Source: Actinomycetota bacterium
Lineage (GTDB): Bacteria; Actinomycetota; UBA4738; HRBIN12
Length of the DNA stretch: 46,511 nucleotides
NCBI GenBank assembly: GCA_035573995.1
Contig: DATLZM010000016.1
Span: 1-46,511, forward strand
Reading direction: 5' to 3'
In this document: one piece after another, positions 1-46,511 of the stretch
How the letters are laid out: every line of letters starts with the position of its first letter
Numbering within the stretch: position 1 is the first letter of the stretch
Notes under the pieces: generated by a model
The model's input: the letters and a program-made list of their open reading frames with translations, nothing else
The model's database searches: none
What the model was told of the DNA's origin: nothing
Made by a program: the position numbers and the translations under genes

Positions 1-98
1 AGGTTCCATTCCTCCCAGGGACACCGTTCCGAGGCGCGGGACGCGCCCACGTGATCGGTCCCTGCGGGATGTCGAGGCCTCCCGTAGGCTTGCCGGGT

Positions 99-572
99 AT
101 GGACGACACCCCGGCGATCCGCGCGGCCCGCGAGGCCGGTCTCCGCTTCGAGGTCGTCCGGACCCGGCCGCCCGCCAGCGCCGAGGAGAGCGCCGCGCTC
201 CAGGGGATCGAGCTCGGGCAGCTCCTGCGGACGATCGTGGTGCGCCGCGGCCGCGGCGACCACCTCTTCGTGCTGGTGCCCGCGGGGCGGGAGATCGACT
301 GGCCCAAGCTCCGGGCGCACCTCGGCGTCTCCCGGCTCTCGCTCCCCGACGAGGCCGAGGCCAGGGAGGCGACCGGGTACGAGCGGGGCGCCATCACCCC
401 CCTCGGGGCGGCCACGGCCTGGCCGGTGATCGCCGACCGGAGCATCCTCGAGCTCGACCGGGTGGCGATCGGCGGCGGCGCCAGGGGGGTGAACCTCCAT
501 CTCCGCGCCGCGGAGCTCCTGGAGGCGCTCGGGGCCGAGGTCGCCGACGTGACCCGGGCCCGCGCCCGCTAA
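99..572 (+). CDS. YbaK/EbsC-family aminoacyl-tRNA trans-editing (deacylase) domain protein
   Basis: ORF 51..572. The body (TPAIRAAREAGL, LLRTIVV, GYERGAITPLG, VAIGGG) reads like the YbaK/ProX editing fold. ATG at 99 preferred over the alternative start at 51. High third-position GC. Confidence 0.65.
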   Translation: MDDTPAIRAAREAGLRFEVVRTRPPASAEESAALQGIELGQLLRTIVVRRGRGDHLFVLVPAGREIDWPKLRAHLGVSRLSLPDEAEAREATGYERGAITPLGAATAWPVIADRSILELDRVAIGGGARGVNLHLRAAELLEALGAEVADVTRARAR

Positions 573-626
573 CGCGATCCGGCGCCGCGCGGGTGGACCC
601 CACGGACCCTGCGGTAGGGTCGGAGC

Positions 627-2102
627 GTGGCCCGCACCGTGCCGGCCCCGATCCGTCGGGCGGCCGTCGCCCTCCTGCTCCCCGCGGCCGTGGGGGTCGT
701 CGGGGCCTGGCTCGGGATGCTCGCGTGGGGCGCCCAGACCGTCCCCATCGGGCCCTTCCGCGTCCAGCTCCAGGCGGGGTTCGGGCGCGGGGTCACCGAC
801 ATCGCCCTCCCCCCGCTCGGGCAGATCACGGCCGACACCCACCTCGCCCCGCTCCGGGTCCGGGCCACGCTCGTCGACGTCCGGGCCCAGGAGCTGGCCC
901 GGGCCCTCGCGACCCGACCCACCGAGGACCTCGTGGCCGGGATGGAGGTGGAGGCCCTGGACCGGATCGGTCCGTACGCGCTCCGCCTCCTGGGGGTCGC
1001 GCTGGCGGGAGCGGCGGCCTCGGGCGCCGCCGTCTTCCGCCGCCGGCTCCGGGCCGTGGGCCTGGCCGTGGTGTCGGCCCTCGTGGTCTGCGGCGGCAGC
1101 GAGGCCCTGGCGGTCGCCACCTACCGGGCGGACGCGTTCCTCTCCCCCACCTTCTCCGGATCGCTCGCCGCCGCCCCCCAGCTGATCGGCCCGGTGCGCG
1201 CGGCCGGGGAGCGGCTCGGCTACTTCCGGGCCGAGCTGCAGCGGATCGTCGACGGCGCCCTCCGCGCCTACCGCTCGATCCAGGGGAACCCGCTCGCGGG
1301 CGAGGACGTGATCGCCGTCCTCCACGTCTCGGACCTCCACCTCTCGACCCTCGGGTTCGAGTTCGCGCAGCAGGTGGCGGCGGGCTTCGACGTCGACCTG
1401 GTGCTCGACACCGGCGACCTCACCTCGTTCGGCACGCCGGCCGAGGAGTTCGTGCTCCGGTTCATCCCGGCCTTCGATCGACCCTACGTGTTCGTCCGCG
1501 GCAACCACGACTCCGTGGAGCTCCAGCGGGCGATGGCGCGGGTGCCGAACGCGGTCGTGCTCGACGGCCGGGCGGTCGAGGTGGCGGGCCTCACGATCTA
1601 CGGGCTCGGCGACCCCTTCTTCACCCAGGAGCGCGGCGAGCCGCTCGAGGCCCGGGAGATCGCGGAGCTCGTCCGCTCGGCGGGGCCCGTGATCGCCGCG
1701 GACCTGGCGGAGCTCCCCCGTCCCCCCGACCTCGTGGCGGTGCACGACGAGCGGATGGCGGAGGCGGTGTTCGGGCTCGCCCCGGTGGTCGTCTCCGGCC
1801 ACTTCCACGAGGCCGGGGCGCGGGTCGTGGACGGGACGATCGCGCTCCGGGTGGGGACGACCGGCGGGGCCGGGCCCACCGGGTTCACGGCCGAGGGCGG
1901 CGTGCCGCTCTCCGCCGAGATCCTCTACTTCGCGCCGCCCACCGGCGCCGAGCCGGCGCGGCTCCTGGCCTGGGACGTGGTGGAGCAGCTCCCCGAGACC
2001 GGGAGCCTCACGGTCACCCGCCACGTGGTGGCCCGGGAGTTCGGCGAGCCCGTCCTCACCCCGCCGCCGAGCCCCTCGCCGACCCCGACGCCGACCGGGT
2101 GA
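627..2102 (+). CDS. membrane-anchored metallophosphoesterase (calcineurin-like)
   Basis: ORF 627..2102 (GTG start). Hydrophobic N-terminal third, then phosphoesterase motifs VLHVSDLHLS, DTGDLTSFG, VRGNHD and VSGHFHE. Pro/Thr/Ser-rich C-terminal tail. Confidence 0.8.
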   Translation: MARTVPAPIRRAAVALLLPAAVGVVGAWLGMLAWGAQTVPIGPFRVQLQAGFGRGVTDIALPPLGQITADTHLAPLRVRATLVDVRAQELARALATRPTEDLVAGMEVEALDRIGPYALRLLGVALAGAAASGAAVFRRRLRAVGLAVVSALVVCGGSEALAVATYRADAFLSPTFSGSLAAAPQLIGPVRAAGERLGYFRAELQRIVDGALRAYRSIQGNPLAGEDVIAVLHVSDLHLSTLGFEFAQQVAAGFDVDLVLDTGDLTSFGTPAEEFVLRFIPAFDRPYVFVRGNHDSVELQRAMARVPNAVVLDGRAVEVAGLTIYGLGDPFFTQERGEPLEAREIAELVRSAGPVIAADLAELPRPPDLVAVHDERMAEAVFGLAPVVVSGHFHEAGARVVDGTIALRVGTTGGAGPTGFTAEGGVPLSAEILYFAPPTGAEPARLLAWDVVEQLPETGSLTVTRHVVAREFGEPVLTPPPSPSPTPTPTG

Positions 2103-2159
2103 GCGGGAGCGTGTGTCCGGGTTGTCCATCCGGGCCCCCCGCGTTGCTCGTAGAGGCGG

Positions 2160-2190
2160 TTGACAGGCGGCCGGCGGGCGCGGATAGCGT
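2160..2190 (+). promoter_or_regulatory. candidate housekeeping-type promoter for the ABC transporter operon
   Basis: TTGACA at 2160-2165. A GATAGC/TAGCGT (TAnnnT) element lies at 2183-2190, 17-19 nt downstream. It sits in the 130-bp gap before the GTG at 2233, which has an AGGAGG Shine-Dalgarno at 2221. Confidence 0.3.
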
Positions 2191-2232
2191 GCGTGACGGC
2201 CCGGCGACGGCGGTCGAGCGAGGAGGAGCGAG

Positions 2233-3378
2233 GTGAGCGGGCACGGCATCACGAGGCGGGACTTCCTCAGGCGCAGCGGTGCGGTGGCGGGGGCCATCAC
2301 GCTCCCCGCCATCTTGGCGGCGTGCGGACGCACTCCCGAGGAGGCGGGCGGCGCGACACCCACGGCCGGTGCCACGAGCCTGGAGGGCGCCCGGATCAAG
2401 GTGAGCACGTACGGCGGGTTCTTCGAGGAGAACTTCCGGAAGATGTACCCCGGCTTCACCGAGGAGACCGGCGTCGAGGTGGAGTCGATCTCCCAGCCCA
2501 CCTCGGAGGTCTGGGTCGTTCAGCTCCAGCAGGCCACCGAGGCTGGGGCGCCGCCTCCCGCCGACGTCTCGATGCTGTCGGGGGTCGGGATCCAGCGAGC
2601 GATCAAGGGCGACGTCCTCGCCACGTACGACCTCACCGCGATCCCCAACGAGCGGTACCTCGCCGACGGCTACGTCCGGCAGGCGCCGGACGGGAAGGTG
2701 GCCGGCGTGGGCGCGGTCTCCTGGTACATCACGCTGGTCTCGAACACGGAACGGGTGCCCGAGAGCCCCGACACCTGGACCACGTTCTGGGACCCGCGCT
2801 GGCGGAACGAGCTCGCGCTGCTCAAGAACGCCGCCAACTCCTACCTGATCGAGATCACCGCGGCGAGCTTCTTCGGTGGCTACGACATCCTGGAGACCCA
2901 GGATGGGGTGGTCGAGGTCCTGACCAAGCTCCAGGAGGTCAAGCCCAACGTGAAGCTCTGGTTCCGGGACGAGGCCACCGCCCAGCAGGCCTACAACACC
3001 GGGGAGGTCTCGATCGGGCAGTTCTACCACGACATCACGACCTACGCGGCCTCCCAGGGCGAGCCGCTCCGGAGCGTCTTCCCGGTGGAGGGGGCGATCC
3101 TCGACTCCGGGTACTGGGCGGTGTCGAAGACCACGCAGGAGCTCGCGGCCTGCCTCGCGTTCATCGACTACATGTGCCGGCCGGAGATCCAGGCGGAGCT
3201 GGCCCGGACGCTCGGCACGACGCCGACCGTGGCCAAGGAGCACATGGACCTCACGCCCGAGGAGTACGAGGCGGTGGGCGGGCCAGGGCCCGAGGCCGCG
3301 CTCCGGCCGAAGTACGAGATGTACGACGAGTGGGAGGACTGGATCGACCAGCGTTGGACCGAGATGATCCTCTCCTGA
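2233..3378 (+). CDS. ABC transporter substrate-binding lipoprotein (PotD/PotF-like extracellular solute-binding family)
   Basis: ORF 2233..3378. Twin-arginine-like signal RRDFLRRSG followed by lipobox LAAC. Size and composition fit a family-1 solute-binding protein. First gene of a 4-gene transporter. Confidence 0.8.
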   Translation: MSGHGITRRDFLRRSGAVAGAITLPAILAACGRTPEEAGGATPTAGATSLEGARIKVSTYGGFFEENFRKMYPGFTEETGVEVESISQPTSEVWVVQLQQATEAGAPPPADVSMLSGVGIQRAIKGDVLATYDLTAIPNERYLADGYVRQAPDGKVAGVGAVSWYITLVSNTERVPESPDTWTTFWDPRWRNELALLKNAANSYLIEITAASFFGGYDILETQDGVVEVLTKLQEVKPNVKLWFRDEATAQQAYNTGEVSIGQFYHDITTYAASQGEPLRSVFPVEGAILDSGYWAVSKTTQELAACLAFIDYMCRPEIQAELARTLGTTPTVAKEHMDLTPEEYEAVGGPGPEAALRPKYEMYDEWEDWIDQRWTEMILS

Positions 3379-3403
3379 CCCACCCATCGCCACCCGGACG
3401 GCC

Positions 3404-4459
3404 GTGACGGCGCGGGGGGGCCTCCGGCTCGAGGGCCTCGTCAAGCGGTTCGGCGACGTCGTCGCCGTGGACGGGGTCCACCTCGAGCTGCCGGCGGGGA
3501 AGCTGATCTCCTTCCTCGGCCCCTCGGGGTGCGGGAAGACGACGCTGCTCCGGATGATCGCCGGCCTCGAGCGCCCCACGGCGGGGCGCGTGTACCTCGA
3601 CGGCGAGGACATCACCGATCGCCCCCCGCACGTCCGGGACGTCGGGATGGTCTTCCAGACCCTCGCCCTGTTCCCGCACCTCACGGTGGCCGGGAACATC
3701 GGGTACGGGCTGCGGATCCGGGGGGTGCCCCGGGAGCGGATCGACGCCCGGGTCCGGGAGCTGCTGGCGCTGGTCTCGCTCGAGGGGCTCGGGGACCGGC
3801 GGATCCACCAGCTCTCCGGCGGTCAGCGGCAGCGCGTCGCCACCGCCCGGGCCCTGGCCCTCGAGCCCCGCCTGTTCCTCCTGGACGAGCCGCTCTCGGC
3901 CCTGGACGCGAACCTCCGCGAGCAGCTCCAGGTCGAGCTTCGCCTGCTCCAGCAGAAGCTCGGGATCACCACGATCATGGTCACCCACGACCAGCGCGAG
4001 GCCATGACCATGTCCGACCTGGTCGTCGTGATGCGGGCCGGACGCGTGGAGCAGGTCGGGGAGCCGCTCGAGGTGTACCGCCGGCCTGCCACGGCGTTCG
4101 TCGCACGCTTCATCGGCACGACGAACCTCCTGCGGGGCCGGGCGTCGGGCCGGGGCACGGTGCTGGTCGCGGCCCACGAGTTCGAGGTCGCCGGCGCTCC
4201 CCCGGACGGCGAGGTGGTGCTCTCGGTCCGGCCCGAGGAGGCCCACCTGGTGCCCGGCGAGGGCCCGGCCCGGAACGCGCTGTCGGGCACCGTGGTCTTC
4301 GTGCGCGATCTCGGCGAGCTGTTCGAGTGCTACGTGGACTGCGGGATCGGGGAGCACGTGATCGTGGCCGGCTCCCCTCGGGAACGGGTCGGGGTCGTCC
4401 AGGGGCAGCGGGTCGCCGTCGTGTTCCCGCCCGAGGCCTGCGTCGTGGTTCGCCCGTGA
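3404..4459 (+). CDS. ABC transporter ATP-binding protein (PotA/CysA-like, with C-terminal TOBE-type domain)
   Basis: Walker A GPSGCGKTT, signature LSGGQRQRVA, Walker B LFLLDEPLSALD, H-loop VTHDQ. Confidence 0.9.
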   Translation: MTARGGLRLEGLVKRFGDVVAVDGVHLELPAGKLISFLGPSGCGKTTLLRMIAGLERPTAGRVYLDGEDITDRPPHVRDVGMVFQTLALFPHLTVAGNIGYGLRIRGVPRERIDARVRELLALVSLEGLGDRRIHQLSGGQRQRVATARALALEPRLFLLDEPLSALDANLREQLQVELRLLQQKLGITTIMVTHDQREAMTMSDLVVVMRAGRVEQVGEPLEVYRRPATAFVARFIGTTNLLRGRASGRGTVLVAAHEFEVAGAPPDGEVVLSVRPEEAHLVPGEGPARNALSGTVVFVRDLGELFECYVDCGIGEHVIVAGSPRERVGVVQGQRVAVVFPPEACVVVRP

Positions 4460-4469
4460 AGGGGGAACG

Positions 4470-5327
4470 GTGATCGAACGGCCGAGGCCGACCCGGGGCG
4501 CCTACCTCGTGCTGGCGTTCCCGGTCGGCGTGCTCGCGATCTTCTTCCTCTCGCCGTTCCTGATCATGCTGGCGACGTCGTTCTACCGCCGGATCGAGGG
4601 CGGCTTCTACGAGCCCGCGTTCGTCCTGGACAGCTGGCGGCGGCTGTTCCAGGAGGTGTTCCTGGAGCGGACCGCGTTCTCGATCGGGATCTCGCTCCTC
4701 GCCGGGGCGGTCTGCATCGCTGCCGCCTTCCCCTTCACCTACTTCCTCACCCGCATGCGCCGCCGTCCGCACGTGGCGCTCCTCGTGCTGATCCTCTCGG
4801 CGCTCTCGCTCTCCGAGGTGATCGTGGGGTTCGCCTGGAGCGTGCTCCTGGGACGGGCCGCGGGCATCTCGAACGTCCTCGTCTGGCTGGGCCTGATGGA
4901 CGAGCCGGTGGCCTACCAGCCAGGGTTCCTCGCCGTGCTCCTGGGGCTCTGCTACATCGCGTTCCCCTACTGCGTGCTGACGCTCTACCCGCCGCTCTCG
5001 CGGCTGGACCGGGAGGTGACCGAGGCCGCCCAGACCCTCGGGGCCTCGCCCTGGCGGACGTTCTGGACCGTGGTGGTGCCGGTGATGCGTCCGACGATCG
5101 TCGCGGGATTCCTGCTCGTGTTCGTGTTCACGCTCGGCAGCTACCTGATCGCCGCGATCCTCGGGAAGCCGGAGCACTGGACGCTCTCGGTGTTCATCTC
5201 CGACCAGGCGTCGTTCAACGCCAACGTCCCGTTCGCCTCGGCGATGGCCCTGTTCCTCACGGTCCTCTCCCTCGCGGTGGTGGGGCTCGTGCTGCTCGTG
5301 GAGTCCCGGACCCGGAGGGTGGCCTGA
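4470..5327 (+). CDS. ABC transporter permease (PotB-like)
   Basis: ORF 4470..5327. Six hydrophobic segments. EAA-type loop (VTEAAQTLGASPWRTFWTVVVP). Confidence 0.85.
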   Translation: MIERPRPTRGAYLVLAFPVGVLAIFFLSPFLIMLATSFYRRIEGGFYEPAFVLDSWRRLFQEVFLERTAFSIGISLLAGAVCIAAAFPFTYFLTRMRRRPHVALLVLILSALSLSEVIVGFAWSVLLGRAAGISNVLVWLGLMDEPVAYQPGFLAVLLGLCYIAFPYCVLTLYPPLSRLDREVTEAAQTLGASPWRTFWTVVVPVMRPTIVAGFLLVFVFTLGSYLIAAILGKPEHWTLSVFISDQASFNANVPFASAMALFLTVLSLAVVGLVLLVESRTRRVA

Positions 5328-6169
5328 TGCGGGCGGTCCGCTGGGCCCTCACCGCGCTCGTGGTCGCGTTCCTCGTGGCCCCCCTCGCGATCGTGCTCGT
5401 CGTCTCGTTCAACGAGAACCGGTACATGGACTTCCCGCCGGAGGGGCTCTCCCTCCACTGGTACGCGGAGCTCTGGAACGACGTGGGTTGGCGCTCGGCC
5501 ATCGAGCGGAGCCTCGTGATCGCCACCACCAGCGCCTTCCTGGCGGTGGCGATCGCCACCCCGATGGCGTACGTGCTCCGGGCCTACCGGGTCCGGCTCG
5601 CCCCCCTCCTGTATTCGCTGGGGATCCTGCCGTTCATGCTGCCCCCGGTGATCAGCGCCCTCGGGGCGCAGGTGTTCTGGAACGAGACCGGGCACATCTA
5701 CCGGATCGAGAACGTGATCGTGGCCCACGCGGTGTTCTTCTCCACGCTCCCGCTCATCACGATCAGCCTGGCGATGGAGCAGATGGACCCCTCGCTCCCC
5801 GAGGCCGCCCAGACCCTCGGGGCCGACCCGCGGACCACGTTCCGGACCGTCACGCTGCCGCTCCTCCTGCCGTCGATGATCACGGGCTACGCGGCGGCGT
5901 TCGTCCTGTCGCTGAACGAGTACATCATCGCCTACCTGGTGGCGGGCTTCACCGTCGAGACCCTCCCGATCAAGATCTTCAACAGCCTCCGCTACGGCTT
6001 CACGCCGACGATCGCCGCGGTGGCCGTCGTGTTCGTCCTGGTGGCCGGGAGCGTCTTCACCCTGTTCGCGATGTTCGGGAACCTCTTGCGGTTCCTCGGC
6101 GCCGACGAGTCGATCCTGGAGCGGACCGAAGCACAGGAGCTCCCCGCCTCCCCTCCGGCCGCCGCTTGA
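5327..6169 (+). CDS. ABC transporter permease (PotC-like)
   Basis: ATG at 5327 overlaps the upstream stop (TGATG). EAA-type loop (LPEAAQTLGADPRTTFRTVTLP). Confidence 0.85.
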   Translation: MRAVRWALTALVVAFLVAPLAIVLVVSFNENRYMDFPPEGLSLHWYAELWNDVGWRSAIERSLVIATTSAFLAVAIATPMAYVLRAYRVRLAPLLYSLGILPFMLPPVISALGAQVFWNETGHIYRIENVIVAHAVFFSTLPLITISLAMEQMDPSLPEAAQTLGADPRTTFRTVTLPLLLPSMITGYAAAFVLSLNEYIIAYLVAGFTVETLPIKIFNSLRYGFTPTIAAVAVVFVLVAGSVFTLFAMFGNLLRFLGADESILERTEAQELPASPPAAA

Positions 6170-6211
6170 GCGGGCCCTCCCGGGGGTATCTCAGGGTCGG
6201 GAGGTGGCGCG

Positions 6212-6910
6212 ATGGACGAGGGCGGAGCGGGGCGCCGGAGGGCGACGCTGAACGGAGCTGATCCGGCCCACGTTGGCACGTCGCGCGGCGACGACCCCGA
6301 CCGGGAGGAGCTCCTCGGGGTGCTCGTCGAGGTACTCGAGACGATGGACCGGGTGGGCTCGCCGTTCGTGTTCATCGGGGGGATCGCCTCGATGCTCCTC
6401 GGACGGCGCCGATGGACCCGGGACCTGGACGTCCTCGTGCGGATCGAGGACGCGCCCGAGGTCCTGGATGCCCTCGGGGAGGCGGGCTTCCGGACCGAGC
6501 AGACGTTCCCGCACTGGCTGTACAAGGCCCGCAAGGGACGCGTCCAGGTCGACGTGATCTTCCGCTCCACCCGGGACGTGATGCTCGACGACGAGATGCT
6601 CGAACGCTCGGTCTGGCGGGAGTTGGAGGGGCACCGGGTCCGCCTGGCGCCGCCCGAGGATCTGGTCGTGATGAAGGCGGTGGCGGCCGACGAGGACACC
6701 CCCCGGTACTGGTACGACGCCCTCGCGATCCTCGCCCACTCCGAGATCGACTGGAACTACCTGCTGCGTCGTGCGCACCAGCACGGCGCGCGGCGGATCC
6801 TCTCGCTGCTCCTCTACGCGCAGTCCAACGACCTCCTCGTGCCGAACGGACCGATCGAGGCCCTCTCCCGGAGGATCCTGGGCGACGATGCGGAGGCCCG
6901 CGATGGGTGA
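6212..6910 (+). CDS. minimal nucleotidyltransferase-fold protein (MNT/AbiEii-like), function unknown
   Basis: IGGIASMLLGRRRWTRDLDVLV fits the GG-x-A...R-x-T-x-D-[LI]-D nucleotidyltransferase signature. ATG 6212 is preceded by GGGAGG. Confidence 0.6.
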   Translation: MDEGGAGRRRATLNGADPAHVGTSRGDDPDREELLGVLVEVLETMDRVGSPFVFIGGIASMLLGRRRWTRDLDVLVRIEDAPEVLDALGEAGFRTEQTFPHWLYKARKGRVQVDVIFRSTRDVMLDDEMLERSVWRELEGHRVRLAPPEDLVVMKAVAADEDTPRYWYDALAILAHSEIDWNYLLRRAHQHGARRILSLLLYAQSNDLLVPNGPIEALSRRILGDDAEARDG

Positions 6911-7154
6911 GGACGCGGGCTACCTGGCCGAGCGGATCCACGAGGCCCTGGCCACCGATCCCCGGGTGGCGGAGCCCGAGCTCGAGGTGCGGCTGGCCGG
7001 GGGGAAGGCCTTCGTCCGGGGGACCGTGCCGACCCGCGCGCGCTGGGCCGCGATCGAGACCGTGATCGCCGAGCGGTTCCCCGGGACGACCGTGGTGAAC
7101 GAGGCGTCGGTGGTCGAGCAGCACGCCGGGAGGACGGAGGAACGGCTGCAGTGA
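6903..7154 (+). CDS. BON domain protein
   Basis: Last 84 codons of ORF 6771..7154. RIHEALATDPRV...LEVRLAGGKAFVRGTVPT...IETVIAERFPGTTVVNE is a single BON-domain pattern. ATG 6903 overlaps the upstream stop by 8 nt. Confidence 0.7.
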   Translation: MGEDAGYLAERIHEALATDPRVAEPELEVRLAGGKAFVRGTVPTRARWAAIETVIAERFPGTTVVNEASVVEQHAGRTEERLQ

Positions 7155-7867
7155 TCCGCGTGGCAGCCGCGGGCGACCTCCACTTCGGCCCCGACTCGAC
7201 GGGGACACTGCGGCCGGCCCTCGCGGTCCTCGCGGCCCGGGCGGATGCACTGCTCCTGGCCGGCGACCTCACGAAGACCGGAACGCCCGCCGAGGCCGAG
7301 GCGCTCGCCGCCGAGCTCTCGGCGGCACCGGTCCCCGTGGTCGCGGTCCTCGGGAACCACGACCACCACTCGGACCGGGCCGGGGACGTCCGGGCCACCC
7401 TCGAGGGCGTAGGGGTGACCGTGCTCGACGGAGAGGCCACCGTGCTCGAGCTCGACGGCGCCCGCGTCGGCGTGGTCGGTGCGAAGGGGTTCGGCGGCGG
7501 CTTCATCGGCGCCTCGGCCTCGGAGTTCGGGGAGCCGGAGATGAAGGCCTTCGTGCGCAGGACCAAGGAGGACGCCGAGCGGATCCGGCGGGGGCTCGGG
7601 GAGCTCGAGGGGCGGGTGGATCTCCGGGTGGCGCTGCTGCACTACGCACCGGTGCGGGACACGCTCCAGGGAGAGCCACCCGAGCTGTTCCCGTTCCTGG
7701 GGAGCTCCCTCCTCGCGGAGGCGGTGGACGGGGCTGGCGCCGACCTCGTCCTCCACGGACACGCGCACCGGGGGACCGAGAAGGGCGCGACCCCGGGCGG
7801 CGTGAAGGTGCGGAACGTGGCTCAGCCCGTGCTCGGCCGCGCCTATCGCGTCTACCGCTTCTCCTGA
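7151..7867 (+). CDS. metallophosphoesterase family protein
   Basis: Motifs GDLHFG, LAGDLT, LGNHDHH, HGHAHRG. GTG 7151 overlaps the BON stop (GTGA). Confidence 0.8.
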   Translation: MIRVAAAGDLHFGPDSTGTLRPALAVLAARADALLLAGDLTKTGTPAEAEALAAELSAAPVPVVAVLGNHDHHSDRAGDVRATLEGVGVTVLDGEATVLELDGARVGVVGAKGFGGGFIGASASEFGEPEMKAFVRRTKEDAERIRRGLGELEGRVDLRVALLHYAPVRDTLQGEPPELFPFLGSSLLAEAVDGAGADLVLHGHAHRGTEKGATPGGVKVRNVAQPVLGRAYRVYRFS

Positions 7868-7937
7868 CGCCGGTTTGCCGGGCCCCGACCTTGGAGAACA
7901 CCTGCGCAGACGTTCTCTTGCCCGGCCAGGAGGTGCC

Positions 7938-9866
7938 GTGTTCGACCGACGCGGACGGATCGATAGCGCCACGAAACGCGTTGCGCTCATCAGCGAGCAC
8001 GCCTCGCCCGTCGCGGAGCTCGGCGGGGTGGACGCGGGCGGCCAGAACGTCTACGTGGGGGAGCTCGCCCGCCACCTCGTCCGGATGGGCTACGACGTGG
8101 ACGTCTTCACCCGTCGCGACGCGGAGGCCTTGCCCGACGTCGCGGAGTGGGTGGACGGCGTGCGGATCGTCAACGTCCCGGCGGGGCCGCCGCGCTTCGT
8201 CCCCAAGGAGGAGCTCCTGCCGTTCATGGATGCCTTCGCCGACCACGTCGTCGCGTTCTGCGAGCGGCAGCCGGGCGGCTACCAGATCGCGCACGCGAAC
8301 TTCTGGATGTCGGGGCTCGTCGCGGCGGAGCTCAAGCGCCGGCTCCGGATCCCGTTCGTCGTCACCTTCCACGCGCTCGGACGGGTCCGCCGGCTCGCGC
8401 AGGGAGACGCCGACCGCTTCCCCGACCAGCGCTTCGCGATCGAGGACCGCGTCGTGCGGGAGGCCGACCACATCATCGCCGAGTGCCCCCAGGAGGAGGA
8501 GGACCTGATCCGCCTGTACGACGCCGACCCGGTGCGGATCACCGTGATCCCCGCAGGGTTCGATCCGGGCGAGCTCCACCCGATGAGCAAGGAGCTGGCG
8601 CGGGTGGCGGTGGGGCTCCGCCCCGAGGACCGGGTCGTCCTCCACGTGGGCCGGATGGTTCCCCGGAAAGGCGTGGACACGGTGATCGAGGCCCTGGGCC
8701 GCCTGGTCCGGGTGCACGGCATGGAGGCCATCCTGGTGATCGCGGGGGGCGACACCGACCGTCCGGACCCCGAGGCGACGCCGGAGATCGGACGCCTGCA
8801 GCGCGTCGCCCGCCGGGAGAGGGTGGAGGACCGGGTGCGGTTCGTGGGCCGGGTCGGCCGGGAGAAGCTCAAATACTTCTACAACGCCGCCGACGTCTTC
8901 GTTACGACGCCCTGGTACGAGCCCTTCGGGATCACCCCGCTCGAAGCGATGGCCTGTGGGACCCCGGTGATCGGCTCGAACGTCGGCGGGATCAAGTTCA
9001 CCGTCCGCGACGGCGAGACCGGCTACCTCGTGCCCCCGCGGGATCCCGACCGCGTCGCCGAGCGCCTCGCACACCTCTTCGGTCACCCTCGGCTCATGGC
9101 CCTCTTCGGGCGCCAGGGGATTCGACGGACCAACGACCTCTTCACGTGGCGTCACGTGGCGACCGCGGTGGCCGCCCTCTACGAGCAGGTGTGCCTGTCG
9201 GGGAGCACCGACGAGCTCGAGCACGCCGACGAACTCGCGGCCATCGAACGCGCCTTCGCCGGACTCACGCGGTCGCTCGCCGAGGCGAGCTCGATCCTGG
9301 CCCCCGTGATCGCGCGGGCCGGGCGCGTGCTCGTGGAGACCTTCGAGACGGGCGGCAAGGTCCTGATCTGCGGGAACGGCGGCAGCGCCGCCGAGGCCCA
9401 ACACCTGGCCGCGGAGCTCGTCGGCCGCTTCAAGCACCCGGACCGGCCGGGGCTGCCAGCCCTCGCGCTCACCTCCGACTCCGCGGTGATGACGGCGTGG
9501 TCCAACGACGTCGCGTTCGAGGACGTCTTCGCCCGCCAGATCGAGGCCCTGGGGTCGCGCGGCGACGCCCTCCTCTGCCTCTCCACCTCTGGGCGGTCGA
9601 GGAACGTGGTCCGGGCCCTCGAGACCGCCCGGCGCGCCGGCATCCGGACCGTGGCCGTCCTGGGCGGGGACGGGGGACTCGCGCGCAAGCTCTGCGACGT
9701 GGCGGTCGTGGTCCCCTCGACCGAGCCCCAACGCGTCCAAGAGATCCACCTCCTCGTCGTCCACCTCCTGTCCGAGATCGTCGAAGCCCGGCTGTTCTCC
9801 AGACCGTGGGACGAACTCCTGTCCGGCGGCCGTCGGGCGGTGGCGGCACGCAACGACGCGGGATGA
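7938..9866 (+). CDS. fusion protein: GT4 (GT-B, sucrose-phosphate-synthase/MshA-like) glycosyltransferase plus GmhA-type SIS sedoheptulose-7-phosphate isomerase
   Basis: ORF 7875..9866. GTG 7938 is preferred because AGGAGG lies 4 nt upstream. N-terminal part has ALISEHASPVAELGGVDAGGQNVYV and EPFGITPLEAMACGTPV (E-x7-E). C-terminal ~200 aa have GGKVLICGNGGSAAEAQHLAAEL, CLSTSGRSRNV and QEIHLLVVH, which align by eye with GmhA. Confidence 0.85.
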   Translation: MFDRRGRIDSATKRVALISEHASPVAELGGVDAGGQNVYVGELARHLVRMGYDVDVFTRRDAEALPDVAEWVDGVRIVNVPAGPPRFVPKEELLPFMDAFADHVVAFCERQPGGYQIAHANFWMSGLVAAELKRRLRIPFVVTFHALGRVRRLAQGDADRFPDQRFAIEDRVVREADHIIAECPQEEEDLIRLYDADPVRITVIPAGFDPGELHPMSKELARVAVGLRPEDRVVLHVGRMVPRKGVDTVIEALGRLVRVHGMEAILVIAGGDTDRPDPEATPEIGRLQRVARRERVEDRVRFVGRVGREKLKYFYNAADVFVTTPWYEPFGITPLEAMACGTPVIGSNVGGIKFTVRDGETGYLVPPRDPDRVAERLAHLFGHPRLMALFGRQGIRRTNDLFTWRHVATAVAALYEQVCLSGSTDELEHADELAAIERAFAGLTRSLAEASSILAPVIARAGRVLVETFETGGKVLICGNGGSAAEAQHLAAELVGRFKHPDRPGLPALALTSDSAVMTAWSNDVAFEDVFARQIEALGSRGDALLCLSTSGRSRNVVRALETARRAGIRTVAVLGGDGGLARKLCDVAVVVPSTEPQRVQEIHLLVVHLLSEIVEARLFSRPWDELLSGGRRAVAARNDAG

Positions 9867-10624
9867 TGGGGACCGGACCGGCGCCAGGGCGGGAGCCCCA
9901 TCCGCCCCTCGCGGGTACGACGGCCCTCGTCACGGGCGCCGGCCGGGGTCTGGGCCGCGCCATCGCGGCCGTGCTCTCCGACGCCGGCGCCCGCGTGTTC
10001 GCGGCCGACGTGGCCTGGGAGGACGAGCAAGCCGCGGGGGGCAACGAGCCCATCCCGGCGCGGGGGATCGAGCCCATCCTCCTGGACGTAGCCGACCGCG
10101 GATCGGTCCGAGCGGCGGTGGAGGCGGTCGAGGCCGCGGCCGGTCCGATCCGGGTGGTGGTGAACAACGCCGGGATCGACGTGACCGCTCCGTTCGAGGA
10201 GATCGACCCGGCGACGTGGGACCGGATCATCGACGTCAACCTCCGCGGGCCCGCCAACGTCTCCCGCGCCGTGTGGGGATCGATGCGACGCGCCGGCGGG
10301 GGCTCCATCGTGAACGTCGTCTCGACCGCCGCCCGGCGGGCGTGGGCGAACGCCTCCGCCTACCACGCAAGCAAGTGGGGGCTCCTCGGCTTCTCCCACG
10401 CGCTCCACGTGGAAGGGCGGGAGGCAGGGATCCGGGTGACCGCCGTGATCGCCGGGGGGATGCGCACGCCCTTCCTCCTCGACCGCTTCCCGGGGATCGA
10501 TCCCTCGACCCTCCAAGAGCCCGAGGCCGTGGCCGCCGCGGTCCGGTTCGCCGTCACCCAGCCGGAAGGCACCGTGATCCCCGAGATCATGGTGGTGCCG
10601 ACGGCGGAGACGTCCTGGCCGTGA
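9863..10624 (+). CDS. classical short-chain dehydrogenase/reductase
   Basis: Last 253 codons of ORF 8147..10624. Motifs TGAGRGLG, NNAG, S-x(n)-YHASK. ATG 9863 overlaps the upstream stop (ATGA). Confidence 0.85.
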   Translation: MMGTGPAPGREPHPPLAGTTALVTGAGRGLGRAIAAVLSDAGARVFAADVAWEDEQAAGGNEPIPARGIEPILLDVADRGSVRAAVEAVEAAAGPIRVVVNNAGIDVTAPFEEIDPATWDRIIDVNLRGPANVSRAVWGSMRRAGGGSIVNVVSTAARRAWANASAYHASKWGLLGFSHALHVEGREAGIRVTAVIAGGMRTPFLLDRFPGIDPSTLQEPEAVAAAVRFAVTQPEGTVIPEIMVVPTAETSWP

Positions 10625-11799
10625 GCGCTGACTTCGTCGGAGCCCCCTCCGCCGCTGCCGGCGCCGTCGCAGGAGGCCTCCCGGCGCCCACCGGGACGGC
10701 CGACCCGTCCCGGGTGCGCCGCTGGCGGGAAGCCCGCCGGGTCCTCGCCGTCCGCCTGGACGGCATCGGCGACCTGCTCATGACCACGCCGGCCCTCCGG
10801 GCGCTCAAGGCCTCAGCGCCCGGACGGTCGATCACGCTCCTCTGCGCCCGACGGGTGCTGGAGGCGGCAGCCCTCGTTCCGGAGGTGGACCGGTCGATCG
10901 CCCACGACGCGTCCTGGGTGAAGGGGCCGGCTCCGTCGCCTGCGGCCGAGCGGCGTCTCGTCCGGCAGCTCAGGCGGATGCGGTTCGAGGCCGCTGTGAT
11001 CTTCACGGTGTCCACCCAGAGCGCGCTGCCGGCCGCCACCCTCTGCCGTCTCGCCGGGATCCCCCTCCGGTTGGCCCACGTCCGCGAGAAGGTCTACGAC
11101 CTCCTCACGGACCCCGTGCCCGATCCGGAGCCCGAGCGGGACCCCCGACACGAGGTCCGCCGCCAGCTCGATCTCGTGGGCGCGGTCGGCGCGAGGTCGC
11201 CCGACCCGTCCCTCTCCCTCCGGATCCCGGACGCCGCGCGTCGCCGAGCCGCCGAGCTGCTCCGCGCCGCCGGCCTGGACCCGTCCCGCCCGTGGGTCCT
11301 CCTCCACCCGGGCGCCTCGGCGCCCTCCCGGCGCTACCCGGCCCTTTCCTACGGCGCAGCCGCCCAGCTATTGGACGGGGACGGGATCCAGGTGCTGGCG
11401 GTCTCCGGCCCCCGCGAGGAACCGCTCCTGGAGGCGGTCGCCGCCGCGGCGCCGGCCGTCCGTCGCCTCCCGGCCGCGCCCACCTTCGCCGTGCTCGCCG
11501 CGCTCGTCGAGGCCGCCCCGGTCCTGATCGCGAACAACTCGGCCCCGGCCCACGTGGCGGCGGCGGTCGGCACACCCGTCGTCGACCTCTACGCGTGGAC
11601 GAACCCGCAGCACGGTCCCTGGGGCGTCCCGAGCCGGGTGCTCAACCGGGACGTCCCGTGCCGGGGCTGTCGCCGGAGCGTCTGTCCCCTCGGCCACCAC
11701 CACTGCCTCACGCTCGTGCCGCCGGCCGAGGTGGCGGAGGCCGCCCGCGGTCTGCTCGGGATGCGAGCGACCTCCAGACACGTGGCATGGGCCGGATGA
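10621..11799 (+). CDS. glycosyltransferase family 9 (heptosyltransferase) paralog 1
   Basis: RVLAVRLDGIGDLLMTTPALRAL, HPGASAPSRRYP, IANNSAPAHVAAAVGTP. C-terminal CRGC..CPLGHHHC cluster. GTG 10621 overlaps the SDR stop. The start could be a little further downstream. Confidence 0.8.
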   Translation: MSADFVGAPSAAAGAVAGGLPAPTGTADPSRVRRWREARRVLAVRLDGIGDLLMTTPALRALKASAPGRSITLLCARRVLEAAALVPEVDRSIAHDASWVKGPAPSPAAERRLVRQLRRMRFEAAVIFTVSTQSALPAATLCRLAGIPLRLAHVREKVYDLLTDPVPDPEPERDPRHEVRRQLDLVGAVGARSPDPSLSLRIPDAARRRAAELLRAAGLDPSRPWVLLHPGASAPSRRYPALSYGAAAQLLDGDGIQVLAVSGPREEPLLEAVAAAAPAVRRLPAAPTFAVLAALVEAAPVLIANNSAPAHVAAAVGTPVVDLYAWTNPQHGPWGVPSRVLNRDVPCRGCRRSVCPLGHHHCLTLVPPAEVAEAARGLLGMRATSRHVAWAG

Positions 11800-12395
11800 G
11801 GTTTGGCCGTTCGAGCGAGGGGTACGAGGAGCACGTGGAACGCGGCCAGCGGCGGGTCGGTGCGGTCCTCTTCGACCGCGATGGGACCCTGATCGAGGAC
11901 GTCCCGTACAACGCGGAGCCCGCCCGCGTGGTGCCCCGTCCCGGCGCGCGGAGCGCGATCGAGTTGCTCCGAGGCGCTGGGCTGGCCCTGGGCGTGGTCA
12001 CGAACCAGAGCGGGATCGGCCGGGGTCTGGTCGACGCCGCCGCCGTGGCACGGGTGAACCGACGGGTGGAGGAGCTCCTGGGCCCGTTCGGCGTGTGGGC
12101 GATCTGCCCTCACCATCCCGAAGCGGGCTGCGGCTGTCGGAAGCCGGCCCCAGGGCTCGTGCTCCGCGCCGCCGAGGCCTTGGGGCGTGCGCCCGAGGAG
12201 TGCGTGGTGGTGGGCGACACCTGGGCGGACGTGGGCGCCGCGCTCGCCGCGGGCGCCGGCGGCATCCTCGTCCCCAACGACCGTACGCGGCCGGAGGAGC
12301 TGCGCATGGCCCCGGAGGTCCGCGCCTCGCTGACCGAAGCGGCCCAGGCGATCGTGGCCCGCCTACGCCCGCTGGCCACCGAGGGGAGGAGGTAG
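11787..12395 (+). CDS. gmhB: D-glycero-D-manno-heptose 1,7-bisphosphate phosphatase (HAD-IIIA, GmhB-like)
   Basis: LFDRDGTLIED, VVTNQSGIGRG, Zn-type CPHHPEAGCGCRKP, VVGDTWADV. ATG at 11787 or 11796 overlaps the GT9 stop. Confidence 0.8.
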   Translation: MGRMRFGRSSEGYEEHVERGQRRVGAVLFDRDGTLIEDVPYNAEPARVVPRPGARSAIELLRGAGLALGVVTNQSGIGRGLVDAAAVARVNRRVEELLGPFGVWAICPHHPEAGCGCRKPAPGLVLRAAEALGRAPEECVVVGDTWADVGAALAAGAGGILVPNDRTRPEELRMAPEVRASLTEAAQAIVARLRPLATEGRR

Positions 12396-12397
12396 TC

Positions 12398-12805
12398 ATG
12401 CCGAAGACGTCGAGGGAAGGGAAGCCGAGGAAGGGCGAGCTGCCGAAGACCCTCCAACGGTCGCCGGCGAAGGCCCAGCGCACGTACGCGAAGGCCCACG
12501 ACAGCGCGGTCGAGACCTACGGCGAGGGGCAGCGAGCGCACCGCGTCGCGATCGCCGCGCTCAAGCACTCGTTCGAGAAGGTCGGCGACCACTGGGAGCC
12601 GAAGGACCGGAAGGGGCCGTCGGACCCCCGGGCGAAGCGCGGCGGACGCGAGGCCCGGGCCGGCCGGGGCGAGACCTTCGGCGGGATCGACGTCGAGGGT
12701 TCGAGCCGGGCGGAGCTCCTGGAGCGGGCGCGGGCGCTCGGCATCAGGGGCACCTCCCGGATGAACAAGCGGGAGCTCGCCGAGGCCATCGCCCGCGAGC
12801 AGTGA
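12398..12805 (+). CDS. ChaB-like protein with C-terminal Rho-N/SAP-like domain
   Basis: ATG 12398 preceded by GGAGGAGG. LPKTLQRSPAKAQRTYAKAHDSAVETYG is ChaB-like. SRAELLERARALGIRGTSRMNKRELAEAI is a Rho-N-type helix-hairpin. Confidence 0.7.
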   Translation: MPKTSREGKPRKGELPKTLQRSPAKAQRTYAKAHDSAVETYGEGQRAHRVAIAALKHSFEKVGDHWEPKDRKGPSDPRAKRGGREARAGRGETFGGIDVEGSSRAELLERARALGIRGTSRMNKRELAEAIAREQ

Positions 12806-12812
12806 CGCGGCG

Positions 12813-12992
12813 TCATCCCTCCGCGGTCACGTCCCGGAGGAACGCGGCCCGGAGCCGCCGCAGGAGCCGACGGGCCCTCCGCGAGGCGGCCGCCATCTCC
12901 GGTGCGCCGGCCTCCCTGGCGAGGTGCTCGATCGTCTGGAGCTCCTCGAGGACGTCCGAGAACCGGACCGGATCCCCGCCGCGACGGCTCAC
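12813..12992 (-). CDS. small hypothetical helical protein (59 aa; below the ORF-track cut-off)
   Basis: Hand translation: V(GTG)SRRGGDPVRFSDVLEELQTIEHLAREAGAPEMAAASRRARRLLRRLRAAFLRDVTAEG, stop TGA. GAGGGG lies 8 nt upstream. By my count GC3 is ~92%, GC2 ~56% and GC1 ~81%, which is a coding-like pattern. Confidence 0.45.
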   Translation of the reverse strand: MSRRGGDPVRFSDVLEELQTIEHLAREAGAPEMAAASRRARRLLRRLRAAFLRDVTAEG

Positions 12993-13037
12993 CTGCCCAT
13001 CCCCTCACCCGGCTCGCCGGATGGCGACGTCCTCGAC

Positions 13038-13175
13038 CTACCGACCACGTCGCCGCTCCCTGGTCCTGCGGCGCGGGACCGTCCCGCGTTCCAGCGCCAG
13101 GCACTCTTGGCACAGCCCGAGCAGCGAGCGGGTCACCGCGCCGCAGCGTTCGCATCCGATCGCGATGGTCTTCAT
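13038..13175 (-). CDS. small CxxC...CxxC zinc-ribbon protein with Arg-rich tail (45 aa; below the ORF-track cut-off)
   Basis: Hand translation: MKTIAIGCERCGAVTRSLLGLCQECLALERGTVPRRRTRERRRGR, stop TAG. Its ATG overlaps the stop of the upstream gene (ATGA at 13175-13172). GGAGGG lies upstream. Confidence 0.55.
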   Translation of the reverse strand: MKTIAIGCERCGAVTRSLLGLCQECLALERGTVPRRRTRERRRGR

Positions 13176-13798
13176 ACCCGCAGCTTTCCCCCTCCGCCGG
13201 GAGGCGAACCGGCTTCGCGGGGCTCACCCGCCCACGCCGCGTCCGGTCCGCAGCGGCTCCCCGCGTACCTCGCGTCGTTCCCGTCGAACACGTCGAGGTC
13301 CACCCCATCGGGCAGCCCCAGGGAACGGAGCAGCAGCCGGCGATGGTCGCGCCGTGCGACGAACGCCTCGTAGGCCGAGACGACGAAGGGGATCCCCGAC
13401 GCGACGATCCCGCCGAAGATCTGCCGGTAGGCCCGGCGAAGGTTCGCGTAGGCTCGCCCGAGGTCGGGGACGTGTCCCCGGTCCACTTGGCTGGCGGCGG
13501 TCGCGAACCAGTCCCGCGTCGTCACCACCGCCACGGCCTCGTCGACGTCCAGGGCGCCCACGAGCGCCGGGACATCGGGCCACTCGTGCGGCCCCGCGGG
13601 GGGATGCCAGTGAGGCGCGCTCCGCCGGATCACCGGCGGCCGGTCATCGGGTGGCGGCTCGGGGCCGTCGTCGCCGCCGACCACGGCCGTCGGCCGGCAC
13701 CCGGCCAGCACGAGCAGCCGGGCCGTCATCCTGGTCCCGCTCGATTCGGGCCCCAGGACGAGGAAGCCGCGCGAGGGTCGCTGGTTGTGGAGGGCCAT
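13172..13798 (-). CDS. P-loop-like protein, possibly sulfotransferase-fold; function unknown
   Basis: Last 208 codons of ORF 13172..14782 (-), starting at MALHNQRPSRGFLVLGPESSGTRM. GPESSGT resembles a 5'-PSB loop and VVTTRDWFATAAS resembles the R-D-x(6)-S 3'-PB motif of bacterial sulfotransferases. High GC3. Confidence 0.7.
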   Translation of the reverse strand: MALHNQRPSRGFLVLGPESSGTRMTARLLVLAGCRPTAVVGGDDGPEPPPDDRPPVIRRSAPHWHPPAGPHEWPDVPALVGALDVDEAVAVVTTRDWFATAASQVDRGHVPDLGRAYANLRRAYRQIFGGIVASGIPFVVSAYEAFVARRDHRRLLLRSLGLPDGVDLDVFDGNDARYAGSRCGPDAAWAGEPREAGSPPGGGGKLRV

Positions 13799-13819
13799 CG
13801 CCTGGGTATCTCCCCCGCG

Positions 13820-14935
13820 ATGCCCGAGCTGGAACCCCTCCGCCGGGTCGCGATCCTCCGGGCCCTGCGGCTCGGCGACCTGCTGTGCTCGGTGCCGGCC
13901 CTGCGGGCGCTGCGCCGGGCCTGGCCCCACGCCGAGATCACGCTGATCGGCCGGCCCTGGGCCGCGTGGTTCGTGCGCCGGTTCTCCTACCTCCTCGACC
14001 GCTTCCTCGCGCTCCCGGGCTGGCCGGGGGTCACCGAAGAGTTCGACCCCGGCGCGGCCCCGGGGTTCCTCGTCGAGGCGCAGGGGCGCCGCTTCGACCT
14101 GGTGGTCCAGATGCACGGGAGCGGGCTCGCATCGAACCCCCTCGCGCTGCTCCTCGGGGCACGCCGGACCGCCGGCTACTTCCTCCCCGGCCAACCCAGG
14201 CCCGATCCGGAGCTCGCGGTGCCGTACCCCGGGCACGGCCCCGAGGTCCTCCGGCACCTCGAGCTGGCGGCGGCGCTCGGGGCCCCCGCAGGCGGCACGC
14301 ACCTCGAGATACCCGTCCTCCCCGGGGACCACGAACGGCTCACCGCGGCGCTGGGAGGGGAGCGGCTCGACGCGTACGTCGTGCTCCATCCCGGGGCCGC
14401 GGACCCGGCACGCCGCTGGTCCCCCGAGGGGTTCGCGGCGGTGGGCGACCGGCTGGGGCCCGACCTCCGGGTCGTGATCACCGGGACCGATGACGAGCGG
14501 GGGGTGGCTAGGGCGGTCGCGGAAGCGATGGATGCTCCCGCGCTCGACCTGTCGGGGCGAACGGACCTCGACGCGCTGGTGGCGCTCGTCGCGGGAGCCC
14601 GGCTCGTGGTGGCGAACGACACGGGCGTCTCCCACCTCGCCGACGCCCTGGGGGTGCCGAGCGTGGTGGTGTTCACGGCCTCCGACCCGGCCCGCTGGGC
14701 TCCACTGGACCGGGAGCTCCACCCGGTCGCGGTCGGGCCGACGATCGAGCGGAACCCGTGCCGTCACCTCGAGGGCGAACACCGCTGTCTGCGTGACGCC
14801 TGCCGGATCGGTCAGCGGCGGCTGACGGAGATCGCCCGGGACGCGGTGGACCCCGCCCTCGTGGTGGAGCTGGCCCGGCGGGCCCTCGCCCAGCGGTCAT
14901 CGAGGCGCCGAGCGCTCCCGGACCCCGTTGGCTGA
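13820..14935 (+). CDS. glycosyltransferase family 9 (heptosyltransferase) paralog 2
   Basis: Last 371 codons of ORF 12902..14935. RVAILRALRLGDLLCSVPALRAL, HPGAADPARRW, VANDTGVSHLADALGVP. C-terminal Cys/His cluster CRHLEGEHRCLRDAC. Confidence 0.85.
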   Translation: MPELEPLRRVAILRALRLGDLLCSVPALRALRRAWPHAEITLIGRPWAAWFVRRFSYLLDRFLALPGWPGVTEEFDPGAAPGFLVEAQGRRFDLVVQMHGSGLASNPLALLLGARRTAGYFLPGQPRPDPELAVPYPGHGPEVLRHLELAAALGAPAGGTHLEIPVLPGDHERLTAALGGERLDAYVVLHPGAADPARRWSPEGFAAVGDRLGPDLRVVITGTDDERGVARAVAEAMDAPALDLSGRTDLDALVALVAGARLVVANDTGVSHLADALGVPSVVVFTASDPARWAPLDRELHPVAVGPTIERNPCRHLEGEHRCLRDACRIGQRRLTEIARDAVDPALVVELARRALAQRSSRRRALPDPVG

Positions 14936-16013
14936 GGCAGGCCACCCCCGCGACGTGGCGCGGGCCGCCGTGCTCCGAGCAGGTGGGCTCGGCGACCTGG
15001 TCTTCGCGCTGCCCGCCCTCGAGGCGCTCCGCTCGCGCTTCCCGGGAACCGAGATCGTGCTGCTGGGCGCGCCCTCCCACGCGGAGATCCTCGGGCCTCG
15101 GGGGACGCCGGTCGACCGCGTCGAGGTCGTGCCGCCCTGGCCGGGCCTGCGAGAGGAGCCCGGCGCGATCCCGGACCCGCGCGATCAGGCGGCGTTCCTC
15201 TCGCGGATGCGGCGAGAGCGGTTCGACGTCGCCGTACAGCTCCACGGAGGCGGCCGGCGTTCGAACCCGTTGGTACGCAGCCTGGGGGCGAGGTTGACGG
15301 TGGGCCTTCGGAGCCCCGACGCACCCGAGCTCGACCGATGGGTCCCGTACGTGTACCACCAGCACGAGGTGCTCCGGGGCCTCGAGGTGGTGGCGCTCCT
15401 CGGCGCGCGGCCCCGCTCCCTTCTACCGCGCCTCTCCCCCACCCCGACCGAGATCGAGGCCTCCCGGAGGCTCGTGTCGGAGGGGGATCCCATCGCCGTC
15501 CTCCACCCTGGCGCGGGCGATCCCAGGCGGCGGTGGCCCCCGGAGGGATTCGCGCAGGTGGGCGACCGCCTCGCCGAACTCGGGGCGCAGGTCGTCGTCA
15601 TCGGGACGGCGCCCGAGGCGGGGGTGGCCGCCCGGGTGGCAGCCGCGATGCGACGGCCCGCATCGACCCTGGCGGGACGCCTGTCCCTGCCCGCACTCCT
15701 CGGGCTCCTGGCCAGGGCTCGACTGGTCGTCTCCAACGACAGCGGTCCGCTCCACCTCGCAGCAGCCCTCGGTACACGGACCGTCGGCATCTACTGGTGC
15801 GGCAACCTGATAAACGCTGGGCCGCTCGCCACCGCGCGCCACCGGCCGGTCGCCTCCTGGCGCCTCACCTGCCCCACCTGCGAGGCGAGCTGCCTCCACG
15901 GATCGTGCGCTCACCGCGGATCGTTCGTCGCGGACGTGCGACCGCAGGACGTCCTGGCCGAGGCCCTCGACCTGTGGAACGGACCGGGTGTAGGGGACCC
16001 CGGGAAGGGGTAA
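14928..16013 (+). CDS. glycosyltransferase family 9 (heptosyltransferase) paralog 3
   Basis: ORF 14928..16013 (TTG start overlapping the upstream stop; the start could be slightly later). AVLRAGGLGDLVFALPALEAL, HPGAGDPRRRWP, VSNDSGPLHLAAALGT. C-terminal CPTCEASCLHGSCAH. Confidence 0.85.
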   Translation: MAEAGHPRDVARAAVLRAGGLGDLVFALPALEALRSRFPGTEIVLLGAPSHAEILGPRGTPVDRVEVVPPWPGLREEPGAIPDPRDQAAFLSRMRRERFDVAVQLHGGGRRSNPLVRSLGARLTVGLRSPDAPELDRWVPYVYHQHEVLRGLEVVALLGARPRSLLPRLSPTPTEIEASRRLVSEGDPIAVLHPGAGDPRRRWPPEGFAQVGDRLAELGAQVVVIGTAPEAGVAARVAAAMRRPASTLAGRLSLPALLGLLARARLVVSNDSGPLHLAAALGTRTVGIYWCGNLINAGPLATARHRPVASWRLTCPTCEASCLHGSCAHRGSFVADVRPQDVLAEALDLWNGPGVGDPGKG

Positions 16014-16058
16014 CCACGAGCCGTGAGGCAAGGGGACCGGACGGCGAGCGCGGCCGGG

Positions 16059-16319
16059 ATGGTGGTCCGCGTGATCGAGCTCGTCGGGAGCTCCGAGCGG
16101 TCCTTCACCGACGCGGTGCGGCGAGCCGTGCGCCCCGCGTCCGGATGCCTCCCGGGGATCGTCGGCGTGGAGGTCGTATCCGCCACGGCCGACGTGGGCG
16201 GGGAGGGGGGCGTTTCCCTGTTCAAGGTGACTTGCAGGGTCGCCTATGAAGGCGAGGGGGGAGGCCTCCCGAGGACCCCCTCGGCCTCGTCGTCTGGGGG
16301 GAGGCCGCGCCACGATTAG
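16059..16319 (+). CDS. dodecin-family (flavin-binding) protein with an atypical C-terminal tail
   Basis: MVVRVIELVGSSERSFTDAVRRAV...GIVGVEVV...FKVTCRVAY fits the dodecin pattern. About 21 extra Gly/Ser/Pro/Arg residues follow the core. Confidence 0.7.
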   Translation: MVVRVIELVGSSERSFTDAVRRAVRPASGCLPGIVGVEVVSATADVGGEGGVSLFKVTCRVAYEGEGGGLPRTPSASSSGGRPRHD

Positions 16320-17154
16320 GGCGATGGCTTTGTCGAACATCTTCGTCGTCGGCAGCGGGTCGCCAGGCCGCGATGATCGAGAGGGTCCCCCCGCCGCGCA
16401 CCGTGTGGATCGCGTCGGTGAGGGCCGTCAGCCGTCCGAACCGGAGCGCTCGGCGACCGGCTTCCCATCGCCTCCGGCAGCCAGGAGGGGATCCGCTGCC
16501 CCACCTTGGCCAGCGGGTTGCCGTGAGCCTCCATCCCCACGGCGTCGATGACGCCGTCCGGGCCGCCGGCCGTCGGTCTGGTCGGTCAGGTGCGGGGATG
16601 TCCTCCACGACGCTCGCGTCCACGGTCTCGACCCCGTGCCGCTGCGTCCGCAGGCGGTCCAGGAGCAGGTCCACGCCGAACACGGCCCGACCGGCCCGTA
16701 GAGGGCCGTAGAGTCGCCTATCCGGGCGTCCGCGTGCTGGGACGCCTGTCAGCCGGTGGGGAGGACGTCGGAGAGGTAGACGAACTGGTCTTCCGGCTGG
16801 CCCCTCTGGCAGGCGCAGGAACTCGGCCTCGCCGCCGGGAAGCAGCCAGAGCTTCGTGTAGCCGAAGAGCGACGCCCCTGCGCCGGGGCCTTGGGTGGTC
16901 TCGCACTCGAGTAAAGCCCGCGTCCGGAGACGTTGAAGGGGATCATGCAGTCCCGGGGCCGGATGCGTCCCGCGGCCTCGGGGCCGACCTCCTCGACGAC
17001 CCCATCGGCTCGTCGCCCAGGATCTCGCCCGGGCTCGAGGAACGCGGAGAGCAGTCGTGGAGGTGCAGTCGGAGCCACAGACGTTCGTTCTGGTATTCGG
17101 ACGATCGCGTCGTTCGATCTCCGGATCGCCCCGGCGTCCTCTACGCCCGACCAC
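16310..17154 (-). pseudogene. frameshifted, truncated zinc-dependent alcohol/formaldehyde dehydrogenase (MDR family) remnant
   Basis: MDR-like segments are scattered over three minus-strand frames. These are ICGSD-like NVCGSD, CETTQ..LFGYTKL..PGGEAEFLRLP and AIHTVRGGGTLSII (ORF 16222..17154); GVVEEVGPEAAGRIRP..IPFNVS (ORF 16749..17078); GMEAHGNPLAKVGQRI (ORF 16316..16540); and MFDKAIALI (start of ORF 15423..16340). Both the N- and C-termini are missing. Confidence 0.65.
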
Positions 17155-19297
17155 CGAGGACCCCGATCGCCTCCTCCAGCGTCGCCACGCCCCGGATCGT
17201 CAGGTCCTCAGGATCCAGCCCGCCGACACCCCCGGCGGGGACGAGGAGGATGTCCGCACCGGAGGCCCGGGCCGACTCTGCCTTGGCCGCCAGGCCGCCG
17301 ACCGGGCCGACGTCGCCCTCCAGGTCGACCGTCCCGGTCGCGGCCACCACCCGTCCCCCTGCCAGGTCCGCCGGATCGAGGAGATCCGCGATCAGCAGCG
17401 CGTACACGAGCCCCCCGCTCGGCCCGGCGACCTCCGGCCGCTCAGGGAACGACACGTGGAACGGGAGGTCGACCGAGAGCCCCCGCGTGTCGAGGAGCAC
17501 GCCGAGGCCCACGAACGACTGCCCCCCGGAAGTGACCCTGGCCGTCCTCACCGCGACGCGCCTCCGCGTGTCGGCCCGCTCCACCTCCAGGCGGAAGGTG
17601 GTCCCGGCGGGGCTCGAGGTCAGAGGGCCCCGGAGATCGTCCGCCGTGGCGACCGGCCGTCCGTCGATCTCGACGATGACGTCCCCCGGGCGCAGCAGGC
17701 CCTCGGCTGGCGACCCCGCCATGACGTCGACCACGCGGGCCCCCGAGCCCTCCACGGTTACCTCCATCCCGGCGGCGCGGGCGGCCGCCGCGGCGGCGAT
17801 CACCCGGCTCTCCTGGAAGGCCGCGCGCTGGCGCTCCAGCACCCGCTGCGGGGGGACGTCGGAGGGGAGCATGGCTGAGAGCGGCAGCACGTCGCGGTTC
17901 GGATCGAACGCCGCGAGGAGCGCCTCGAGGCCGTTCGGTCGCGAGACCGAGACCGGCGCGACGAGGTACCGGCCCTCGATCGGATCGGTGGGAACGCCCC
18001 GGATGTCGACCGCGTCCGTGACATCGATGGCCGGCGCTGGCTCGACCACCACCACCGGAGGGTGGTAGAGGAAGCCGGCGACCGCGACCATCGCGGCGGC
18101 GACCGCGAGCCACACCAGAAGCCCGGGGCCCCGACGTGGGCGCCCCTCCTCGCTCCGGAGGCGGCGGGCCTCGACCGCCCTCGCCACGTCGGCCGCCGAG
18201 ACGATCCCCGCGACGCGACCATCCTCCACGACGAACACCCGCCCCCGCTCGGCCAGGGCCGGGAGGGCGTCGGCAACGGCGGCATCGGTCGGCACCGTCG
18301 GGAGCTCGGACGCAGGGACCATGGCGTCCCGGACCCGCCGGGCCGACCGTTCCTCTCCCGCCACGGAGCCCGCGCGCCGCAGGGTGATGGCCCCCACCAG
18401 CCGGCCCTCCTCCACGACCGGGTAGGTCGAGTGGCCGCCGGGCCCGGCGGCGACGTCCACGAACCTGGCGAGGTCCATGTCCGGGTCGACGGTCTGGGGG
18501 TCGGGGGTCATCACGTCGGAAACGCGGCGGCCGCGGAAGGCGGCCTGGACGACGGCGGCGGCGGCCTCCGCCTCCGACGCCTGCAGGAGGAACCATCCGA
18601 GCAGCGCCAGCCAGAGCGCGGGGGCCCCCTCCCCGCCAAGGAAGCCGAGCACGGCGACCCCGATCAGCAGCCAGCCGAAGGCGCTCCCCGCCCGGGCCGC
18701 GGCCACCGTGGCGGCGACGAAGCTCCGTTGCCGCCTCCAGAGCCACGACCGCAGCACCCGCCCCCCGTCCAGGGGGAGCGCCGGAACCAGGTTGAACACC
18801 GCCAGGATCAGGTTGATCCGGCCCAGGTGGTCCGCGACGGCCCGCACCGGCACGGGCCACCCGGCACGGGCGGCCACGAGGGACAGGCCGAGGAAGGCCC
18901 CTCCCAGCACGATCGACGTCACCGGTCCCACGACCGTCATCCGGAACTCTGCCCCGGGCGAGCCCGGTGTGCCGGAGAAGCGGGCGACGCCCCCCAGGAG
19001 CCACAGCGTGATCCCCTCCATCCGCACCCCCTGGCGGATCCCCATGAAGGCGTGGGCCAGCTCGTGGAGGAGGATGGAGCCGAAGAAGAGGACGGCCGCG
19101 ACGACCCCCATCGCCAGGTAGGTCCTCGCGGCCAGCCCGGGATGCGTGGCCGGGAACAGCGCCGAGCCGAGCGACCACGCGATCAACGCGAAGATCAGCA
19201 GCCACGACCAGTGCACGCCGATCTCCACGCCCCGCACGCGGAAGAGCCGGATGGAGGACCCCACGCGGAACGGATACCCACGCGACCCCGCCTCCAC
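17141..19297 (-). CDS. fusion protease: M50 site-2-type metalloprotease with CBS pair, TM linker, then PDZ and Lon-C (S16) serine protease domain
   Basis: ORF 17141..19297 (GTG start). HELAH at 19052-19066 and NLVPALPLDGG (M50). Two CBS-like repeats. TM helix LLVWLAVAAAMVAVAGFLY. PDZ (VVDVMAGSPAEGLLRPGDVIVEIDG). Lon-C GPSGGL (Ser codon 17417-19) and GGLAAK (Lys codon 17282-84). Confidence 0.85.
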   Translation of the reverse strand: MEAGSRGYPFRVGSSIRLFRVRGVEIGVHWSWLLIFALIAWSLGSALFPATHPGLAARTYLAMGVVAAVLFFGSILLHELAHAFMGIRQGVRMEGITLWLLGGVARFSGTPGSPGAEFRMTVVGPVTSIVLGGAFLGLSLVAARAGWPVPVRAVADHLGRINLILAVFNLVPALPLDGGRVLRSWLWRRQRSFVAATVAAARAGSAFGWLLIGVAVLGFLGGEGAPALWLALLGWFLLQASEAEAAAAVVQAAFRGRRVSDVMTPDPQTVDPDMDLARFVDVAAGPGGHSTYPVVEEGRLVGAITLRRAGSVAGEERSARRVRDAMVPASELPTVPTDAAVADALPALAERGRVFVVEDGRVAGIVSAADVARAVEARRLRSEEGRPRRGPGLLVWLAVAAAMVAVAGFLYHPPVVVVEPAPAIDVTDAVDIRGVPTDPIEGRYLVAPVSVSRPNGLEALLAAFDPNRDVLPLSAMLPSDVPPQRVLERQRAAFQESRVIAAAAAARAAGMEVTVEGSGARVVDVMAGSPAEGLLRPGDVIVEIDGRPVATADDLRGPLTSSPAGTTFRLEVERADTRRRVAVRTARVTSGGQSFVGLGVLLDTRGLSVDLPFHVSFPERPEVAGPSGGLVYALLIADLLDPADLAGGRVVAATGTVDLEGDVGPVGGLAAKAESARASGADILLVPAGGVGGLDPEDLTIRGVATLEEAIGVLGGRA

Positions 19298-19334
19298 GCC
19301 TGGGCCACCTTCCCCTAGGGGTCGGACCGGGGGT

Positions 19335-19700
19335 TCGCTACGGATCCTCCCCCGAGGTCACGAGGCACCGGGCCTTGCGTTCCGGGCGGGCCGGCGAAGG
19401 GGAGGCCTCCCGTGATCCTGCGGACGGGACGCGGACGTGCGGCTCCCGGAACGGCCGCGGGTCGTGGCCGTCGACAACGCCTCTTCGGACGGGTCCGCCG
19501 GCACGTCGAGCGTCGCTTTCCCGGCGTGCACGTGATGCCCCTCGGCCGGAACCTCGGTGCCGTGGCTCGCACCATCGGGGCCCGGGCGATCGACGCCCGG
19601 TACGCCGCCTTCAGCGACACGACTCCTGGTGGGAACCCGGCACGCCGACCCGCGCCACCTGGACCGGCATGCTCATCGCGGTCGGGAGGCCGCGGAACGT
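19335..19700 (+). pseudogene. frameshifted, 3'-truncated GT2 glycosyltransferase remnant
   Basis: LPERPRVVAVDNASSDGSA in frame 0 (19443-19499, stop at 19533). FPGVHVMPLGRNLGAVARTIGARAIDARYAAFSD in the frame of ORF 19412..20062. DSWWEPG in the frame of ORF 19375..20085. Nothing GT2-like follows ~19700. Boundaries are approximate. Confidence 0.5.
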
Positions 19701-19760
19701 CTCTCGCACCGCGCTACCCGGCGATCCGCAAACACATCGGCGAGACGTACGACACAAGCA

Positions 19761-21272
19761 TCACATCTCCTGCGGGGGCGCGTGGCCGCGCGCGAGGAGG
19801 AAGGCCGAGACGAGCAGCAGGAGGAGGACGAGGCCGCCGCCGACGTACCGCGCCGTCTCCACCCCATGGGGCGCGGACCCCGAGTACGACCCCCACTCGA
19901 AGGACAGCGCCGGCAGGTCCTCGAGCGGGAGCGCGTCGGCGCCGATCGCCAGCTCAAGCCCGTACCCAGGTGCGGCGACGATCTCGACGGGGACCGGCGC
20001 GATCACCCGGCCGCCATCGAGCTCCACCGATCCCAGGCCGTGGGCGACCAGGTCCGTCGTGAAGACCCCGCCGCCCTCCCGGTAGTCGACGCCGTACGCC
20101 ACGCCCCACCACGTGGTCTCGGTGCCGGTCGGGTCCTCGACGAGCGGGCGGTCCACGGAGATCCGGTACGTGTGCCCGTCCGCCGAGACGTGGGCGTCGA
20201 CCACGAGACGGTCGTGGGGCGGGAGCGGCGTCACACGGTTCCCCATGTCCGTCGTGTCGATGCGGATGACTCCCCGACCGACCGCCCCCGTCCCCCCTTC
20301 CACCCGGACCGGGCCCTCCGCGCTGAAGGACGCGCGTACCCCGAGATCCTCCTCGTCGATCGTGGCGCCGGTGATCAGCAGGATCAGCGGGACCAGCGCG
20401 GCGGCGGGAAGCGCTCGCCGGAGCTCCTGGGGGCCCCAGACCCACCGGCTGAACGCGAGGAGGATGCCGACCATCGCGGCTGCGTAGATGGGGAAGCTGA
20501 TCAGCCAGAGCTCCCTGTAGTCGAGCCACCGCACCGTCGCGGGAGGCGGCGCCGGGTCCAGGACCCTGAGCGGCGCGTCCGGGAGGCCGGATGGCCCGAC
20601 GAACTGACCGTAGGCGGCCCAGACGACCGCGAGGAGGATCCCGCCGGCGACCGCGGCGGCGACGTCCCTCCCCACGCCGCTCCACCACCAGAAGAGGATC
20701 GGGACCGTGATCAGGGCCCGGACCACGAACCACGTGACACCCGGGAACTCCTGGAGCGCCAGGCTGGCGGCGCCGCCGGCGACGAGCACGATCACGGCGC
20801 CCACGACGAGCGACGCGGTGCCGAACCACGCCGGCCCCCGCTCCTCCGTCCGGGTAGGTGGACGGCCGGGGACCGCGATCCCCGCCCAGCGCCTCCTCCA
20901 GATCCAGAGCGCGGCCAGGTAGCCGAGGTAGATCACGCCGAAGTGGATCGGGAGTCCGCTGATCCACGTGTGCTCCAGGTCGAGCCAGACCGGGATCGAC
21001 GGGAGGCCGATCGGCGAGAACGTCCAGTAGTAGACTGTGAGGACCAGCGTGTGGACCGCCGTGATGACCGCTCCCCGCCCCTCGCCGACGCCCATCCAGG
21101 CGGTGCCGAGGCCGAACACCGTGAAGATCAGGAAGCTCTTGGTCACCCAGTACGTCCAGTAGGGGTCGTTCTCCCAGGTGAGGCCGTGCCCGATCGCCGC
21201 GTCCGACAGGATGCCGAGGAGCGCGACCGTCCCTGCGAATCGGACCGACTCGTACGGGCCCGGCCTGATCAT
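19761..21272 (-). CDS. polytopic membrane protein of unknown function with a beta-rich extracytoplasmic domain and C-terminal anchor
   Basis: ORF 19761..21272. About 8-9 hydrophobic helices in the first 310 aa, then a ~150-aa soluble segment (HTYRISVDRPLVEDPTGTETTWWGVAYGVDY), then a terminal TM helix. High GC3. I recognise no family. Confidence 0.7.
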   Translation of the reverse strand: MIRPGPYESVRFAGTVALLGILSDAAIGHGLTWENDPYWTYWVTKSFLIFTVFGLGTAWMGVGEGRGAVITAVHTLVLTVYYWTFSPIGLPSIPVWLDLEHTWISGLPIHFGVIYLGYLAALWIWRRRWAGIAVPGRPPTRTEERGPAWFGTASLVVGAVIVLVAGGAASLALQEFPGVTWFVVRALITVPILFWWWSGVGRDVAAAVAGGILLAVVWAAYGQFVGPSGLPDAPLRVLDPAPPPATVRWLDYRELWLISFPIYAAAMVGILLAFSRWVWGPQELRRALPAAALVPLILLITGATIDEEDLGVRASFSAEGPVRVEGGTGAVGRGVIRIDTTDMGNRVTPLPPHDRLVVDAHVSADGHTYRISVDRPLVEDPTGTETTWWGVAYGVDYREGGGVFTTDLVAHGLGSVELDGGRVIAPVPVEIVAAPGYGLELAIGADALPLEDLPALSFEWGSYSGSAPHGVETARYVGGGLVLLLLLVSAFLLARGHAPPQEM

Positions 21273-21321
21273 CGGGGAACGGACCTCATGGAGGCCCTTC
21301 GGGTGAGCGCTCCCCCCACGG

Positions 21322-21804
21322 TCACATCAACTCGCGCGTCTCGCCCGGAGGCGCGACCTCGCCGCGCCACCCCCCGGTCTCGACCCCGCGCTCCTCGATG
21401 AACCCCTTGAACCGCTCGAGGTCGCCCCGGACCCGAGCCTCCACGATCCCGGCGGCGCTTGCGACCTTGGTGGTCACGGAGTCGGGCCGGTACTCCATCC
21501 GGAGCGAGACCTTGGTGCGCCCCCCGTCGATCGGCTGGAAGCGGACCAGGCCCGAGAGGGCGGCGCCCTCGGTCGACGTCCACTCGATCAGCTCGTCCGG
21601 GATCTGCCGCGTGATCTGGGCGGTCCACTCCCGCTTCACCCCGGCGATCTCGGCCACCCAGCGGAGCGACGTGTCGGTGAGCTGCTCGACCCGCTCGACG
21701 CCCTCCATGAAGCGCGGGAACTCCTCGAACTGCGTCCACTGGTTGTACGCGGTCCGTACGGGAACGTCGACGACTACCTCGTGCTCGATGACGTTCGTAT
21801 CCAT
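21322..21804 (-). CDS. SRPBCC / polyketide-cyclase-like (Polyketide_cyc2) domain protein
   Basis: ATG 21804 with GGAGGAGG 7 nt upstream. VVVDVPVRTAYNQWTQFEEFPRFMEGVERVEQL...W.AEI.G..REW.A.I is the typical SRPBCC pattern. Confidence 0.8.
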   Translation of the reverse strand: MDTNVIEHEVVVDVPVRTAYNQWTQFEEFPRFMEGVERVEQLTDTSLRWVAEIAGVKREWTAQITRQIPDELIEWTSTEGAALSGLVRFQPIDGGRTKVSLRMEYRPDSVTTKVASAAGIVEARVRGDLERFKGFIEERGVETGGWRGEVAPPGETRELM

Positions 21805-21893
21805 AGCCGATCCTCCTCCCGTTCCGAGGCCGTCGCACCGACCGCATCCCATCGGGATGCCCGCGATCGATGATTCCCCGGGGTGGGCCTCCG

Positions 21894-22964
21894 CTAACCC
21901 CTCCCCGACCGATGGCGATCACGCACGGGGTAGCCCTCGGAGCACCGAGAGCCCGAGATCGGGTCTTCCCACCGCCCGACCCCTTCCTCCCCGCGATCCG
22001 CATCCGAACGGCGGTTCGAGCCGCGCTGGCCCCCCGACCGGCTCCGCGAGCGGGCGCTCCGCCGGACCCTAGCCGAGAGCGGGCGGGACGATGTCGTGGG
22101 GGGATCGGGCCCAGTCTCGGCGTTCCCCGAGCGGCCGTCCGATCCATAGCCGCCCGCCCTGCCGGAGAACACGAGAGGCGCGTCCACCACCCGCTCGGGA
22201 AGCGTGGTGGCGACCTCCAGGTGGTAGGCGCCCGAAGGGAGGATCCCGCACCCCCCGGCCGTCGCGAGCACCCGGCGCTGGGCCTCCACGTCCTCCCCCA
22301 CGTGCCCTTCCGGGGGCAGCTCGCGCCAGAAGGAGAAGCCCCCGGCGGCGCGGAGCGCGTCGGTGTCGAACAGCACGCACCCCCCCACCCAGGCCACCTT
22401 GTACCGGATCGGCCGCTCCTTCGCGGCCCCGAGCCGCTCGGCGACGTGCGCGACGTTGGCGGCGTTGTGGAGCAGGTGCCGGCGCCAGGCGGGCGTCCCC
22501 GGCTCCACCCGCTCGGGGAGGACGGGCCCCTCCCAGACCTCGAGCTGCCACTCGTGCGGCCGGACGTCCGACAGGTAGCTCGCCCCGATCGGGGCCGAGC
22601 CCACGAACCCGCACCGCTCCTCGAGCAGCACCGCGCGCAGCCGCTCCAGGAGGTCGGGCTCGATGAAAACGTCGTCGTCGAGGAAGAGGCAGGCCCGCCC
22701 CCTCGTCCGATCCAAGAGGAACTGCCGCTGCTGCGCCATGCCCCGCCGGGGCAGGTTCCGGTGGACCTCCACGGGCCGTCCGCCGGCCCGCAGGATCCGC
22801 AGGACTGTCGCCACCTCCGGGCGCTCCCACGCCGGGTGGTCCTCGGTCTGGTCGGAGACGACCAGGCGGAAGTCGCGGAAGGTCTGGGCCGCGACCCCGG
22901 CGAGCGTCACCGCCAGCGCCGTCGGCCGCCGGTACGTGGGGACCAGGATGTCGACCTCGGCCAT
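21894..22964 (-). CDS. GT2 family glycosyltransferase (with ~90-aa low-complexity C-terminal tail)
   Basis: ILVPTYRRPTALAVTLAGVAAQTF, VVSDQ, LFLDDDV (DxD). ATG 22964 lies 5 nt after the hldE stop. Confidence 0.8.
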   Translation of the reverse strand: MAEVDILVPTYRRPTALAVTLAGVAAQTFRDFRLVVSDQTEDHPAWERPEVATVLRILRAGGRPVEVHRNLPRRGMAQQRQFLLDRTRGRACLFLDDDVFIEPDLLERLRAVLLEERCGFVGSAPIGASYLSDVRPHEWQLEVWEGPVLPERVEPGTPAWRRHLLHNAANVAHVAERLGAAKERPIRYKVAWVGGCVLFDTDALRAAGGFSFWRELPPEGHVGEDVEAQRRVLATAGGCGILPSGAYHLEVATTLPERVVDAPLVFSGRAGGYGSDGRSGNAETGPDPPTTSSRPLSARVRRSARSRSRSGGQRGSNRRSDADRGEEGVGRWEDPISGSRCSEGYPVRDRHRSGRG

Positions 22965-22969
22965 CGGCC

Positions 22970-24448
22970 TCAGGAGGCAGGGGCCGGCGACGCGGCGCGG
23001 ATCCTGTCGATGAGCCCCGTCGTCGATCGGTCCTCGACGTAGGGGAGGATCTCGACCCGTCCCCCGAGCGCCTCCACGAGGGCCGCCTCAGGCAGGCGCT
23101 CCCTGGCGTAGTCCCCGCCCTTCACGTAGACGTCGGGCCGGATCGCGCGGATCAGCTCGAACGGGGCGTCCTCGTGGAACGCGACGATGTGGTCGATGCA
23201 GGAGAGGGCGGCGAGGACCTCCGCCCTGTCCTCCAGCGGATTGATCGGCCGCCCCGGGCCCTTCAGCCTCCGCACGCTGTCGTCGCCGTTCAGCGCGACG
23301 ATGAGCACGTCCCCCAACGCCTTCGCTCGGTTGAGGTAGGTGATGTGACCGCGGTGGAGGAGATCGAAGCAGCCGTTGGTGAACACGATCCGGCGCCCTT
23401 CCTCGCGGTACCTGGCGACGTGGTCCGCCAGCTCCCCCGGGCTCTGGAGGGCGCGGGGGGCCGCCGACAGTGAGGCCCGGAGCTCCTCGGCCCGACAGGC
23501 GGCGGTCCCCGCTTTGTCCACGACGAGCGCGGCGGCCGCCGAGGCAAGCTCCCCGGCCATCGGCGCTTCGGCGCCGGCCGCCAACGCGAGCGCGAAGGCG
23601 GCCGTGAAGGTGTCCCCGGCGCCCACCGCGCGCCAGTCCGGCCGCGGCCGGGCGTAGGTGCGGTGCGGCTGCCTCCCCCATTCGAAGACCATCGCACCGT
23701 CGGCATCGAGGGTCACGGCGGCGATCCGTGCGCCGACCGCCTCGAGCAGGCGGGGGCCTCGCCGCAGGAGGAAGGCCTCCCGCTCGCCCCTCCCCGGCCG
23801 GCCCCGGGCCCTGAGGACCGACAGGGCCTCGGTGAAGTTCGGCTTCACCGCGTCGGGGCCGACCATCCTGTACCGGCGGAGGTCCTTCGCGTCGACGATC
23901 AGCGGGCACGCATGGCTCCGCCGGACCGCCGCGAGGGCCGCCAGGACCGCATCCGACAGCACGCCGTAGCCGTAGTCCGAGACGATCACGACGTCCGTAG
24001 AACGGACCGCCTGTCGGAGTCCTCGCACGAGCCGCTCCTCGCTCACCGCCGCGATCGGGCCGATCGTCCCGCGGTCGAAGCGGACCAGCACCTGCGCGTC
24101 CGCGACGAGACGAGCCTTCACGAGCGTCCCCCGCCCCTCCTCCTCCACCAGCCCCCCGACTCCCACTCCGCGCTCCTCGAGCGCCCGGCGCAGCCGAACG
24201 GCCCCGTGGTCCGCCCCCACCACCGACAGGAAACGAACCTCACCGCCGAGCGCGGCGGCGTTCACCGCGGCGTTGCCGGCCCCACCGGGAACGTGGACCT
24301 CCTCCGTCACGTCCAGGATCGGCACCGGCGCCTCGCGGGACAGGCGGCGGACGGACCCCCGCAGGTAGGCGTCGAGGATCGCCTCCCCTACCACGAGGAC
24401 GCGCAGCCCCGAGATCCGTTCGAGGAGGCGTCCCAGTTCCCGGCTCAC
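22970..24448 (-). CDS. hldE: bifunctional D-beta-D-heptose 7-phosphate kinase / D-beta-D-heptose 1-phosphate adenylyltransferase
   Basis: Last 492 codons of ORF 22970..25294. Ribokinase-like half (VLVVGEAILDAY, PGGAGNAA, VGAGDTF) plus cytidylyltransferase half (VFTNGCFDLLHRGHITYL, YVKGGDY). GTG 24448 overlaps the upstream stop (GTGA). Confidence 0.9.
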   Translation of the reverse strand: MSRELGRLLERISGLRVLVVGEAILDAYLRGSVRRLSREAPVPILDVTEEVHVPGGAGNAAVNAAALGGEVRFLSVVGADHGAVRLRRALEERGVGVGGLVEEEGRGTLVKARLVADAQVLVRFDRGTIGPIAAVSEERLVRGLRQAVRSTDVVIVSDYGYGVLSDAVLAALAAVRRSHACPLIVDAKDLRRYRMVGPDAVKPNFTEALSVLRARGRPGRGEREAFLLRRGPRLLEAVGARIAAVTLDADGAMVFEWGRQPHRTYARPRPDWRAVGAGDTFTAAFALALAAGAEAPMAGELASAAAALVVDKAGTAACRAEELRASLSAAPRALQSPGELADHVARYREEGRRIVFTNGCFDLLHRGHITYLNRAKALGDVLIVALNGDDSVRRLKGPGRPINPLEDRAEVLAALSCIDHIVAFHEDAPFELIRAIRPDVYVKGGDYARERLPEAALVEALGGRVEILPYVEDRSTTGLIDRIRAASPAPAS

Positions 24449-25431
24449 CGCACCCTCCCGGCGGTGAGCGATGCCCCTGGGGCCAGCCCGCCGGCCGCGT
24501 CGGCGAAGGCGCGGTTCCACCGGCGGCAGAACCGCCCCAGGTCGAACCGCTCCAGGGCGTGCCGCCTCGCGGCCTCCCCCAGCCGACGGGCCAAGCCATG
24601 ATCGGCGAGCAGCTCCCGCATCCGTGCCACGAGGACCCCCGGATCCGTGTGGACGAAGCCGGACACCCCGTCGCGGACCACCGTGGCAATCTCGGTGGTC
24701 GCGAGCGCCACGACGGGCGCCCCGATCATCATGGCCTCGCACACGGCGAGGCCGAGGCTCGTGTACCGGGCCGGGTGGAAGAAGAAGCGGCGCTCGGCGA
24801 TCCGGGGGGCCACCTGATCGTGCGGCACCGGGCCATGTCCCCCGACCGCTTCGGAGCCCATCCCGAACAGGTCCAGCGGTACCGTCCGCGACGCGGCGAG
24901 GAACAGGTCCAACCCGGCCCGCCTGCCGCGCCGCGCGATCTCGTTCATCACGACGACCCCGCGGGGGACGTACCCCAAGTACCGGACGCCGGGGGAGGGG
25001 GGAACCCCGTGCTCGATCACCCGGGTCGGGGTCCGACCGCTGTCCCACATCAGATCGTTGAACGCCGTGACGTGGACCAGGAGCACGTCGGGGTCGTCGA
25101 CAGGATGCCGGGCGTCGGTCGGATGTTCCCTCGGCGGGTCGTGCTCGACGTAGACCCGGGGGAGGCGGCGCTGCGATGGCGACAGGATCTCGAACTGGTC
25201 GACGAGGTAGTTCCGGCGCGACTGGAAGAGCACGAGATCGAATCGCTCCCTCCGGACGTCTTCGGCCGCGACCTCCCGGACCGTCGCGGGCCACGGGAAG
25301 GTGCCGGCCCGTCCGAGGTATCCCTCGGGGCGCCCGGGCTTCACGGGTAGGAGGAAGTCATGACCCGTGTGGGCCAGGGCGTACAGGTAGCTGCCGTGGA
25401 CGTGCCAGGTCAGGATCCGGAGCCTCTGCAC
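24445..25431 (-). CDS. GT4 (GT-B) glycosyltransferase
   Basis: ORF 24445..25527. RILTWHVHGSYLY N-terminus, and FHPARYTSLGLAVCEAMMIGAPVVA (E-x7-E region). The start is uncertain. GTG 25431 with GGGGAGG upstream is preferred over the TTG at 25527, which lies upstream of a promoter-like element. Confidence 0.75.
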   Translation of the reverse strand: MQRLRILTWHVHGSYLYALAHTGHDFLLPVKPGRPEGYLGRAGTFPWPATVREVAAEDVRRERFDLVLFQSRRNYLVDQFEILSPSQRRLPRVYVEHDPPREHPTDARHPVDDPDVLLVHVTAFNDLMWDSGRTPTRVIEHGVPPSPGVRYLGYVPRGVVVMNEIARRGRRAGLDLFLAASRTVPLDLFGMGSEAVGGHGPVPHDQVAPRIAERRFFFHPARYTSLGLAVCEAMMIGAPVVALATTEIATVVRDGVSGFVHTDPGVLVARMRELLADHGLARRLGEAARRHALERFDLGRFCRRWNRAFADAAGGLAPGASLTAGRVR

Positions 25432-25517
25432 AGCCTCCCCCAGGTCGATCCGGAGGGAAGGATTCCCCCGGGAAGGAGAGGGAAACGGCCTAGCGCGGGT
25501 CGCCGACCGCCGGAGGA

Positions 25518-25535
25518 ACCGTTCCAAGGAACGGT
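25518..25535 (-). terminator. hairpin abutting the dps stop codon (possible terminator)
   Basis: ACCGTTCC-AA-GGAACGGT perfect inverted repeat (effectively a 7-bp stem with a 4-nt loop). No clear U-tract. Confidence 0.3.
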
Positions 25536-26029
25536 CACGCCAGCTGGGCCCGGAGCATCCAGAGGTGCTTCTCGAGGCCCCGGGCCATCTCCAGCGCCAG
25601 GTCCTGGGTGGCCAGGTCGAGCCTTCCCAGGTCCTCCAGGCTCTGGCGCAACCGGACCACCACCCGCTCCACCCGCTCGGACATCAACCGCACCGCCTCC
25701 GCATCAGCCAGCCAGCCCGTCGGGAACGACGGGGTGGCCGACCGGGCGGCCACCGTCTCGGGCCGCCCGTCCACGGTGATCCCGAGGGTGACGGCACGCT
25801 CCGCGACCAGGTCGGCCCATGCCCTCGCATCGTCCACGATCCGGTCGAGCTGCTCGTGGACCGGGGCGAAATGCTCCCCCGTCACGTGCCAGTGCGCCTG
25901 CTTCCCGTCGAGGGAGAGGGCCACCAGGTCCACCAGCATGCTCTGGAGCTCTCCTCCCAACCGGTCACGGTCGGGGAGAGCGACCTCCGGGATGCCCATC
26001 CCCTGCATCCTCGTCCCCGCCATCGCCAT
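25535..26029 (-). CDS. dps: Dps (DNA starvation/stationary-phase protection, ferritin-like)
   Basis: LQSMLVDLVALSLDGKQAHWHVTGEHFAPVHEQLD...DLVAERAVTLG is the Dps signature. AAGGAGG upstream. Start is at 26029 or 26023. Confidence 0.85.
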   Translation of the reverse strand: MAMAGTRMQGMGIPEVALPDRDRLGGELQSMLVDLVALSLDGKQAHWHVTGEHFAPVHEQLDRIVDDARAWADLVAERAVTLGITVDGRPETVAARSATPSFPTGWLADAEAVRLMSERVERVVVRLRQSLEDLGRLDLATQDLALEMARGLEKHLWMLRAQLA

Positions 26030-26181
26030 CCACCTCCTTCTCAAGGCCTTCCCCGCTCTCATACCAACCGGCCTGCCCGCCGACCGCCCGCCGGGCTACG
26101 CCGGTGCACGTCGGAGACAGGCGGGCGGGCGATGCCACCTCTACTTGGGTCCGTATGGGCAGTCGGTTCGGCCCCAACCTC

Positions 26182-26598
26182 CTAGGCCTCCTCTTCCTCC
26201 TCGAGGTAGCTGTCCCGGGCCCGATCCACCCCCCCGGGCGCCTCCTGGTCCACCCGAACGGCGGCCTCCTCGGCGGAGCGCCCTGGGCTCCCTTCGACCT
26301 CCTCCGCCGCCAGGTCCTTCTCCTCGTCCGGGCCGCCGCCCCCCTCCTCCACGAGCTGACCGGCCTCTGGGCGCCCGCCCCGCGGCTCTCTACCCCGTCG
26401 CTCCCAGGAGATCCGCTCGTCGAACGACGGTCCCTCGCGGTGCTCGCGTGCCGTGGTCCCGCGCCGGTCCGCCGCCTGCGGCCGGTCCGCCGGAGGGATG
26501 AGCCCCTCCTGGGCGTCGCCCGTGGCCTCCTTGGAGGGCAACGGCCCCGCGTGGTCGGGGATGCCCTCGTCCTCGAGCCGGGGGTCTTCCGAGCTCAC
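26182..26598 (-). CDS. acidic, disordered conserved actinobacterial protein (DUF5709-like, from memory)
   Basis: ORF 26182..26598. EDEGIPD...PL...TGD.QEGLIPPADRP...GTTA.E...GPSFDERI pattern. Start overlaps the upstream stop by 4 nt. Confidence 0.65.
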   Translation of the reverse strand: MSSEDPRLEDEGIPDHAGPLPSKEATGDAQEGLIPPADRPQAADRRGTTAREHREGPSFDERISWERRGREPRGGRPEAGQLVEEGGGGPDEEKDLAAEEVEGSPGRSAEEAAVRVDQEAPGGVDRARDSYLEEEEEA

Positions 26599-26969
26599 GA
26601 TAGCCCGACCCCCGAGGCGGCGGATCGCTCCACCCGCGCCTGGTCAGCCAGGCAGAAGCGGGCCGCGGGCCGTGCCTCCAGCCGGACAGGATCGATCTCC
26701 CTGCCGCACAGCTCGCATCGGCCGTACGTCCCGCCCTCGAGCTTCCGGAGGGCCGCCTCGACGTCGGCGATCTGGGCACGCAGCTGCTGCAGCACCGCGA
26801 GCTCCTTCTCTCGCTCGAACGTGTCGCTTCCCGCGTCGGCCGGGTGCTGGTCCGCCGCGGAGAGAGGTCTCCCACCTCCCTCCGCCTCCCGCTCGGAGAG
26901 GCCGGCGGCGAGCGCGAGGAGCCGCCGACGCTCCTCCTCGAGCGCCCGTCGCACGGCGGCCGCGTCCAT
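26595..26969 (-). CDS. DksA/TraR-family C4 zinc-finger protein
   Basis: Last 124 codons of ORF 26595..27182. Coiled-coil N-terminus, then GTYGRCELCGREIDPVRLEARPAARFC. Confidence 0.8.
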   Translation of the reverse strand: MDAAAVRRALEEERRRLLALAAGLSEREAEGGGRPLSAADQHPADAGSDTFEREKELAVLQQLRAQIADVEAALRKLEGGTYGRCELCGREIDPVRLEARPAARFCLADQARVERSAASGVGLS

Positions 26970-26974
26970 CGTCC

Positions 26975-27205
26975 TCACGGAGCGTCGCTGCCCGGGGGAA
27001 CGTCGCACCGGGCGCCGAGGCGGTCCAGCACGTCCGTGAAGCCCGGGCTGTCCTCGGCCGGGAGGAGGGCGGGATGGACGTGGCCCGCTGTGCAGCGGCG
27101 GAAGACGACCTCCACCGGGCCGTCCGAACTCTCGAACACCCGGAAGGACTCCGGACTCGCGGGCCGTCCACACGATCCGCATCGCGTGTTCACGTCAGCT
27201 TCCAT
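26975..27205 (-). CDS. small Cys/His-containing hypothetical protein
   Basis: From ATG 27205 within ORF 26975..27259: MEADVNTRCGSCGRP...FRRCTAGHVHP. High GC3. Its stop lies 5 nt before the DksA-like start. Confidence 0.5.
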   Translation of the reverse strand: MEADVNTRCGSCGRPASPESFRVFESSDGPVEVVFRRCTAGHVHPALLPAEDSPGFTDVLDRLGARCDVPPGSDAP

Positions 27206-27293
27206 ACCCACTTCGGTCTGGGAGACACCCACTCGTCGCGGGCCGGCCGACCCGTGCATCGAGGCACCGCGCGACGGGTAAGCAGCCGGGGCG

Positions 27294-28310
27294 ATGGGGA
27301 GGATCCGGAGATCGGACCCGGCCGCCCCAGGGATCCGGCGTCGGCGGAACGGCCGGGGCTTCCGCTACCTCGATCCCAGGGGTCGGACGGTGCGCGATCC
27401 GGATGCTTTGTCGAGGATCCGCTCGCTCGGCATCCCGCCCGGCTGGCGCGACGTGTGGATCGCCCCCGATCCTCACGGGCACCTGCAGGCCATGGGGATC
27501 GACCAGGCGGGGCGGCGCCAGTACCTGTACCACCCGGAGTGGCGACTGCGTCGCGACGCCGAGAAGTTCGAGCGGATGGTGCGGTTCGCCCACGTGCTGC
27601 CCACGCTCCGAGACCGGATCGAGGCGGACACCGCGGAGGAGGGGTTGTCCCGGGAGCGCGTCCTGGCCTGCGCCGTCCGGCTCCTCGACGTCGGGCTCTT
27701 CCGGGTGGGGACCGAGGAGTACGCATCGCGGAACGGGTCGATCGGTCTCGCCACGCTCGAGCGGCGCCACGTCCGGCGGTGCGGCGAGCGGTTGGTGTTC
27801 GACTATCCAGCCAAGGGCGGGATCCGCCGGGTGCTCGAGGTGGAGGACCCGGCGGTCGCCGAGGTCCTCGGTTCGCTCAAGCGCCGCCGGGCGGGTGCGC
27901 AGCTCCTCGCCTACCGCGAGGGTCGGCGCTGGACGGAGATCCGGGCGGCTGACATCAACGGGTACATCAAGCAGCACGCCGGCGAGGAGTTCTCGGCGAA
28001 GGACTTCCGCACCTGGCACGGGACCGTCCTCGCCGCCGTGGCGCTCGCCGAGGCGGGGCCCACGCGCTCGCGCCGGGGCCAGACGCGGGCGATCGCCGGA
28101 GCCATGCGGCGGGTGGCCAGGTACCTGGGGAACACCCCGGCCGTGGCGCGCCGCTCCTACGTGGATCCCCGCGTGATCGACCGGTTCCGCTCCGGGTGGA
28201 CGATCCCCGCGGAGACCCTCGACGACTCCGACGATCTCCGGCTCGGGCCGGCCGTGGAGCGCGCCGTGCTGGACCTCCTGCAGGAGGAGGCCCCGGCTCG
28301 GGCCGCCTGA
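27294..28310 (+). CDS. DNA topoisomerase IB (poxvirus-like bacterial type)
   Basis: GFRYLDPRG, IPPGWRDVWI, QAMGIDQAGRRQYLYHPEW, FSAKDFRTWHGT, and the active-site region NTPAVARRSYVDP. Confidence 0.9.
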   Translation: MGRIRRSDPAAPGIRRRRNGRGFRYLDPRGRTVRDPDALSRIRSLGIPPGWRDVWIAPDPHGHLQAMGIDQAGRRQYLYHPEWRLRRDAEKFERMVRFAHVLPTLRDRIEADTAEEGLSRERVLACAVRLLDVGLFRVGTEEYASRNGSIGLATLERRHVRRCGERLVFDYPAKGGIRRVLEVEDPAVAEVLGSLKRRRAGAQLLAYREGRRWTEIRAADINGYIKQHAGEEFSAKDFRTWHGTVLAAVALAEAGPTRSRRGQTRAIAGAMRRVARYLGNTPAVARRSYVDPRVIDRFRSGWTIPAETLDDSDDLRLGPAVERAVLDLLQEEAPARAA

Positions 28311-28336
28311 GCCTCGCCGCCGTCCCCGCCCCCCTC

Positions 28337-28362
28337 GTTTCGCCACGATCTCGCTCGGGTAG
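28337..28362 (+). promoter_or_regulatory. SigB/SigF-type promoter-like element (GTTT-N16-GGGTAG)
   Basis: GTTT at 28337-28340 and GGGTAG at 28357-28362. Lies just after the topoisomerase stop and 277 nt upstream of the LLM oxidoreductase start. Confidence 0.45.
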
Positions 28363-28638
28363 GGTGGGCGAGACGGGGCCCAGGCCAGGGATCGATCGAC
28401 CGCACCGCTCCAAGGAGCTTGGCGTGAGGGGCGGTCGGCGAGGGGGCCGGACCGGCCTGGACGGGGTCCGGCGACGGACGCTGAGCGCGGGCCGCCCCGA
28501 GGACCCGTGGACGAGATCCTCATCGGCTCCGGCGGGTGCGCGACCTGCTCCGCCTGCCGGGCAGCCCGACGAAAGGACACGACGGGCCGGCGAGCCAGCC
28601 GGTCGCAGGCGAGATCGGAGACAGGGAGGCGAGGGCCG

Positions 28639-29664
28639 ATGGAGCTTGGGTACACCCTCTCGAGCGAGGAGCACCCCGGGAGCCGTCTGGTGGAGCTGGC
28701 ACGCCGGGCCGAGCAAGCGGGGTTCACCTTCGCCAGCATCTCCGATCACTACCACCCCTGGATCGACCGCCAGGGCAACAGCCCGTTCGCGTGGTCGGTG
28801 TTGGGGGGAGTCGCCCAGGCGACGGAGCGGCTCGAGTTGATGACCGGTGTGACCTGCCCGACGATGCGGATCCACCCCGCGATCGTCGCGCAGGCCGCGG
28901 CGACCGTCGCCGAGATGATGCCGGGCCGGTTCACCCTCGGCCTGGGGACGGGCGAGGCGCTCAACGAGCACATCCTCGGGGATCCCTGGCCCTCGCCCGA
29001 GGTGCGCCTGGAGATGCTCGAGGAAGCGATCGAGGTGATCCGCTCGCTGTGGGAGGGCCAGGTCCTCACGTTCCACGGGGCGTACTACGACGTAGAGCGG
29101 GCCCGCCTCTACACGCTCCCGCCCGAGCCGCCGCTGATCGTCGTCGCCGCCTCGGGGCCGGCGTCCGCCACCCTCGCCGCCTCGGTGGCCGACGGGATCC
29201 TCACCACCACCCCTGACCCCCGGCTCCTCGAGCGCTACCGACTGGCCGGGGGGGCCGGCCGCATCTACGGGCAACTCCACGTCTGCTGGGCGGAGACGGT
29301 CGCCGAGGCTCGACGCACCGCGAAGGAGTGGTGGCCGACGGCCGGGCTCCCGGGCGCACTCGGGACGGAACTGCCGCTCCCCCGCCACTTCGAGCAGGCG
29401 GCGCAGCTCGTCACCGAGGAGGACCTCGCCCGGTCCGTCGTATGCGACCCGGACCCGGCCGCGCACCTCGAGGCGATCGGGCGCTTCGCGGGGGCCGGGT
29501 TCGAGCGGCTCTCCATCCATCAGGTGGGGCCGGACCAGGAGGGCTTCTTCCGCTTCTACGAGGCGGAGGTCCTGCCGCGGGCGGGCTCGGTCGCGGCCTC
29601 AGCGGACGGGCGGGCGCGTGGCGCTGGGAGGGTGGAAGATCCGCGGCTCACCGGCGAGTCTTGA
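28639..29664 (+). CDS. LLM-class F420-dependent oxidoreductase (TIGR03557-like, from memory)
   Basis: ATG 28639 with GGGAGG upstream. MELGYTLSSEEH, ISDHYHPW, GLGTGEALNEHILG, LWEG..L.F.G.YY. Confidence 0.85.
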   Translation: MELGYTLSSEEHPGSRLVELARRAEQAGFTFASISDHYHPWIDRQGNSPFAWSVLGGVAQATERLELMTGVTCPTMRIHPAIVAQAAATVAEMMPGRFTLGLGTGEALNEHILGDPWPSPEVRLEMLEEAIEVIRSLWEGQVLTFHGAYYDVERARLYTLPPEPPLIVVAASGPASATLAASVADGILTTTPDPRLLERYRLAGGAGRIYGQLHVCWAETVAEARRTAKEWWPTAGLPGALGTELPLPRHFEQAAQLVTEEDLARSVVCDPDPAAHLEAIGRFAGAGFERLSIHQVGPDQEGFFRFYEAEVLPRAGSVAASADGRARGAGRVEDPRLTGES

Positions 29665-30109
29665 TCCGCTCGGGCTCCTCTTCCCCGAGGCGCTTGAGGA
29701 TCTCGTCGACCTTCCGCTCGATCCGGTCGGAGCCGTCCTTCGACTCGGCGCTCCCCCGGTGGATCAGGACCGCGGACATCACGACGAACGAGAAGAGCTG
29801 CAGGAACTCCGACTGCCAGTTCTCCAGCGTGCTCTGCCCGAACTCCACGACGAAGTCCCGGACCGCAGCGGGTTCGCCGTGGGCCACCTGCTCCTGCTGG
29901 AAGCGGTCCCATTCGGCGACCGCCTGTGCGCTCCAGCTCAGGAGGAACAGGAGGCAGAACCCGATCGAGAGGCCGAAGTTCCGCCAGATCCTCCGGACGT
30001 TGTTCGTCCTCCGCTGCTGAAGGACGCTCTGGACGAGGCTCCCCACCAGGTACACGGTCACCCCCAGGAGCACGGCCACGGTCCAGACCACGATGAAGAT
30101 GTCGAACAT
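29648..30109 (-). CDS. small membrane protein (DUF6766-like, from memory)
   Basis: ATG 30109 with GGAGGAGG upstream. Three hydrophobic helices and the ENWQSEFLQ motif. The 3' end overlaps the convergent LLM gene by 17 nt. Confidence 0.7.
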   Translation of the reverse strand: MFDIFIVVWTVAVLLGVTVYLVGSLVQSVLQQRRTNNVRRIWRNFGLSIGFCLLFLLSWSAQAVAEWDRFQQEQVAHGEPAAVRDFVVEFGQSTLENWQSEFLQLFSFVVMSAVLIHRGSAESKDGSDRIERKVDEILKRLGEEEPERIKTRR

Positions 30110-30236
30110 GGGAACCTCCTCCCATCCGACCGCCACGGGATGCGGCGTCGTTCCTCGCTGCCTATGCCCGAACGGCGGGGGCGGCAAACGGCGAGGTTGC
30201 AGGGCGCGGATCGGGGGTACGGAAGGATCCGTGGGG

Positions 30237-30869
30237 ATGGGATCCGCCCCAGCCGACCTGATCCCCCCACGGCCCACGATCGCCGGGCTGCGGGAGGTCG
30301 CGGCGGCCTGCCGGGCCTGCGAGCTCTGGCGCCGGGGCACCAGGACCGTCTTCGGGGAAGGTCCGGCGCCCGCCGCCGTGATGCTCCTCGGCGAGCAGCC
30401 AGGGGACCGGGAGGACCGGGTGGGCCGACCGTTCGTGGGGCCCGCGGGAAAGCTGCTGGACCGCCTCCTCGACGCCTCGGGGATCGACCGCCGTACGGCG
30501 TACCTCACCAACGTGGTGAAGCACTTCAACTGGGAACCGAGGGGGAAGCGCAGGATCCACCGCAGGCCGACGAAGGTCCACGTGGCCGCCTGCCGCCCCT
30601 GGCTCGAGGCCGAGCTCGTCGTCGTCCGGCCGACGATCGTGGTGTGCCTGGGAGCGACCGCCGCGGCGGCGCTCCTCGGCCGTCCCGTCCGCCTGGCGGA
30701 GGAGCGGGGGAAGGTGTTCGCCGGGCCGATCGAACCGCCCGTGCTCCTGACCGCGCACCCATCCTCGATCCTGCGGATCGATGACGATCGGGCGCGCCGT
30801 GAGGCCTTCGATGCGCTCGTGCGCGACCTCCGGGTCGCGGCCCGGCGGATCGCGGCGGGTCACGTATAG
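30237..30869 (+). CDS. UdgX-type family-4 uracil-DNA glycosylase-like protein (covalent uracil-DNA binding type)
   Basis: CRACELW (Fe-S Cys), GEQPGDREDRVGRPFVGPAG (motif A), HFNWEPRGKRRIHRRP with KRRIH at 30546-30560, and HPSS. Aligns by eye along its whole length with M. smegmatis UdgX as I remember it. Confidence 0.85.
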   Translation: MGSAPADLIPPRPTIAGLREVAAACRACELWRRGTRTVFGEGPAPAAVMLLGEQPGDREDRVGRPFVGPAGKLLDRLLDASGIDRRTAYLTNVVKHFNWEPRGKRRIHRRPTKVHVAACRPWLEAELVVVRPTIVVCLGATAAAALLGRPVRLAEERGKVFAGPIEPPVLLTAHPSSILRIDDDRARREAFDALVRDLRVAARRIAAGHV

Positions 30870-30916
30870 CGGATCCCGTCCCAGGGTAGGGACCGGAGCG
30901 AGGAGGGAGGCCATCG

Positions 30917-31270
30917 ATGACCGAGCGATCGTCGAAGACGCTCCGCTACGCGAAGAGGGTCGACTCGCCCGACCAGCACGAGGATCGTCCGGGGCAGACC
31001 CTCGTCACCCGGAACCCGGACGTGATCCGCCGGTGGGCGGAGGAACGGGGAGCGACGCCCGCGACGGCCAGCAGGCGTGAGGGTCGACCCGCCACCCTCC
31101 GGTTCGACTTCCCCGGCTACGGGGGCGAGGGCCTCGAGCCGGTGCCGTGGGACGAGTGGCTCCAGGTGTTCGAGGAACGACGGCTCAACTTCATCTACCA
31201 GGAACACAAGGCGGACGGGTCGCAGAGCAACTTCTTCCGCCTGGAGAGCCCGGAGCGGGAGGAGGCGTAG
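30917..31270 (+). CDS. conserved hypothetical protein
   Basis: ORF 30917..31270. GAGGAGGGAGG upstream. LVT..PDVIRRWAEERGATPA...LRFDFPG...W.EW..VFEERRLNFIYQ pattern. High GC3. Confidence 0.65.
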   Translation: MTERSSKTLRYAKRVDSPDQHEDRPGQTLVTRNPDVIRRWAEERGATPATASRREGRPATLRFDFPGYGGEGLEPVPWDEWLQVFEERRLNFIYQEHKADGSQSNFFRLESPEREEA

Positions 31271-31289
31271 CGGTGGGGAGGTGAGGCGC

Positions 31290-31589
31290 GTGGCTGTCTG
31301 TTCGATGTGTGGGAACGATTACGATAAGGCGTTCGAGGTACGGATGCCGGGGGGCGCCGGGGGCACCTTCGACAGCTTCGAGTGCGCCATCTCGGCGCTG
31401 GCGCCCCGGTGCGAGCACTGCGGCTGCGCGGTGATCGGCCACGGGGTCGAGGCGGACGGCGCGATCTTCTGCTGCGCCTCGTGCGCCAGGGCGATGAACG
31501 TCGGAGGGGTCCGGGATCGGGCCGAGCAGGTCCCCGCCGAGGAGCAGCTCCGGGGGATCGGGCCGACGCGGCCTCCCGCGGAGAGCTGA
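31290..31589 (+). CDS. Cys-rich metal-binding hypothetical protein
   Basis: Within ORF 31077..31589. CSMCGNDYDKAFEV...FDSFECAISALAPRCEHCG...GHGVE...FCCASCA. The start is GTG 31290 or 31281, or ATG 31305. Confidence 0.6.
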   Translation: MAVCSMCGNDYDKAFEVRMPGGAGGTFDSFECAISALAPRCEHCGCAVIGHGVEADGAIFCCASCARAMNVGGVRDRAEQVPAEEQLRGIGPTRPPAES

Positions 31590-31611
31590 GGTCCGAGCTT
31601 CACCTCCGTGC

Positions 31612-32175
31612 TCACGGGCGGGGGCCCGGAGGCCCGGAGCGGCCCGGAGGCCCGGAACGGCGGAGCGCGATCGGCTCGAGTTCGGCCAGGACCTCGGTGG
31701 CGCGGTCAACGATGGCGACAGCATCCGCGTGTACGCCCACGTCCACCGGACCTTCCGCGCGCGGCTCGAAGGTGAGCTCCCAGGGTTCGCTCGCACGCAG
31801 GCCACCCACCCCCGACAGGAACCCACCCACCCCGCCTCCCAGGATCCCCCCGCCGAGGGCCGCCATCGCGGTCACGAGCGCTGGGAGCTCCCCCCGAACG
31901 GCGAGGACCGCCGCGACGCCGGCCACGCCCCCGAGGACGGCCCCGATCCCGCTCCCCATGACCAGGCGCCTCCCCAACCACCCCAGCGCCGCTCCCTCCC
32001 TGGCCCGCACCTCCCCCTGCCGCTCCTCGGCTCGGCGGATCCCCGGGCCGGAGAGCGAGATCGCGCGCGCTTCGACCCCCGCGCGCTCGAGCGCCCCGAT
32101 CGCCTCCCTGGCCCGTTCCGGTCCCGGGAAGCGAGCGACGACGTTGTAGGCGGCGGGGCGCCCCTCGGTGGCCAC
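31612..32175 (-). CDS. general-stress-type protein (YflT-like N-domain plus Gly-zipper membrane segment)
   Basis: Last 187 codons of ORF 31612..33069 from GTG 32175. YNVVARFPGPERAREAIGALERAGVEARAISL, then GSGIGAVLGGVAGVAAVLA...GGGILGGGVGGFLSGVGG. Confidence 0.6.
   Translation of the reverse strand: MATEGRPAAYNVVARFPGPERAREAIGALERAGVEARAISLSGPGIRRAEERQGEVRAREGAALGWLGRRLVMGSGIGAVLGGVAGVAAVLAVRGELPALVTAMAALGGGILGGGVGGFLSGVGGLRASEPWELTFEPRAEGPVDVGVHADAVAIVDRATEVLAELEPIALRRSGPPGRSGPPGPRP
31624..31659. repeat. 18-nt tandem duplication (2 copies, 1 mismatch) inside the 3' end of the CDS
   Basis: gcccggaggcccggagcg / gcccggaggcccggaacg. Encodes the repeated SGPPGR at the protein C-terminus. Confidence 0.7.
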
Positions 32176-32183
32176 GGGCGGGG

Positions 32184-32372
32184 TTAGACGTCGAAGATGC
32201 TCACGCCGCCGGGCCCGATCAGGAGCCCGAGCACGATCAGGGCGATGCCGGCCAGCACACCGCCGCGGACGATCGTGACGATGCCGGCGACCACGAGAGC
32301 AGCGGCGATCAGCCACAGGAGGGTGGCGACGCCGGACGCCTGCGCGAGCAGGGCGAAGGTGGCAGCGATCAT
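32184..32372 (-). CDS. GPGG-motif small membrane protein (62 aa)
   Basis: ATG 32372 with AGGAGG 5 nt upstream. Two TM helices ending in LLIGPGGVSIFDV. Confidence 0.65.
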   Translation of the reverse strand: MIAATFALLAQASGVATLLWLIAAALVVAGIVTIVRGGVLAGIALIVLGLLIGPGGVSIFDV

Positions 32373-32427
32373 GGGAACCTCCTGCGTCCAGGCCCGACCC
32401 ATCTGGTCGGGCGCTCCACCCGCTCCG

Positions 32428-32453
32428 ATACCCTCCCTCGGGGCGGGCCAAAC
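32428..32453 (-). promoter_or_regulatory. SigB/SigF-type promoter-like element (GTTT-N16-GGGTAT)
   Basis: On the minus strand, GTTT at 32453-32450 and GGGTAT at 32433-32428. About 55 nt upstream of the ATG at 32372. Confidence 0.5.
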
Positions 32454-32556
32454 GGCGTCCCCATAGGTCGTCGGCGGGTCGCTCGCTTGAAGGTAGGTGC
32501 CATTTGATATAGGAAGGCGCCGGGAGCGTCGTCCGAGGCCGCGGCAAGGGGGACCC

Positions 32557-32724
32557 GTGGAGAGGGCCGAAGGCAGCCGGGGGAAGGTGATCCTGCGGGC
32601 GACCAAGGGATCGAGCACCGTCACGCTCATGCTCACGCGCGAAGCGGCGGAGGCCCAGCGCGAGCGGTACGAGGCCGATGGCTGGGAGGTCGAGATCGAG
32701 GAACCGGACGAGGAGGGCGTCTAG
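32557..32724 (+). CDS. small hypothetical protein (55 aa)
   Basis: GTG 32557 within ORF 32497..32724, with AAGGGGGA upstream. VERAEGSRGKVILRATKGSSTVTLMLTREAAEAQRERYEADGWEVEIEEP. High GC3. Confidence 0.45.
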   Translation: MERAEGSRGKVILRATKGSSTVTLMLTREAAEAQRERYEADGWEVEIEEPDEEGV

Positions 32725-35700
32725 GCGGGAGCCACGCGGAGCGCGAGGAGCGCCGCGTCGTCGGCCAGCGGCTCCGGGGCGAACGCGAGGAGCTCCGTCC
32801 GGAGCGTCTCCACGATTTCCTGCGCCGAGGACCCGGCGAGCGAAGCCAGGAGGCGGCCGAAGGCCCGCTCGCCGAAGGCCTGCCCCTCTCGGCGCCGCTC
32901 GTCGACGCCGTCGGTGACGAGGAGCAGCCCCTGACCCGGAGGCAGCTCGACGGGGACGTCGTAGAGCGCGAGCTCCGAGGAGACCCCGAGGAGACCGCCC
33001 GGCCGACCAACAGGCTGGGCACCCCCCGAGGGCGCGAGGAGGAGCGGCAGGGGATGGCCCGCCGAGCAAACCGTGGCACGGAACCCGACCTCCTCGCGCT
33101 CGAGGAGGACACAGCAGACGGTGCAGAAGACCTCCTCCTCCGCCTGGTCGAGGAGGGCCCGATTCACGAGCCCGAGGATGCGGGAGGGGCTCCGTTCCCG
33201 GAGCGCGCCGACCCGGACCGCCTGCCGGACCAGGTTCCCGGTCGCGGCGGCCTGGGCGCCGCGACCGGAGACGTCGCCCATCATCGCCATCCAGCGCTCG
33301 TCCCCAGCTTCGAACACGTCGAACAGATCCCCGCCGACCGAGACGCCCTCGCCGAACGGGAGGTACGCGGCGGCCACCTCGAGCCCGGGGATGTCGGGCA
33401 GGCGCGGCGGGAGGAGGCTCTCCTGCAGGAGGGTCGCGGTGCGCCGCTCCCGCTCGTACAGCGCCGCCCGATCCAGGGCCTGCGCGAGCTGGCGCCCGAC
33501 GGATTCGATGAATCGGAGATCGTCGTCGGCGATCCGGACGTTGCGGCGGAACGCGACGTGCAGGACCCCCGCCACGGTCCCGCGGTCGGTGAGCGGGACG
33601 CTGACGCTCGCCCGGTCGCCGGCCGCGGCCCTGACCTCAGCGAGCCGCGGCCACCGCCGGGCGAGTTCCGCCGGCGAGCGCACCACGACGGTCCCTTGGG
33701 AGCGGGCCGCCTCCGCGAGCGGACCCTCTAGGTCGAGGGGGACCTCGCGGTGGCGCTCGAGACGGTCCTCGGGGTAGCCGACGGAGGCCGCGAGCTCGAA
33801 GGCGGAGCGCTCGCGGTCGACCACGTAGACCGCCCCGGCGTCCGCGCCGAGGGCCGGCAGGACCTGCTGGAGGACCGCCACCCCGACCTCCTCCGAGGTC
33901 CTCGCGCCGGACAGCGCAGCCGAGACCCCGTACAGCTGCGCGTTGCGGACGGCGGCCCGCTCCGCCTCCCTGCGGGCCCGCCGCTGGTCGCGGTAGAGCT
34001 GCGCGTTGTCGATCGCCGCGGCTGCCCGCCGCGCGACCTCCATGAAGAACGGCAGGTCGGCCTCGCCGAAAGCTCGAGCCGGGTCGGTGCACGCGAACAC
34101 GATCGCCCCCAGGACCGAGCCCCTCGCGCGGAGAGGGACCACCACCTTCGAAACGACGCCGAGGGTCCGCAGGAAGCGCTCGTGCTCGGCGTCGCCGTCC
34201 TGCCCGGACCCGATGGTCCGGACGAGGAGCGGCTCGCCGGTGCGCATCGCGCGGACCACCCGGGGGGACAGCGTGTCCCCGAACCGCTCCACGTACCGGC
34301 GGACCACCGACTTCATCTCCGGATCGCGGTGGGCGACCTTCGTCCGGAGCGGGCCATCGCCGTCCCGGAGGTAGACGACGCACCAGTCCGCGAGGCCATG
34401 GACGGCGAGTTGCGCGATCCGCTCGAGGGTCCGCTCGTGGTTCAGGCCGGACCCGAGCACCTCCCCGGCCGCAGCGAGGAAGCGCTGCCGCTCCTCCTCC
34501 CGTCGGCGCCCGGTCACGTCTCGGAAGAACCAGGCCCGACCGAACAGCGTGCCGTCGTCGCCGAGGATCGGTGCCGTGTGGCGCTCGAGCACCCGCCCGT
34601 CACGCAGCGGGATCTCGTCCCAGCCCTCCTCGTTGGGATGGTCGTAGAGATAGCGGACCCGCGCATAGAACCCGTCGGGGTCCGCGAGCTGGTCCCGGAC
34701 CCAGGCGAGGGCCGCCTCGTCGTCCCGCGAGTCGAGCACCTCCTCGGGGAGTCCCCACAGCTCCGCGAACCGGCGGTTGAAGGAGATCATCTGCCCCTGG
34801 GGCGATACCACGAGGATCCCCTCCTGGCTCGCCTCGGCCTGCAGCTCGAGCAGCGTCTTCTGGAACCGCAGGTCGCGCTCGAGCTCCTTGTGGCCCGTGA
34901 GGTCGGTGATCACGTTCACGGCGAAGGCGGGGCGCCCGTCCTCGTCCGGCACCGGCCGCGCCTTCACCAGGCGCCACGAGCGCCGGCCGGTCCGCCGGTC
35001 CACGACCTGGAGGGTGGCCTCCGGCTCCGGTTCCCCCCGCAGTGCCCTCCGACCGGGCAAGCGGTCGGGGTCCAACGGGCGGCCATCCTCGTCCAGCACC
35101 TCGAATCGCGCGAGGAGCTCCGGGGTGGGGGTCGCGAGCAGCGCCCCTGGGGATGGGAGCCCGGCCATCCTCGCCGCGACCACGTTCGCGTACACCAGCC
35201 GCCCGTCACGGTCCTGCACGGTGATCCCGTCGGCCAACCCCTGGGTCATCACGTCCAGCAAACGCCGGGACCGCTCGAGGTCGGCCTCGGCGCGCCGCCG
35301 GTCCACCGCGAACGCGACCTGCGAGGCGACCGCCCGGGCGGCGAGCACCTCGTCCGGGGTGAACGCGTGGGGCTCGTCGAAGTACAGCATGAACTTCCCC
35401 AGGAGACGCCCGGCCGACAGGAGCGGGATGAACGCCAGCGCTCGGATCCCCTCCGCCTCGATCGCCGGGAGCAACGGCGCCAGGGCGGGTTGTGCGCCCG
35501 CGTCCTCCACGAGGACGGGCGCGGGATCCCGCTCGCCCGGCTGCCACGGCGAGTGGCCCTCGACGGCGGCCCGGTACGCCGCCGACAGGCCTCGCCACGC
35601 GCGGAACCGCATCACCCCACCGCGATCCGAGAGGAGGACCGCCGCGCGGTCCGGCCCCACCGTCCGATCGAGCGCCTCCAGCGCGTGGCCCAGCACCTCG

Positions 35701-35798
35701 TCGAGGTCCTCCGCGCGGGACACGGCGTCGCTGAGGCGCCACAGGCTGTCGAGGTCCTCGAGGAGGCGGAGCCTGGGGTCTCGGAGCCCTTCCCTCAT
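32721..35798 (-). CDS. multi-sensor PP2C (SpoIIE/RsbU-type) protein phosphatase: GAF-PAS-PAS-GAF-GAF-PP2C
   Basis: ORF 32721..35930, with ATG 35798 preferred as the start. PAS-like blocks (ITVQDRDGRLVYAN; GILVVSPQGQMISFN). GAF-like blocks. C-terminal PP2C (GGDLFDV, MMGDVSGRG, LLVTDGVDE). Confidence 0.85.
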   Translation of the reverse strand: MREGLRDPRLRLLEDLDSLWRLSDAVSRAEDLDEVLGHALEALDRTVGPDRAAVLLSDRGGVMRFRAWRGLSAAYRAAVEGHSPWQPGERDPAPVLVEDAGAQPALAPLLPAIEAEGIRALAFIPLLSAGRLLGKFMLYFDEPHAFTPDEVLAARAVASQVAFAVDRRRAEADLERSRRLLDVMTQGLADGITVQDRDGRLVYANVVAARMAGLPSPGALLATPTPELLARFEVLDEDGRPLDPDRLPGRRALRGEPEPEATLQVVDRRTGRRSWRLVKARPVPDEDGRPAFAVNVITDLTGHKELERDLRFQKTLLELQAEASQEGILVVSPQGQMISFNRRFAELWGLPEEVLDSRDDEAALAWVRDQLADPDGFYARVRYLYDHPNEEGWDEIPLRDGRVLERHTAPILGDDGTLFGRAWFFRDVTGRRREEERQRFLAAAGEVLGSGLNHERTLERIAQLAVHGLADWCVVYLRDGDGPLRTKVAHRDPEMKSVVRRYVERFGDTLSPRVVRAMRTGEPLLVRTIGSGQDGDAEHERFLRTLGVVSKVVVPLRARGSVLGAIVFACTDPARAFGEADLPFFMEVARRAAAAIDNAQLYRDQRRARREAERAAVRNAQLYGVSAALSGARTSEEVGVAVLQQVLPALGADAGAVYVVDRERSAFELAASVGYPEDRLERHREVPLDLEGPLAEAARSQGTVVVRSPAELARRWPRLAEVRAAAGDRASVSVPLTDRGTVAGVLHVAFRRNVRIADDDLRFIESVGRQLAQALDRAALYERERRTATLLQESLLPPRLPDIPGLEVAAAYLPFGEGVSVGGDLFDVFEAGDERWMAMMGDVSGRGAQAAATGNLVRQAVRVGALRERSPSRILGLVNRALLDQAEEEVFCTVCCVLLEREEVGFRATVCSAGHPLPLLLAPSGGAQPVGRPGGLLGVSSELALYDVPVELPPGQGLLLVTDGVDERRREGQAFGERAFGRLLASLAGSSAQEIVETLRTELLAFAPEPLADDAALLALRVAPA

Positions 35799-36085
35799 GC
35801 CGACGCCTTCCGGCAGGGGATGACGTTCACCGGGGAAGGAGATCGACGACCGGCCCCCCGCCGAGGCGTCGTCGCGCCCCTCGGGCGGCCTGGCCACGGG
35901 GGCTGGGGAGCGAGCACGCCCTGACTTCATACGTGCGCGCGGACACCCGTGTCAACCGTGCGTCCTGCTGGTCGCGCCGTGCGGGCTCCCGCCGGCCCGC
36001 GCCTCAGCAGGTCGATCCTCCTCGTGCGGACCCAACGATCGGCATCTGGGTTGGCCGGCGTGCCGTCGTGGGGATAGATACGGAC

Positions 36086-36346
36086 GTGGACGTTGCTGGC
36101 ATCGCGTGGGTGCTCCCGCTCGCCGCGCCCCACGCCGCGGATGCTCCACCGGGAGGCGTCGACCTGGTGCTGGCGTTCCTCGCCGGGCTCACGGTGCTCC
36201 CGCTCGCGTACTGGGTCTGGCGCTCCCGGACGCATCGGCGCTGGTACCGCTGCCAGGTGGCGAGCGTCCAGGAGGACGCCGAGCGAGCCCTTCGGGACCC
36301 GGTCCTGATCCACCAGGCACGACGACAGCTCAGGCGTCGGTCTTGA
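36086..36346 (+). CDS. possible small membrane protein
   Basis: GTG 36086 within ORF 35933..36346. One hydrophobic helix (VDLVLAFLAGLTVLPLAYWVW) and a basic tail. GC3 is high but there is no clear SD. Confidence 0.3.
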   Translation: MDVAGIAWVLPLAAPHAADAPPGGVDLVLAFLAGLTVLPLAYWVWRSRTHRRWYRCQVASVQEDAERALRDPVLIHQARRQLRRRS

Positions 36347-36403
36347 GCCGCGAGGAACGGGCGGGCAGCGGTCCGCCCGCCCGTTCCCCCGTTCCTCCAC
36401 GGC

Positions 36404-36730
36404 CTAGATCAAGCGACGCTTGCCCGCCGCCGCGCGGACCAACAAGACGAGCGCCACGGCGACGAGGATCGAGGCGATCCAGTCGACCCCGGGCGTCTCC
36501 TGGAGCATGGCACCCGCGAGCCACCCACCTGCGACCGCGCCGATCACGCCGATCACGAGGGTCCCGAGCAGGCCGACGGGGTCGCGGCCGGGTACGAGGA
36601 GCCGCGCCAGGGCCCCGACCACCAGGCCCACCAGGACGTAGCCGAGGATCGATGCGATGTCGACCTCTGCACGCGCGCGGGCCGCGGCGATCGACGCCGC
36701 GACGGCGATCTCGTGGGATCCGTTCAGCAT
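36404..36730 (-). CDS. GlsB/YeaQ/YmgE-family stress-response membrane protein
   Basis: VGLVVGALARLLVPGRDPVGLLGTLVIGVIGAVAGGWL. ATG 36730 with AGGAGGG upstream. Confidence 0.8.
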   Translation of the reverse strand: MLNGSHEIAVAASIAAARARAEVDIASILGYVLVGLVVGALARLLVPGRDPVGLLGTLVIGVIGAVAGGWLAGAMLQETPGVDWIASILVAVALVLLVRAAAGKRRLI

Positions 36731-36877
36731 GGTTCCCTCCTTCCTGGATCACGTCCCCTGCGGCTCGGGGCAGCCGCCTCGACGGGCTCGACCACGCGGA
36801 TCTCGCTCCGACCCTCCGCGATCCACCGGCTCGGCGAGCCGGCGACCCTCGGCGCCACCTCCGAGAGGATGGGGCGA

Positions 36878-36905
36878 GGGGGATCGGGGGCGGTCCCGAT
36901 CCCCC
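36878..36905 (-). terminator. strong GC hairpin (possible terminator or attenuator)
   Basis: GGGGGATCGGG (36878-36888) pairs with CCCGATCCCCC (36895-36905) around a 6-nt loop. Lies 17 nt downstream of the stop at 36922 on the minus strand. No U-tract. Confidence 0.3.
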
Positions 36906-36921
36906 ATCGTCCCGGGGGTCG

Positions 36922-37410
36922 CTACTCGTGGGCGTGGTCGGGAGCGATGTCGGCTGGAAGGGGGGATCCGCCGACGAAGCCGCCCACGAGCGCGACGACC
37001 GAACCGATCAACAGCAGCCAGGCCCCGAGGCCCAGCGCCTCCGGCAGCGGAGCCTCGGCCCGGTACCGCTGGATCACGAACAGCGCGAAGCCGACGACGC
37101 CGAGGGCACCGGCCAGCCTGGTGAGGCCTCCACCGCGGAGCGCGAGGCCGAGGACCGCCAGCAGGCCGATGGCGATCGCGACCGCGCCGACGCTGGCGAC
37201 GAACATCTCGGCCCGTTCCGGCTGGGCCGCCCAGAAGGCCCGGACGTCGAGCTGGGTCCCCACGACCCCCTCGGTCCAGGGCAGGAACGCGCTGACGATC
37301 GTGAGCGCCGCCCCGGTGAGGCCGAGGGCCATCCTCCCCGCGAGGCCTGCCACCGCGCCGCCTGTCCGGTGGCGGTGCGCGACCCCTCCGTGCGCGTGGT
37401 GCGTGGACAT
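36922..37410 (-). CDS. membrane protein with His-rich termini
   Basis: ORF 36922..37410. MSTHHAHGGVAHRHR N-terminus, four hydrophobic helices, and an APDHAHE C-terminus. Confidence 0.65.
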   Translation of the reverse strand: MSTHHAHGGVAHRHRTGGAVAGLAGRMALGLTGAALTIVSAFLPWTEGVVGTQLDVRAFWAAQPERAEMFVASVGAVAIAIGLLAVLGLALRGGGLTRLAGALGVVGFALFVIQRYRAEAPLPEALGLGAWLLLIGSVVALVGGFVGGSPLPADIAPDHAHE

Positions 37411-37429
37411 AGCGCCGCTCCTTCCCCGG

Positions 37430-37597
37430 CTACACCAGGGCCGGGATCAGATACCGGGCGATGAAGTACAGGACCGCCACCAGCATCAGGAAGATGAAGC
37501 CGTACTTCACGAGGGCGAAGCTGGTCAGCCCATTCGCCTCGGGCTCCCCCACGTCGTGCGTGTGGCGGTCGTGCTCGAGGTGCGGGTCGTGCGCCAT
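37430..37597 (-). CDS. small membrane protein with His-rich N-terminus (55 aa)
   Basis: ATG 37597 with GGGAGG 7 nt upstream. MAHDPHLEHDRHTHDVGEPE followed by one TM helix (FALVKYGFIFLMLVAVLYFIA). Confidence 0.55.
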   Translation of the reverse strand: MAHDPHLEHDRHTHDVGEPEANGLTSFALVKYGFIFLMLVAVLYFIARYLIPALV

Positions 37598-37656
37598 GCG
37601 GATACCTCCCCGCGACCGGTCCCGGGTCGCATCGATTTCCCGTTCCAGCGAGACGC

Positions 37657-37683
37657 GTACCCCTCCGGGTGGGTGGAGCAAAC
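37657..37683 (-). promoter_or_regulatory. SigB/SigF-type promoter-like element (GTTT-N17-GGGTAC)
   Basis: On the minus strand, GTTT at 37683-37680 and GGGTAC at 37662-37657. About 60 nt upstream of the ATG at 37597. Confidence 0.4.
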
Positions 37684-37713
37684 CTGGTGTGGAGGGATCG
37701 GGCCCGCCGACGC

Positions 37714-38124
37714 TCAGCGGCCGGGCTCGAGCGCGACCGAGAACCGAGCCATCGCTCCCAGGTCGTCCTCGAGGAGCTCGGCGTCCTCGAACAGCAGGCG
37801 TACGAGCTCGATACCCCCGGGCCACGGCTCGCCCCACACGCCGTTGGGTGGACCGGAGCGCCCGCCGGCGGTGCGCACCCCGAAACGCAGGCGCCCGCCT
37901 TCCCTCGCGATCTCGAGGCGGATCGAGCCGACCGGCTCCGAGCCCGTGACCGCCGCCCAGGCCTCGGAGATGGCGAGCTTCACGTCGTCCACCACGGCCT
38001 CCTGGCACCCGGCCTGCCGCGCGATCGCCGAAGCGAAGACGCGCGCCGTGGCCAGGAACGGGGGCTCGGCGGGGAGCTCCAGCACGAAGACCCGCTCCCG
38101 AGGTGGGGCCTCGGGATCGCTCAT
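37714..38124 (-). CDS. RsbW/SpoIIAB-like anti-sigma-factor-fold protein, apparently kinase-dead
   Basis: ATG 38124 overlaps the STAS stop (ATGA). The fold-level pattern (ATARVFASAIARQAG..DDVKLAISEAWAAV..IRLEI) resembles RsbW, but the N-box Asn is absent. Confidence 0.6.
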   Translation of the reverse strand: MSDPEAPPRERVFVLELPAEPPFLATARVFASAIARQAGCQEAVVDDVKLAISEAWAAVTGSEPVGSIRLEIAREGGRLRFGVRTAGGRSGPPNGVWGEPWPGGIELVRLLFEDAELLEDDLGAMARFSVALEPGR

Positions 38125-38540
38125 CCTGGGCCCGCGGACGCCGTCGCGCGTTCGACGGAGGCGTGGATCGGGAAGAGCTGATCCAGCCCGGTGATCGCGA
38201 GCACGCGTCGGACGGCGCCTTCTCCGCACACCAGAGCCAGCTCTCCGCCGCGCTCCCGCAGCCGCCGGAGGCCGCCGATCAACACGCCGAGGCCGCTCGA
38301 GTCCATGAACGAGACGTCGACCAGGTCGACGACGACCCTGGTGGCGCCGCCCTCGATGGCGCCGAGGAGCCGCTCACGCAGCCGGGGTGCCGTGTACAGG
38401 TCGACCTCGCCGGCCGCCCGTAGGATCGTCCAGCCCGCCTCGTCCCGGGTATCGATCGAGAGATCGATGACGATTCCTCCTCCTCGCTCCGCACCGCCCG
38501 CCGACGGGCGGGACCTCGCGGCTAGTATAGGCGCACCCAT
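38121..38540 (-). CDS. STAS-domain anti-sigma-factor antagonist (RsbV/SpoIIAA-like)
   Basis: LRAAGEVDLYTAPRLRERL, VVVDLVDVSFMDSSGLGVLIG (phosphorylatable Ser region), RVLAITGLDQLFPI. The only canonical start is ATG 38540. The first ~22 codons use rare ATA/CTA codons and contain a GGAGGAGGA box, so the real start may be near 38474-38466. Confidence 0.8.
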   Translation of the reverse strand: MGAPILAARSRPSAGGAERGGGIVIDLSIDTRDEAGWTILRAAGEVDLYTAPRLRERLLGAIEGGATRVVVDLVDVSFMDSSGLGVLIGGLRRLRERGGELALVCGEGAVRRVLAITGLDQLFPIHASVERATASAGPG

Positions 38541-38931
38541 GCCTCCGCCCTCCAGCGAGATCCTGGCGTCGGTCCCCGCGAGCCCGGAGTACGTGCACGC
38601 GTTGCGATCGGTCGCCGCGAGCGTAGCGGCCCGGCTCGACCTCTCCTACGACGAGCTGGAGGATCTGCGGCTCCTGGTCGACGAGGCCTGCGGGCGCCTG
38701 CTCGCGGACGGCACCGCGGAAACCCTGACGCTCAGGATGGCCCTCGCGGGGGAGGACGTCGCCATCGAGGTTGGCACCGAGGGACCCCCGGGCGCCTGGC
38801 CCCCGACCGGGCCGGCCTACGAGCTCTCGGCGCGGATCCTCTCCACGCTCGCCCGCGAGGTCCGCTTCGAGGTGGTCGAGGGCCGGCGCGTGGTCCGGAT
38901 GTTGGTCCGGCCCCGGCGGGTGGGGCGATGA
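38539..38931 (+). CDS. RsbW-like anti-sigma-factor-fold protein, apparently kinase-dead, translationally coupled to the sigma factor
   Basis: Last 130 codons of ORF 38191..38931. VHALRSVAASVAARLDLSYDELEDLRLLVDEACGRLL...LTLRM. No N-box Asn. The stop overlaps the sigma-factor ATG (ATGA). Confidence 0.6.
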   Translation: MPPPSSEILASVPASPEYVHALRSVAASVAARLDLSYDELEDLRLLVDEACGRLLADGTAETLTLRMALAGEDVAIEVGTEGPPGAWPPTGPAYELSARILSTLAREVRFEVVEGRRVVRMLVRPRRVGR

Positions 38932-39722
38932 GCGAGCGCGGCTCGACTCCCGAGGACGTCCCCGCGTCCCTCGGCTCTCGTGAGGACGAAGCCCTGGACC
39001 CCGAGGAGCGAGCCCTCTTCGAGCGCGCAGCGGACGACCGGGCGGCTCGCGAGGCCCTCGTGATCAGGCACCGCCCGCTCGCGGAGTACCTCGCCCGTCG
39101 CTTCCAAGGTCGCGGGGAGCCCGTGGACGACCTCGTCCAGGTGGCGATGATCGGCCTCCTCAAGGCGATCGACCGGTTCGACACGGACCGCGGGGTGAAG
39201 TTCTCGACGTACGCCACCGCGACGATCGTGGGCGAGCTCAAGCGGCACTTCCGCGACCGTGGCTGGGGGTTGCGCGTCCCCCGTCGGCTGCAGGAGACGG
39301 GGCTCCTCGTGAACCAGGTCGTATCGGAGCTCTCGCAGACCCTCGGGCGGTCGCCGACGATCGCCGAGATCGCGCGACGGGCCGGGCTCGAGGAGGACGA
39401 GGTGATCGAGGGGATCGAGGTGGCATCGGCCTACGCCCCTGCGTCGCTGGACGCCCCGTCCCCCGAGGGCGAGAGCCCGCATCGAGAACCCAGCGTCGAG
39501 GAGGAGGACTTCGAGCGGCTGGAGGGATGGGCCGCGGTGGCACCGGCGATCCGCGAGCTCCCCGCCCGGGAACGTCGGATCCTCTACCTCCGGTTCTTCC
39601 GAGACATGACCCAGACCGAGATCGCACGCGAGATCGGGATCTCGCAGATGCACGTCTCGCGCCTGCTCGCGAAGACCTTGGCCTGGCTCCGGGAGCAGGT
39701 GGACCCCGGCGCGTTCGGGTGA
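38928..39722 (+). CDS. group-3 RNA polymerase sigma factor (SigB/SigF/SigG family)
   Basis: Region 2 (DDLVQVAMIGLLKAIDRFD, FSTYATATIVGELKRHFRD), region 3 (PTIAEIARRAGLEEDEV), region 4 (RERRILYLRFFRDMTQTEIAREIGISQMHVSRLL). Confidence 0.9.
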   Translation: MSERGSTPEDVPASLGSREDEALDPEERALFERAADDRAAREALVIRHRPLAEYLARRFQGRGEPVDDLVQVAMIGLLKAIDRFDTDRGVKFSTYATATIVGELKRHFRDRGWGLRVPRRLQETGLLVNQVVSELSQTLGRSPTIAEIARRAGLEEDEVIEGIEVASAYAPASLDAPSPEGESPHREPSVEEEDFERLEGWAAVAPAIRELPARERRILYLRFFRDMTQTEIAREIGISQMHVSRLLAKTLAWLREQVDPGAFG

Positions 39723-39733
39723 GGAGGATAGAG

Positions 39734-40210
39734 GTGGGTCGCGAGCGCGAGAACCGGGGGGACCGGAAGGAGCGGCTGGACCGGGAGCTGATCGAGCTCC
39801 TGAACGAACTCCGGGTGGCCCTCCCCGGGGTCCAGGTCCTGTTCGCGTTCCTCCTCACGGTGCCGTTCACCCAGCGGTTCGCCGACCTCTCTGCCTTGCA
39901 ACGCGACGTCTACTTCGCGGCCTTCCTCGCTACCGGCGTGGCGTCGGTCCTGCTCATGGCCCCCACGGCGTACCACCGGATCCGGTGGCGCCAGTACGAC
40001 AAGGAACGCATGCTGAGGACCGCGAACCGGCTGGCGATCGGGGGCATGCTGGGGCTCGCCTCCGCGATCGCCACGACGGTCTTCCTCATCACCGACCTCC
40101 TCTTCTCCGCGCCGGCCGGTGCGGCGACGACCGCGGCGATCGCGGGCCTGCTGGCGTGGCTGTGGTTCGGCCTGCCTCTCTCCCGGCGGATCCAGGACGG
40201 CGGCCGCTGA
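39734..40210 (+). CDS. membrane protein (DUF6328-like, from memory)
   Basis: GTG 39734 with GGAGGA upstream. LIELLNELRVALPGVQVLFAFLLTVPF..RF..L....R..Y pattern plus two further TM helices. Confidence 0.7.
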   Translation: MGRERENRGDRKERLDRELIELLNELRVALPGVQVLFAFLLTVPFTQRFADLSALQRDVYFAAFLATGVASVLLMAPTAYHRIRWRQYDKERMLRTANRLAIGGMLGLASAIATTVFLITDLLFSAPAGAATTAAIAGLLAWLWFGLPLSRRIQDGGR

Positions 40211-40235
40211 GGCACCGATGGCTGGAGGTCGCGAG

Positions 40236-40757
40236 CTAGCCGGAAGAGCCCTCGCGCCGGAGCGAACGGCGACGCGGGAGGTCGATCTCGAGCCAGACCC
40301 GGGTGGTCGGGCCCGGCTCGACCCCCCAGCGGTCGGCGAGCCGGTCCACGAGGAAGAGCCCCCAGCCTGAGACTCCCACGACCGCTCGATCCCGACCCGG
40401 GATCTCGAACCCGCGGCCCGGGTCCGCCACCTCGAGCCGGACCAGGTCCCCGGTCACCTCGATGCGGACGAGCACGCTTGCCTCCGGGCCGGCGCGCGCA
40501 TGCCGCACACTGTTGCCGACGAGCTCGGACACGAGGAGCCGCAGGTCCTCCAGGACCGATGCGGGGAGGTCGTCGGCCAGGGCCTCGAGGGCCCGCCGCG
40601 CCGAGGTCACGGCGCGGGGACCCAAGCGGTATCGCCGCTCGAGGATCACCGACCGGCTCGCTCCCCGAGGGGCCGCCACCCCCGCTGGCCGCGGGTCGGA
40701 TCGGAACACGCAGGTTCGCCGGCTGCGGCGCTCCAGGCGCTGAAAGACTTCCCCCAC
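40236..40757 (-). CDS. RsbW-type serine-protein kinase / anti-sigma factor (intact HATPase_c_2)
   Basis: LLVSELVGNSVRHA (N-box with Asn), ADPGRGF (G1), GWGLFLVDRLADRWG (G2). The start is uncertain (GTG 40757 or an internal GTG). Confidence 0.75.
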   Translation of the reverse strand: MGEVFQRLERRSRRTCVFRSDPRPAGVAAPRGASRSVILERRYRLGPRAVTSARRALEALADDLPASVLEDLRLLVSELVGNSVRHARAGPEASVLVRIEVTGDLVRLEVADPGRGFEIPGRDRAVVGVSGWGLFLVDRLADRWGVEPGPTTRVWLEIDLPRRRSLRREGSSG

Positions 40758-40920
40758 GACCCCCGGATCTCGACCCCGATCACGTCTCCCACGGGCGGCG
40801 GGCCACGGTGACTACGCGGTCCGCGTCCTCACCTCGCCACAAGCCTACCCACGATGGCCCGAGGAGCAAGCGCGACATCGGCGGGATCCGCGCCGCCGAG
40901 GCGCCTTCCCGGCGTCCCGG

Positions 40921-40946
40921 GTTTCGGGGGCCTGGCGAACGGGTAG
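40921..40946 (+). promoter_or_regulatory. SigB/SigF-type promoter-like element (GTTT-N16-GGGTAG)
   Basis: GTTT at 40921-40924 and GGGTAG at 40941-40946. About 70 nt upstream of the GlsB-like start at 41016. Confidence 0.45.
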
Positions 40947-41015
40947 CCACCGGTGGGTCGTCCGGGGCCGGGGAACCGGGAAGAGGGCGGGCCGCCCCGG
41001 GGGAAGGAGGGAGCC

Positions 41016-41282
41016 GTGATCGACCTCGTCGCGTGGCTGATCGTGGGGCTCGCCGCCGGGGCACTGGCCCGGCTCGTGGTCCCAGGGGAGGACCCGATGG
41101 GGGTGCTTGGGACGATGGTGCTCGGGCTCGTGGGCTCCGTGATCGGGGGTCTGCTGGGTGACTTGCTCATCTCCGGCGACCGTGGCTTCGAGCCCGCAGG
41201 GCTCATCGGTTCCATCCTCGGCGCGGTCATCGCGCTGCTGATATACCGCTCGGTCCGGGGTGGCCGCCCCGTGAGCAGATGA
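41016..41282 (+). CDS. GlsB/YeaQ/YmgE-family stress-response membrane protein (second paralog)
   Basis: GTG 41016 with GGAGGGAG upstream. IVGLAAGALARLVVPGEDPMGVLGTMVLGLVGSVIGGLLG. Confidence 0.8.
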   Translation: MIDLVAWLIVGLAAGALARLVVPGEDPMGVLGTMVLGLVGSVIGGLLGDLLISGDRGFEPAGLIGSILGAVIALLIYRSVRGGRPVSR

Positions 41283-41297
41283 AAGGAGGGGATCCAG

Positions 41298-41693
41298 ATG
41301 GAGATGAGACGGAGGGGGAGCGGTCTGTGGAGCCGGATGGGCGCTGTGGCCGCCGACGCTCGGGAACAGGTGCTCCGGGCGCGGGTGGAGCGACTGGAGC
41401 GACGGAACGACCGCCTGGCGGAGGAGGTCGGGCGGGTCCGCTCGGAGCTCGAGCATGAGCGGTCCCTCCGCGAGCAGGCGTTGGAGGCGGTACGGGGCAC
41501 ACGAGCCGAGCCCCGACCCCGGCGAGGCCGGCGATTCCTGCGGACGGCCGTGGTCGGGGGCGCCGCGTACGTGCTCGGCGCCAGGGCGGGCCGAGAGCGT
41601 TACGAACGCCTCCGCTCCTGGGCGCGGGCAGCGATGGAGGGGAAGACCTCCAGCCGCCGCGGCGGCCCGGCGCCCTCCCCGCCCCCGGGCTGA
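41298..41693 (+). CDS. coiled-coil hypothetical protein with one hydrophobic segment
   Basis: ORF 41298..41693. AAGGAGGGG upstream. Heptad-like RARVERLERRNDRLAEEVGRVRSELEHERSLRE. Confidence 0.55.
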   Translation: MEMRRRGSGLWSRMGAVAADAREQVLRARVERLERRNDRLAEEVGRVRSELEHERSLREQALEAVRGTRAEPRPRRGRRFLRTAVVGGAAYVLGARAGRERYERLRSWARAAMEGKTSSRRGGPAPSPPPG

Positions 41694-41724
41694 CGCCGAT
41701 CCGCTGCCCGGAACAGACGCCGGG

Positions 41725-42894
41725 TCATCCGAGCGCGCCGGCGAGCCTCCGCAGCCGGCGGCCGGCCTCGCGGAGGGTCTCGAGGCGCTTGCAGAACGAG
41801 AACCGCACCACGTCGCGGCCGAGTTCGGGCCGCGAGAAGAAGGAGGAGCCCGGCACGACCGCGACGCCGACCTCGCGGACCAGGTGGAGGGCCACGTCCA
41901 CGTCGCTCCCCAGGCCGAGGTGGTCGATCCCGGCCATCACGTAGTAGGCCCCGGCCGGGGGCTTCGCGTCGAACCCCGCATCGGCGAGGACCTCCATCAT
42001 CGCGGCCCGCCGCTCGGCGTACTCGGCCGCGGTCCGCTCGTGGTAGGCGTCGGGGAGGGAGAGGGCGGTCACCGCGGCGTGCTGGAGGGGCGTCGGCGCC
42101 CCCACCGTGAGGAAGTCGTGGACCCGACGGATGCCGTCGAGGAGCGGCGGAGCGGCGATCGCCCAGCCCACCCGCCAGCCGGTCACCGCGTAGGTCTTCG
42201 AGAGCGCGCTGATGGTCACGGTACGGTCTTCCATCCCGGGGATCGTGGCCATCGGCACGTGGCGGGCCCCGTCGTACGTGATGTGCTCGTAGATCTCGTC
42301 GGTGAAGGCCAGGGCCCCGTGCTTCACGCAGAGGGCCGCGATGGCCTCGAGCTCCTCCCGCGCGAACACCTTCCCGGTCGGGTTGTTCGGCGTGTTCAGC
42401 ACCACCGCCCGGGTGCGGTCCGAGAACGCGCGCCGGAGCTCCGCCTCGTCGAACGTCCAGTCCGGCTCCCGGAGCGCGACGTACCGGGGGACGGCCCCGG
42501 CGAGGATCGTGTCGGGGACGTAGTTCTCGTAGTAGGGCTCGAAGATCACGACCTCGTCCCCGGGATCGAGGATCCCGAGCATCGCGGAGGCCATCGCCTC
42601 GGTCGAGCCGCAGGTCACGCAGACCTCCCGCTCGGGGTCCACCTCCATCCCGTAGGTGCGCCGGTACTTCTCGGCGATCGCCTCGCGGAGCTCGGGCTCG
42701 CCCCAGGTGATCGGGTACTGGTTCCGGTCGGCCTCGATCGCCTCCCGCGCCGCGCGCTTGAGCTCCCCGGGGGCCGGGAAATCGGGGAACCCCTGGGCGA
42801 GGTTGATCGCGTCGTGCTCCATCGCGAGGCGGGTCATCTCGCGGATCACCGACTCGGTGAACGACGCCGCCTTCCGCGACGCGCGGACCTTCAT
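41725..42894 (-). CDS. PLP-dependent class I/II aminotransferase (YbdL/kynurenine-aminotransferase-like)
   Basis: INLAQGFPDFP, NTPNNPTGKVF, SALSKTYAVTGWRVGW (PLP Lys), and the RFSF C-terminal motif. Confidence 0.9.
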   Translation of the reverse strand: MKVRASRKAASFTESVIREMTRLAMEHDAINLAQGFPDFPAPGELKRAAREAIEADRNQYPITWGEPELREAIAEKYRRTYGMEVDPEREVCVTCGSTEAMASAMLGILDPGDEVVIFEPYYENYVPDTILAGAVPRYVALREPDWTFDEAELRRAFSDRTRAVVLNTPNNPTGKVFAREELEAIAALCVKHGALAFTDEIYEHITYDGARHVPMATIPGMEDRTVTISALSKTYAVTGWRVGWAIAAPPLLDGIRRVHDFLTVGAPTPLQHAAVTALSLPDAYHERTAAEYAERRAAMMEVLADAGFDAKPPAGAYYVMAGIDHLGLGSDVDVALHLVREVGVAVVPGSSFFSRPELGRDVVRFSFCKRLETLREAGRRLRRLAGALG

Positions 42895-42938
42895 CGCGGG
42901 ACCTCCTGGGCGAGACGGGAGCCCGTATCGTACCGCCC

Positions 42939-44330
42939 GTGCTCGAGGAGATCGCCCGCGCCGTCCGCACCCGCCACGCCTCCGCGCGGGAGCTCGTCCT
43001 CGAGGCGATCCGCCGGATCGAACGGCTCGACCCCGGCGTGGGCGCGGTGGTCGCGCTCCGCGCGGAGGAGGCCCTGGCCGAGGCCGCGGCCCTGGACGAG
43101 CGCGTCGCCCGGGGCGAGGACCCGGGCCCCCTGGCGGGCATCCCGTTCCTCGTGAAGGACATCGAGGACCTGGCGGGCCTGCCGACCACCCACGGGTCGC
43201 TGCTGTTCGCCGACGCGCCCCCCGCCGAGCAGGACGGCCGGATCCCCCGCGCGCTGCGGGCCGCGGGGGCGATCCCGGTGGGGAAGGCGAACACGCCGGA
43301 GTTCGCCTGCGAGGGTTTCACCGCGAACCTCCCGTTCGGCGCCACGCGGAACCCCTGGGCGCCGGCGTACTCGCCGGGCGGCTCGAGCGGCGGCTCCGGC
43401 GCCGCGATCGCCGCGGGCATGGTGCCCCTCGCCACGGCGACCGACACCGGCGGCTCGATCCGGATCCCCGCGGCGTTCTGCGGGCTGGTCGGGCTGAAGC
43501 CCACGAACGGCCTGGTGGGCCGCGACCCCGCCCTCCCGTGGCCCGACCTCACGACGTGCGGGCCGCTCGGGGCGAGCGTGGAGGACGTCCGGCTGCTGCT
43601 CCGGGTGGAGACCGGGCCGGCGACCGGCGATCCCCTCTACCCGGCCCGTCCGCCCGAGGTCCGGGCCGCGTTCCGCCGCCTCCTGGCCTCGCCGCGCCTG
43701 GCCGACTTCGGCCCCATCCACCCGGAGGTCTCGGCGGCGTTCGAGCGCGCGCTCCGCCGCCTGGAGGAGGTGCTGGGCCTCCCCGTGGAGCCGACCGAGG
43801 CGGCGCGGATCTTCCCCGCCGGGAACCCGGAGCTCGACTGGATCGTGCTCACCGCCCCCGAGCTGGTCGCCTGGCTGGGTCGGGGGCGGGTCGAGCGGGA
43901 GGCCGACCGTCTCCACCCCGCCACCCGGGTCTTCGTGGAGACAGGCCTCCGGACCTCGCTCGACGAGCACCTCGCAGCCAGGGGGCGCCGGGTGGCGTAC
44001 GCCCGGAGCCTGGACGAGGCGCTCGGCGAGGACGGGCTCCTCGTCGCGCCCACCCTCACGGTCCCGGGCTGGCTGGCGGAGGGGCCGCTCCCCGGCTCGG
44101 ACGCGCCCGGGCCCCCGCCGGAGGTCTACAACACGTCGTCGCAGAACCTCACCGGGCACCCCGCGATCACCCTGCCGGCCGGCCGCCTGGCGAACGGCGT
44201 GCCGTTCGGGCTGCAGCTCACCGGGCCGCGGTGGAGCGACGGCGCGCTCCTCGACCTGGCCGCGCGGTGGGAGGAAGCGGAGCCGTGGCCGCCGGTCGCG
44301 GAGGGCTACGACCCGTTCCCCTCAGGCTGA
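42939..44330 (+). CDS. amidase-signature family amidase
   Basis: GGSSGGSGAAIAAGMVPLATATDTGGSIRIPAAFCGLVGLKPT. Confidence 0.9.
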   Translation: MLEEIARAVRTRHASARELVLEAIRRIERLDPGVGAVVALRAEEALAEAAALDERVARGEDPGPLAGIPFLVKDIEDLAGLPTTHGSLLFADAPPAEQDGRIPRALRAAGAIPVGKANTPEFACEGFTANLPFGATRNPWAPAYSPGGSSGGSGAAIAAGMVPLATATDTGGSIRIPAAFCGLVGLKPTNGLVGRDPALPWPDLTTCGPLGASVEDVRLLLRVETGPATGDPLYPARPPEVRAAFRRLLASPRLADFGPIHPEVSAAFERALRRLEEVLGLPVEPTEAARIFPAGNPELDWIVLTAPELVAWLGRGRVEREADRLHPATRVFVETGLRTSLDEHLAARGRRVAYARSLDEALGEDGLLVAPTLTVPGWLAEGPLPGSDAPGPPPEVYNTSSQNLTGHPAITLPAGRLANGVPFGLQLTGPRWSDGALLDLAARWEEAEPWPPVAEGYDPFPSG

Positions 44331-44604
44331 CCGCCCGACGATCCCTGGATGGCGGGGGGCAGGGCGATCGCGCCGGCGGTCCTCGACGGTCGGGGGCCGA
44401 CCCGGAGCGGCTCCACGTCGTGGCCCCGATCTACGCGTTCGTCCTCCTCCCACTTCGAGACGATGGCCCGGTGGGCCAGGTGGGCCGAGCGGGAGGTCCG
44501 CCGCTGGCCGGACACCTCGGCGCCGGACGACCCGGCCAGGGCCCTCGAGGTCTTCCGCCGGTCCCTGCGAGCGCGCCGTCCCGCGCGGTGAGGGCCCGGC
44601 GCCG

Positions 44605-45465
44605 CTACCGGTCGCCGTCCCCCTGCTCCCGCAGGAACCGCTCGAGCTCCGCGGCGAGATCCTCCCCCGAGGGCGCGGGGCCCAGGTCCTCCCGCTCGAC
44701 CGCCGCGTCCTCGAGCCGCTGGACGTAGGCGGCGAGGTTCGGGTCCTCCTCCACGGTCTCGCGGACCCGCCGCTCCCAGCCCCGGACCGCCTCCTCCAGC
44801 GCGTCCAGGTCGAGCGCCACCCCGAGGAGCCCGCGGAGCTTCGCGAGGAGCGCGAGCGCCGCCTTGGGGTTCGTGGTCTGCGGGAGGTAGTGCGGCGATG
44901 CCGCCCACAGCGAGACGGAGGGCAGCCCGGCGCGACGGGCCTCGTGGTGGAGGACCCCGACGATCCCGGTCGGGCCCTCGTAGCGGGTGGGCGAGACCCC
45001 GAGCCCCTCGAGGAGCCCCCGCTCGGAGGCCGAGCCGCTCACCGGGGAGGGGAACGTGTGGGGGACGTCGGCGAGGAAGGCCCCCAGCGTGACCAGGAGC
45101 TCCGCCCCGAGGTCCCGGGCCGCCCCCAGCACCTCCCCGGCGAACGTCCGCCACCGCACGTTCGGCTCGGTCCCGAGGAGCACGACCACGTCCCGCCCGG
45201 GCCGGGCGAGGTGCAGGTCGGTCCGGGGCCACTCGAGCTCGCGGGTCGTCCCCTCCACCACCCGGACCGTGGGGCGGTTCACCTGGAAGTCGAAGAACTC
45301 CTCGGGGTCGATGTCGGCGAACCGCTCCGCCCGCCACTGCTCGACCAGGTAGGTGGCGGCCGCCGACGCCGCCTCCCCGGCGTCGTTCCAGCCCCGGAAG
45401 GCGCACACCAGGACCGGCCGGTCGACCTCGGGGCGGAAGGCGTACCGGACGTGGGCCACCCGCAC
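44605..45465 (-). CDS. PAC2 (proteasome assembly chaperone 2-like) family protein
   Basis: VLVCAFRGWNDAGEAAS, DPEEFFDF, VVLLGTEPNVRW, YEGPTGIVGVL, PHYL. The start is GTG 45465 or 45459. Confidence 0.85.
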   Translation of the reverse strand: MRVAHVRYAFRPEVDRPVLVCAFRGWNDAGEAASAAATYLVEQWRAERFADIDPEEFFDFQVNRPTVRVVEGTTRELEWPRTDLHLARPGRDVVVLLGTEPNVRWRTFAGEVLGAARDLGAELLVTLGAFLADVPHTFPSPVSGSASERGLLEGLGVSPTRYEGPTGIVGVLHHEARRAGLPSVSLWAASPHYLPQTTNPKAALALLAKLRGLLGVALDLDALEEAVRGWERRVRETVEEDPNLAAYVQRLEDAAVEREDLGPAPSGEDLAAELERFLREQGDGDR

Positions 45466-45543
45466 AGTCTCCCCGCTGCCGCCCCGGGCGTCACCCCGAC
45501 CCGAGGGCGGGCACCATCGTCGACCCGCACCCGGCGCCGTCGA

Positions 45544-46476
45544 TCAGCGCGGGGCTAGCGCCATGAGACCGAGGAGCTCGTAGCAGACGTGGGCGGCGGC
45601 CGTGGCGGTCAGCTCGGCGTGGTCGTAGGGTGGGGAGACCTCGACCACGTCGGCCCCCACGATCCGGATCCCGGCCAGGCCCCGGAGCATCCCCAGCAGC
45701 TCCCGGGAGGTGAGGCCCCCGGCCTCGGGGGTCCCGGTGCCCGGGGCGTGGGCGGGGTCGAGCACGTCGATGTCGACCGAGACGTAGACCGGGGCCTCCC
45801 CCAGCCGGGCCCGGATCCGCTCCACCGCGCCCTCCACCCCGAGCCCGTCGAGCTCGTAGGCCCCCACCACCGCGAACCCGAACCGGGCGTCGTCCTCGAG
45901 GTCCCGGGGGGAGTAGAGCGGGCCCCGGATCCCCACGTGGACCGCGTGGCCCTCGAGGATGAGCCCCTCCTCCCAGGCCCGGCGGAAGGGCGTCCCGTGG
46001 GTGTAGGCGGCGCCGAAGTAGGTGTCCCAGGTGTCGAGGTGGGCGTCGAAGTGCAGGAGCGCCACCGGCCCGTGGCGGCGGCGGACCGCCCGGAGCAGGG
46101 GGAGGGCCACGGTGTGGTCCCCGCCGATCGCGAGGAACCGCCCCGCGCCCTTGAGCGCCTCCCCCGCCGCCCCCTCGATCGCGGAGATCGCCGCCCCGAT
46201 GTCGAAGGGGTTGCAGGCCACGTCCCCGGCGTCGGCCACCTGCTGGTCGCCGAAGGGGTGGACCCCCAGCCCCGGGTGGTAGGCGCGGAGGAGCCGGCTC
46301 GCCGCGCGGACCGCGTGGGGGCCGAACCGGGCCCCGGGGCGGTAGGTGACGCCGGCGTCGAAGGGGATCCCGAGGACCGCCACGTCGCACCGTTCGACCT
46401 CGTCGCGCCGCGGCAGGCGGGCGAAGGTGGGCGGGCCGGCGAAGCGCGGGACGACGAGCGCGTCGACGGGCCCCAC
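45544..46476 (-). CDS. speB: agmatinase (arginase/ureohydrolase family)
   Basis: [45 protein letters not shown]. Confidence 0.9.
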
Positions 46477-46511
46477 GACCGGCGGTCCTTCGGGCCCGAC
46501 GGCGGGCGGCC

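Follow-up and report, generated by a model that had tools for sequence, protein, structure and literature searches.

Heptose gene clusters resembling the locus

[quoted passage not shown] Among its genes, the same papers list those for a phosphoheptose isomerase (cwgH) and a bifunctional HldE (cwgI), alongside several for transferases. The locus analysed here likewise has a monoderm actinobacterial host and combines an isomerase and a bifunctional HldE with several transferases, a link drawn from product names and gene order. A cluster on the Streptomyces rimosus plasmid pSRIMHP is a more distant version of the conserved gene set described below (the cassette): it has the same core order, HAD-GT9-GT4b-GT4a-SIS-HldE-GT-GT, and its proteins are 37-59% identical to ours. 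The Streptomyces versions differ by the addition of a carbamoyltransferase, a UXS-like dehydratase and a pyruvyl transferase, by a separate GmhA gene and by the absence of the classical SDR. The cassette, cwg and the S. rimosus cluster are alike in that the product of none has been characterised.

Actinobacterial clusters with tridomain NDP-heptose synthetases, in which heptose nucleotide genes lie beside several glycosyltransferases, have been proposed to make heptose-containing oligosaccharides (Tang et al. 2022, as cited in PMC9978623 and PMC11573728). Heptose clusters with several glycosyltransferases are on record in actinobacteria, a precedent that an earlier note on this DNA did not mention. 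Here, in contrast to the tridomain clusters, the isomerase is fused to a glycosyltransferase rather than to the kinase/nucleotidyltransferase, and HldE is an ordinary two-domain protein. A candidate tridomain gene was also observed beside the cassette in a Thermoleophilia locus (L010).

Two further systems are related through their enzymes. The Gram-negative GmhA-HldE-GmhB-HldD pathway follows the same route to ADP-D,D-heptose as the window, and the LPS heptosyltransferases WaaC, WaaF and WaaQ share CAZy family GT9 with three proteins of the locus. Sucrose-phosphate synthase (SPS; Tll1590 of T. elongatus) and MshA are GT4 enzymes that act on a soluble phosphorylated acceptor and are followed by a phosphatase; in our locus, too, a HAD phosphatase gene shares the operon of the GT4 enzyme GT4a.

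Enzymes encoded by the locus

The window, that is, the whole 46,511-nucleotide stretch analysed, is assigned to Actinomycetota because proteins named from Actinomycetota MAGs match the contig's PAC2 protein at 89% and 80% identity, in line with the actinobacterial context proposed earlier. Judged by the content of the window, this uncultured actinobacterium shows no sign of an outer membrane. All domains named in the earlier note passed Pfam thresholds at their positions, with agreeing NCBIfam assignments, and all three GT9-like proteins cleared the Glyco_transf_9 cut-off of 22 bits (Table 1). The reported lack of lipid A, Kdo, HldD and glycan-exporter genes also held within the window, where we further found no RNA genes and no carbamoyltransferase, radical SAM enzyme or MsbA-type exporter.

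Table 1 Predicted features of the locus, with positions in the window and supporting domain matches.
Feature	Position	Strand	Domain evidence
GT4a::GmhA fusion	7938..9866	+	GT4 (Glycos_transf_1, 137 bits; Glyco_transf_4, 108 bits), then SIS_2 (92 bits)
Classical SDR	9863..10624	+	adh_short, 163 bits
GT9_1, WaaF-like GT9	10621..11799	+	Glyco_transf_9, 83 bits
GmhB-like HAD-IIIA phosphatase	11787..12395	+	TIGR01662 HAD-IIIA, 108 bits (cut-off 44.6)
Small ChaB + Rho_N protein	12398..12805	+	ChaB, 71 bits; Rho_N, 29 bits
GT9_2, cassette marker heptosyltransferase (predicted)	13820..14935	+	Glyco_transf_9, 95 bits
GT9_3, GT9_2 paralog	14928..16013	+	Glyco_transf_9, 107 bits
SRPBCC (START-like) protein, adjoins GT2	21322..21852	-	Polyketide_cyc, 81 bits
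GT2	22161..22964 (ORF formally to 21894)	-	Glycos_transf_2, 45 bits
Bifunctional HldE	22970..24448	-	PfkB, 126 bits; CTP_transf_like, 62 bits
GT4b, GT-B fold, family-specific N-terminal acceptor domain	24445..25431	-	C-terminal Pfam GT4 match

The GT4 and GmhA domains previously listed one by one (7938-9230 and about 9230-9866) were both recovered, but they lie in one ORF without an intervening stop, whose earliest possible start is a TTG at 7875. Of 52 orthologs, 26 carry the same GT4a::SIS fusion, one being a 658-aa Scytonema protein. The C-terminal SIS domain is predicted to be a sedoheptulose-7-phosphate isomerase (TIGR00441 gmhA, 190 bits), and the GT4a part a retaining GT4 of the SPS/MshA type: it scored 302 bits against the MshA model TIGR03449, and its top PDB match was T. 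elongatus SPS (6KIH, 263 bits), with MshA behind (3C48, 219 bits). Identity between GT4a and T. elongatus SPS, which has been characterised experimentally, is ~45%, and GT4a retains the GGQ motif together with the catalytic His and Glu residues and the basic positions that hold the acceptor phosphate. The phosphate-binding and catalytic positions of SPS (R105, here Lys, R178, R249, R253, H158, E331 and E339 in SPS numbering) are invariant in 45-48 of 49 GT4a orthologs. Unlike SPS, GT4a belongs to an ortholog group of its own, with 66-68% identity to members in Chloroflexota, Cyanobacteriota and Nitrospirota, is fused to GmhA and has five other transferases around it; both its donor and its acceptor are predictions. 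The SDR, whose start codon shares an ATGA with the preceding stop, is conserved in the cassette and has orthologs 56-58% identical in Chloroflexota, Cyanobacteriota and Pseudomonadota.

The three GT9 proteins are not equivalent. In GT9_1 (TIGR02195, 118 bits against a cut-off of 134.6), Asn replaces the usual Asp of the N-D-S/T-G motif and a Cys/His cluster lies near the C-terminus; 37/37 orthologs carry N-N-T-G-P-x-H and C-x2-C-x4-C-P-x-G-H-x2-C unchanged. Since the Asp of this motif in LPS heptosyltransferases is absent, the donor of GT9_1 may not be heptose. GT9_2 and GT9_3, paralogs with 45% identity, retain the N-D-S/T-G motif and the Asp aligned with WaaC D13. Across 83 GT9_2 sequences, LGD and N-D-T-G-x-S-H, which align with WaaC D13 and D261, are invariant. 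GT9_3 has orthologs at 56-59% identity in two related loci (L001 and L078) and at 47% in a third (L076), and is specific to the cassette version of Actinomycetota and Limnocylindrales.

HldE is assigned as a heptose-7-phosphate kinase and heptose-1-phosphate adenylyltransferase on the basis of the bifunctional model NF008454 (377 bits) and rfaE domain II (TIGR02199, 205 bits, cut-off 181.5); its C-terminal YVEDRSTT resembles the STTR5 motif, which the literature links to NTP promiscuity. The GmhB-like protein, predicted to be the heptose 1,7-bisphosphate 7-phosphatase, scored 108 bits against the GmhB model NF006506, below the cut-off of 178, and is 59-60% identical to the HAD-IIIA genes of L010 and S. 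rimosus. NCBIfam equivalog cut-offs were reached only by the HldE adenylyltransferase and HAD-IIIA domains, the other pathway enzymes falling below.

The GT2 domain reported at 21894-22964 was recovered, but not over this full extent. Conservation stops near residue 268, orthologs (56-61% identity) have lengths of 267-272 aa, and the 88-residue tail of the ORF, with atypical codon-position GC, is probably non-coding. GT4b, whose start at 25431 agrees with the collection gene call P0241, matches Pfam and PDB sequences, profile searches included, through its C-terminal half alone; its AlphaFold model (pLDDT 91) has a complete GT4-type fold. It is the constant partner of GT9_2 and is 57-63% identical across phyla, and none of the more than 6,700 protein clusters that match it at E<=1e-20 bears a specific name.

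A heptose gene cassette conserved across phyla

The main new result is that the locus is no one-off: it belongs to a heptose gene set widely conserved outside LPS. Close relatives of GT9_2 were confirmed at 579 places in a one-genome-per-species collection, and the 80 kept, at 44-58% identity, span at least seven phyla. The comparison of synteny with relatives that had been suggested earlier recovered, in at least seven phyla, a co-linear cassette in the order GT9, GT4b, GT4a::GmhA, SDR, GmhB, HldE, GT9, GT2, to whose members the window enzymes are 50-68% identical across phyla, GT9_3 excepted. The locus represents one copy of a cassette that hundreds of genomes carry.

The cassette was seen in Cyanobacteriota, Chloroflexota, Nitrospirota, Planctomycetota, Pseudomonadota and Actinomycetota. 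In cyanobacterial loci of at least 18 kb, GT9_2, GT4b, GT4a::SIS and SDR were present in 10/10, GmhB, HldE and GT9_1 in 9/10 and GT2 in 8/10. In Chloroflexota all parts were found in 6/6 loci except the SDR (5/6) and GT2 (2/6), and five groups besides these two phyla carry the cassette in part. Chloroflexota are regarded as a phylum without lipid A, and the LPS of Cyanobacteriota generally lacks heptose. Because the same cassette is complete in both, its GT9 enzymes are predicted to be unable to act on Kdo2-lipid A; conservation in at least seven bacterial phyla likewise argues that the set does not build an endotoxin core.

Proposed pathway and alternative products

With moderate confidence, we favour a widely conserved, self-sufficient, non-LPS heptose-glycan cassette, rearranged and split in this genome. 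This reading builds on the enzyme families and the conservation of their catalytic residues, on the retention of the cassette in monoderm as well as diderm phyla and on the finding that every cassette enzyme lacks predicted transmembrane segments; from these we infer donor specificities, step order, acceptor and product destination. The heptose would stay in the D,D form, as expected because no HldD-type extended-SDR epimerase was found in the window. Assembly of a heptose-containing oligosaccharide would then follow on the cytoplasmic side, carried out by six soluble transferases (three GT9, two GT4 and one GT2) and the SDR on a phosphate-bearing acceptor other than lipid A. GT4a would most likely catalyse the first glycosylation, with a sugar phosphate, an inositol phosphate or a phospholipid head group as acceptor. 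Since the cassette product has been detected nowhere, this acceptor assignment draws on residue conservation, and against it MshA, SPS and phospholipid-using GT4 enzymes share much of their phosphate-binding and catalytic machinery. The HAD phosphatase may also act on the GT4a product, stripping the acceptor phosphate.

The oligosaccharide could stay cytoplasmic, serving as a protective solute or as a storage glycan, or it could reach the envelope, the destination assumed by the Streptomyces name "cell wall glycan". MsbA-like neighbours in Pseudomonadota and the induction of the Streptomyces relative by cell-wall antibiotics point to the envelope. The candidates listed in the earlier note (glycolipid, wall polymer, protein glycan, soluble heptoside) still describe the state of knowledge.

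A possible but doubtful alternative is a secondary cell-wall polymer or membrane lipoglycan, built by peripheral transferases on undecaprenyl phosphate or a membrane lipid, flipped, and then attached to peptidoglycan or retained in the membrane, with genes for the initiating transferase, flippase and ligase elsewhere in the genome. It is consistent with the make-up and regulation of cwg, although that operon's name is a prediction and not a structural result, and with MsbA-like ABC exporters adjoining the cassette in 15 loci, mostly of Pseudomonadota. GT4a is weakly similar to a GlcNAc-phosphatidylglycerol synthase model, yet its closest enzymes use soluble phosphorylated acceptors. TarM, PglA and PimA, which act on membrane- or wall-linked acceptors, are among the structural neighbours of GT4b; its closest structural matches include a number of GT4 enzymes that use soluble acceptors, namely BshA, SPS, GlgM, methylmannose-polysaccharide mannosyltransferase, MshA and glucosylsucrose synthase. 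Against a polymer or lipoglycan, no PNPT, Wzx, Wzy, TagGH-type or LCP gene was present in the window or conserved beside the cassette in 82 loci of any phylum, and unbiased clustering of flanking ORFs revealed no conserved polyprenyl-phosphate transferase, Wzx/Wzy or ligase.

The same clustering yielded no conserved candidate protein or peptide substrate gene, which makes it improbable that the GT9 enzymes decorate a cytoplasmic protein or ribosomal peptide with a glycan extended by the other transferases. ADP-heptose-dependent protein glycosylation does exist in bacteria, radical SAM/SPASM enzymes, typically peptide-maturing, adjoin the cassette in 16 loci, and the window GT2 weakly matches the mycofactocin glycosyltransferase MftF model; however, the window has no radical SAM gene, and the PDB sequence-search matches of GT9_2 were all GT9 enzymes of the LPS type, with no autotransporter heptosyltransferase.

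Slightly less probable still is a secondary metabolite cluster of the septacidin or hygromycin B kind. Such products use the same route from sedoheptulose-7-phosphate to ADP-heptose in actinobacteria, where clusters combining NDP-heptose synthetases with several transferases are on record, but the window contains no aglycone-forming enzyme, aminotransferase, resistance gene or exporter, and a specialised cluster would not be expected to keep 50-68% identity over seven phyla, Cyanobacteriota and Nitrospirota among them.

An ordinary LPS inner-core locus in an unrecognised diderm is very improbable. In its favour, textbooks describe GT9 enzymes with the ADP-heptose pathway as the toolkit of the inner core, and relatives are labelled "ADP-heptose:LPS heptosyltransferase" in sources, but the contig belongs to Actinomycetota, domain searches of the window found no lipid A or Kdo genes, all window proteins fell below the NCBIfam equivalog cut-offs for WaaC, WaaF and WaaQ, GT9_2 matches WaaC/WaaF structures distantly (30-44 bits only), and the cassette is complete in Chloroflexota.

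Gene layout and accessory genes

The locus is a rearranged cassette copy in three translationally coupled operons, with overlapping start and stop codons at gene junctions, and two of the operons are parted by a 5.8-kb insertion. The spacer is read as an insertion because GT9-GT9-GT2-HldE-GT4 is contiguous in the closest relative (L001). The decayed genes earlier ascribed to it proved largely illusory: 16014-21852 holds mostly intact genes, for a dodecin, an M50-CBS-PDZ-Lon_C protease, a 503-aa membrane protein and the SRPBCC protein, and only 16320-17140 is without a recognisable gene.

These spacer genes are mostly unrelated to the cassette. The SRPBCC gene is a possible accessory gene, with relatives close to the cassette in 12 of 83 loci. 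The strongest (94-155 bits) come from six Burkholderiales-type loci, among them L037 with 52% identity, and loci of Omnitrophota, Eisenbacteria and Myxococcota hold weaker ones at 49-63 bits. The ChaB + Rho_N protein stands outside the cross-phylum cassette and may be a lineage-specific accessory gene; in the Thermoleophilia locus L010, a copy at 63% identity immediately precedes the GT9_2 ortholog.

The heptose genes of the window

The locus is real and was correctly read. Neither unique nor unprecedented, it adds a rearranged member to a type of gene cluster that others have noticed before and that is still uncharacterised. We chose genes by third-position GC and then checked them against Pfam and NCBIfam. 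These HMM searches upheld every domain assignment of the earlier note and, with them, its central point, that the window holds a predicted complete route to ADP-D,D-heptose together with three GT9 enzymes. One gene boundary had to be redrawn: the first GT4 (GT4a) and GmhA, for which the earlier note gave separate coordinates, share a single reading frame. The GT4a-SIS fusion is genuine, since a 658-aa Scytonema ortholog has the same two Pfam domains and 26 of 52 orthologs are fused. At most gene junctions a start codon runs into the preceding stop (as ATGA or GTGA, or by 8 or 13 nt), so that the cluster genes form three tightly coupled operons. A sigma-70-type consensus scan of the cluster region gave no match, and Rfam, tRNA and promoter/terminator scans of the window added nothing. 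The window is an entire contig of 46.5 kb; its GC is 70–78%, with no sign of a compositional island. The GT2 ORF extends 88 residues past the end of its 267–272-aa orthologs; this Arg/Ser/Gly-rich tail has atypical codon-position GC and likely reflects a lost stop codon.

Coordinates of features in the window and in related loci
Locus	Feature	Positions	Strand	Evidence
Window	GT4a joined to GmhA-type SIS domain	7938-9866	+	Pfam, NCBIfam
Window	Classical SDR	9863-10624	+	Pfam, NCBIfam
Window	GT9_1	10621-11799	+	PF01075, 83-107 bits across the three GT9s (cut-off 22)
Window	HAD-IIIA GmhB-like phosphatase	11787-12395	+	Pfam, NCBIfam
Window	209-aa ORF	13172-13801	-	
Window	GT9_2	13820-14935	+	PF01075, as GT9_1
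Window	GT9_3	14928-16013	+	PF01075, as GT9_1
Window	Stretch between dodecin and protease genes	16320-17140		
Window	718-aa protease	17141-19297	-	Pfam
Window	GT2 ORF	21894-22964	-	Pfam
Window	Tail of GT2 ORF	21894-22160	-	
Window	HldE, two domains	22970-24448	-	Pfam, NCBIfam
Window	HldE C-terminus	22970-23030	-	
Window	Second GT4 (GT4b)	24445-25431	-	Pfam
Window	Type IB DNA topoisomerase	27294-28310	+	Topoisom_I, Top1B_N_bact
Window	Partner-switching stress module	32721-39722		Pfam in part
L010 (Thermoleophilia)	Separate SIS ORF	3566-5401		
L013	GT9 N-terminal fragment	11034-11495		
L067 (Actinomycetes MAG)	Separate SIS ORF	8521-9297		
L084 (S. rimosus)	DUF2795 protein	643-837		
L085 (B. multivorans)	Flanking ORFs (DUF2795, BON-domain, sigma-54 enhancer-binding)	1185-2168, 22431-22835, 23924-24223		

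The supply enzymes were assigned with uneven scores. The SIS domain qualifies as GmhA: it gave 92 bits with SIS_2, and TIGR00441, matching it within the fused protein, reached 190 bits (cut-off 209); the motifs GNGGS...H..AEL, STSG and QE.H are kept in 22–26 of the 26 fused orthologs. HldE contains both a PfkB-type kinase and a cytidylyltransferase-like adenylyltransferase domain (Pfam), and the adenylyltransferase half passes TIGR02199 (205, cut-off 181.5), while the domain I model (238 vs 345) and the full-length model (377 vs 521) stayed below cut-off. For the GmhB-like protein, the HAD-IIIA and histidinol-phosphatase-type domain models pass, and the equivalog NF006506 reached 108 against 178. 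As the earlier note had held, lipid A, Kdo and glycan-exporter genes are missing from the window, and none of its ORFs matched HldD, the extended-SDR 6-epimerase yielding L,D-heptose; the sole SDR is of the classical type.

HldE carries a C-terminal YVEDRSTT that is similar to the STTR5 motif (F/L)xxGRSTT; the Arg is found in 19 of 25 cassette orthologs. This motif is a reported mark of nucleotide-promiscuous heptose nucleotidyltransferases that also make CDP- and UDP-heptose. Given the likeness, we speculate that these two sugars could be donors here.

The assignment of the host to Actinomycetota is backed by a PAC2 protein at the right contig end, to which proteins named from Actinomycetota MAGs show 89% and 80% identity; a PAC2 of 96% identity (P0121) belongs to a closely related genome. 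Two further features of the window fit this placement, a luciferase-like monooxygenase and a partner-switching module of the SigB type, and the best matches of GmhB and ChaB belong to a Thermoleophilia MAG. The 46.5-kb window contains no outer-membrane genes. An exact-protein look-up gave no second copy.

A conserved cassette in many phyla

For GT9_2, which we used as the marker heptosyltransferase, a search at E<=1e-10 gave more than 2,000 relatives, and in a scan of one genome per species close relatives were confirmed at 579 places. The best 80 of these 579 are 44–58% identical; among the groups represented are Burkholderiales, Cyanobacteriota, Chloroflexota, Planctomycetota, Nitrospirota and Actinomycetota, with several more besides. 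Searching six-frame ORFs of all fetched loci with the window proteins revealed a co-linear order: GT9_2, sometimes another GT9, GT4b, GT4a (often SIS-fused), SDR, GmhB, HldE, GT9_1 and GT2. In loci for which 18 kb or more of sequence was available, GT9_2, GT4b, GT4a::SIS and SDR are present in 10/10 cyanobacterial cases, GmhB, HldE and GT9_1 in 9/10 and GT2 in 8/10; Chloroflexota have all parts in 6/6 except SDR (5/6) and GT2 (2/6). Identity to the best ortholog from another phylum is 66–68% for GT4a, 57–63% for GT4b, 56–61% for GT2, 49–58% for SDR and about 50–56% for HldE and the two cassette-wide GT9s. In the fetched loci, orthologs of GT9_3 were confined to the Actinomycetota and Limnocylindrales versions of the cassette.

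All Cyanobacteriota, Chloroflexota and Nitrospirota copies carry the GT4a-SIS fusion, and no Pseudomonadota or Planctomycetota copy does, a pattern consistent with GmhA serving simply for supply in hosts that lack an LPS-linked copy of it. We also considered the fusion as a sign that the GT4a acceptor is heptose phosphate, a reading that the fusion alone does not support. Two loci (L010 and L067) have the SIS domain in a separate ORF beside an HldE-like gene; it scores lower than the cassette copies, and these loci may represent the tridomain NDP-heptose synthetase type of actinobacteria, next to a GT9_2-GT4b pair. In L013 and at equivalent cyanobacterial positions, GT9_2 and GT4b are separated by a short ORF (about 150 aa) that is an N-terminal GT9 fragment; in Chloroflexia a full-length third GT9 occupies this position.

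Unbiased clustering of all flanking ORFs of the fetched loci identified several recurrent neighbours, all absent from the window: a carbamoyltransferase with its own glycosyltransferase (about 33 loci), a UXS-like extended SDR (18–19), a radical SAM/SPASM enzyme (16), an MsbA-like ABC exporter (15, mostly Pseudomonadota), a PucR-type regulator (11) and a PIG-L deacetylase (5–6). The same clustering found no polyprenyl-phosphate transferase, Wzx/Wzy, TagGH-type transporter or LCP ligase conserved beside the cassette in any phylum.

Precedents in Streptomyces and Burkholderia

A tblastn search of annotated plasmids and megaplasmids with GT4b, the constant partner of GT9_2, located the cassette in Burkholderia multivorans, B. 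cenocepacia, Cupriavidus, Paraburkholderia and Ralstonia at 53–58% identity. Streptomyces rimosus, Nonomuraea, Clavibacter and Arthrobacter have a version that is less closely related, at 37–43%. Locus tags of the cassette are A8H40_RS29120-29150 in B. multivorans and SRIMHP_RS40645-40705 in S. rimosus. On the S. rimosus replicon pSRIMHP the order is GT9, pyruvyl transferase, UXS-like, carbamoyltransferase, GT, HAD-IIIA, GT9, GT4b, GT4a, SIS, rfaE2, GT, GT, the proteins being 37–59% identical to those of the window. An actinobacterium thus has GT9, GT4b, GT4a, SIS, HldE and further transferases in co-linear arrangement. This make-up agrees with the content reported for cwg, the sigma-E-controlled "cell wall glycan" operon of S. 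coelicolor, whose published outline names 12 genes, with cwgH (phosphoheptose isomerase), cwgI (bifunctional synthase/transferase), five transferases and a dehydratase. Judged by gene order and names, the window cassette would be orthologous to cwg.

We found no determination of the cwg product in the literature examined. Regarding a characterised cassette product in cyanobacteria, Chloroflexi or actinobacteria, or a link to desiccation, that literature gave only cwg and work on NDP-heptose, and a paper on the Burkholderia low-oxygen locus does not mention the cassette genes. Small DUF2795 proteins flank the cassette in S. rimosus and B. multivorans, and the Burkholderia flanks also encode BON-domain proteins and two sigma-54 enhancer-binding proteins. 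These neighbours hint at a stress-island setting; in most other loci they were not found near the cassette.

GT4a resembles enzymes acting on soluble phosphorylated acceptors

GT4a is about 45% identical to sucrose-phosphate synthase (SPS) of T. elongatus (6KIH) and somewhat less similar to MshA. Aligned according to the residue roles described for SPS (PMC7264703), it retains GGQ as well as the His and Glu of catalysis, and SPS R105 and R178 both have basic counterparts. The SPS-type acceptor-phosphate and donor residues are invariant in 45–48 of 49 orthologs. SPS and MshA glycosylate a soluble phosphorylated acceptor, after which a phosphatase removes the phosphate; a HAD phosphatase is encoded in the same operon as GT4a.

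The N-terminal domain of GT4b is strongly conserved and matched no Pfam family or solved structure by sequence. Its 200 residues include many invariant His, Asp and Trp (LTWHVHGSY, EHDPPREHPTD, HVTxFNxLMWD), and these residues are common to more than 6,700 protein clusters. The predicted model (pLDDT 91) has a full GT4-type fold, with BshA, SPS, GlgM, the methylmannose-polysaccharide mannosyltransferase and MshA, but also TarM, PglA and PimA, among its nearest structures; such modelled neighbours are a weak pointer. No transmembrane segments were predicted in any cassette enzyme.

Most likely, the cassette directs the cytoplasmic assembly of a heptose-containing oligosaccharide, which GT4a would begin on a phosphate-bearing acceptor. 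The product may stay inside the cell or reach the envelope. The lack of conserved lipid-carrier machinery and an SPS/MshA-like first enzyme speak for a product that is soluble or anchored through a head group; in favour of an envelope role are the MsbA-like exporters seen in Pseudomonadota and the fact that cwg is under sigma-E control.

A more specific version, which we consider rather unlikely, is an undescribed class of glycan: a D,D-heptose-containing oligosaccharide whose assembly would open with an SPS-like reaction, the acceptor being a phosphate of a sugar or of inositol, possibly with a non-reducing sucrose- or trehalose-like core lengthened by the heptosyltransferases, common to monoderm and diderm bacteria of soil and biocrust, and serving as a cytoplasmic or periplasmic stress protectant. 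If this were true, such a glycan would explain in physiological terms the retention of the ADP-heptose pathway by many organisms that have no heptose in LPS.

ADP-heptose is both an LPS precursor and a signal sensed by the human innate immune receptor ALPK1. Recent work found heptose biosynthesis genes to be far more widespread than LPS heptose, their non-LPS role being largely unknown, and a 2024 commentary describes the roles of heptose beyond LPS, a few glycoproteins and natural products in the same terms. The strongly conserved cassette, found in at least seven phyla, offers a concrete gene set for testing the role of heptose outside LPS, with Burkholderia multivorans, Streptomyces rimosus and Scytonema as cultivable carriers. 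The window itself is one more carrier and not a new principle; its value lies in the cross-phylum cassette to which it led.

The GT9 enzymes differ from LPS heptosyltransferases

The GT9 proteins have the catalytic Asp and nucleotide-sugar-binding motif of the family. GT9_2 and its 45% identical paralog GT9_3 keep LGD and N-D-T/S-G; alignment of GT9_2 with WaaC showed aspartates at the D13 and D261 positions, and the motifs of GT9_3 match those of GT9_2 in a three-way GT9 alignment. In GT9_1, Asn replaces the second Asp, giving N-N-T-G-P-x-H in all orthologs (36 other loci), which also share an invariant, metal-site-like cluster, C-x2-C-x4-C-P-x-G-H-x2-C. From these residues, the donor sugar of GT9_1 may be other than heptose.

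Protein glycosylation is a much less likely function than the cytoplasmic oligosaccharide, as a search of the PDB with GT9_2 returned 3TOV, WaaF and WaaC only and no relatives of the BAHT family (TibC, AAH). A secondary metabolite is likewise much less likely. In the same PDB search the solved LPS enzymes of family GT9 were distant (30–55 bits), and assembly of a plain LPS core is much less likely too, because all three proteins fall short of the equivalog cut-offs for heptosyltransferases I/II/III (WaaC/WaaF/WaaQ): GT9_1 scored 118 vs 134.6 (type II), and the best values were 77 vs 185 for GT9_2 (type I) and 73 vs 185 for GT9_3. Lipid A is most probably not the acceptor for this host and cassette family, since the host is an actinomycetote, the window is devoid of lipid A/Kdo genes and Chloroflexota possess the complete cassette. 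Caution is therefore due in naming GT9 genes "LPS heptosyltransferases" in monoderm genomes.

The spacer and neighbouring genes

The two parts of the cluster are separated by a spacer of about 5.8 kb. In the closest relative (L001, GT9_2 55% identical) GT9-GT9-GT2-HldE-GT4 are contiguous, which identifies the spacer as an insertion into the cluster. The earlier note had described it as decayed genes and a protease; the protease stands, whereas the picture of general decay does not, as Pfam revealed an intact dodecin, an M50-CBS-PDZ-Lon_C protease, a 503-aa membrane protein and an SRPBCC protein. In the 718-aa protease, a Peptidase_M50 membrane domain shares one chain with a pair of CBS domains, a PDZ domain and the C-terminal domain of a Lon protease, an unusual joining of two protease types inside the insertion that divides the glycan cluster. 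We rejected it as part of the system, with a relative in one locus only (L047), and likewise the 503-aa membrane protein, which has no relatives near other cassettes.

Within the spacer, only the stretch that separates the dodecin gene from the protease gene, about 820 bases long, has no recognisable gene; it contains no ORF with a family match. Short motifs resembling zinc alcohol dehydrogenase can be seen by eye in two frames. The idea of a decayed zinc-dependent alcohol dehydrogenase found no support: Pfam and PDB searches were blank, and the single, weak tblastn match was unannotated and 29% identical. A 209-aa ORF is located between the ChaB gene and GT9_2 and runs on the other strand; it shows coding-type GC3 and contains GPESSGTR, a P-loop-like motif. 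We left it out of the system, since Pfam and NCBIfam were blank and the 85 fetched loci contain no relatives.

The partner-switching stress module comprises a 1069-aa PAS-GAF-PP2C (SpoIIE-type) phosphatase and a group 3 sigma factor, both checked against Pfam, and STAS-like and anti-sigma-kinase-like ORFs recognised by eye. In L001, a comparable set (PAS protein, STAS, HATPase_c_2) is found on the upstream side of the glycan genes. The window also encodes a bacterial type IB DNA topoisomerase, a gene of patchy distribution in bacteria.

Follow-up and report, generated by a model that had tools for sequence, protein, structure and literature searches.

Sucrose-phosphate synthase (SPS) and the mycothiol enzyme MshA are retaining GT4 glycosyltransferases that act on sugar-phosphate acceptors. 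In the SPS systems, represented by Tll1590 of T. elongatus (PDB 6KIH) and by the plant and cyanobacterial fusions of SPS to its phosphatase (SPP), the synthase is paired with, and sometimes fused to, a HAD phosphatase. The ADP-L/D-glycero-D-manno-heptose pathway of the lipopolysaccharide (LPS) inner core, in turn, employs the sedoheptulose-7-phosphate isomerase GmhA, the bifunctional HldE, the HAD phosphatase GmhB and the GT9 heptosyltransferases WaaC and WaaF. Heptose biosynthetic domains are also widespread outside the Gram-negatives, where they are variously fused (Tang et al. 2024, Science 385:678, as summarised in PMC11461863). The fusions listed in that summary consist of the nucleotidyltransferase alone, with the kinase, or with the isomerase and the kinase; they join heptose enzymes only, and the summary mentions no fusion of GmhA to a glycosyltransferase. 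It also describes no known downstream use of ADP-heptose genes outside the Gram-negative LPS producers.

Here, we analyzed a gene that joins a GT4 glycosyltransferase to GmhA, encoded in an actinomycetotal contig of 46,511 nucleotides (DATLZM010000016.1), whose full length we refer to as the window. A full-text literature search returned nothing on a GT4-GmhA fusion or its cluster. With a probability of roughly 0.55, we consider the gene to encode a bifunctional enzyme of a widespread pathway whose product is a heptose-containing oligosaccharide or glycoconjugate and which comprises a supply module and a primer module.

Bases 7938-9866 of the forward strand form a single gene with no internal stop, running from a GTG at 7938 to a TGA at 9864-9866 and preceded by a GGAGG ribosome-binding site at 7929-7933, 4 nt 5' of the GTG. 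The translation comprises 642 amino acids plus the stop codon, in agreement with the uninterrupted frame of 643 codons given in the preliminary description. All the motifs quoted there (ISEHASPVAELGGVDAGGQNVYV, GGKVLICGNGGSAAEAQHLAAEL, STSGRSRNV, and QEIHLLVVH) are found in this translation, and the E-x7-E motif corresponds to E328...E336. Pfam recognized Glyco_transf_4 at residues 34-210, Glycos_transf_1 at 219-393, and SIS_2 at 443-576. We assigned the N-terminal part to a GT4 domain of the SPS/MshA-type retaining group (residues ~14-420, nt ~7977-9197) and the C-terminal part to a GmhA domain (residues ~436-622, nt ~9243-9803), joined by a short helical connector that is conserved among homologues. 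This assignment draws on sequence, Pfam, GC3, alignment, and a structure model. In the AlphaFold2 monomer, the individual domains were modeled well (pLDDT 84.7), with a pTM of 0.66, so the inter-domain geometry is unreliable.

The preliminary description had pointed to 9180-9240 as the place where a missed stop or frameshift would reveal two genes merged by a sequencing or assembly error. The frame is continuous there, and GC3 in the fusion frame is uniform (0.88-0.98 from 7968 to 9700), with no drop at the junction. More than 120 independent full-length homologues (59-68% identity), from many samples and at least ten phyla, have the same architecture in a single ORF with the short conserved connector, and the best 120 database matches are all 626-678 residues long and contain both domains. 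An artefact is thus ruled out, the chance that separate genes were joined in error being vanishingly small. The possible stress-type promoter elements of the preliminary description, and the compatible-solute-like product that they would fit, stay speculative: a scan of positions 6000-17000 for intrinsic terminators and sigma-70 promoters found none.

Both Pfam domains of the GT4 half scored above their gathering thresholds (PF13439, 107.9 bits against a cut-off of 28.5; PF00534, 137.6 bits against 26.4), as for retaining GT4 enzymes of GT-B fold. Its closest solved relative is the T. elongatus SPS (TeSPS, Tll1590), the best match in both sequence (263 bits) and structure (target-normalised TM 0.88). 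The second is C. glutamicum MshA (PDB 3C48/3C4Q; 218 bits, target-normalised TM 0.86 to the closed form), which shares the N-terminal HxSP...GG.NVY motif, and next come the H. orenii SPS (HoSPS) and GlgM. All four of these enzymes use sugar-phosphate acceptors. The catalytic H145 and the E-x7-E pair align to TeSPS H158 and E331/E339, the two basic residues that bind the acceptor phosphate correspond to K90 (TeSPS R105, MshA K78) and R165 (TeSPS R178, MshA R154), and the fructose-contacting glutamine, TeSPS Q51, is Q36. K90, R165, Q36, H145, and the E-x7-E pair are invariant in 77 orthologues, the first four in fused and unfused forms alike; TeSPS A48, which also contacts fructose, is A33 here and serine in most homologues. 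All four TeSPS acceptor contacts (R105, R178, A48, and Q51) thus have counterparts in the GT4 half, a match that, as judged from the alignment, is one of similar pocket and not of same substrate. Of the four inositol-phosphate ligands of MshA (K78, Y110, T134, and R154), K78 and R154 are kept, whereas Y110 and T134 are replaced by F122 and A146, a change that counts against the parallel; GGMN of MshA reads GGQN. Two extra arginines specific to this family, R149 and R152, adjoin the catalytic histidine. The invariant phosphate ligands and the nearest solved relatives point to a phosphorylated small acceptor, as the preliminary description had proposed when it placed the GT4 half in the SPS/MshA group.

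Many homologues carry the JGI label “D-inositol-3-phosphate glycosyltransferase”, and this name, like the top PDB matches TeSPS and MshA, would suit a canonical MshA or a canonical SPS that became fused to GmhA by chance. We rejected this explanation as highly improbable. The protein scored below the cut-offs of both curated models (302.3 against 462.5 bits for the MshA equivalog TIGR03449; 151.8 against 576 bits for the SPS glycosyltransferase domain TIGR02472), and the MshA residues noted above are replaced. The gene context likewise differs: the GT4 family is always accompanied by GT9, GT2, and short GT1-type glycosyltransferase genes, often by HldE, and by a GmhB-like phosphatase of the HAD-IIIA subfamily, and its own fusion partner is GmhA, not an SPP-like domain. 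Canonical SPP belongs to another HAD subfamily. The window genes that were scanned include none for mycothiol, and the GT4 family extends to phyla not known to make this compound.

The C-terminal ~200 residues correspond to GmhA over its full length, as had been read from the sequence by eye. The zinc and catalytic residues (H489, E493, Q601, and H609) and the phosphate-binding loops (GNGGS at 480-483 and STSGRS at 549-554) are aligned and conserved in the family. By alignment, the matching residues of B. pseudomallei GmhA are H64, E68, Q175, and H183. This half scored ~170 bits against GmhA structures, compared with ~144 bits against the paralogue DiaA, and 190 bits against TIGR00441 (GmhA), slightly under the cut-off of 209.45. 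Its model superposes on P. aeruginosa GmhA (1X92) with a target-normalised TM of 0.92-0.93, an rmsd of 1.6 Å, and 42% identity, and thus has the SIS fold. The domain looks catalytically competent and is a predicted sedoheptulose-7-phosphate isomerase.

The fusion belongs to a conserved gene cluster, whose usual order is GT9, GT9, short GT1-type gene, GT4 with or without GmhA, SDR, GmhB-like HAD, HldE, GT9, GT2, and GT9. The window carries every part of it in two blocks, at 7938-16013 on the forward strand and at 21894-25527 on the reverse strand. In the forward block, the ATG of a classical short-chain dehydrogenase/reductase (SDR) gene (9863-10624) overlaps the TGA of the fusion as ATGA; an SDR gene lies directly 3' of the GT4 gene in 28 of 36 fused and 8 of 21 unfused loci. 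The GTG of a heptosyltransferase-family GT9 gene (10621-11799), of a type (“GT9_1”) that comes after HAD/HldE in related loci, overlaps the SDR stop. It is followed by a HAD-IIIA phosphatase gene of the GmhB/HisB-N type (11787-12395), the phosphatase that the preliminary description had noted three genes downstream. Two further GT9 genes, also on the forward strand, are one of the “GT9_2” type, elsewhere usually upstream of the GT4 gene (13820-14935), and one of the “GT9_3” type, the last cluster gene in the related locus L001 (14928-16013). The three GT9 proteins scored 83, 95, and 107 bits against Glyco_transf_9 (cut-off 22); against the NCBIfam WaaC, WaaF, and WaaQ equivalogs, the best score was 118 bits, below the 134.6 of TIGR02195, and the rest were far below. 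Judged by these scores, they are GT9-family members and not LPS core enzymes, and ADP-heptose is assumed as their donor purely by family membership. A Frankia salt-stress paper only lists an up-regulated “ADP-heptose:LPS heptosyltransferase”, whose orthology to the cluster would be conjecture.

The reverse-strand block contains the short GT1-type gene, encoding a GT-B glycosyltransferase (24445-25527 as the ORF maximum, with the start probably near 25440) in which only the C-terminal half, Glycos_transf_1, is recognised. In other genomes its counterpart, at 56% identity, immediately precedes the GT4 gene. Next to it lies a gene for an HldE-type heptose-7-phosphate kinase/heptose-1-phosphate adenylyltransferase (22970-24460, start approximate), which unites PfkB (PF00294, 126 bits) and CTP_transf_like (PF01467, 62 bits) in one protein, the two-domain make-up of HldE, and shares 54% identity with its HldE-type counterpart in L001. 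A GT2 glycosyltransferase gene (21894-22964) is 55% identical to the cluster GT2 of L001. A gene for an SRPBCC/polyketide-cyclase-like protein (21322-21852, reverse strand) is loosely associated with the cluster, and such a gene lies near it in ~10 other loci. A hydropathy scan of the core enzymes gave no clear transmembrane segment, and all-against-all ORF clustering of 83 loci gave no co-conserved export or lipid-carrier (polyprenyl-phosphate) genes.

A genome scan matched at least 599 stretches, at least 575 of which encode relatives, fused or unfused. Among the matches listed, the cluster gene set is syntenic in the best 80 loci, ~44 of which are fused, in Actinomycetota, Chloroflexota, Cyanobacteria, Bacteroidota, Nitrospira, Myxococcota, Proteobacteria, Patescibacteria, Planctomycetota, Gemmatimonadota, Acidobacteriota, and Elusimicrobiota. 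Culturable carriers include Pedobacter yulinensis, Parapedobacter defluvii, Nannocystis pusilla, Nitrosospira briensis, and Leptolyngbya sp. JSC-1, with Noviherbaspirillum sp. ST 5-3 representing the unfused form; an unfused cluster devoid of HldE is found in the complete genome NZ_CP176528.1. We therefore rejected the idea that the fusion is rare or unique. The preliminary description had conceded that its proposal would fall if the fusion were already common and functionally assigned: common it is, but no paper or curated family gives its function.

Comparing fused and unfused loci separated the two halves of the protein. HldE is present in 28 of 36 fused loci, compared with 4 of 21 unfused ones, and in three fused loci (L022, L026, and L047) the SIS domain is devoid of GNGGS, the His/Glu pair, and STSG, with HldE missing as well from L022 and L026. 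GmhA thus follows HldE and decays where HldE is missing, so its job is most likely, on this comparative evidence, to supply ADP-heptose for the GT9 enzymes. When the GT4 domains were placed in a neighbor-joining tree (distance-based, crude, and lacking support values), the fused and unfused forms interleaved, which argues for repeated fusion and fission; a single ancient fusion event was rejected on this basis. Because the pocket is the same in unfused orthologues, and because fusions are retained even when their SIS domain is dead, there is no need for channelling between the two halves. GmhA and HldE, which form the supply module, are gained or lost, or decay, without regard to the core module of GT4, HAD, GT1-type, and GT9 genes.

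The HAD phosphatase is, by contrast, tied to the GT4 half. It carries FDRDGT (DxDGT) and the Cys/His zinc loop CPHHPEAGCGCRKP, both evident from the translation and when it is aligned with 4PNH and 3L8H, and its best structural-database matches are GmhB structures. Its scores against the GmhB equivalogs are low (107.7 bits for NF006506, cut-off 178; 62 bits for TIGR00213, cut-off 149.6), and only broader models, those of the HAD-IIIA and histidinol-phosphatase domains, accept it. The HADs of the cluster make up a clade of their own, apart from Burkholderia and Bordetella GmhB, and do not group as orthologues of the housekeeping enzyme: even in the Burkholderiales, the cluster HAD of Noviherbaspirillum is 62% identical to a cyanobacterial cluster copy, compared with 35% to Burkholderia GmhB (4PNH). 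The HAD gene is kept beside the GT4 gene in 17 of 21 unfused loci, most of which have neither HldE nor GmhA, and the HAD parts of three GT4-HAD fusion proteins (P0129, P0144, and P0182) are orthologues of the window HAD, at 40-42% identity. These comparisons support a functional tie between GT4 and HAD and, given the separate HAD lineage, make the synthase-phosphatase pair of SPS/SPP type suggested in the preliminary description plausible. The HAD could also be merely the pathway GmhB, its retention in HldE-less loci being an accident of the scatter of heptose genes, as the comparison covers the loci themselves. Both the GT4-HAD and the GT4-GmhA fusions can come from the loss of a stop codon between adjacent operon genes, so they show a shared pathway and not consecutive steps.

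The cluster draws on the same families as the heptose pathway of the LPS inner core, yet monoderm or LPS-less lineages (Actinomycetota, Chloroflexota, and Patescibacteria) also have it, and Gram-negatives carry it as an additional copy. Genes for Kdo, lipid A, or HldD are missing from it, its HAD and GT9 proteins depart from the LPS enzymes as described above, and it adds the GT4, GT1-type, GT2, and SDR genes and often a carbamoyltransferase. A heptose-containing sugar chain is most likely what the conserved cluster builds. In the supply module, the GmhA domain would convert sedoheptulose-7-phosphate to D-glycero-D-manno-heptose-7-phosphate, and HldE with a 7-phosphatase step would yield ADP-heptose, the presumed donor for the three GT9 enzymes. 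These activities are predicted from the families to which the proteins belong and from their conserved catalytic residues. In the primer module, suggested by the conserved phosphate ligands, the gene linkage, and the GT4-HAD fusions, the GT4 domain would glycosylate a small phosphorylated acceptor, from which the cluster-specific HAD would then remove the phosphate; the resulting primer would be extended by the short GT1-type enzyme, the GT9s, and the GT2. The fusion itself would serve the co-expression of neighboring pathway genes and would not be an obligatory substrate channel, and a putative SIS tetramer may also act as a scaffold.

For the acceptor, a heptose phosphate is one candidate. 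The preliminary description had the GT4 half glycosylate a heptose or sedoheptulose phosphate directly, and a fuller version would have the HAD remove the 7-phosphate from glycosylated heptose-7-phosphate or sedoheptulose-7-phosphate to give a non-reducing disaccharide that the GT9s may extend. Sedoheptulose-7-phosphate is the C7 homologue of fructose-6-phosphate, and the SPS-like pocket, with its glutamine and both phosphate-binding basic residues invariant and the extra R149 and R152 beside the catalytic histidine, would accommodate this proposal, as would a fusion partner that binds both C7 phosphates. The phosphatase, moreover, comes from the heptose 7-phosphate family and yet from a lineage apart from housekeeping GmhB, and it stays with, or is fused to, GT4 where HldE and GmhA are missing. 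However, GmhA tracks HldE and not GT4, unfused orthologues share an identical pocket, fusions persist with a dead SIS domain, operon adjacency accounts for the fusion equally well, and none of these features distinguishes a heptose phosphate from other phosphorylated acceptors. We thus consider direct C7 glycosylation unlikely. The part of the earlier proposal that stands is the phosphate pocket and the tie to the HAD. The suggested route separate from, or feeding into, that of ADP-heptose fared similarly: HldE and three GT9s in the cluster indicate that the ordinary route is present, which explains the GmhA domain more simply.

At the other extreme, the GT4 could be just one of about seven transferases acting on a lipid, protein, or sugar acceptor, with the HAD as the pathway GmhB and the fusion serving co-expression only. 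A complete ADP-heptose set with many glycosyltransferases is a typical make-up of glycan clusters, the HAD has the zinc loop of GmhB and matches its structures best, and the repeated fusion and fission fits a link of this kind. We nonetheless find this account rather doubtful, as all the nearest characterised GT4 relatives glycosylate small phosphorylated compounds and the residues that bind the phosphate do not vary among the orthologues. The HAD, in addition, persists in loci devoid of HldE and GmhA and is distinct from housekeeping GmhB, and the cluster has no conserved polyprenyl-phosphate transferase, flippase, ligase, or transporter gene. The bifunctional enzyme with a supply and a primer module thus remains our preferred reading. 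A more specific scheme, which we regard as quite improbable, would have GT4 and HAD act on a C7 sugar phosphate to form a non-reducing core of glycosyl-heptose; from this core and ADP-heptose, the GT9, GT1-type, and GT2 enzymes would build a soluble cytoplasmic heptose oligosaccharide, carbamoylated in many taxa. If true, it would define a new class of small glycan in at least ten phyla, including monoderms and Patescibacteria, and would give the first account of ADP-heptose use outside LPS.

The fusion marks a cluster of ~10 genes that combines a private ADP-heptose supply, three or four GT9s, and an SPS/SPP-like module, and its fused and unfused forms provide a clean case of modular gene-cluster evolution. 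Thousands of genes that are at present annotated as “glycosyltransferase”, “MshA”, or “phosphoheptose isomerase” would gain a function once the product is identified. Its identification could also bring to light a new heptose glycan and perhaps show that environmental and commensal bacteria are a further source of the immune agonist ADP-heptose.

The fusion gene (7938-9866, + strand) translates without a stop into 642 residues, with a ribosome-binding site (GGAGG) 4 nt 5' of its GTG start at 7938. Since long spurious ORFs are common at the window's GC content of 70-77%, we examined GC by codon position: read in frame with 7938, GC3 was 0.88-0.98 from 7968 to ~9700 and remained flat through the proposed junction at 9180-9240. 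The protein matched the Pfam domains Glyco_transf_4 (aa 34-210), Glycos_transf_1 (aa 219-393) and, in its GmhA half, SIS_2 (aa 443-576). A search of 5.8 billion proteins revealed the same layout elsewhere: the best 120 matches, each 626-678 aa long and aligning to at least 92% of the query at 59-68% identity, all share the GT4 and SIS_2 pair. The preliminary description of a single uninterrupted GT4-GmhA ORF was thus borne out by the stop-free translation, the even GC3 and at least 120 homologues of the same architecture, which rule out a sequencing artefact, frameshift or missed stop at the junction. The fusion is common, and its homologues bear only generic names ("glycosyltransferase", "D-inositol-3-phosphate glycosyltransferase", "phosphoheptose isomerase"). 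A full-text literature search, with most subscription journals outside its scope, recovered no publication on the fusion, and a published characterization is possible.

The assignment of the GT4 half to the sucrose-phosphate synthase (SPS)/MshA group also stood. Its closest solved relative is the Thermosynechococcus elongatus SPS Tll1590 (TeSPS, 6KIH; 263 bits), followed by Corynebacterium glutamicum MshA (218 bits) and the Halothermothrix orenii SPS (HoSPS). An AlphaFold2 model of the fusion protein (pLDDT 84.7, pTM 0.66) ranked the folds in the same order, with target-normalised TM scores of 0.88 for TeSPS and 0.86 for closed MshA, then HoSPS and GlgM; all four enzymes have sugar phosphates as substrates. 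In TeSPS, His158 and Glu331 are catalytic, Glu339 binds ribose, R105 and R178 are acceptor-phosphate ligands and Q51 contacts fructose (PMC7264703). Combining these data with the alignment placed H145, E328, E336, K90, R165 and Q36, respectively, at the corresponding positions, and these residues are unchanged in 77 orthologues, fused and unfused alike. By curated models, the protein is itself neither MshA (302 bits, cut-off 462.5) nor SPS (152 bits, cut-off 576).

The GmhA half aligns over its full length to solved GmhAs (157-170 bits). Its Zn/catalytic residues (His, Glu, Gln and His) are all present, as are the loops GNGGS and STSGRS, and its model superposes on a solved GmhA with an rmsd of 1.6 Å; its score of 190 bits falls slightly below the TIGR00441 cut-off of 209. 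Because the last GT4 helix (404-421) is followed almost at once by the long helix that opens the GmhA domain (424-470), the model predicts a short connector rather than a long flexible linker.

Downstream of the fusion, the + strand genes overlap or abut as far as the ChaB gene; they encode a classical SDR (9863-10624), a GT9 (10621-11799), a GmhB-type HAD-IIIA phosphatase (11787-12395) and, inside the cluster, a small ChaB/Rho_N protein (12398-12805), with two more GT9 enzymes beyond (13820-14935 and 14928-16013, both +). Searching the window by tblastn with related-locus proteins, with Pfam confirmation, revealed a pathway block on the minus strand, ~6 kb beyond the + strand block: a short GT1-type transferase of which only the C-terminal Glycos_transf_1 half is recognized (GT1half, 24445-25527), an HldE-type kinase/adenylyltransferase (22970-24460) and a GT2 (21894-22964). 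With this block, overlooked in the preliminary description, the window encodes a complete route from sedoheptulose-7-phosphate (S7P) to ADP-heptose along with three GT9 enzymes.

The two blocks, 7938-16013 (+) and 21322-25527 (-), are contiguous in most genomes; here a dodecin gene, an M50 protease and a membrane protein lie between them. The protease (17141-19297, -; 718 aa) combines Peptidase_M50, two CBS, a PDZ and a Lon_C-like C-terminal domain, an unusual site-2-protease architecture. The membrane protein (19761-21272, -; 503 aa, strongly hydrophobic and polytopic, no Pfam match) adjoins the SRPBCC/GT2/HldE/GT1half block, and its co-conservation with the cluster was not found in other loci. 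The stretch separating the ChaB gene from the second GT9 carries, on the opposite strand, a family-less ORF of ~200 aa (13172-13780, -) that shows coding-like GC3 and a P-loop-like LVLGPESSGT motif, without a match in Pfam or NCBIfam scans. ChaB homologues (59-63% identical) also occur near the cluster in two related loci (L003 and L007). Upstream of the fusion (2233-6910 and 7151-7867, both +) are an ABC importer (SBP_bac_8, an ATPase with a TOBE_2 domain and two permeases), an NTP_transf_5 nucleotidyltransferase and a metallophosphoesterase, the last with homologues near the cluster in loci L040 and L066. The nearest GTDB representative, an Actinomycetota MAG, is only 66% identical, and the window thus represents a high-GC lineage that has been poorly sampled.

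Scanning one genome per GTDB species detected at least 575 relatives, and we retrieved 80 loci. These span Actinomycetota, Chloroflexota, Cyanobacteria (Leptolyngbya, Nodosilinea, Oscillatoria), Bacteroidota (Pedobacter, Mucilaginibacter, Parapedobacter), Nitrospira, Myxococcota (Nannocystis), Beta- and Gammaproteobacteria, Patescibacteria, Planctomycetota, Gemmatimonadota, Acidobacteriota and Elusimicrobiota. The canonical order is GT9, GT9, GT1half, GT4[-GmhA], SDR, HAD, HldE, GT9, GT2, GT9. All-against-all clustering of locus ORFs revealed associated genes: a ~590-aa carbamoyltransferase 3' of a GT9 gene in 27 loci (about one third, not including the window; e.g., L075:13708-15480 and L057:14489-16231), a radical-SAM protein alongside it in eight, and a PucR-like regulator in 15, chiefly cyanobacterial. 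The carbamoyltransferase, judged by eye to be a NodU/CmcH-like O-carbamoyltransferase, suggests that the glycan is carbamoylated in the taxa encoding it.

What does the GmhA domain contribute? The preliminary description suggested that the GT4 half may directly glycosylate a heptose or sedoheptulose phosphate, in a route separate from the ADP-heptose one or feeding into it. The fusion occurs in ~44 retrieved loci, and in ~33 others an orthologous GT4 (52-63% identical) with the same pocket stops after the GT4 domain. Where downstream sequence extended for at least 6.5 kb, HldE accompanied 28 of 36 fused forms vs 4 of 21 unfused ones; the HAD was present in 32/36 and 17/21, respectively, and none of the 21 unfused loci had GmhA elsewhere. 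GmhA and HldE therefore travel together as one supply module, and the GT4 chemistry is independent of the fused GmhA, as unfused orthologues keep an identical pocket. That the fusion signals direct glycosylation of the GmhA product, or a route separate from ADP-heptose, is probably wrong. The best explanation of the domain is that it starts the supply of ADP-heptose, which would feed the cluster's GT9 enzymes. The module is kept by organisms in need of ADP-heptose of their own, and is dispensable or decaying elsewhere. In three loci from Nitrospira and relatives and a Chitinophagaceae MAG (L022:10001-11935, L026:10001-11938 and L047:207-2075), the SIS domain is full length yet lacks GNGGS, the catalytic His/Glu pair and STSG, and is likely a pseudo-enzyme domain; HldE is also missing in L022 and L026. 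Where dead, the domain may be structural, and its retention hints at a scaffold role. Fused and unfused forms are intermixed within Bacteroidota and Chloroflexia in a neighbor-joining tree of GT4 domains, indicating repeated fusion or fission.

The proposed phosphatase partnership of the GT4 fared better and is plausibly right. The HAD remains beside the GT4 in loci devoid of HldE and GmhA, and at 50% clustering we found GT4 orthologues fused to a C-terminal HAD, for example in P0129 (61% identical, aa 13-418), P0144 and P0182. The HAD parts of these fusions are orthologous to the HAD of the window (40-42% identity, E-values of 1e-27 to 1e-28). This linkage, which matches the architectural logic of SPS and its phosphatase (SPP), is the strongest support for a synthase-phosphatase pair. 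P0144 has Gly in place of the HAD nucleophile Asp (FIGKDGT), and its HAD domain may be inactive, as is the SPP-like domain in plant SPS. Another orthologue, P0141, is fused to the upstream GT1-type protein. Fusions of operon neighbors arise easily and prove only a shared pathway. The cluster HADs form a clade apart from housekeeping GmhB: the copy in Noviherbaspirillum (Burkholderiales) shares 62% identity with a cyanobacterial cluster copy and only 35% with Burkholderia GmhB, whereas Burkholderia and Bordetella GmhB share 67%. As acceptor, a 7-phosphorylated heptose derivative would be an attractive candidate, given the GmhB-derived phosphatase.

The cluster combines known kinds, an SPS/SPP-like module and an ADP-heptose/GT9 module. 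The conserved genes of the retrieved loci included no transporter, flippase or polyprenyl-phosphate transferase, and no clear transmembrane segments were seen in the core enzymes. The chief interest of the fusion is that it flags a probable heptose-glycan cluster that is conserved across phyla and apparently cytoplasmic.

Follow-up and report, generated by a model that had tools for sequence, protein, structure and literature searches.

The SigF promoter of Mycobacterium smegmatis has been experimentally defined as GTTT-N14-19-GGGTA, with GGGAA as a common variant of the -10 box, and the SigF regulon includes ChaB, a transglycosylase-associated protein, RsbW, type I topoisomerase and Dps, MSMEG_3022 (transglycosylase-associated protein) and MSMEG_1802 (ChaB) being SigF-dependent (PMC4694148). 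GGGTA is found at the -10 position of mapped transcription starts (PMC6448022). In Streptomyces coelicolor, the SigB homologues cross-recognise promoters (PMC8346170). The window analysed here is a single whole contig of 46.5 kb from an uncultured actinobacterium. The GTTT…GGGTA motif repeated in it is real and is a clear but ordinary case of this known system. As had been predicted, it is the same as the consensus published for SigF and for SigB homologues (PMC4694148, PMC6448022, PMC8346170). It very probably represents the -35/-10 pair for a polymerase with a SigB/SigF-family sigma factor, most likely the one encoded at 38928-39722, and the window would be a stress island.

Motif sites in the window and in related loci

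The sites and the genes around them are given in Table 1. The four full matches to GTTT-N16/17-GGGTA(G/T/C) of the original prediction, and exactly these four, were recovered at their coordinates, against 0.05 expected (100 dinucleotide-preserving shuffles, none of which reached four). With spacers of 15-17 nt the window contains five exact matches, while a first-order Markov null gives 0.02. The computed expectation is thus 0.02-0.05, so the previous estimate of 0.2-0.3 chance matches was conservative; its conclusion that chance is unlikely stands, and the figure itself was too high. All six one-mismatch sites listed before are present, and one exact site (N15) and three one-mismatch sites are added (marked new in Table 1). 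The distinct one-mismatch sites number about nine, eight of them intergenic, against a null of 3.1 ± 1.8, in which overlapping registers are counted too; about three are expected to be attributable to chance. On both strands of the whole window there are 21 GTTT and 42 GGGTA. Intergenic DNA makes up 13.3% of the window by our gene map and is no higher in A+T content than coding DNA, and 7 of the 10 intergenic GTTT fall within an exact or one-mismatch site. The claim that the sites are intergenic and correctly oriented holds for all five exact ones, each pointing at the next gene. The start codon lies 277, 56, 60 and 70 nt from the -10 hexamer at the four sites, in agreement with the 55-280 nt given before, and 10 nt from it at the fifth.

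Table 1. Candidate promoter sites and genes of the window
Feature	Positions	Strand	Downstream gene or description
Exact, GTTT-N15-GGGTAC, GTTTGGCCGTTCGAGCGAGGGGTAC (new)	11801..11825	+	GmhB-like HAD phosphatase (GTG 11835), then ChaB (12398-12805)
Exact, GTTT-N16-GGGTAG	28337..28362	+	277 nt 5' of F420-type LLM oxidoreductase
Exact, GTTT-N16-GGGTAT	32428..32453	-	56 nt 5' of GPGG protein
Exact, GTTT-N17-GGGTAC	37657..37683	-	60 nt 5' of His-rich membrane protein
Exact, GTTT-N16-GGGTAG	40921..40946	+	70 nt 5' of GlsB2
One-mismatch, GCTT-N16-GGGTAT	6164..6189	+	23 nt 5' of three-gene operon
One-mismatch, GTTG-N16-GGGTAT	13784..13809	+	Second GT9 heptosyltransferase (ATG 13820)
One-mismatch, GTGT-N16-GGGTAA (new)	15988..16013	+	Dodecin (16023/16059-16319)
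One-mismatch, GTTT-N15-GGGAAT	25462..25486	-	31 nt 5' of GT1 gene (24445-25431)
One-mismatch, GTGT-N15-GGGTAT (new)	27204..27228	-	DksA/TraR zinc-finger gene (26595-26978), DUF5709 (26182-26598)
One-mismatch, GTTT-N16-GGGCAT (new)	30164..30189	-	28 nt 5' of DUF6766 (29648-30136)
One-mismatch, GTTG-N15-GGGTAC	30196..30220	+	UdgX (GTG 30231)
One-mismatch, GTAT-N16-GGGTAG	30864..30889	+	28 nt 5' of hypothetical gene 30917-31270
One-mismatch, GCTT-N17-GGGTAG	40845..40871	-	88 nt 5' of intact RsbW-type kinase
Three-gene operon	6212-7867	+	Nucleotidyltransferase 6212-6910, BON-domain protein 6888-7154, metallophosphoesterase 7151-7867
GPGG small membrane protein, 62 aa	32184-32372	-	Then gene 31612-32175
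PAS-GAF-PP2C (SpoIIE-type) phosphatase	32721..35930	-	Presumed partner-switch input
His-rich membrane protein, 55 aa	37430-37597	-	Then 162-aa membrane protein 36922-37410
Second degenerate HATPase_c_2 (RsbW-like) protein	37714..38085	-	Adjoins STAS gene
STAS anti-sigma antagonist	38121..38540	-	FMDSSGLG motif with phosphorylatable serine
Anti-sigma-like protein, sigma-adjacent	38539..38931	+	Weak HATPase_c_2 match
SigB/SigF/SigG-family sigma factor	38928..39722	+	Candidate regulator
DUF6328 membrane protein	39719..40210	+	76% identical to L081 orthologue
RsbW-type serine kinase, intact	40236..40757	-	N-box SELVGNSVRHA, G1 DPGRGF, G2 GWGLFL
GlsB2 (GTG start)	41016-41282	+	Then coiled-coil protein 41298-41693

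The 80 GTDB loci with sigma homologues together contain 37 exact sites where 1.6 would be expected, an enrichment of about 20-fold. Over 83 loci, the density falls from 1.85 sites per 10 kb at up to 500 nt from the sigma gene to about 0.25 at greater distances. In the closest relative, L081, whose sigma factor is 78% identical to that of the window, all three exact sites lie upstream of genes whose window orthologues bear the motif, namely GlsB (74% identity), GPGG (83%) and a unit of CsbD followed by orthologues of two His-rich membrane proteins (57% and 60%). The boxes are kept between L081 and the window, while spacers and flanks have diverged. Homologues of ChaB, LLM, UdgX and GT9 in other relatives bear the motif or a one-mismatch version of it, and no upstream site, with one mismatch allowed, was found in the relatives' loci for homologues of the window's transporter, aminotransferase and end-of-contig genes. 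At a G+C content of 73%, runs of GGG are frequent and some of the one-mismatch matches would be expected anyway, as an origin of the matches by chance or as a composition by-product of G+C-rich intergenic DNA would have it. However, this origin is effectively refuted by the exact-match statistics, by the enrichment over 80 independent loci and by the conservation of the boxes before the L081 orthologues, and the intergenic DNA is not A+T-richer either. The promoter reading is predicted from sequence, and the motif could instead be a transcription-factor binding site or part of a dispersed repeat; we consider this very improbable, since the motif is asymmetric and always directed toward the downstream gene, the sites have the two boxes alone in common with unrelated spacers, the spacing is fixed at 15-17 nt like that of -35/-10 pairs, and SigF promoters mapped by experiment have the identical sequence (PMC6448022, PMC4694148). 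For such promoters the transcription start should be sought 8-11 nt after the hexamer, where the S. coelicolor starts were mapped (Table 2 in PMC8346170), and not 6-9 nt past the GGGTA box as originally expected.

Candidate target genes

The distance to the LLM gene is counted from its corrected start (ATG 28639). This site scores lowest of the five exact ones on the cross-species matrix (11.9 bits), and LLM orthologues in L001 (57% identity) and L026 (53%) follow one-mismatch sites at 48 and 12 nt, respectively. The GPGG orthologue in L081 has an exact site with the 16-nt spacing kept and a different spacer sequence, and a homologue in L028 has a one-mismatch site; the label 'YflT-like' formerly given to the neighbouring gene finds no support in Pfam or NCBIfam. 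All four homologues of the 55-aa His-rich protein in the relatives are preceded by an exact or one-mismatch site. Upstream of GlsB homologues there are exact sites in L081, L085 and L088, while L005, L006 and L016 have one-mismatch versions. The fifth exact site immediately follows a GT9 gene (stop 11799), and the GTG of the GmhB-like gene is the 10th nt after its hexamer. GAGGAG is present between hexamer and start codon, and a read-through transcript would fit as well as a leaderless one. An L001 orthologue of ChaB (61% identity) is preceded by an exact site at a distance of 24 nt. The earlier suggestion that the island may extend to the heptose genes gains support from this site before GmhB-like HAD and ChaB, and further from the site before the second GT9 gene, whose ATG is the 11th nt past the hexamer and whose homologues in L078 and L080 follow a GTGT-N16-GGGTA at 15 nt.

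Among the one-mismatch sites, that of UdgX has an exact counterpart in L032, ahead of a CBS-UdgX operon directly 3' of a SigF-family sigma gene. The UdgX and DUF6766 sites are arranged back to back, as are those of the intact kinase and GlsB2. RsbW-like homologues in L023, L030 and L069 have exact sites upstream, and GTTT-N16-GGGCAC precedes genes labelled HATPase_c_2/HATPase_c (RsbW-like) in the called gene maps of L085 and L086. In L001, the nucleotidyltransferase/BON/metallophosphoesterase operon also adjoins the sigma gene, and a DksA-type homologue has GTTT-N16-GGGAAA 147 nt upstream. The GT1 gene is followed by an HldE-like gene (22970-24448) and a GT2 gene (21894-22964). The dodecin site falls within the final codons of the GT9 gene before it and is a weaker candidate. 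The hypothetical gene 30917-31270 has no homologue among the fetched relative loci. We assume that the five exact and several of the nine one-mismatch sites would serve as promoters of small membrane and stress genes (two GlsB, GPGG, the His-rich proteins, ChaB, the F420-type LLM oxidoreductase, UdgX and the BON-domain operon), and that some heptose-glycosylation genes are probably driven from such sites as well.

The sigma factor and its partner-switching module

The assignment of the sigma factor to the SigB/F family is borne out by NCBIfam TIGR02980 (266.6 bits; cutoff 234.35). Pfam regions r2, r3 and r4 were all found, the region 4.2 helix GISQMHVSRL matches its counterpart in PDB chain 8x6g_H, whose annotation reads only 'RNA polymerase sigma factor', the best structural relative is 1l0o_C ('sigma factor'), and the best matches are 61% identical in GTDB and 78% in metagenomic sequences. 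The adjacent anti-sigma-like protein, as read directly from the translation, has neither the N-box Asn nor the DxGxG motifs, and its arrangement with the sigma gene is kept in L081 and L085-L088. The second degenerate RsbW-like protein is 46% identical to its L081 counterpart, homologues of the PAS-GAF-PP2C phosphatase adjoin the sigma gene in 16 loci, and the DUF6328 gene is probably co-transcribed downstream of the sigma gene. Judged by their motifs and domains, the phosphatase, the STAS antagonist and the three RsbW-like proteins form a complete predicted partner-switching module around the sigma factor. Regulon activity would then be set post-translationally: the sigma-adjacent pseudo-kinase would hold the sigma factor, the unphosphorylated STAS protein would free it, the intact RsbW-type kinase would phosphorylate and inactivate the STAS protein, and the phosphatase would reactivate it upon a signal. 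The transcription starts, the inducing signals and the roles of the individual RsbW-like proteins are all predictions.

The sites could also be genuine SigB/F-type promoters whose main reader is a paralogous sigma factor from another part of the genome, the local one being only one of several that recognise them. Nearly all of 24 S. coelicolor promoters tested are recognised by at least two of the nine SigB homologues, and no sequence feature distinguishes the promoters of these homologues (PMC8346170). Moreover, paralogues could be counted on this one contig only, and upstream of the window's own anti-sigma/sigma operon no SigF-type site was found, even with one mismatch allowed, while many relatives have one (within 350 nt upstream of 25 of 73 sigma homologues). 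Nevertheless, motif-bearing genes stay beside the sigma orthologue despite rearrangements in L081, L001, L085, L088 and L032, and the sites are densest at the sigma gene, which makes a paralogue rather unlikely as the main reader. Given the cross-recognition in S. coelicolor and a window that already takes in the entire contig, we only infer that the sites are used by the sigma factor 38928-39722 itself.

Comparison with described SigB/SigF systems

The SigF system of M. smegmatis and M. tuberculosis, with its RsbW-RsfA/RsfB switch, has the same consensus, GTTT-N(14-19)-GGGTA, and a sigma factor of the same family, and its tolerated variants GTGT, GTTG, GCTT, GGGAA and GGGCA also occur in the window. 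The regulon families in common with M. smegmatis SigF are ChaB, transglycosylase-associated protein/GlsB, an RsbW homologue and an anti-sigma antagonist, and further Dps and type I topoisomerase (PMC4694148). Also alike are, in M. smegmatis, the dense clustering of SigF-dependent genes beside sigF (MSMEG_1766-1804) and the three RsbW homologues, there with divided roles (PMC7693655), and the many mycobacterial sites 8-11 nt from the start codon. The differences are that the window comes from an uncultured Actinomycetota lineage, that its island contains the large PAS-GAF-PP2C phosphatase, that its sigma operon has no visible SigF-type promoter, and that UdgX, the F420-type LLM oxidoreductase and heptosyltransferase genes are among its candidate targets. 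B. subtilis SigB (RsbU/P-RsbV-RsbW) shares the -35 GTTT and -10 GGGTAT boxes and the switch logic of STAS antagonist, serine kinase/anti-sigma and PP2C input phosphatase, and it targets small general-stress proteins such as CsbD, whose gene lies 3' of the motif in L081. However, its hexamers GTTTAA and GGGTAT are separated by 12-14 nt (N14 in Pctc, PMC8346170), that is, a GTTT-GGGTA gap of 14-16 nt against 15-17 nt in the window; its genes form a single autoregulated rsbV-rsbW-sigB-rsbX operon, whereas the STAS and anti-sigma/sigma genes of the window are divergent and the sigma-adjacent anti-sigma has no kinase motifs. The SigB homologues of S. coelicolor use GTTT/GNNT-N-GGGTA(C/T/G) promoters in high-G+C DNA, as in the window (PMC8346170), and Streptomyces differs in its many cross-recognising paralogues, nine in S. 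coelicolor, which are tied to differentiation.

Candidate promoters in the window and the genes behind them

A scan of both strands of the window located the four GTTT-N16/17-GGGTA(G/T/C) matches of the original prediction at exactly the coordinates it had given, and its six sites with one changed box base are likewise all present. The four matches compare with a mean of 0.05 in 100 dinucleotide-preserving shuffles, none of which reaches four, and 0.02 exact sites are expected under a first-order Markov model that allows spacers of 15–17 nt. The claim that chance is an unlikely source thus holds at 0.02–0.05 expected sites, while the accompanying estimate of 0.2–0.3 was too high, that is, conservative. 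When a 15-nt spacer is also allowed, a fifth exact site (GTTTGGCCGTTCGAGCGAGGGGTAC), overlooked before, appears in front of the gene for a GmhB-like phosphatase, and the five spacers are then 15, 16, 16, 16 and 17 nt, as befits a pair of -35 and -10 boxes. All five sites are intergenic and each is oriented toward the next gene, in a window of 73% G+C of which 13.3% is intergenic according to our own gene map and in which intergenic DNA has no higher A+T content than coding DNA. Both strands together hold 21 GTTT and 42 GGGTA, and seven of the ten intergenic GTTT lie inside an exact or one-mismatch site. An artefact of chance or composition is ruled out by the shuffles and the intergenic composition, and a dispersed repeat is ruled out because the sites share the two boxes only; a binding site for a transcription factor was rejected as well.

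Distinct one-mismatch sites number about nine in the window against 3.1 ± 1.8 expected, and eight are intergenic; about three of them may be chance matches. A softened position weight matrix had a noisy null (10 hits at or above 12 bits where 3.25 were expected) and served for ranking only. One sequence with two mismatches, GTTA-N16-GGGAAT at 21873-21898 on the minus strand, yet reaches 14.5 bits on the cross-species matrix; the SRPBCC/polyketide-cyclase-like gene 69 nt downstream of it (21322-21804) may be a further member of the regulon. Moreover, candidate promoters stand back to back within one short intergenic region twice in the window (40845-40946 and 30164-30220) and once in a relative's locus, L001 (17114-17200), with their -35 boxes 6–50 nt apart.

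Promoter-like sites and genes located in the window
Feature	Coordinates	Strand	Remark
Exact site	11801-11825	+	N15; before GmhB-like HAD phosphatase gene, then ChaB gene
Exact site	28337-28362	+	N16/17 pattern; before F420-type LLM oxidoreductase gene (start ATG 28639, set by comparison with L001)
Exact site	32428-32453	-	N16/17 pattern; before genes for 62-aa GPGG membrane protein, then 187-aa protein
Exact site	37657-37683	-	N16/17 pattern; before genes for His-rich membrane proteins of 55 and 162 aa
Exact site	40921-40946	+	N16/17 pattern; before GlsB2 gene, then coiled-coil protein gene
Additional one-mismatch site	15988-16013	+	GTGT-N16-GGGTAA
Additional one-mismatch site	27204-27228	-	GTGT-N15-GGGTAT
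Additional one-mismatch site	30164-30189	-	GTTT-N16-GGGCAT
GT4 fused to SIS (GmhA-like) domain	7938-9866
GT9 heptosyltransferases (three)	10714-11799, 13820-14935, 14955-16013
GmhB-like HAD phosphatase	11835-12395
PfkB-cytidylyltransferase fusion, HldE-like	22970-24448
Dps-like ferritin	25535-26029
TopIB	27294-28310
PAS-GAF-PP2C phosphatase	32721-35930	-	1069 aa
Second degenerate HATPase_c_2 protein	37714-38085	-
STAS antagonist	38121-38540	-	FMDSSGLG motif; divergent
HATPase_c_2 protein without kinase motifs	38539-38931	+	upstream of the sigma gene, overlapping it
Sigma factor	38928-39722	+	TIGR02980 SigB/F/G, 266.6 bits (cutoff 234.35)
DUF6328 membrane protein	39719-40210	+
Intact RsbW-type kinase	40236-40757	-

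Genes were called from third-position G+C and cross-checked with Pfam and NCBIfam. The distances from the -10 hexamer to the start codon are 277, 56, 60 and 70 nt for the exact sites at 28337, 32428, 37657 and 40921, respectively, and 10 nt for the one at 11801; the three leaders of 56–70 nt end in a clear Shine-Dalgarno sequence. This geometry is compatible with transcription starts, predicted from the sequence, 8–11 nt past the hexamer, the distance mapped in S. coelicolor (PMC8346170, Table 2); in M. smegmatis, too, the start codon of many genes follows the SigF site at 8–11 nt (PMC4694148, Table 1). Since GTG 11835 and ATG 13820 are the 10th and 11th nucleotides past the hexamers of the sites at 11801 and 13784, respectively, both genes would, by analogy with S. 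coelicolor, give leaderless mRNAs. For dodecin and UdgX such a geometry is ambiguous, as alternative start codons are present. No sigma-70-type promoter or intrinsic terminator was found between 27 and 42 kb in a simple scan. The label 'YflT-like' proposed for 31612-32175 finds no profile support: the 187-aa protein has no Pfam or NCBIfam match even at E up to 5. The 117-aa protein of 30917-31270 (plus strand) has no match in these databases either; it precedes a Cys-rich 94-aa protein (31305-31589, plus strand) with a weak, below-cutoff hit to prokaryotic metallothionein (E 0.007) and a homologue in the relative's locus L028. In addition, 17141-19264 (minus strand) encodes an unusual 707-aa fusion of a peptidase M50, two CBS, a PDZ and a Lon C-terminal protease domain.

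The sigma factor and its probable partner-switching module

The sigma factor has all of the Pfam regions r2, r3 and r4 and passes the family model TIGR02980. Its scores do not reach the cutoffs for the specific models (255 versus 372 bits for SigF, NF005514; 162 versus 315 for SigB, TIGR02941) and it can thus be assigned to the family only, not to a named orthologue. Its region 4.2 (GISQMHVSRL) resembles that of PDB chain 8x6g_H (GLSQMHVSRL), labelled 'RNA polymerase sigma factor', which we take to be a SigB, and in region 2.4 it is closely similar to both 8x6g_H and 1l0o_C. The divergently encoded STAS protein scores 89.5 bits for STAS and 102 bits for TIGR00377, and its translation has the serine of the DSSG motif, as expected of an antagonist. 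Among the three HATPase_c_2 proteins one has intact N, G1 and G2 boxes, and with the PAS-GAF-SpoIIE phosphatase the domain content of a partner switch is present. The divergent core of STAS and anti-sigma/sigma genes is kept in the relatives' loci L081 and L085–L088.

Most likely, the sites are promoters of a SigB/SigF-family holoenzyme that would be governed by this partner switch. By analogy with M. smegmatis, which has three RsbW homologues (PMC7693655), we infer that the pseudo-kinase adjacent to the sigma factor would be the anti-sigma factor, that the intact kinase would phosphorylate the STAS serine and that the PP2C protein would provide the signal input. Two points weaken the promoter reading: no SigF-type site, even with one mismatch allowed, precedes the window's own anti-sigma/sigma operon, and the site before the LLM gene is far from its start codon. 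In other loci, mostly of Acidimicrobiales/Acidimicrobiia (L004, L005, L016, L020, L025, L037, L044–L046, L050, L053, L062 and L067), a GTGTA-N14/15-GGGTAG variant lies 12–86 nt before the SigF-family sigma gene, and this may be a lineage-specific form of autoregulatory promoter.

Sites at related loci

The window is an entire contig, and relatives' loci were scanned in place of its own genome; an exact look-up of the sigma factor in public assemblies gave no match. In 80 GTDB loci around sigma homologues of 40–61% identity there are 37 exact sites versus 1.6 expected, at a density of 1.85 per 10 kb up to 500 nt from the sigma gene and of about 0.25 per 10 kb beyond. Against these figures, the 1.1 exact sites per 10 kb of the whole window and the 3.2 between 28337 and 40946 mark a real cluster. 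Of 73 sigma homologues, 25 have an exact or one-mismatch site within 350 nt upstream.

In the closest relative, L081 (sigma factor 78% identical), all three exact sites precede orthologues of motif-bearing genes of the window: one before GlsB (74% identical), one before the GPGG protein (83%) and one before a CsbD gene followed by both His-rich membrane protein orthologues (57% and 60%). Between the two GPGG promoters GTTT, GGGTA and the 16-nt spacing are kept, while spacer and flanks have diverged. MAFFT misaligned L081 in the GlsB promoter regions owing to unequal leader lengths, and motif coordinates were taken instead. Exact sites also lie 24 nt upstream of the ChaB orthologue of L001 (61% identical), upstream of the GlsB-like genes of L085 and L088, and before a CBS-UdgX operon directly after the sigma gene of L032. 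With the LLM orthologues, which have a one-mismatch site 48 nt (L001) or 12 nt (L026) upstream, conserved boxes in diverged surroundings are found before orthologues in L081, L001, L026, L032, L085 and L088. Furthermore, the gene for the 55-aa protein is preceded by GTTT-N15/16-GGGAA in L085, L086 and L088, and GT9 homologues of L078 and L080 have GTGT-N16-GGGTA 15 nt upstream. In the scanned loci, no such site was found upstream of counterparts of the transporter, aminotransferase or end-of-contig genes of the window.

The unusually long LLM leader of the window (28363-28638) contains no convincing ORF. A riboswitch or structured RNA in it was rejected, given that Rfam has no hits in the window, that the folding z-score is -0.44 and that the leader length is not conserved in L001 and L026.

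A paralogous sigma factor encoded elsewhere in the genome could also read the sites, as SigB homologues of S. coelicolor cross-recognise promoters (PMC8346170). However, the target genes stay linked to this sigma orthologue across the relatives, which favours the local sigma factor without proving it.

Two features concern L081 itself. The public gene call at 7969-8661 fuses an RsbW-like HATPase and a CsbD domain, between which an exact motif (8257-8281, minus strand), a Shine-Dalgarno sequence and an ATG are found; judged from these signals, the call probably covers two genes, with csbD under a SigF-type promoter. At 15908-20771, GlsB is directly followed by a membrane metallophosphoesterase (74% identical) and an ABC transporter, the window counterparts of which are at 627-6169, at the opposite contig end from GlsB2. 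Around the island, the two lineages have been rearranged relative to each other.

Proposed extent of the regulon and comparison with known systems

The original reading of the motif as a SigB/F promoter is supported by the statistics, by position and orientation, by conservation before orthologues, by the family of the sigma factor and by the domains of the switch. From the window, a general-stress regulon of an uncultured lineage of actinobacteria and the promoters belonging to it can be annotated cleanly and with comparative support. No new mechanism is revealed, the type of system being already known; the SigF-type consensus holds well outside mycobacteria and Streptomyces, and so do core targets, namely GlsB, small His-rich and GPGG membrane proteins, ChaB and the F420-type LLM oxidoreductase.

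UdgX and heptose-glycosylation genes are nominated as stress-controlled. The latter form a heptose-type cluster (7938-16013 and 21894-25431), completed by GT1 and GT2 genes, in a contig of Gram-positive-type Actinomycetota. That the SigF-type sigma factor directly controls this ADP-heptose/heptosyltransferase cluster (sites 11801, 13784 and 25462), UdgX and the F420-type LLM oxidoreductase is a tentative and rather doubtful proposal. If true, envelope glycan remodelling and DNA protection would be tied to partner switching, a link which, to our knowledge, is undescribed for mycobacterial or Bacillus regulons.

The -35 GTTT and -10 GGGTA consensus is known from two studies (PMC4694148 and PMC8346170), and hypoxia-induced transcription starts that have been mapped also have GGGTA at -10 (PMC6448022). 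The motif of the window is the SigF consensus of M. smegmatis, GTTT-N(14-19)-GGGTA, including its variants GTGT, GTTG, GCTT, GGGAA and GGGCA (PMC4694148). The M. smegmatis regulon has a dense cluster adjoining sigF and comprises ChaB (MSMEG_1802), a transglycosylase-associated protein (MSMEG_3022), RsbW (MSMEG_1787), a type I topoisomerase (MSMEG_1784), Dps (MSMEG_6467) and an anti-sigma antagonist (PMC4694148). The window shares with it the families of ChaB, two GlsB proteins, RsbW-like proteins, TopIB and a Dps-like ferritin.
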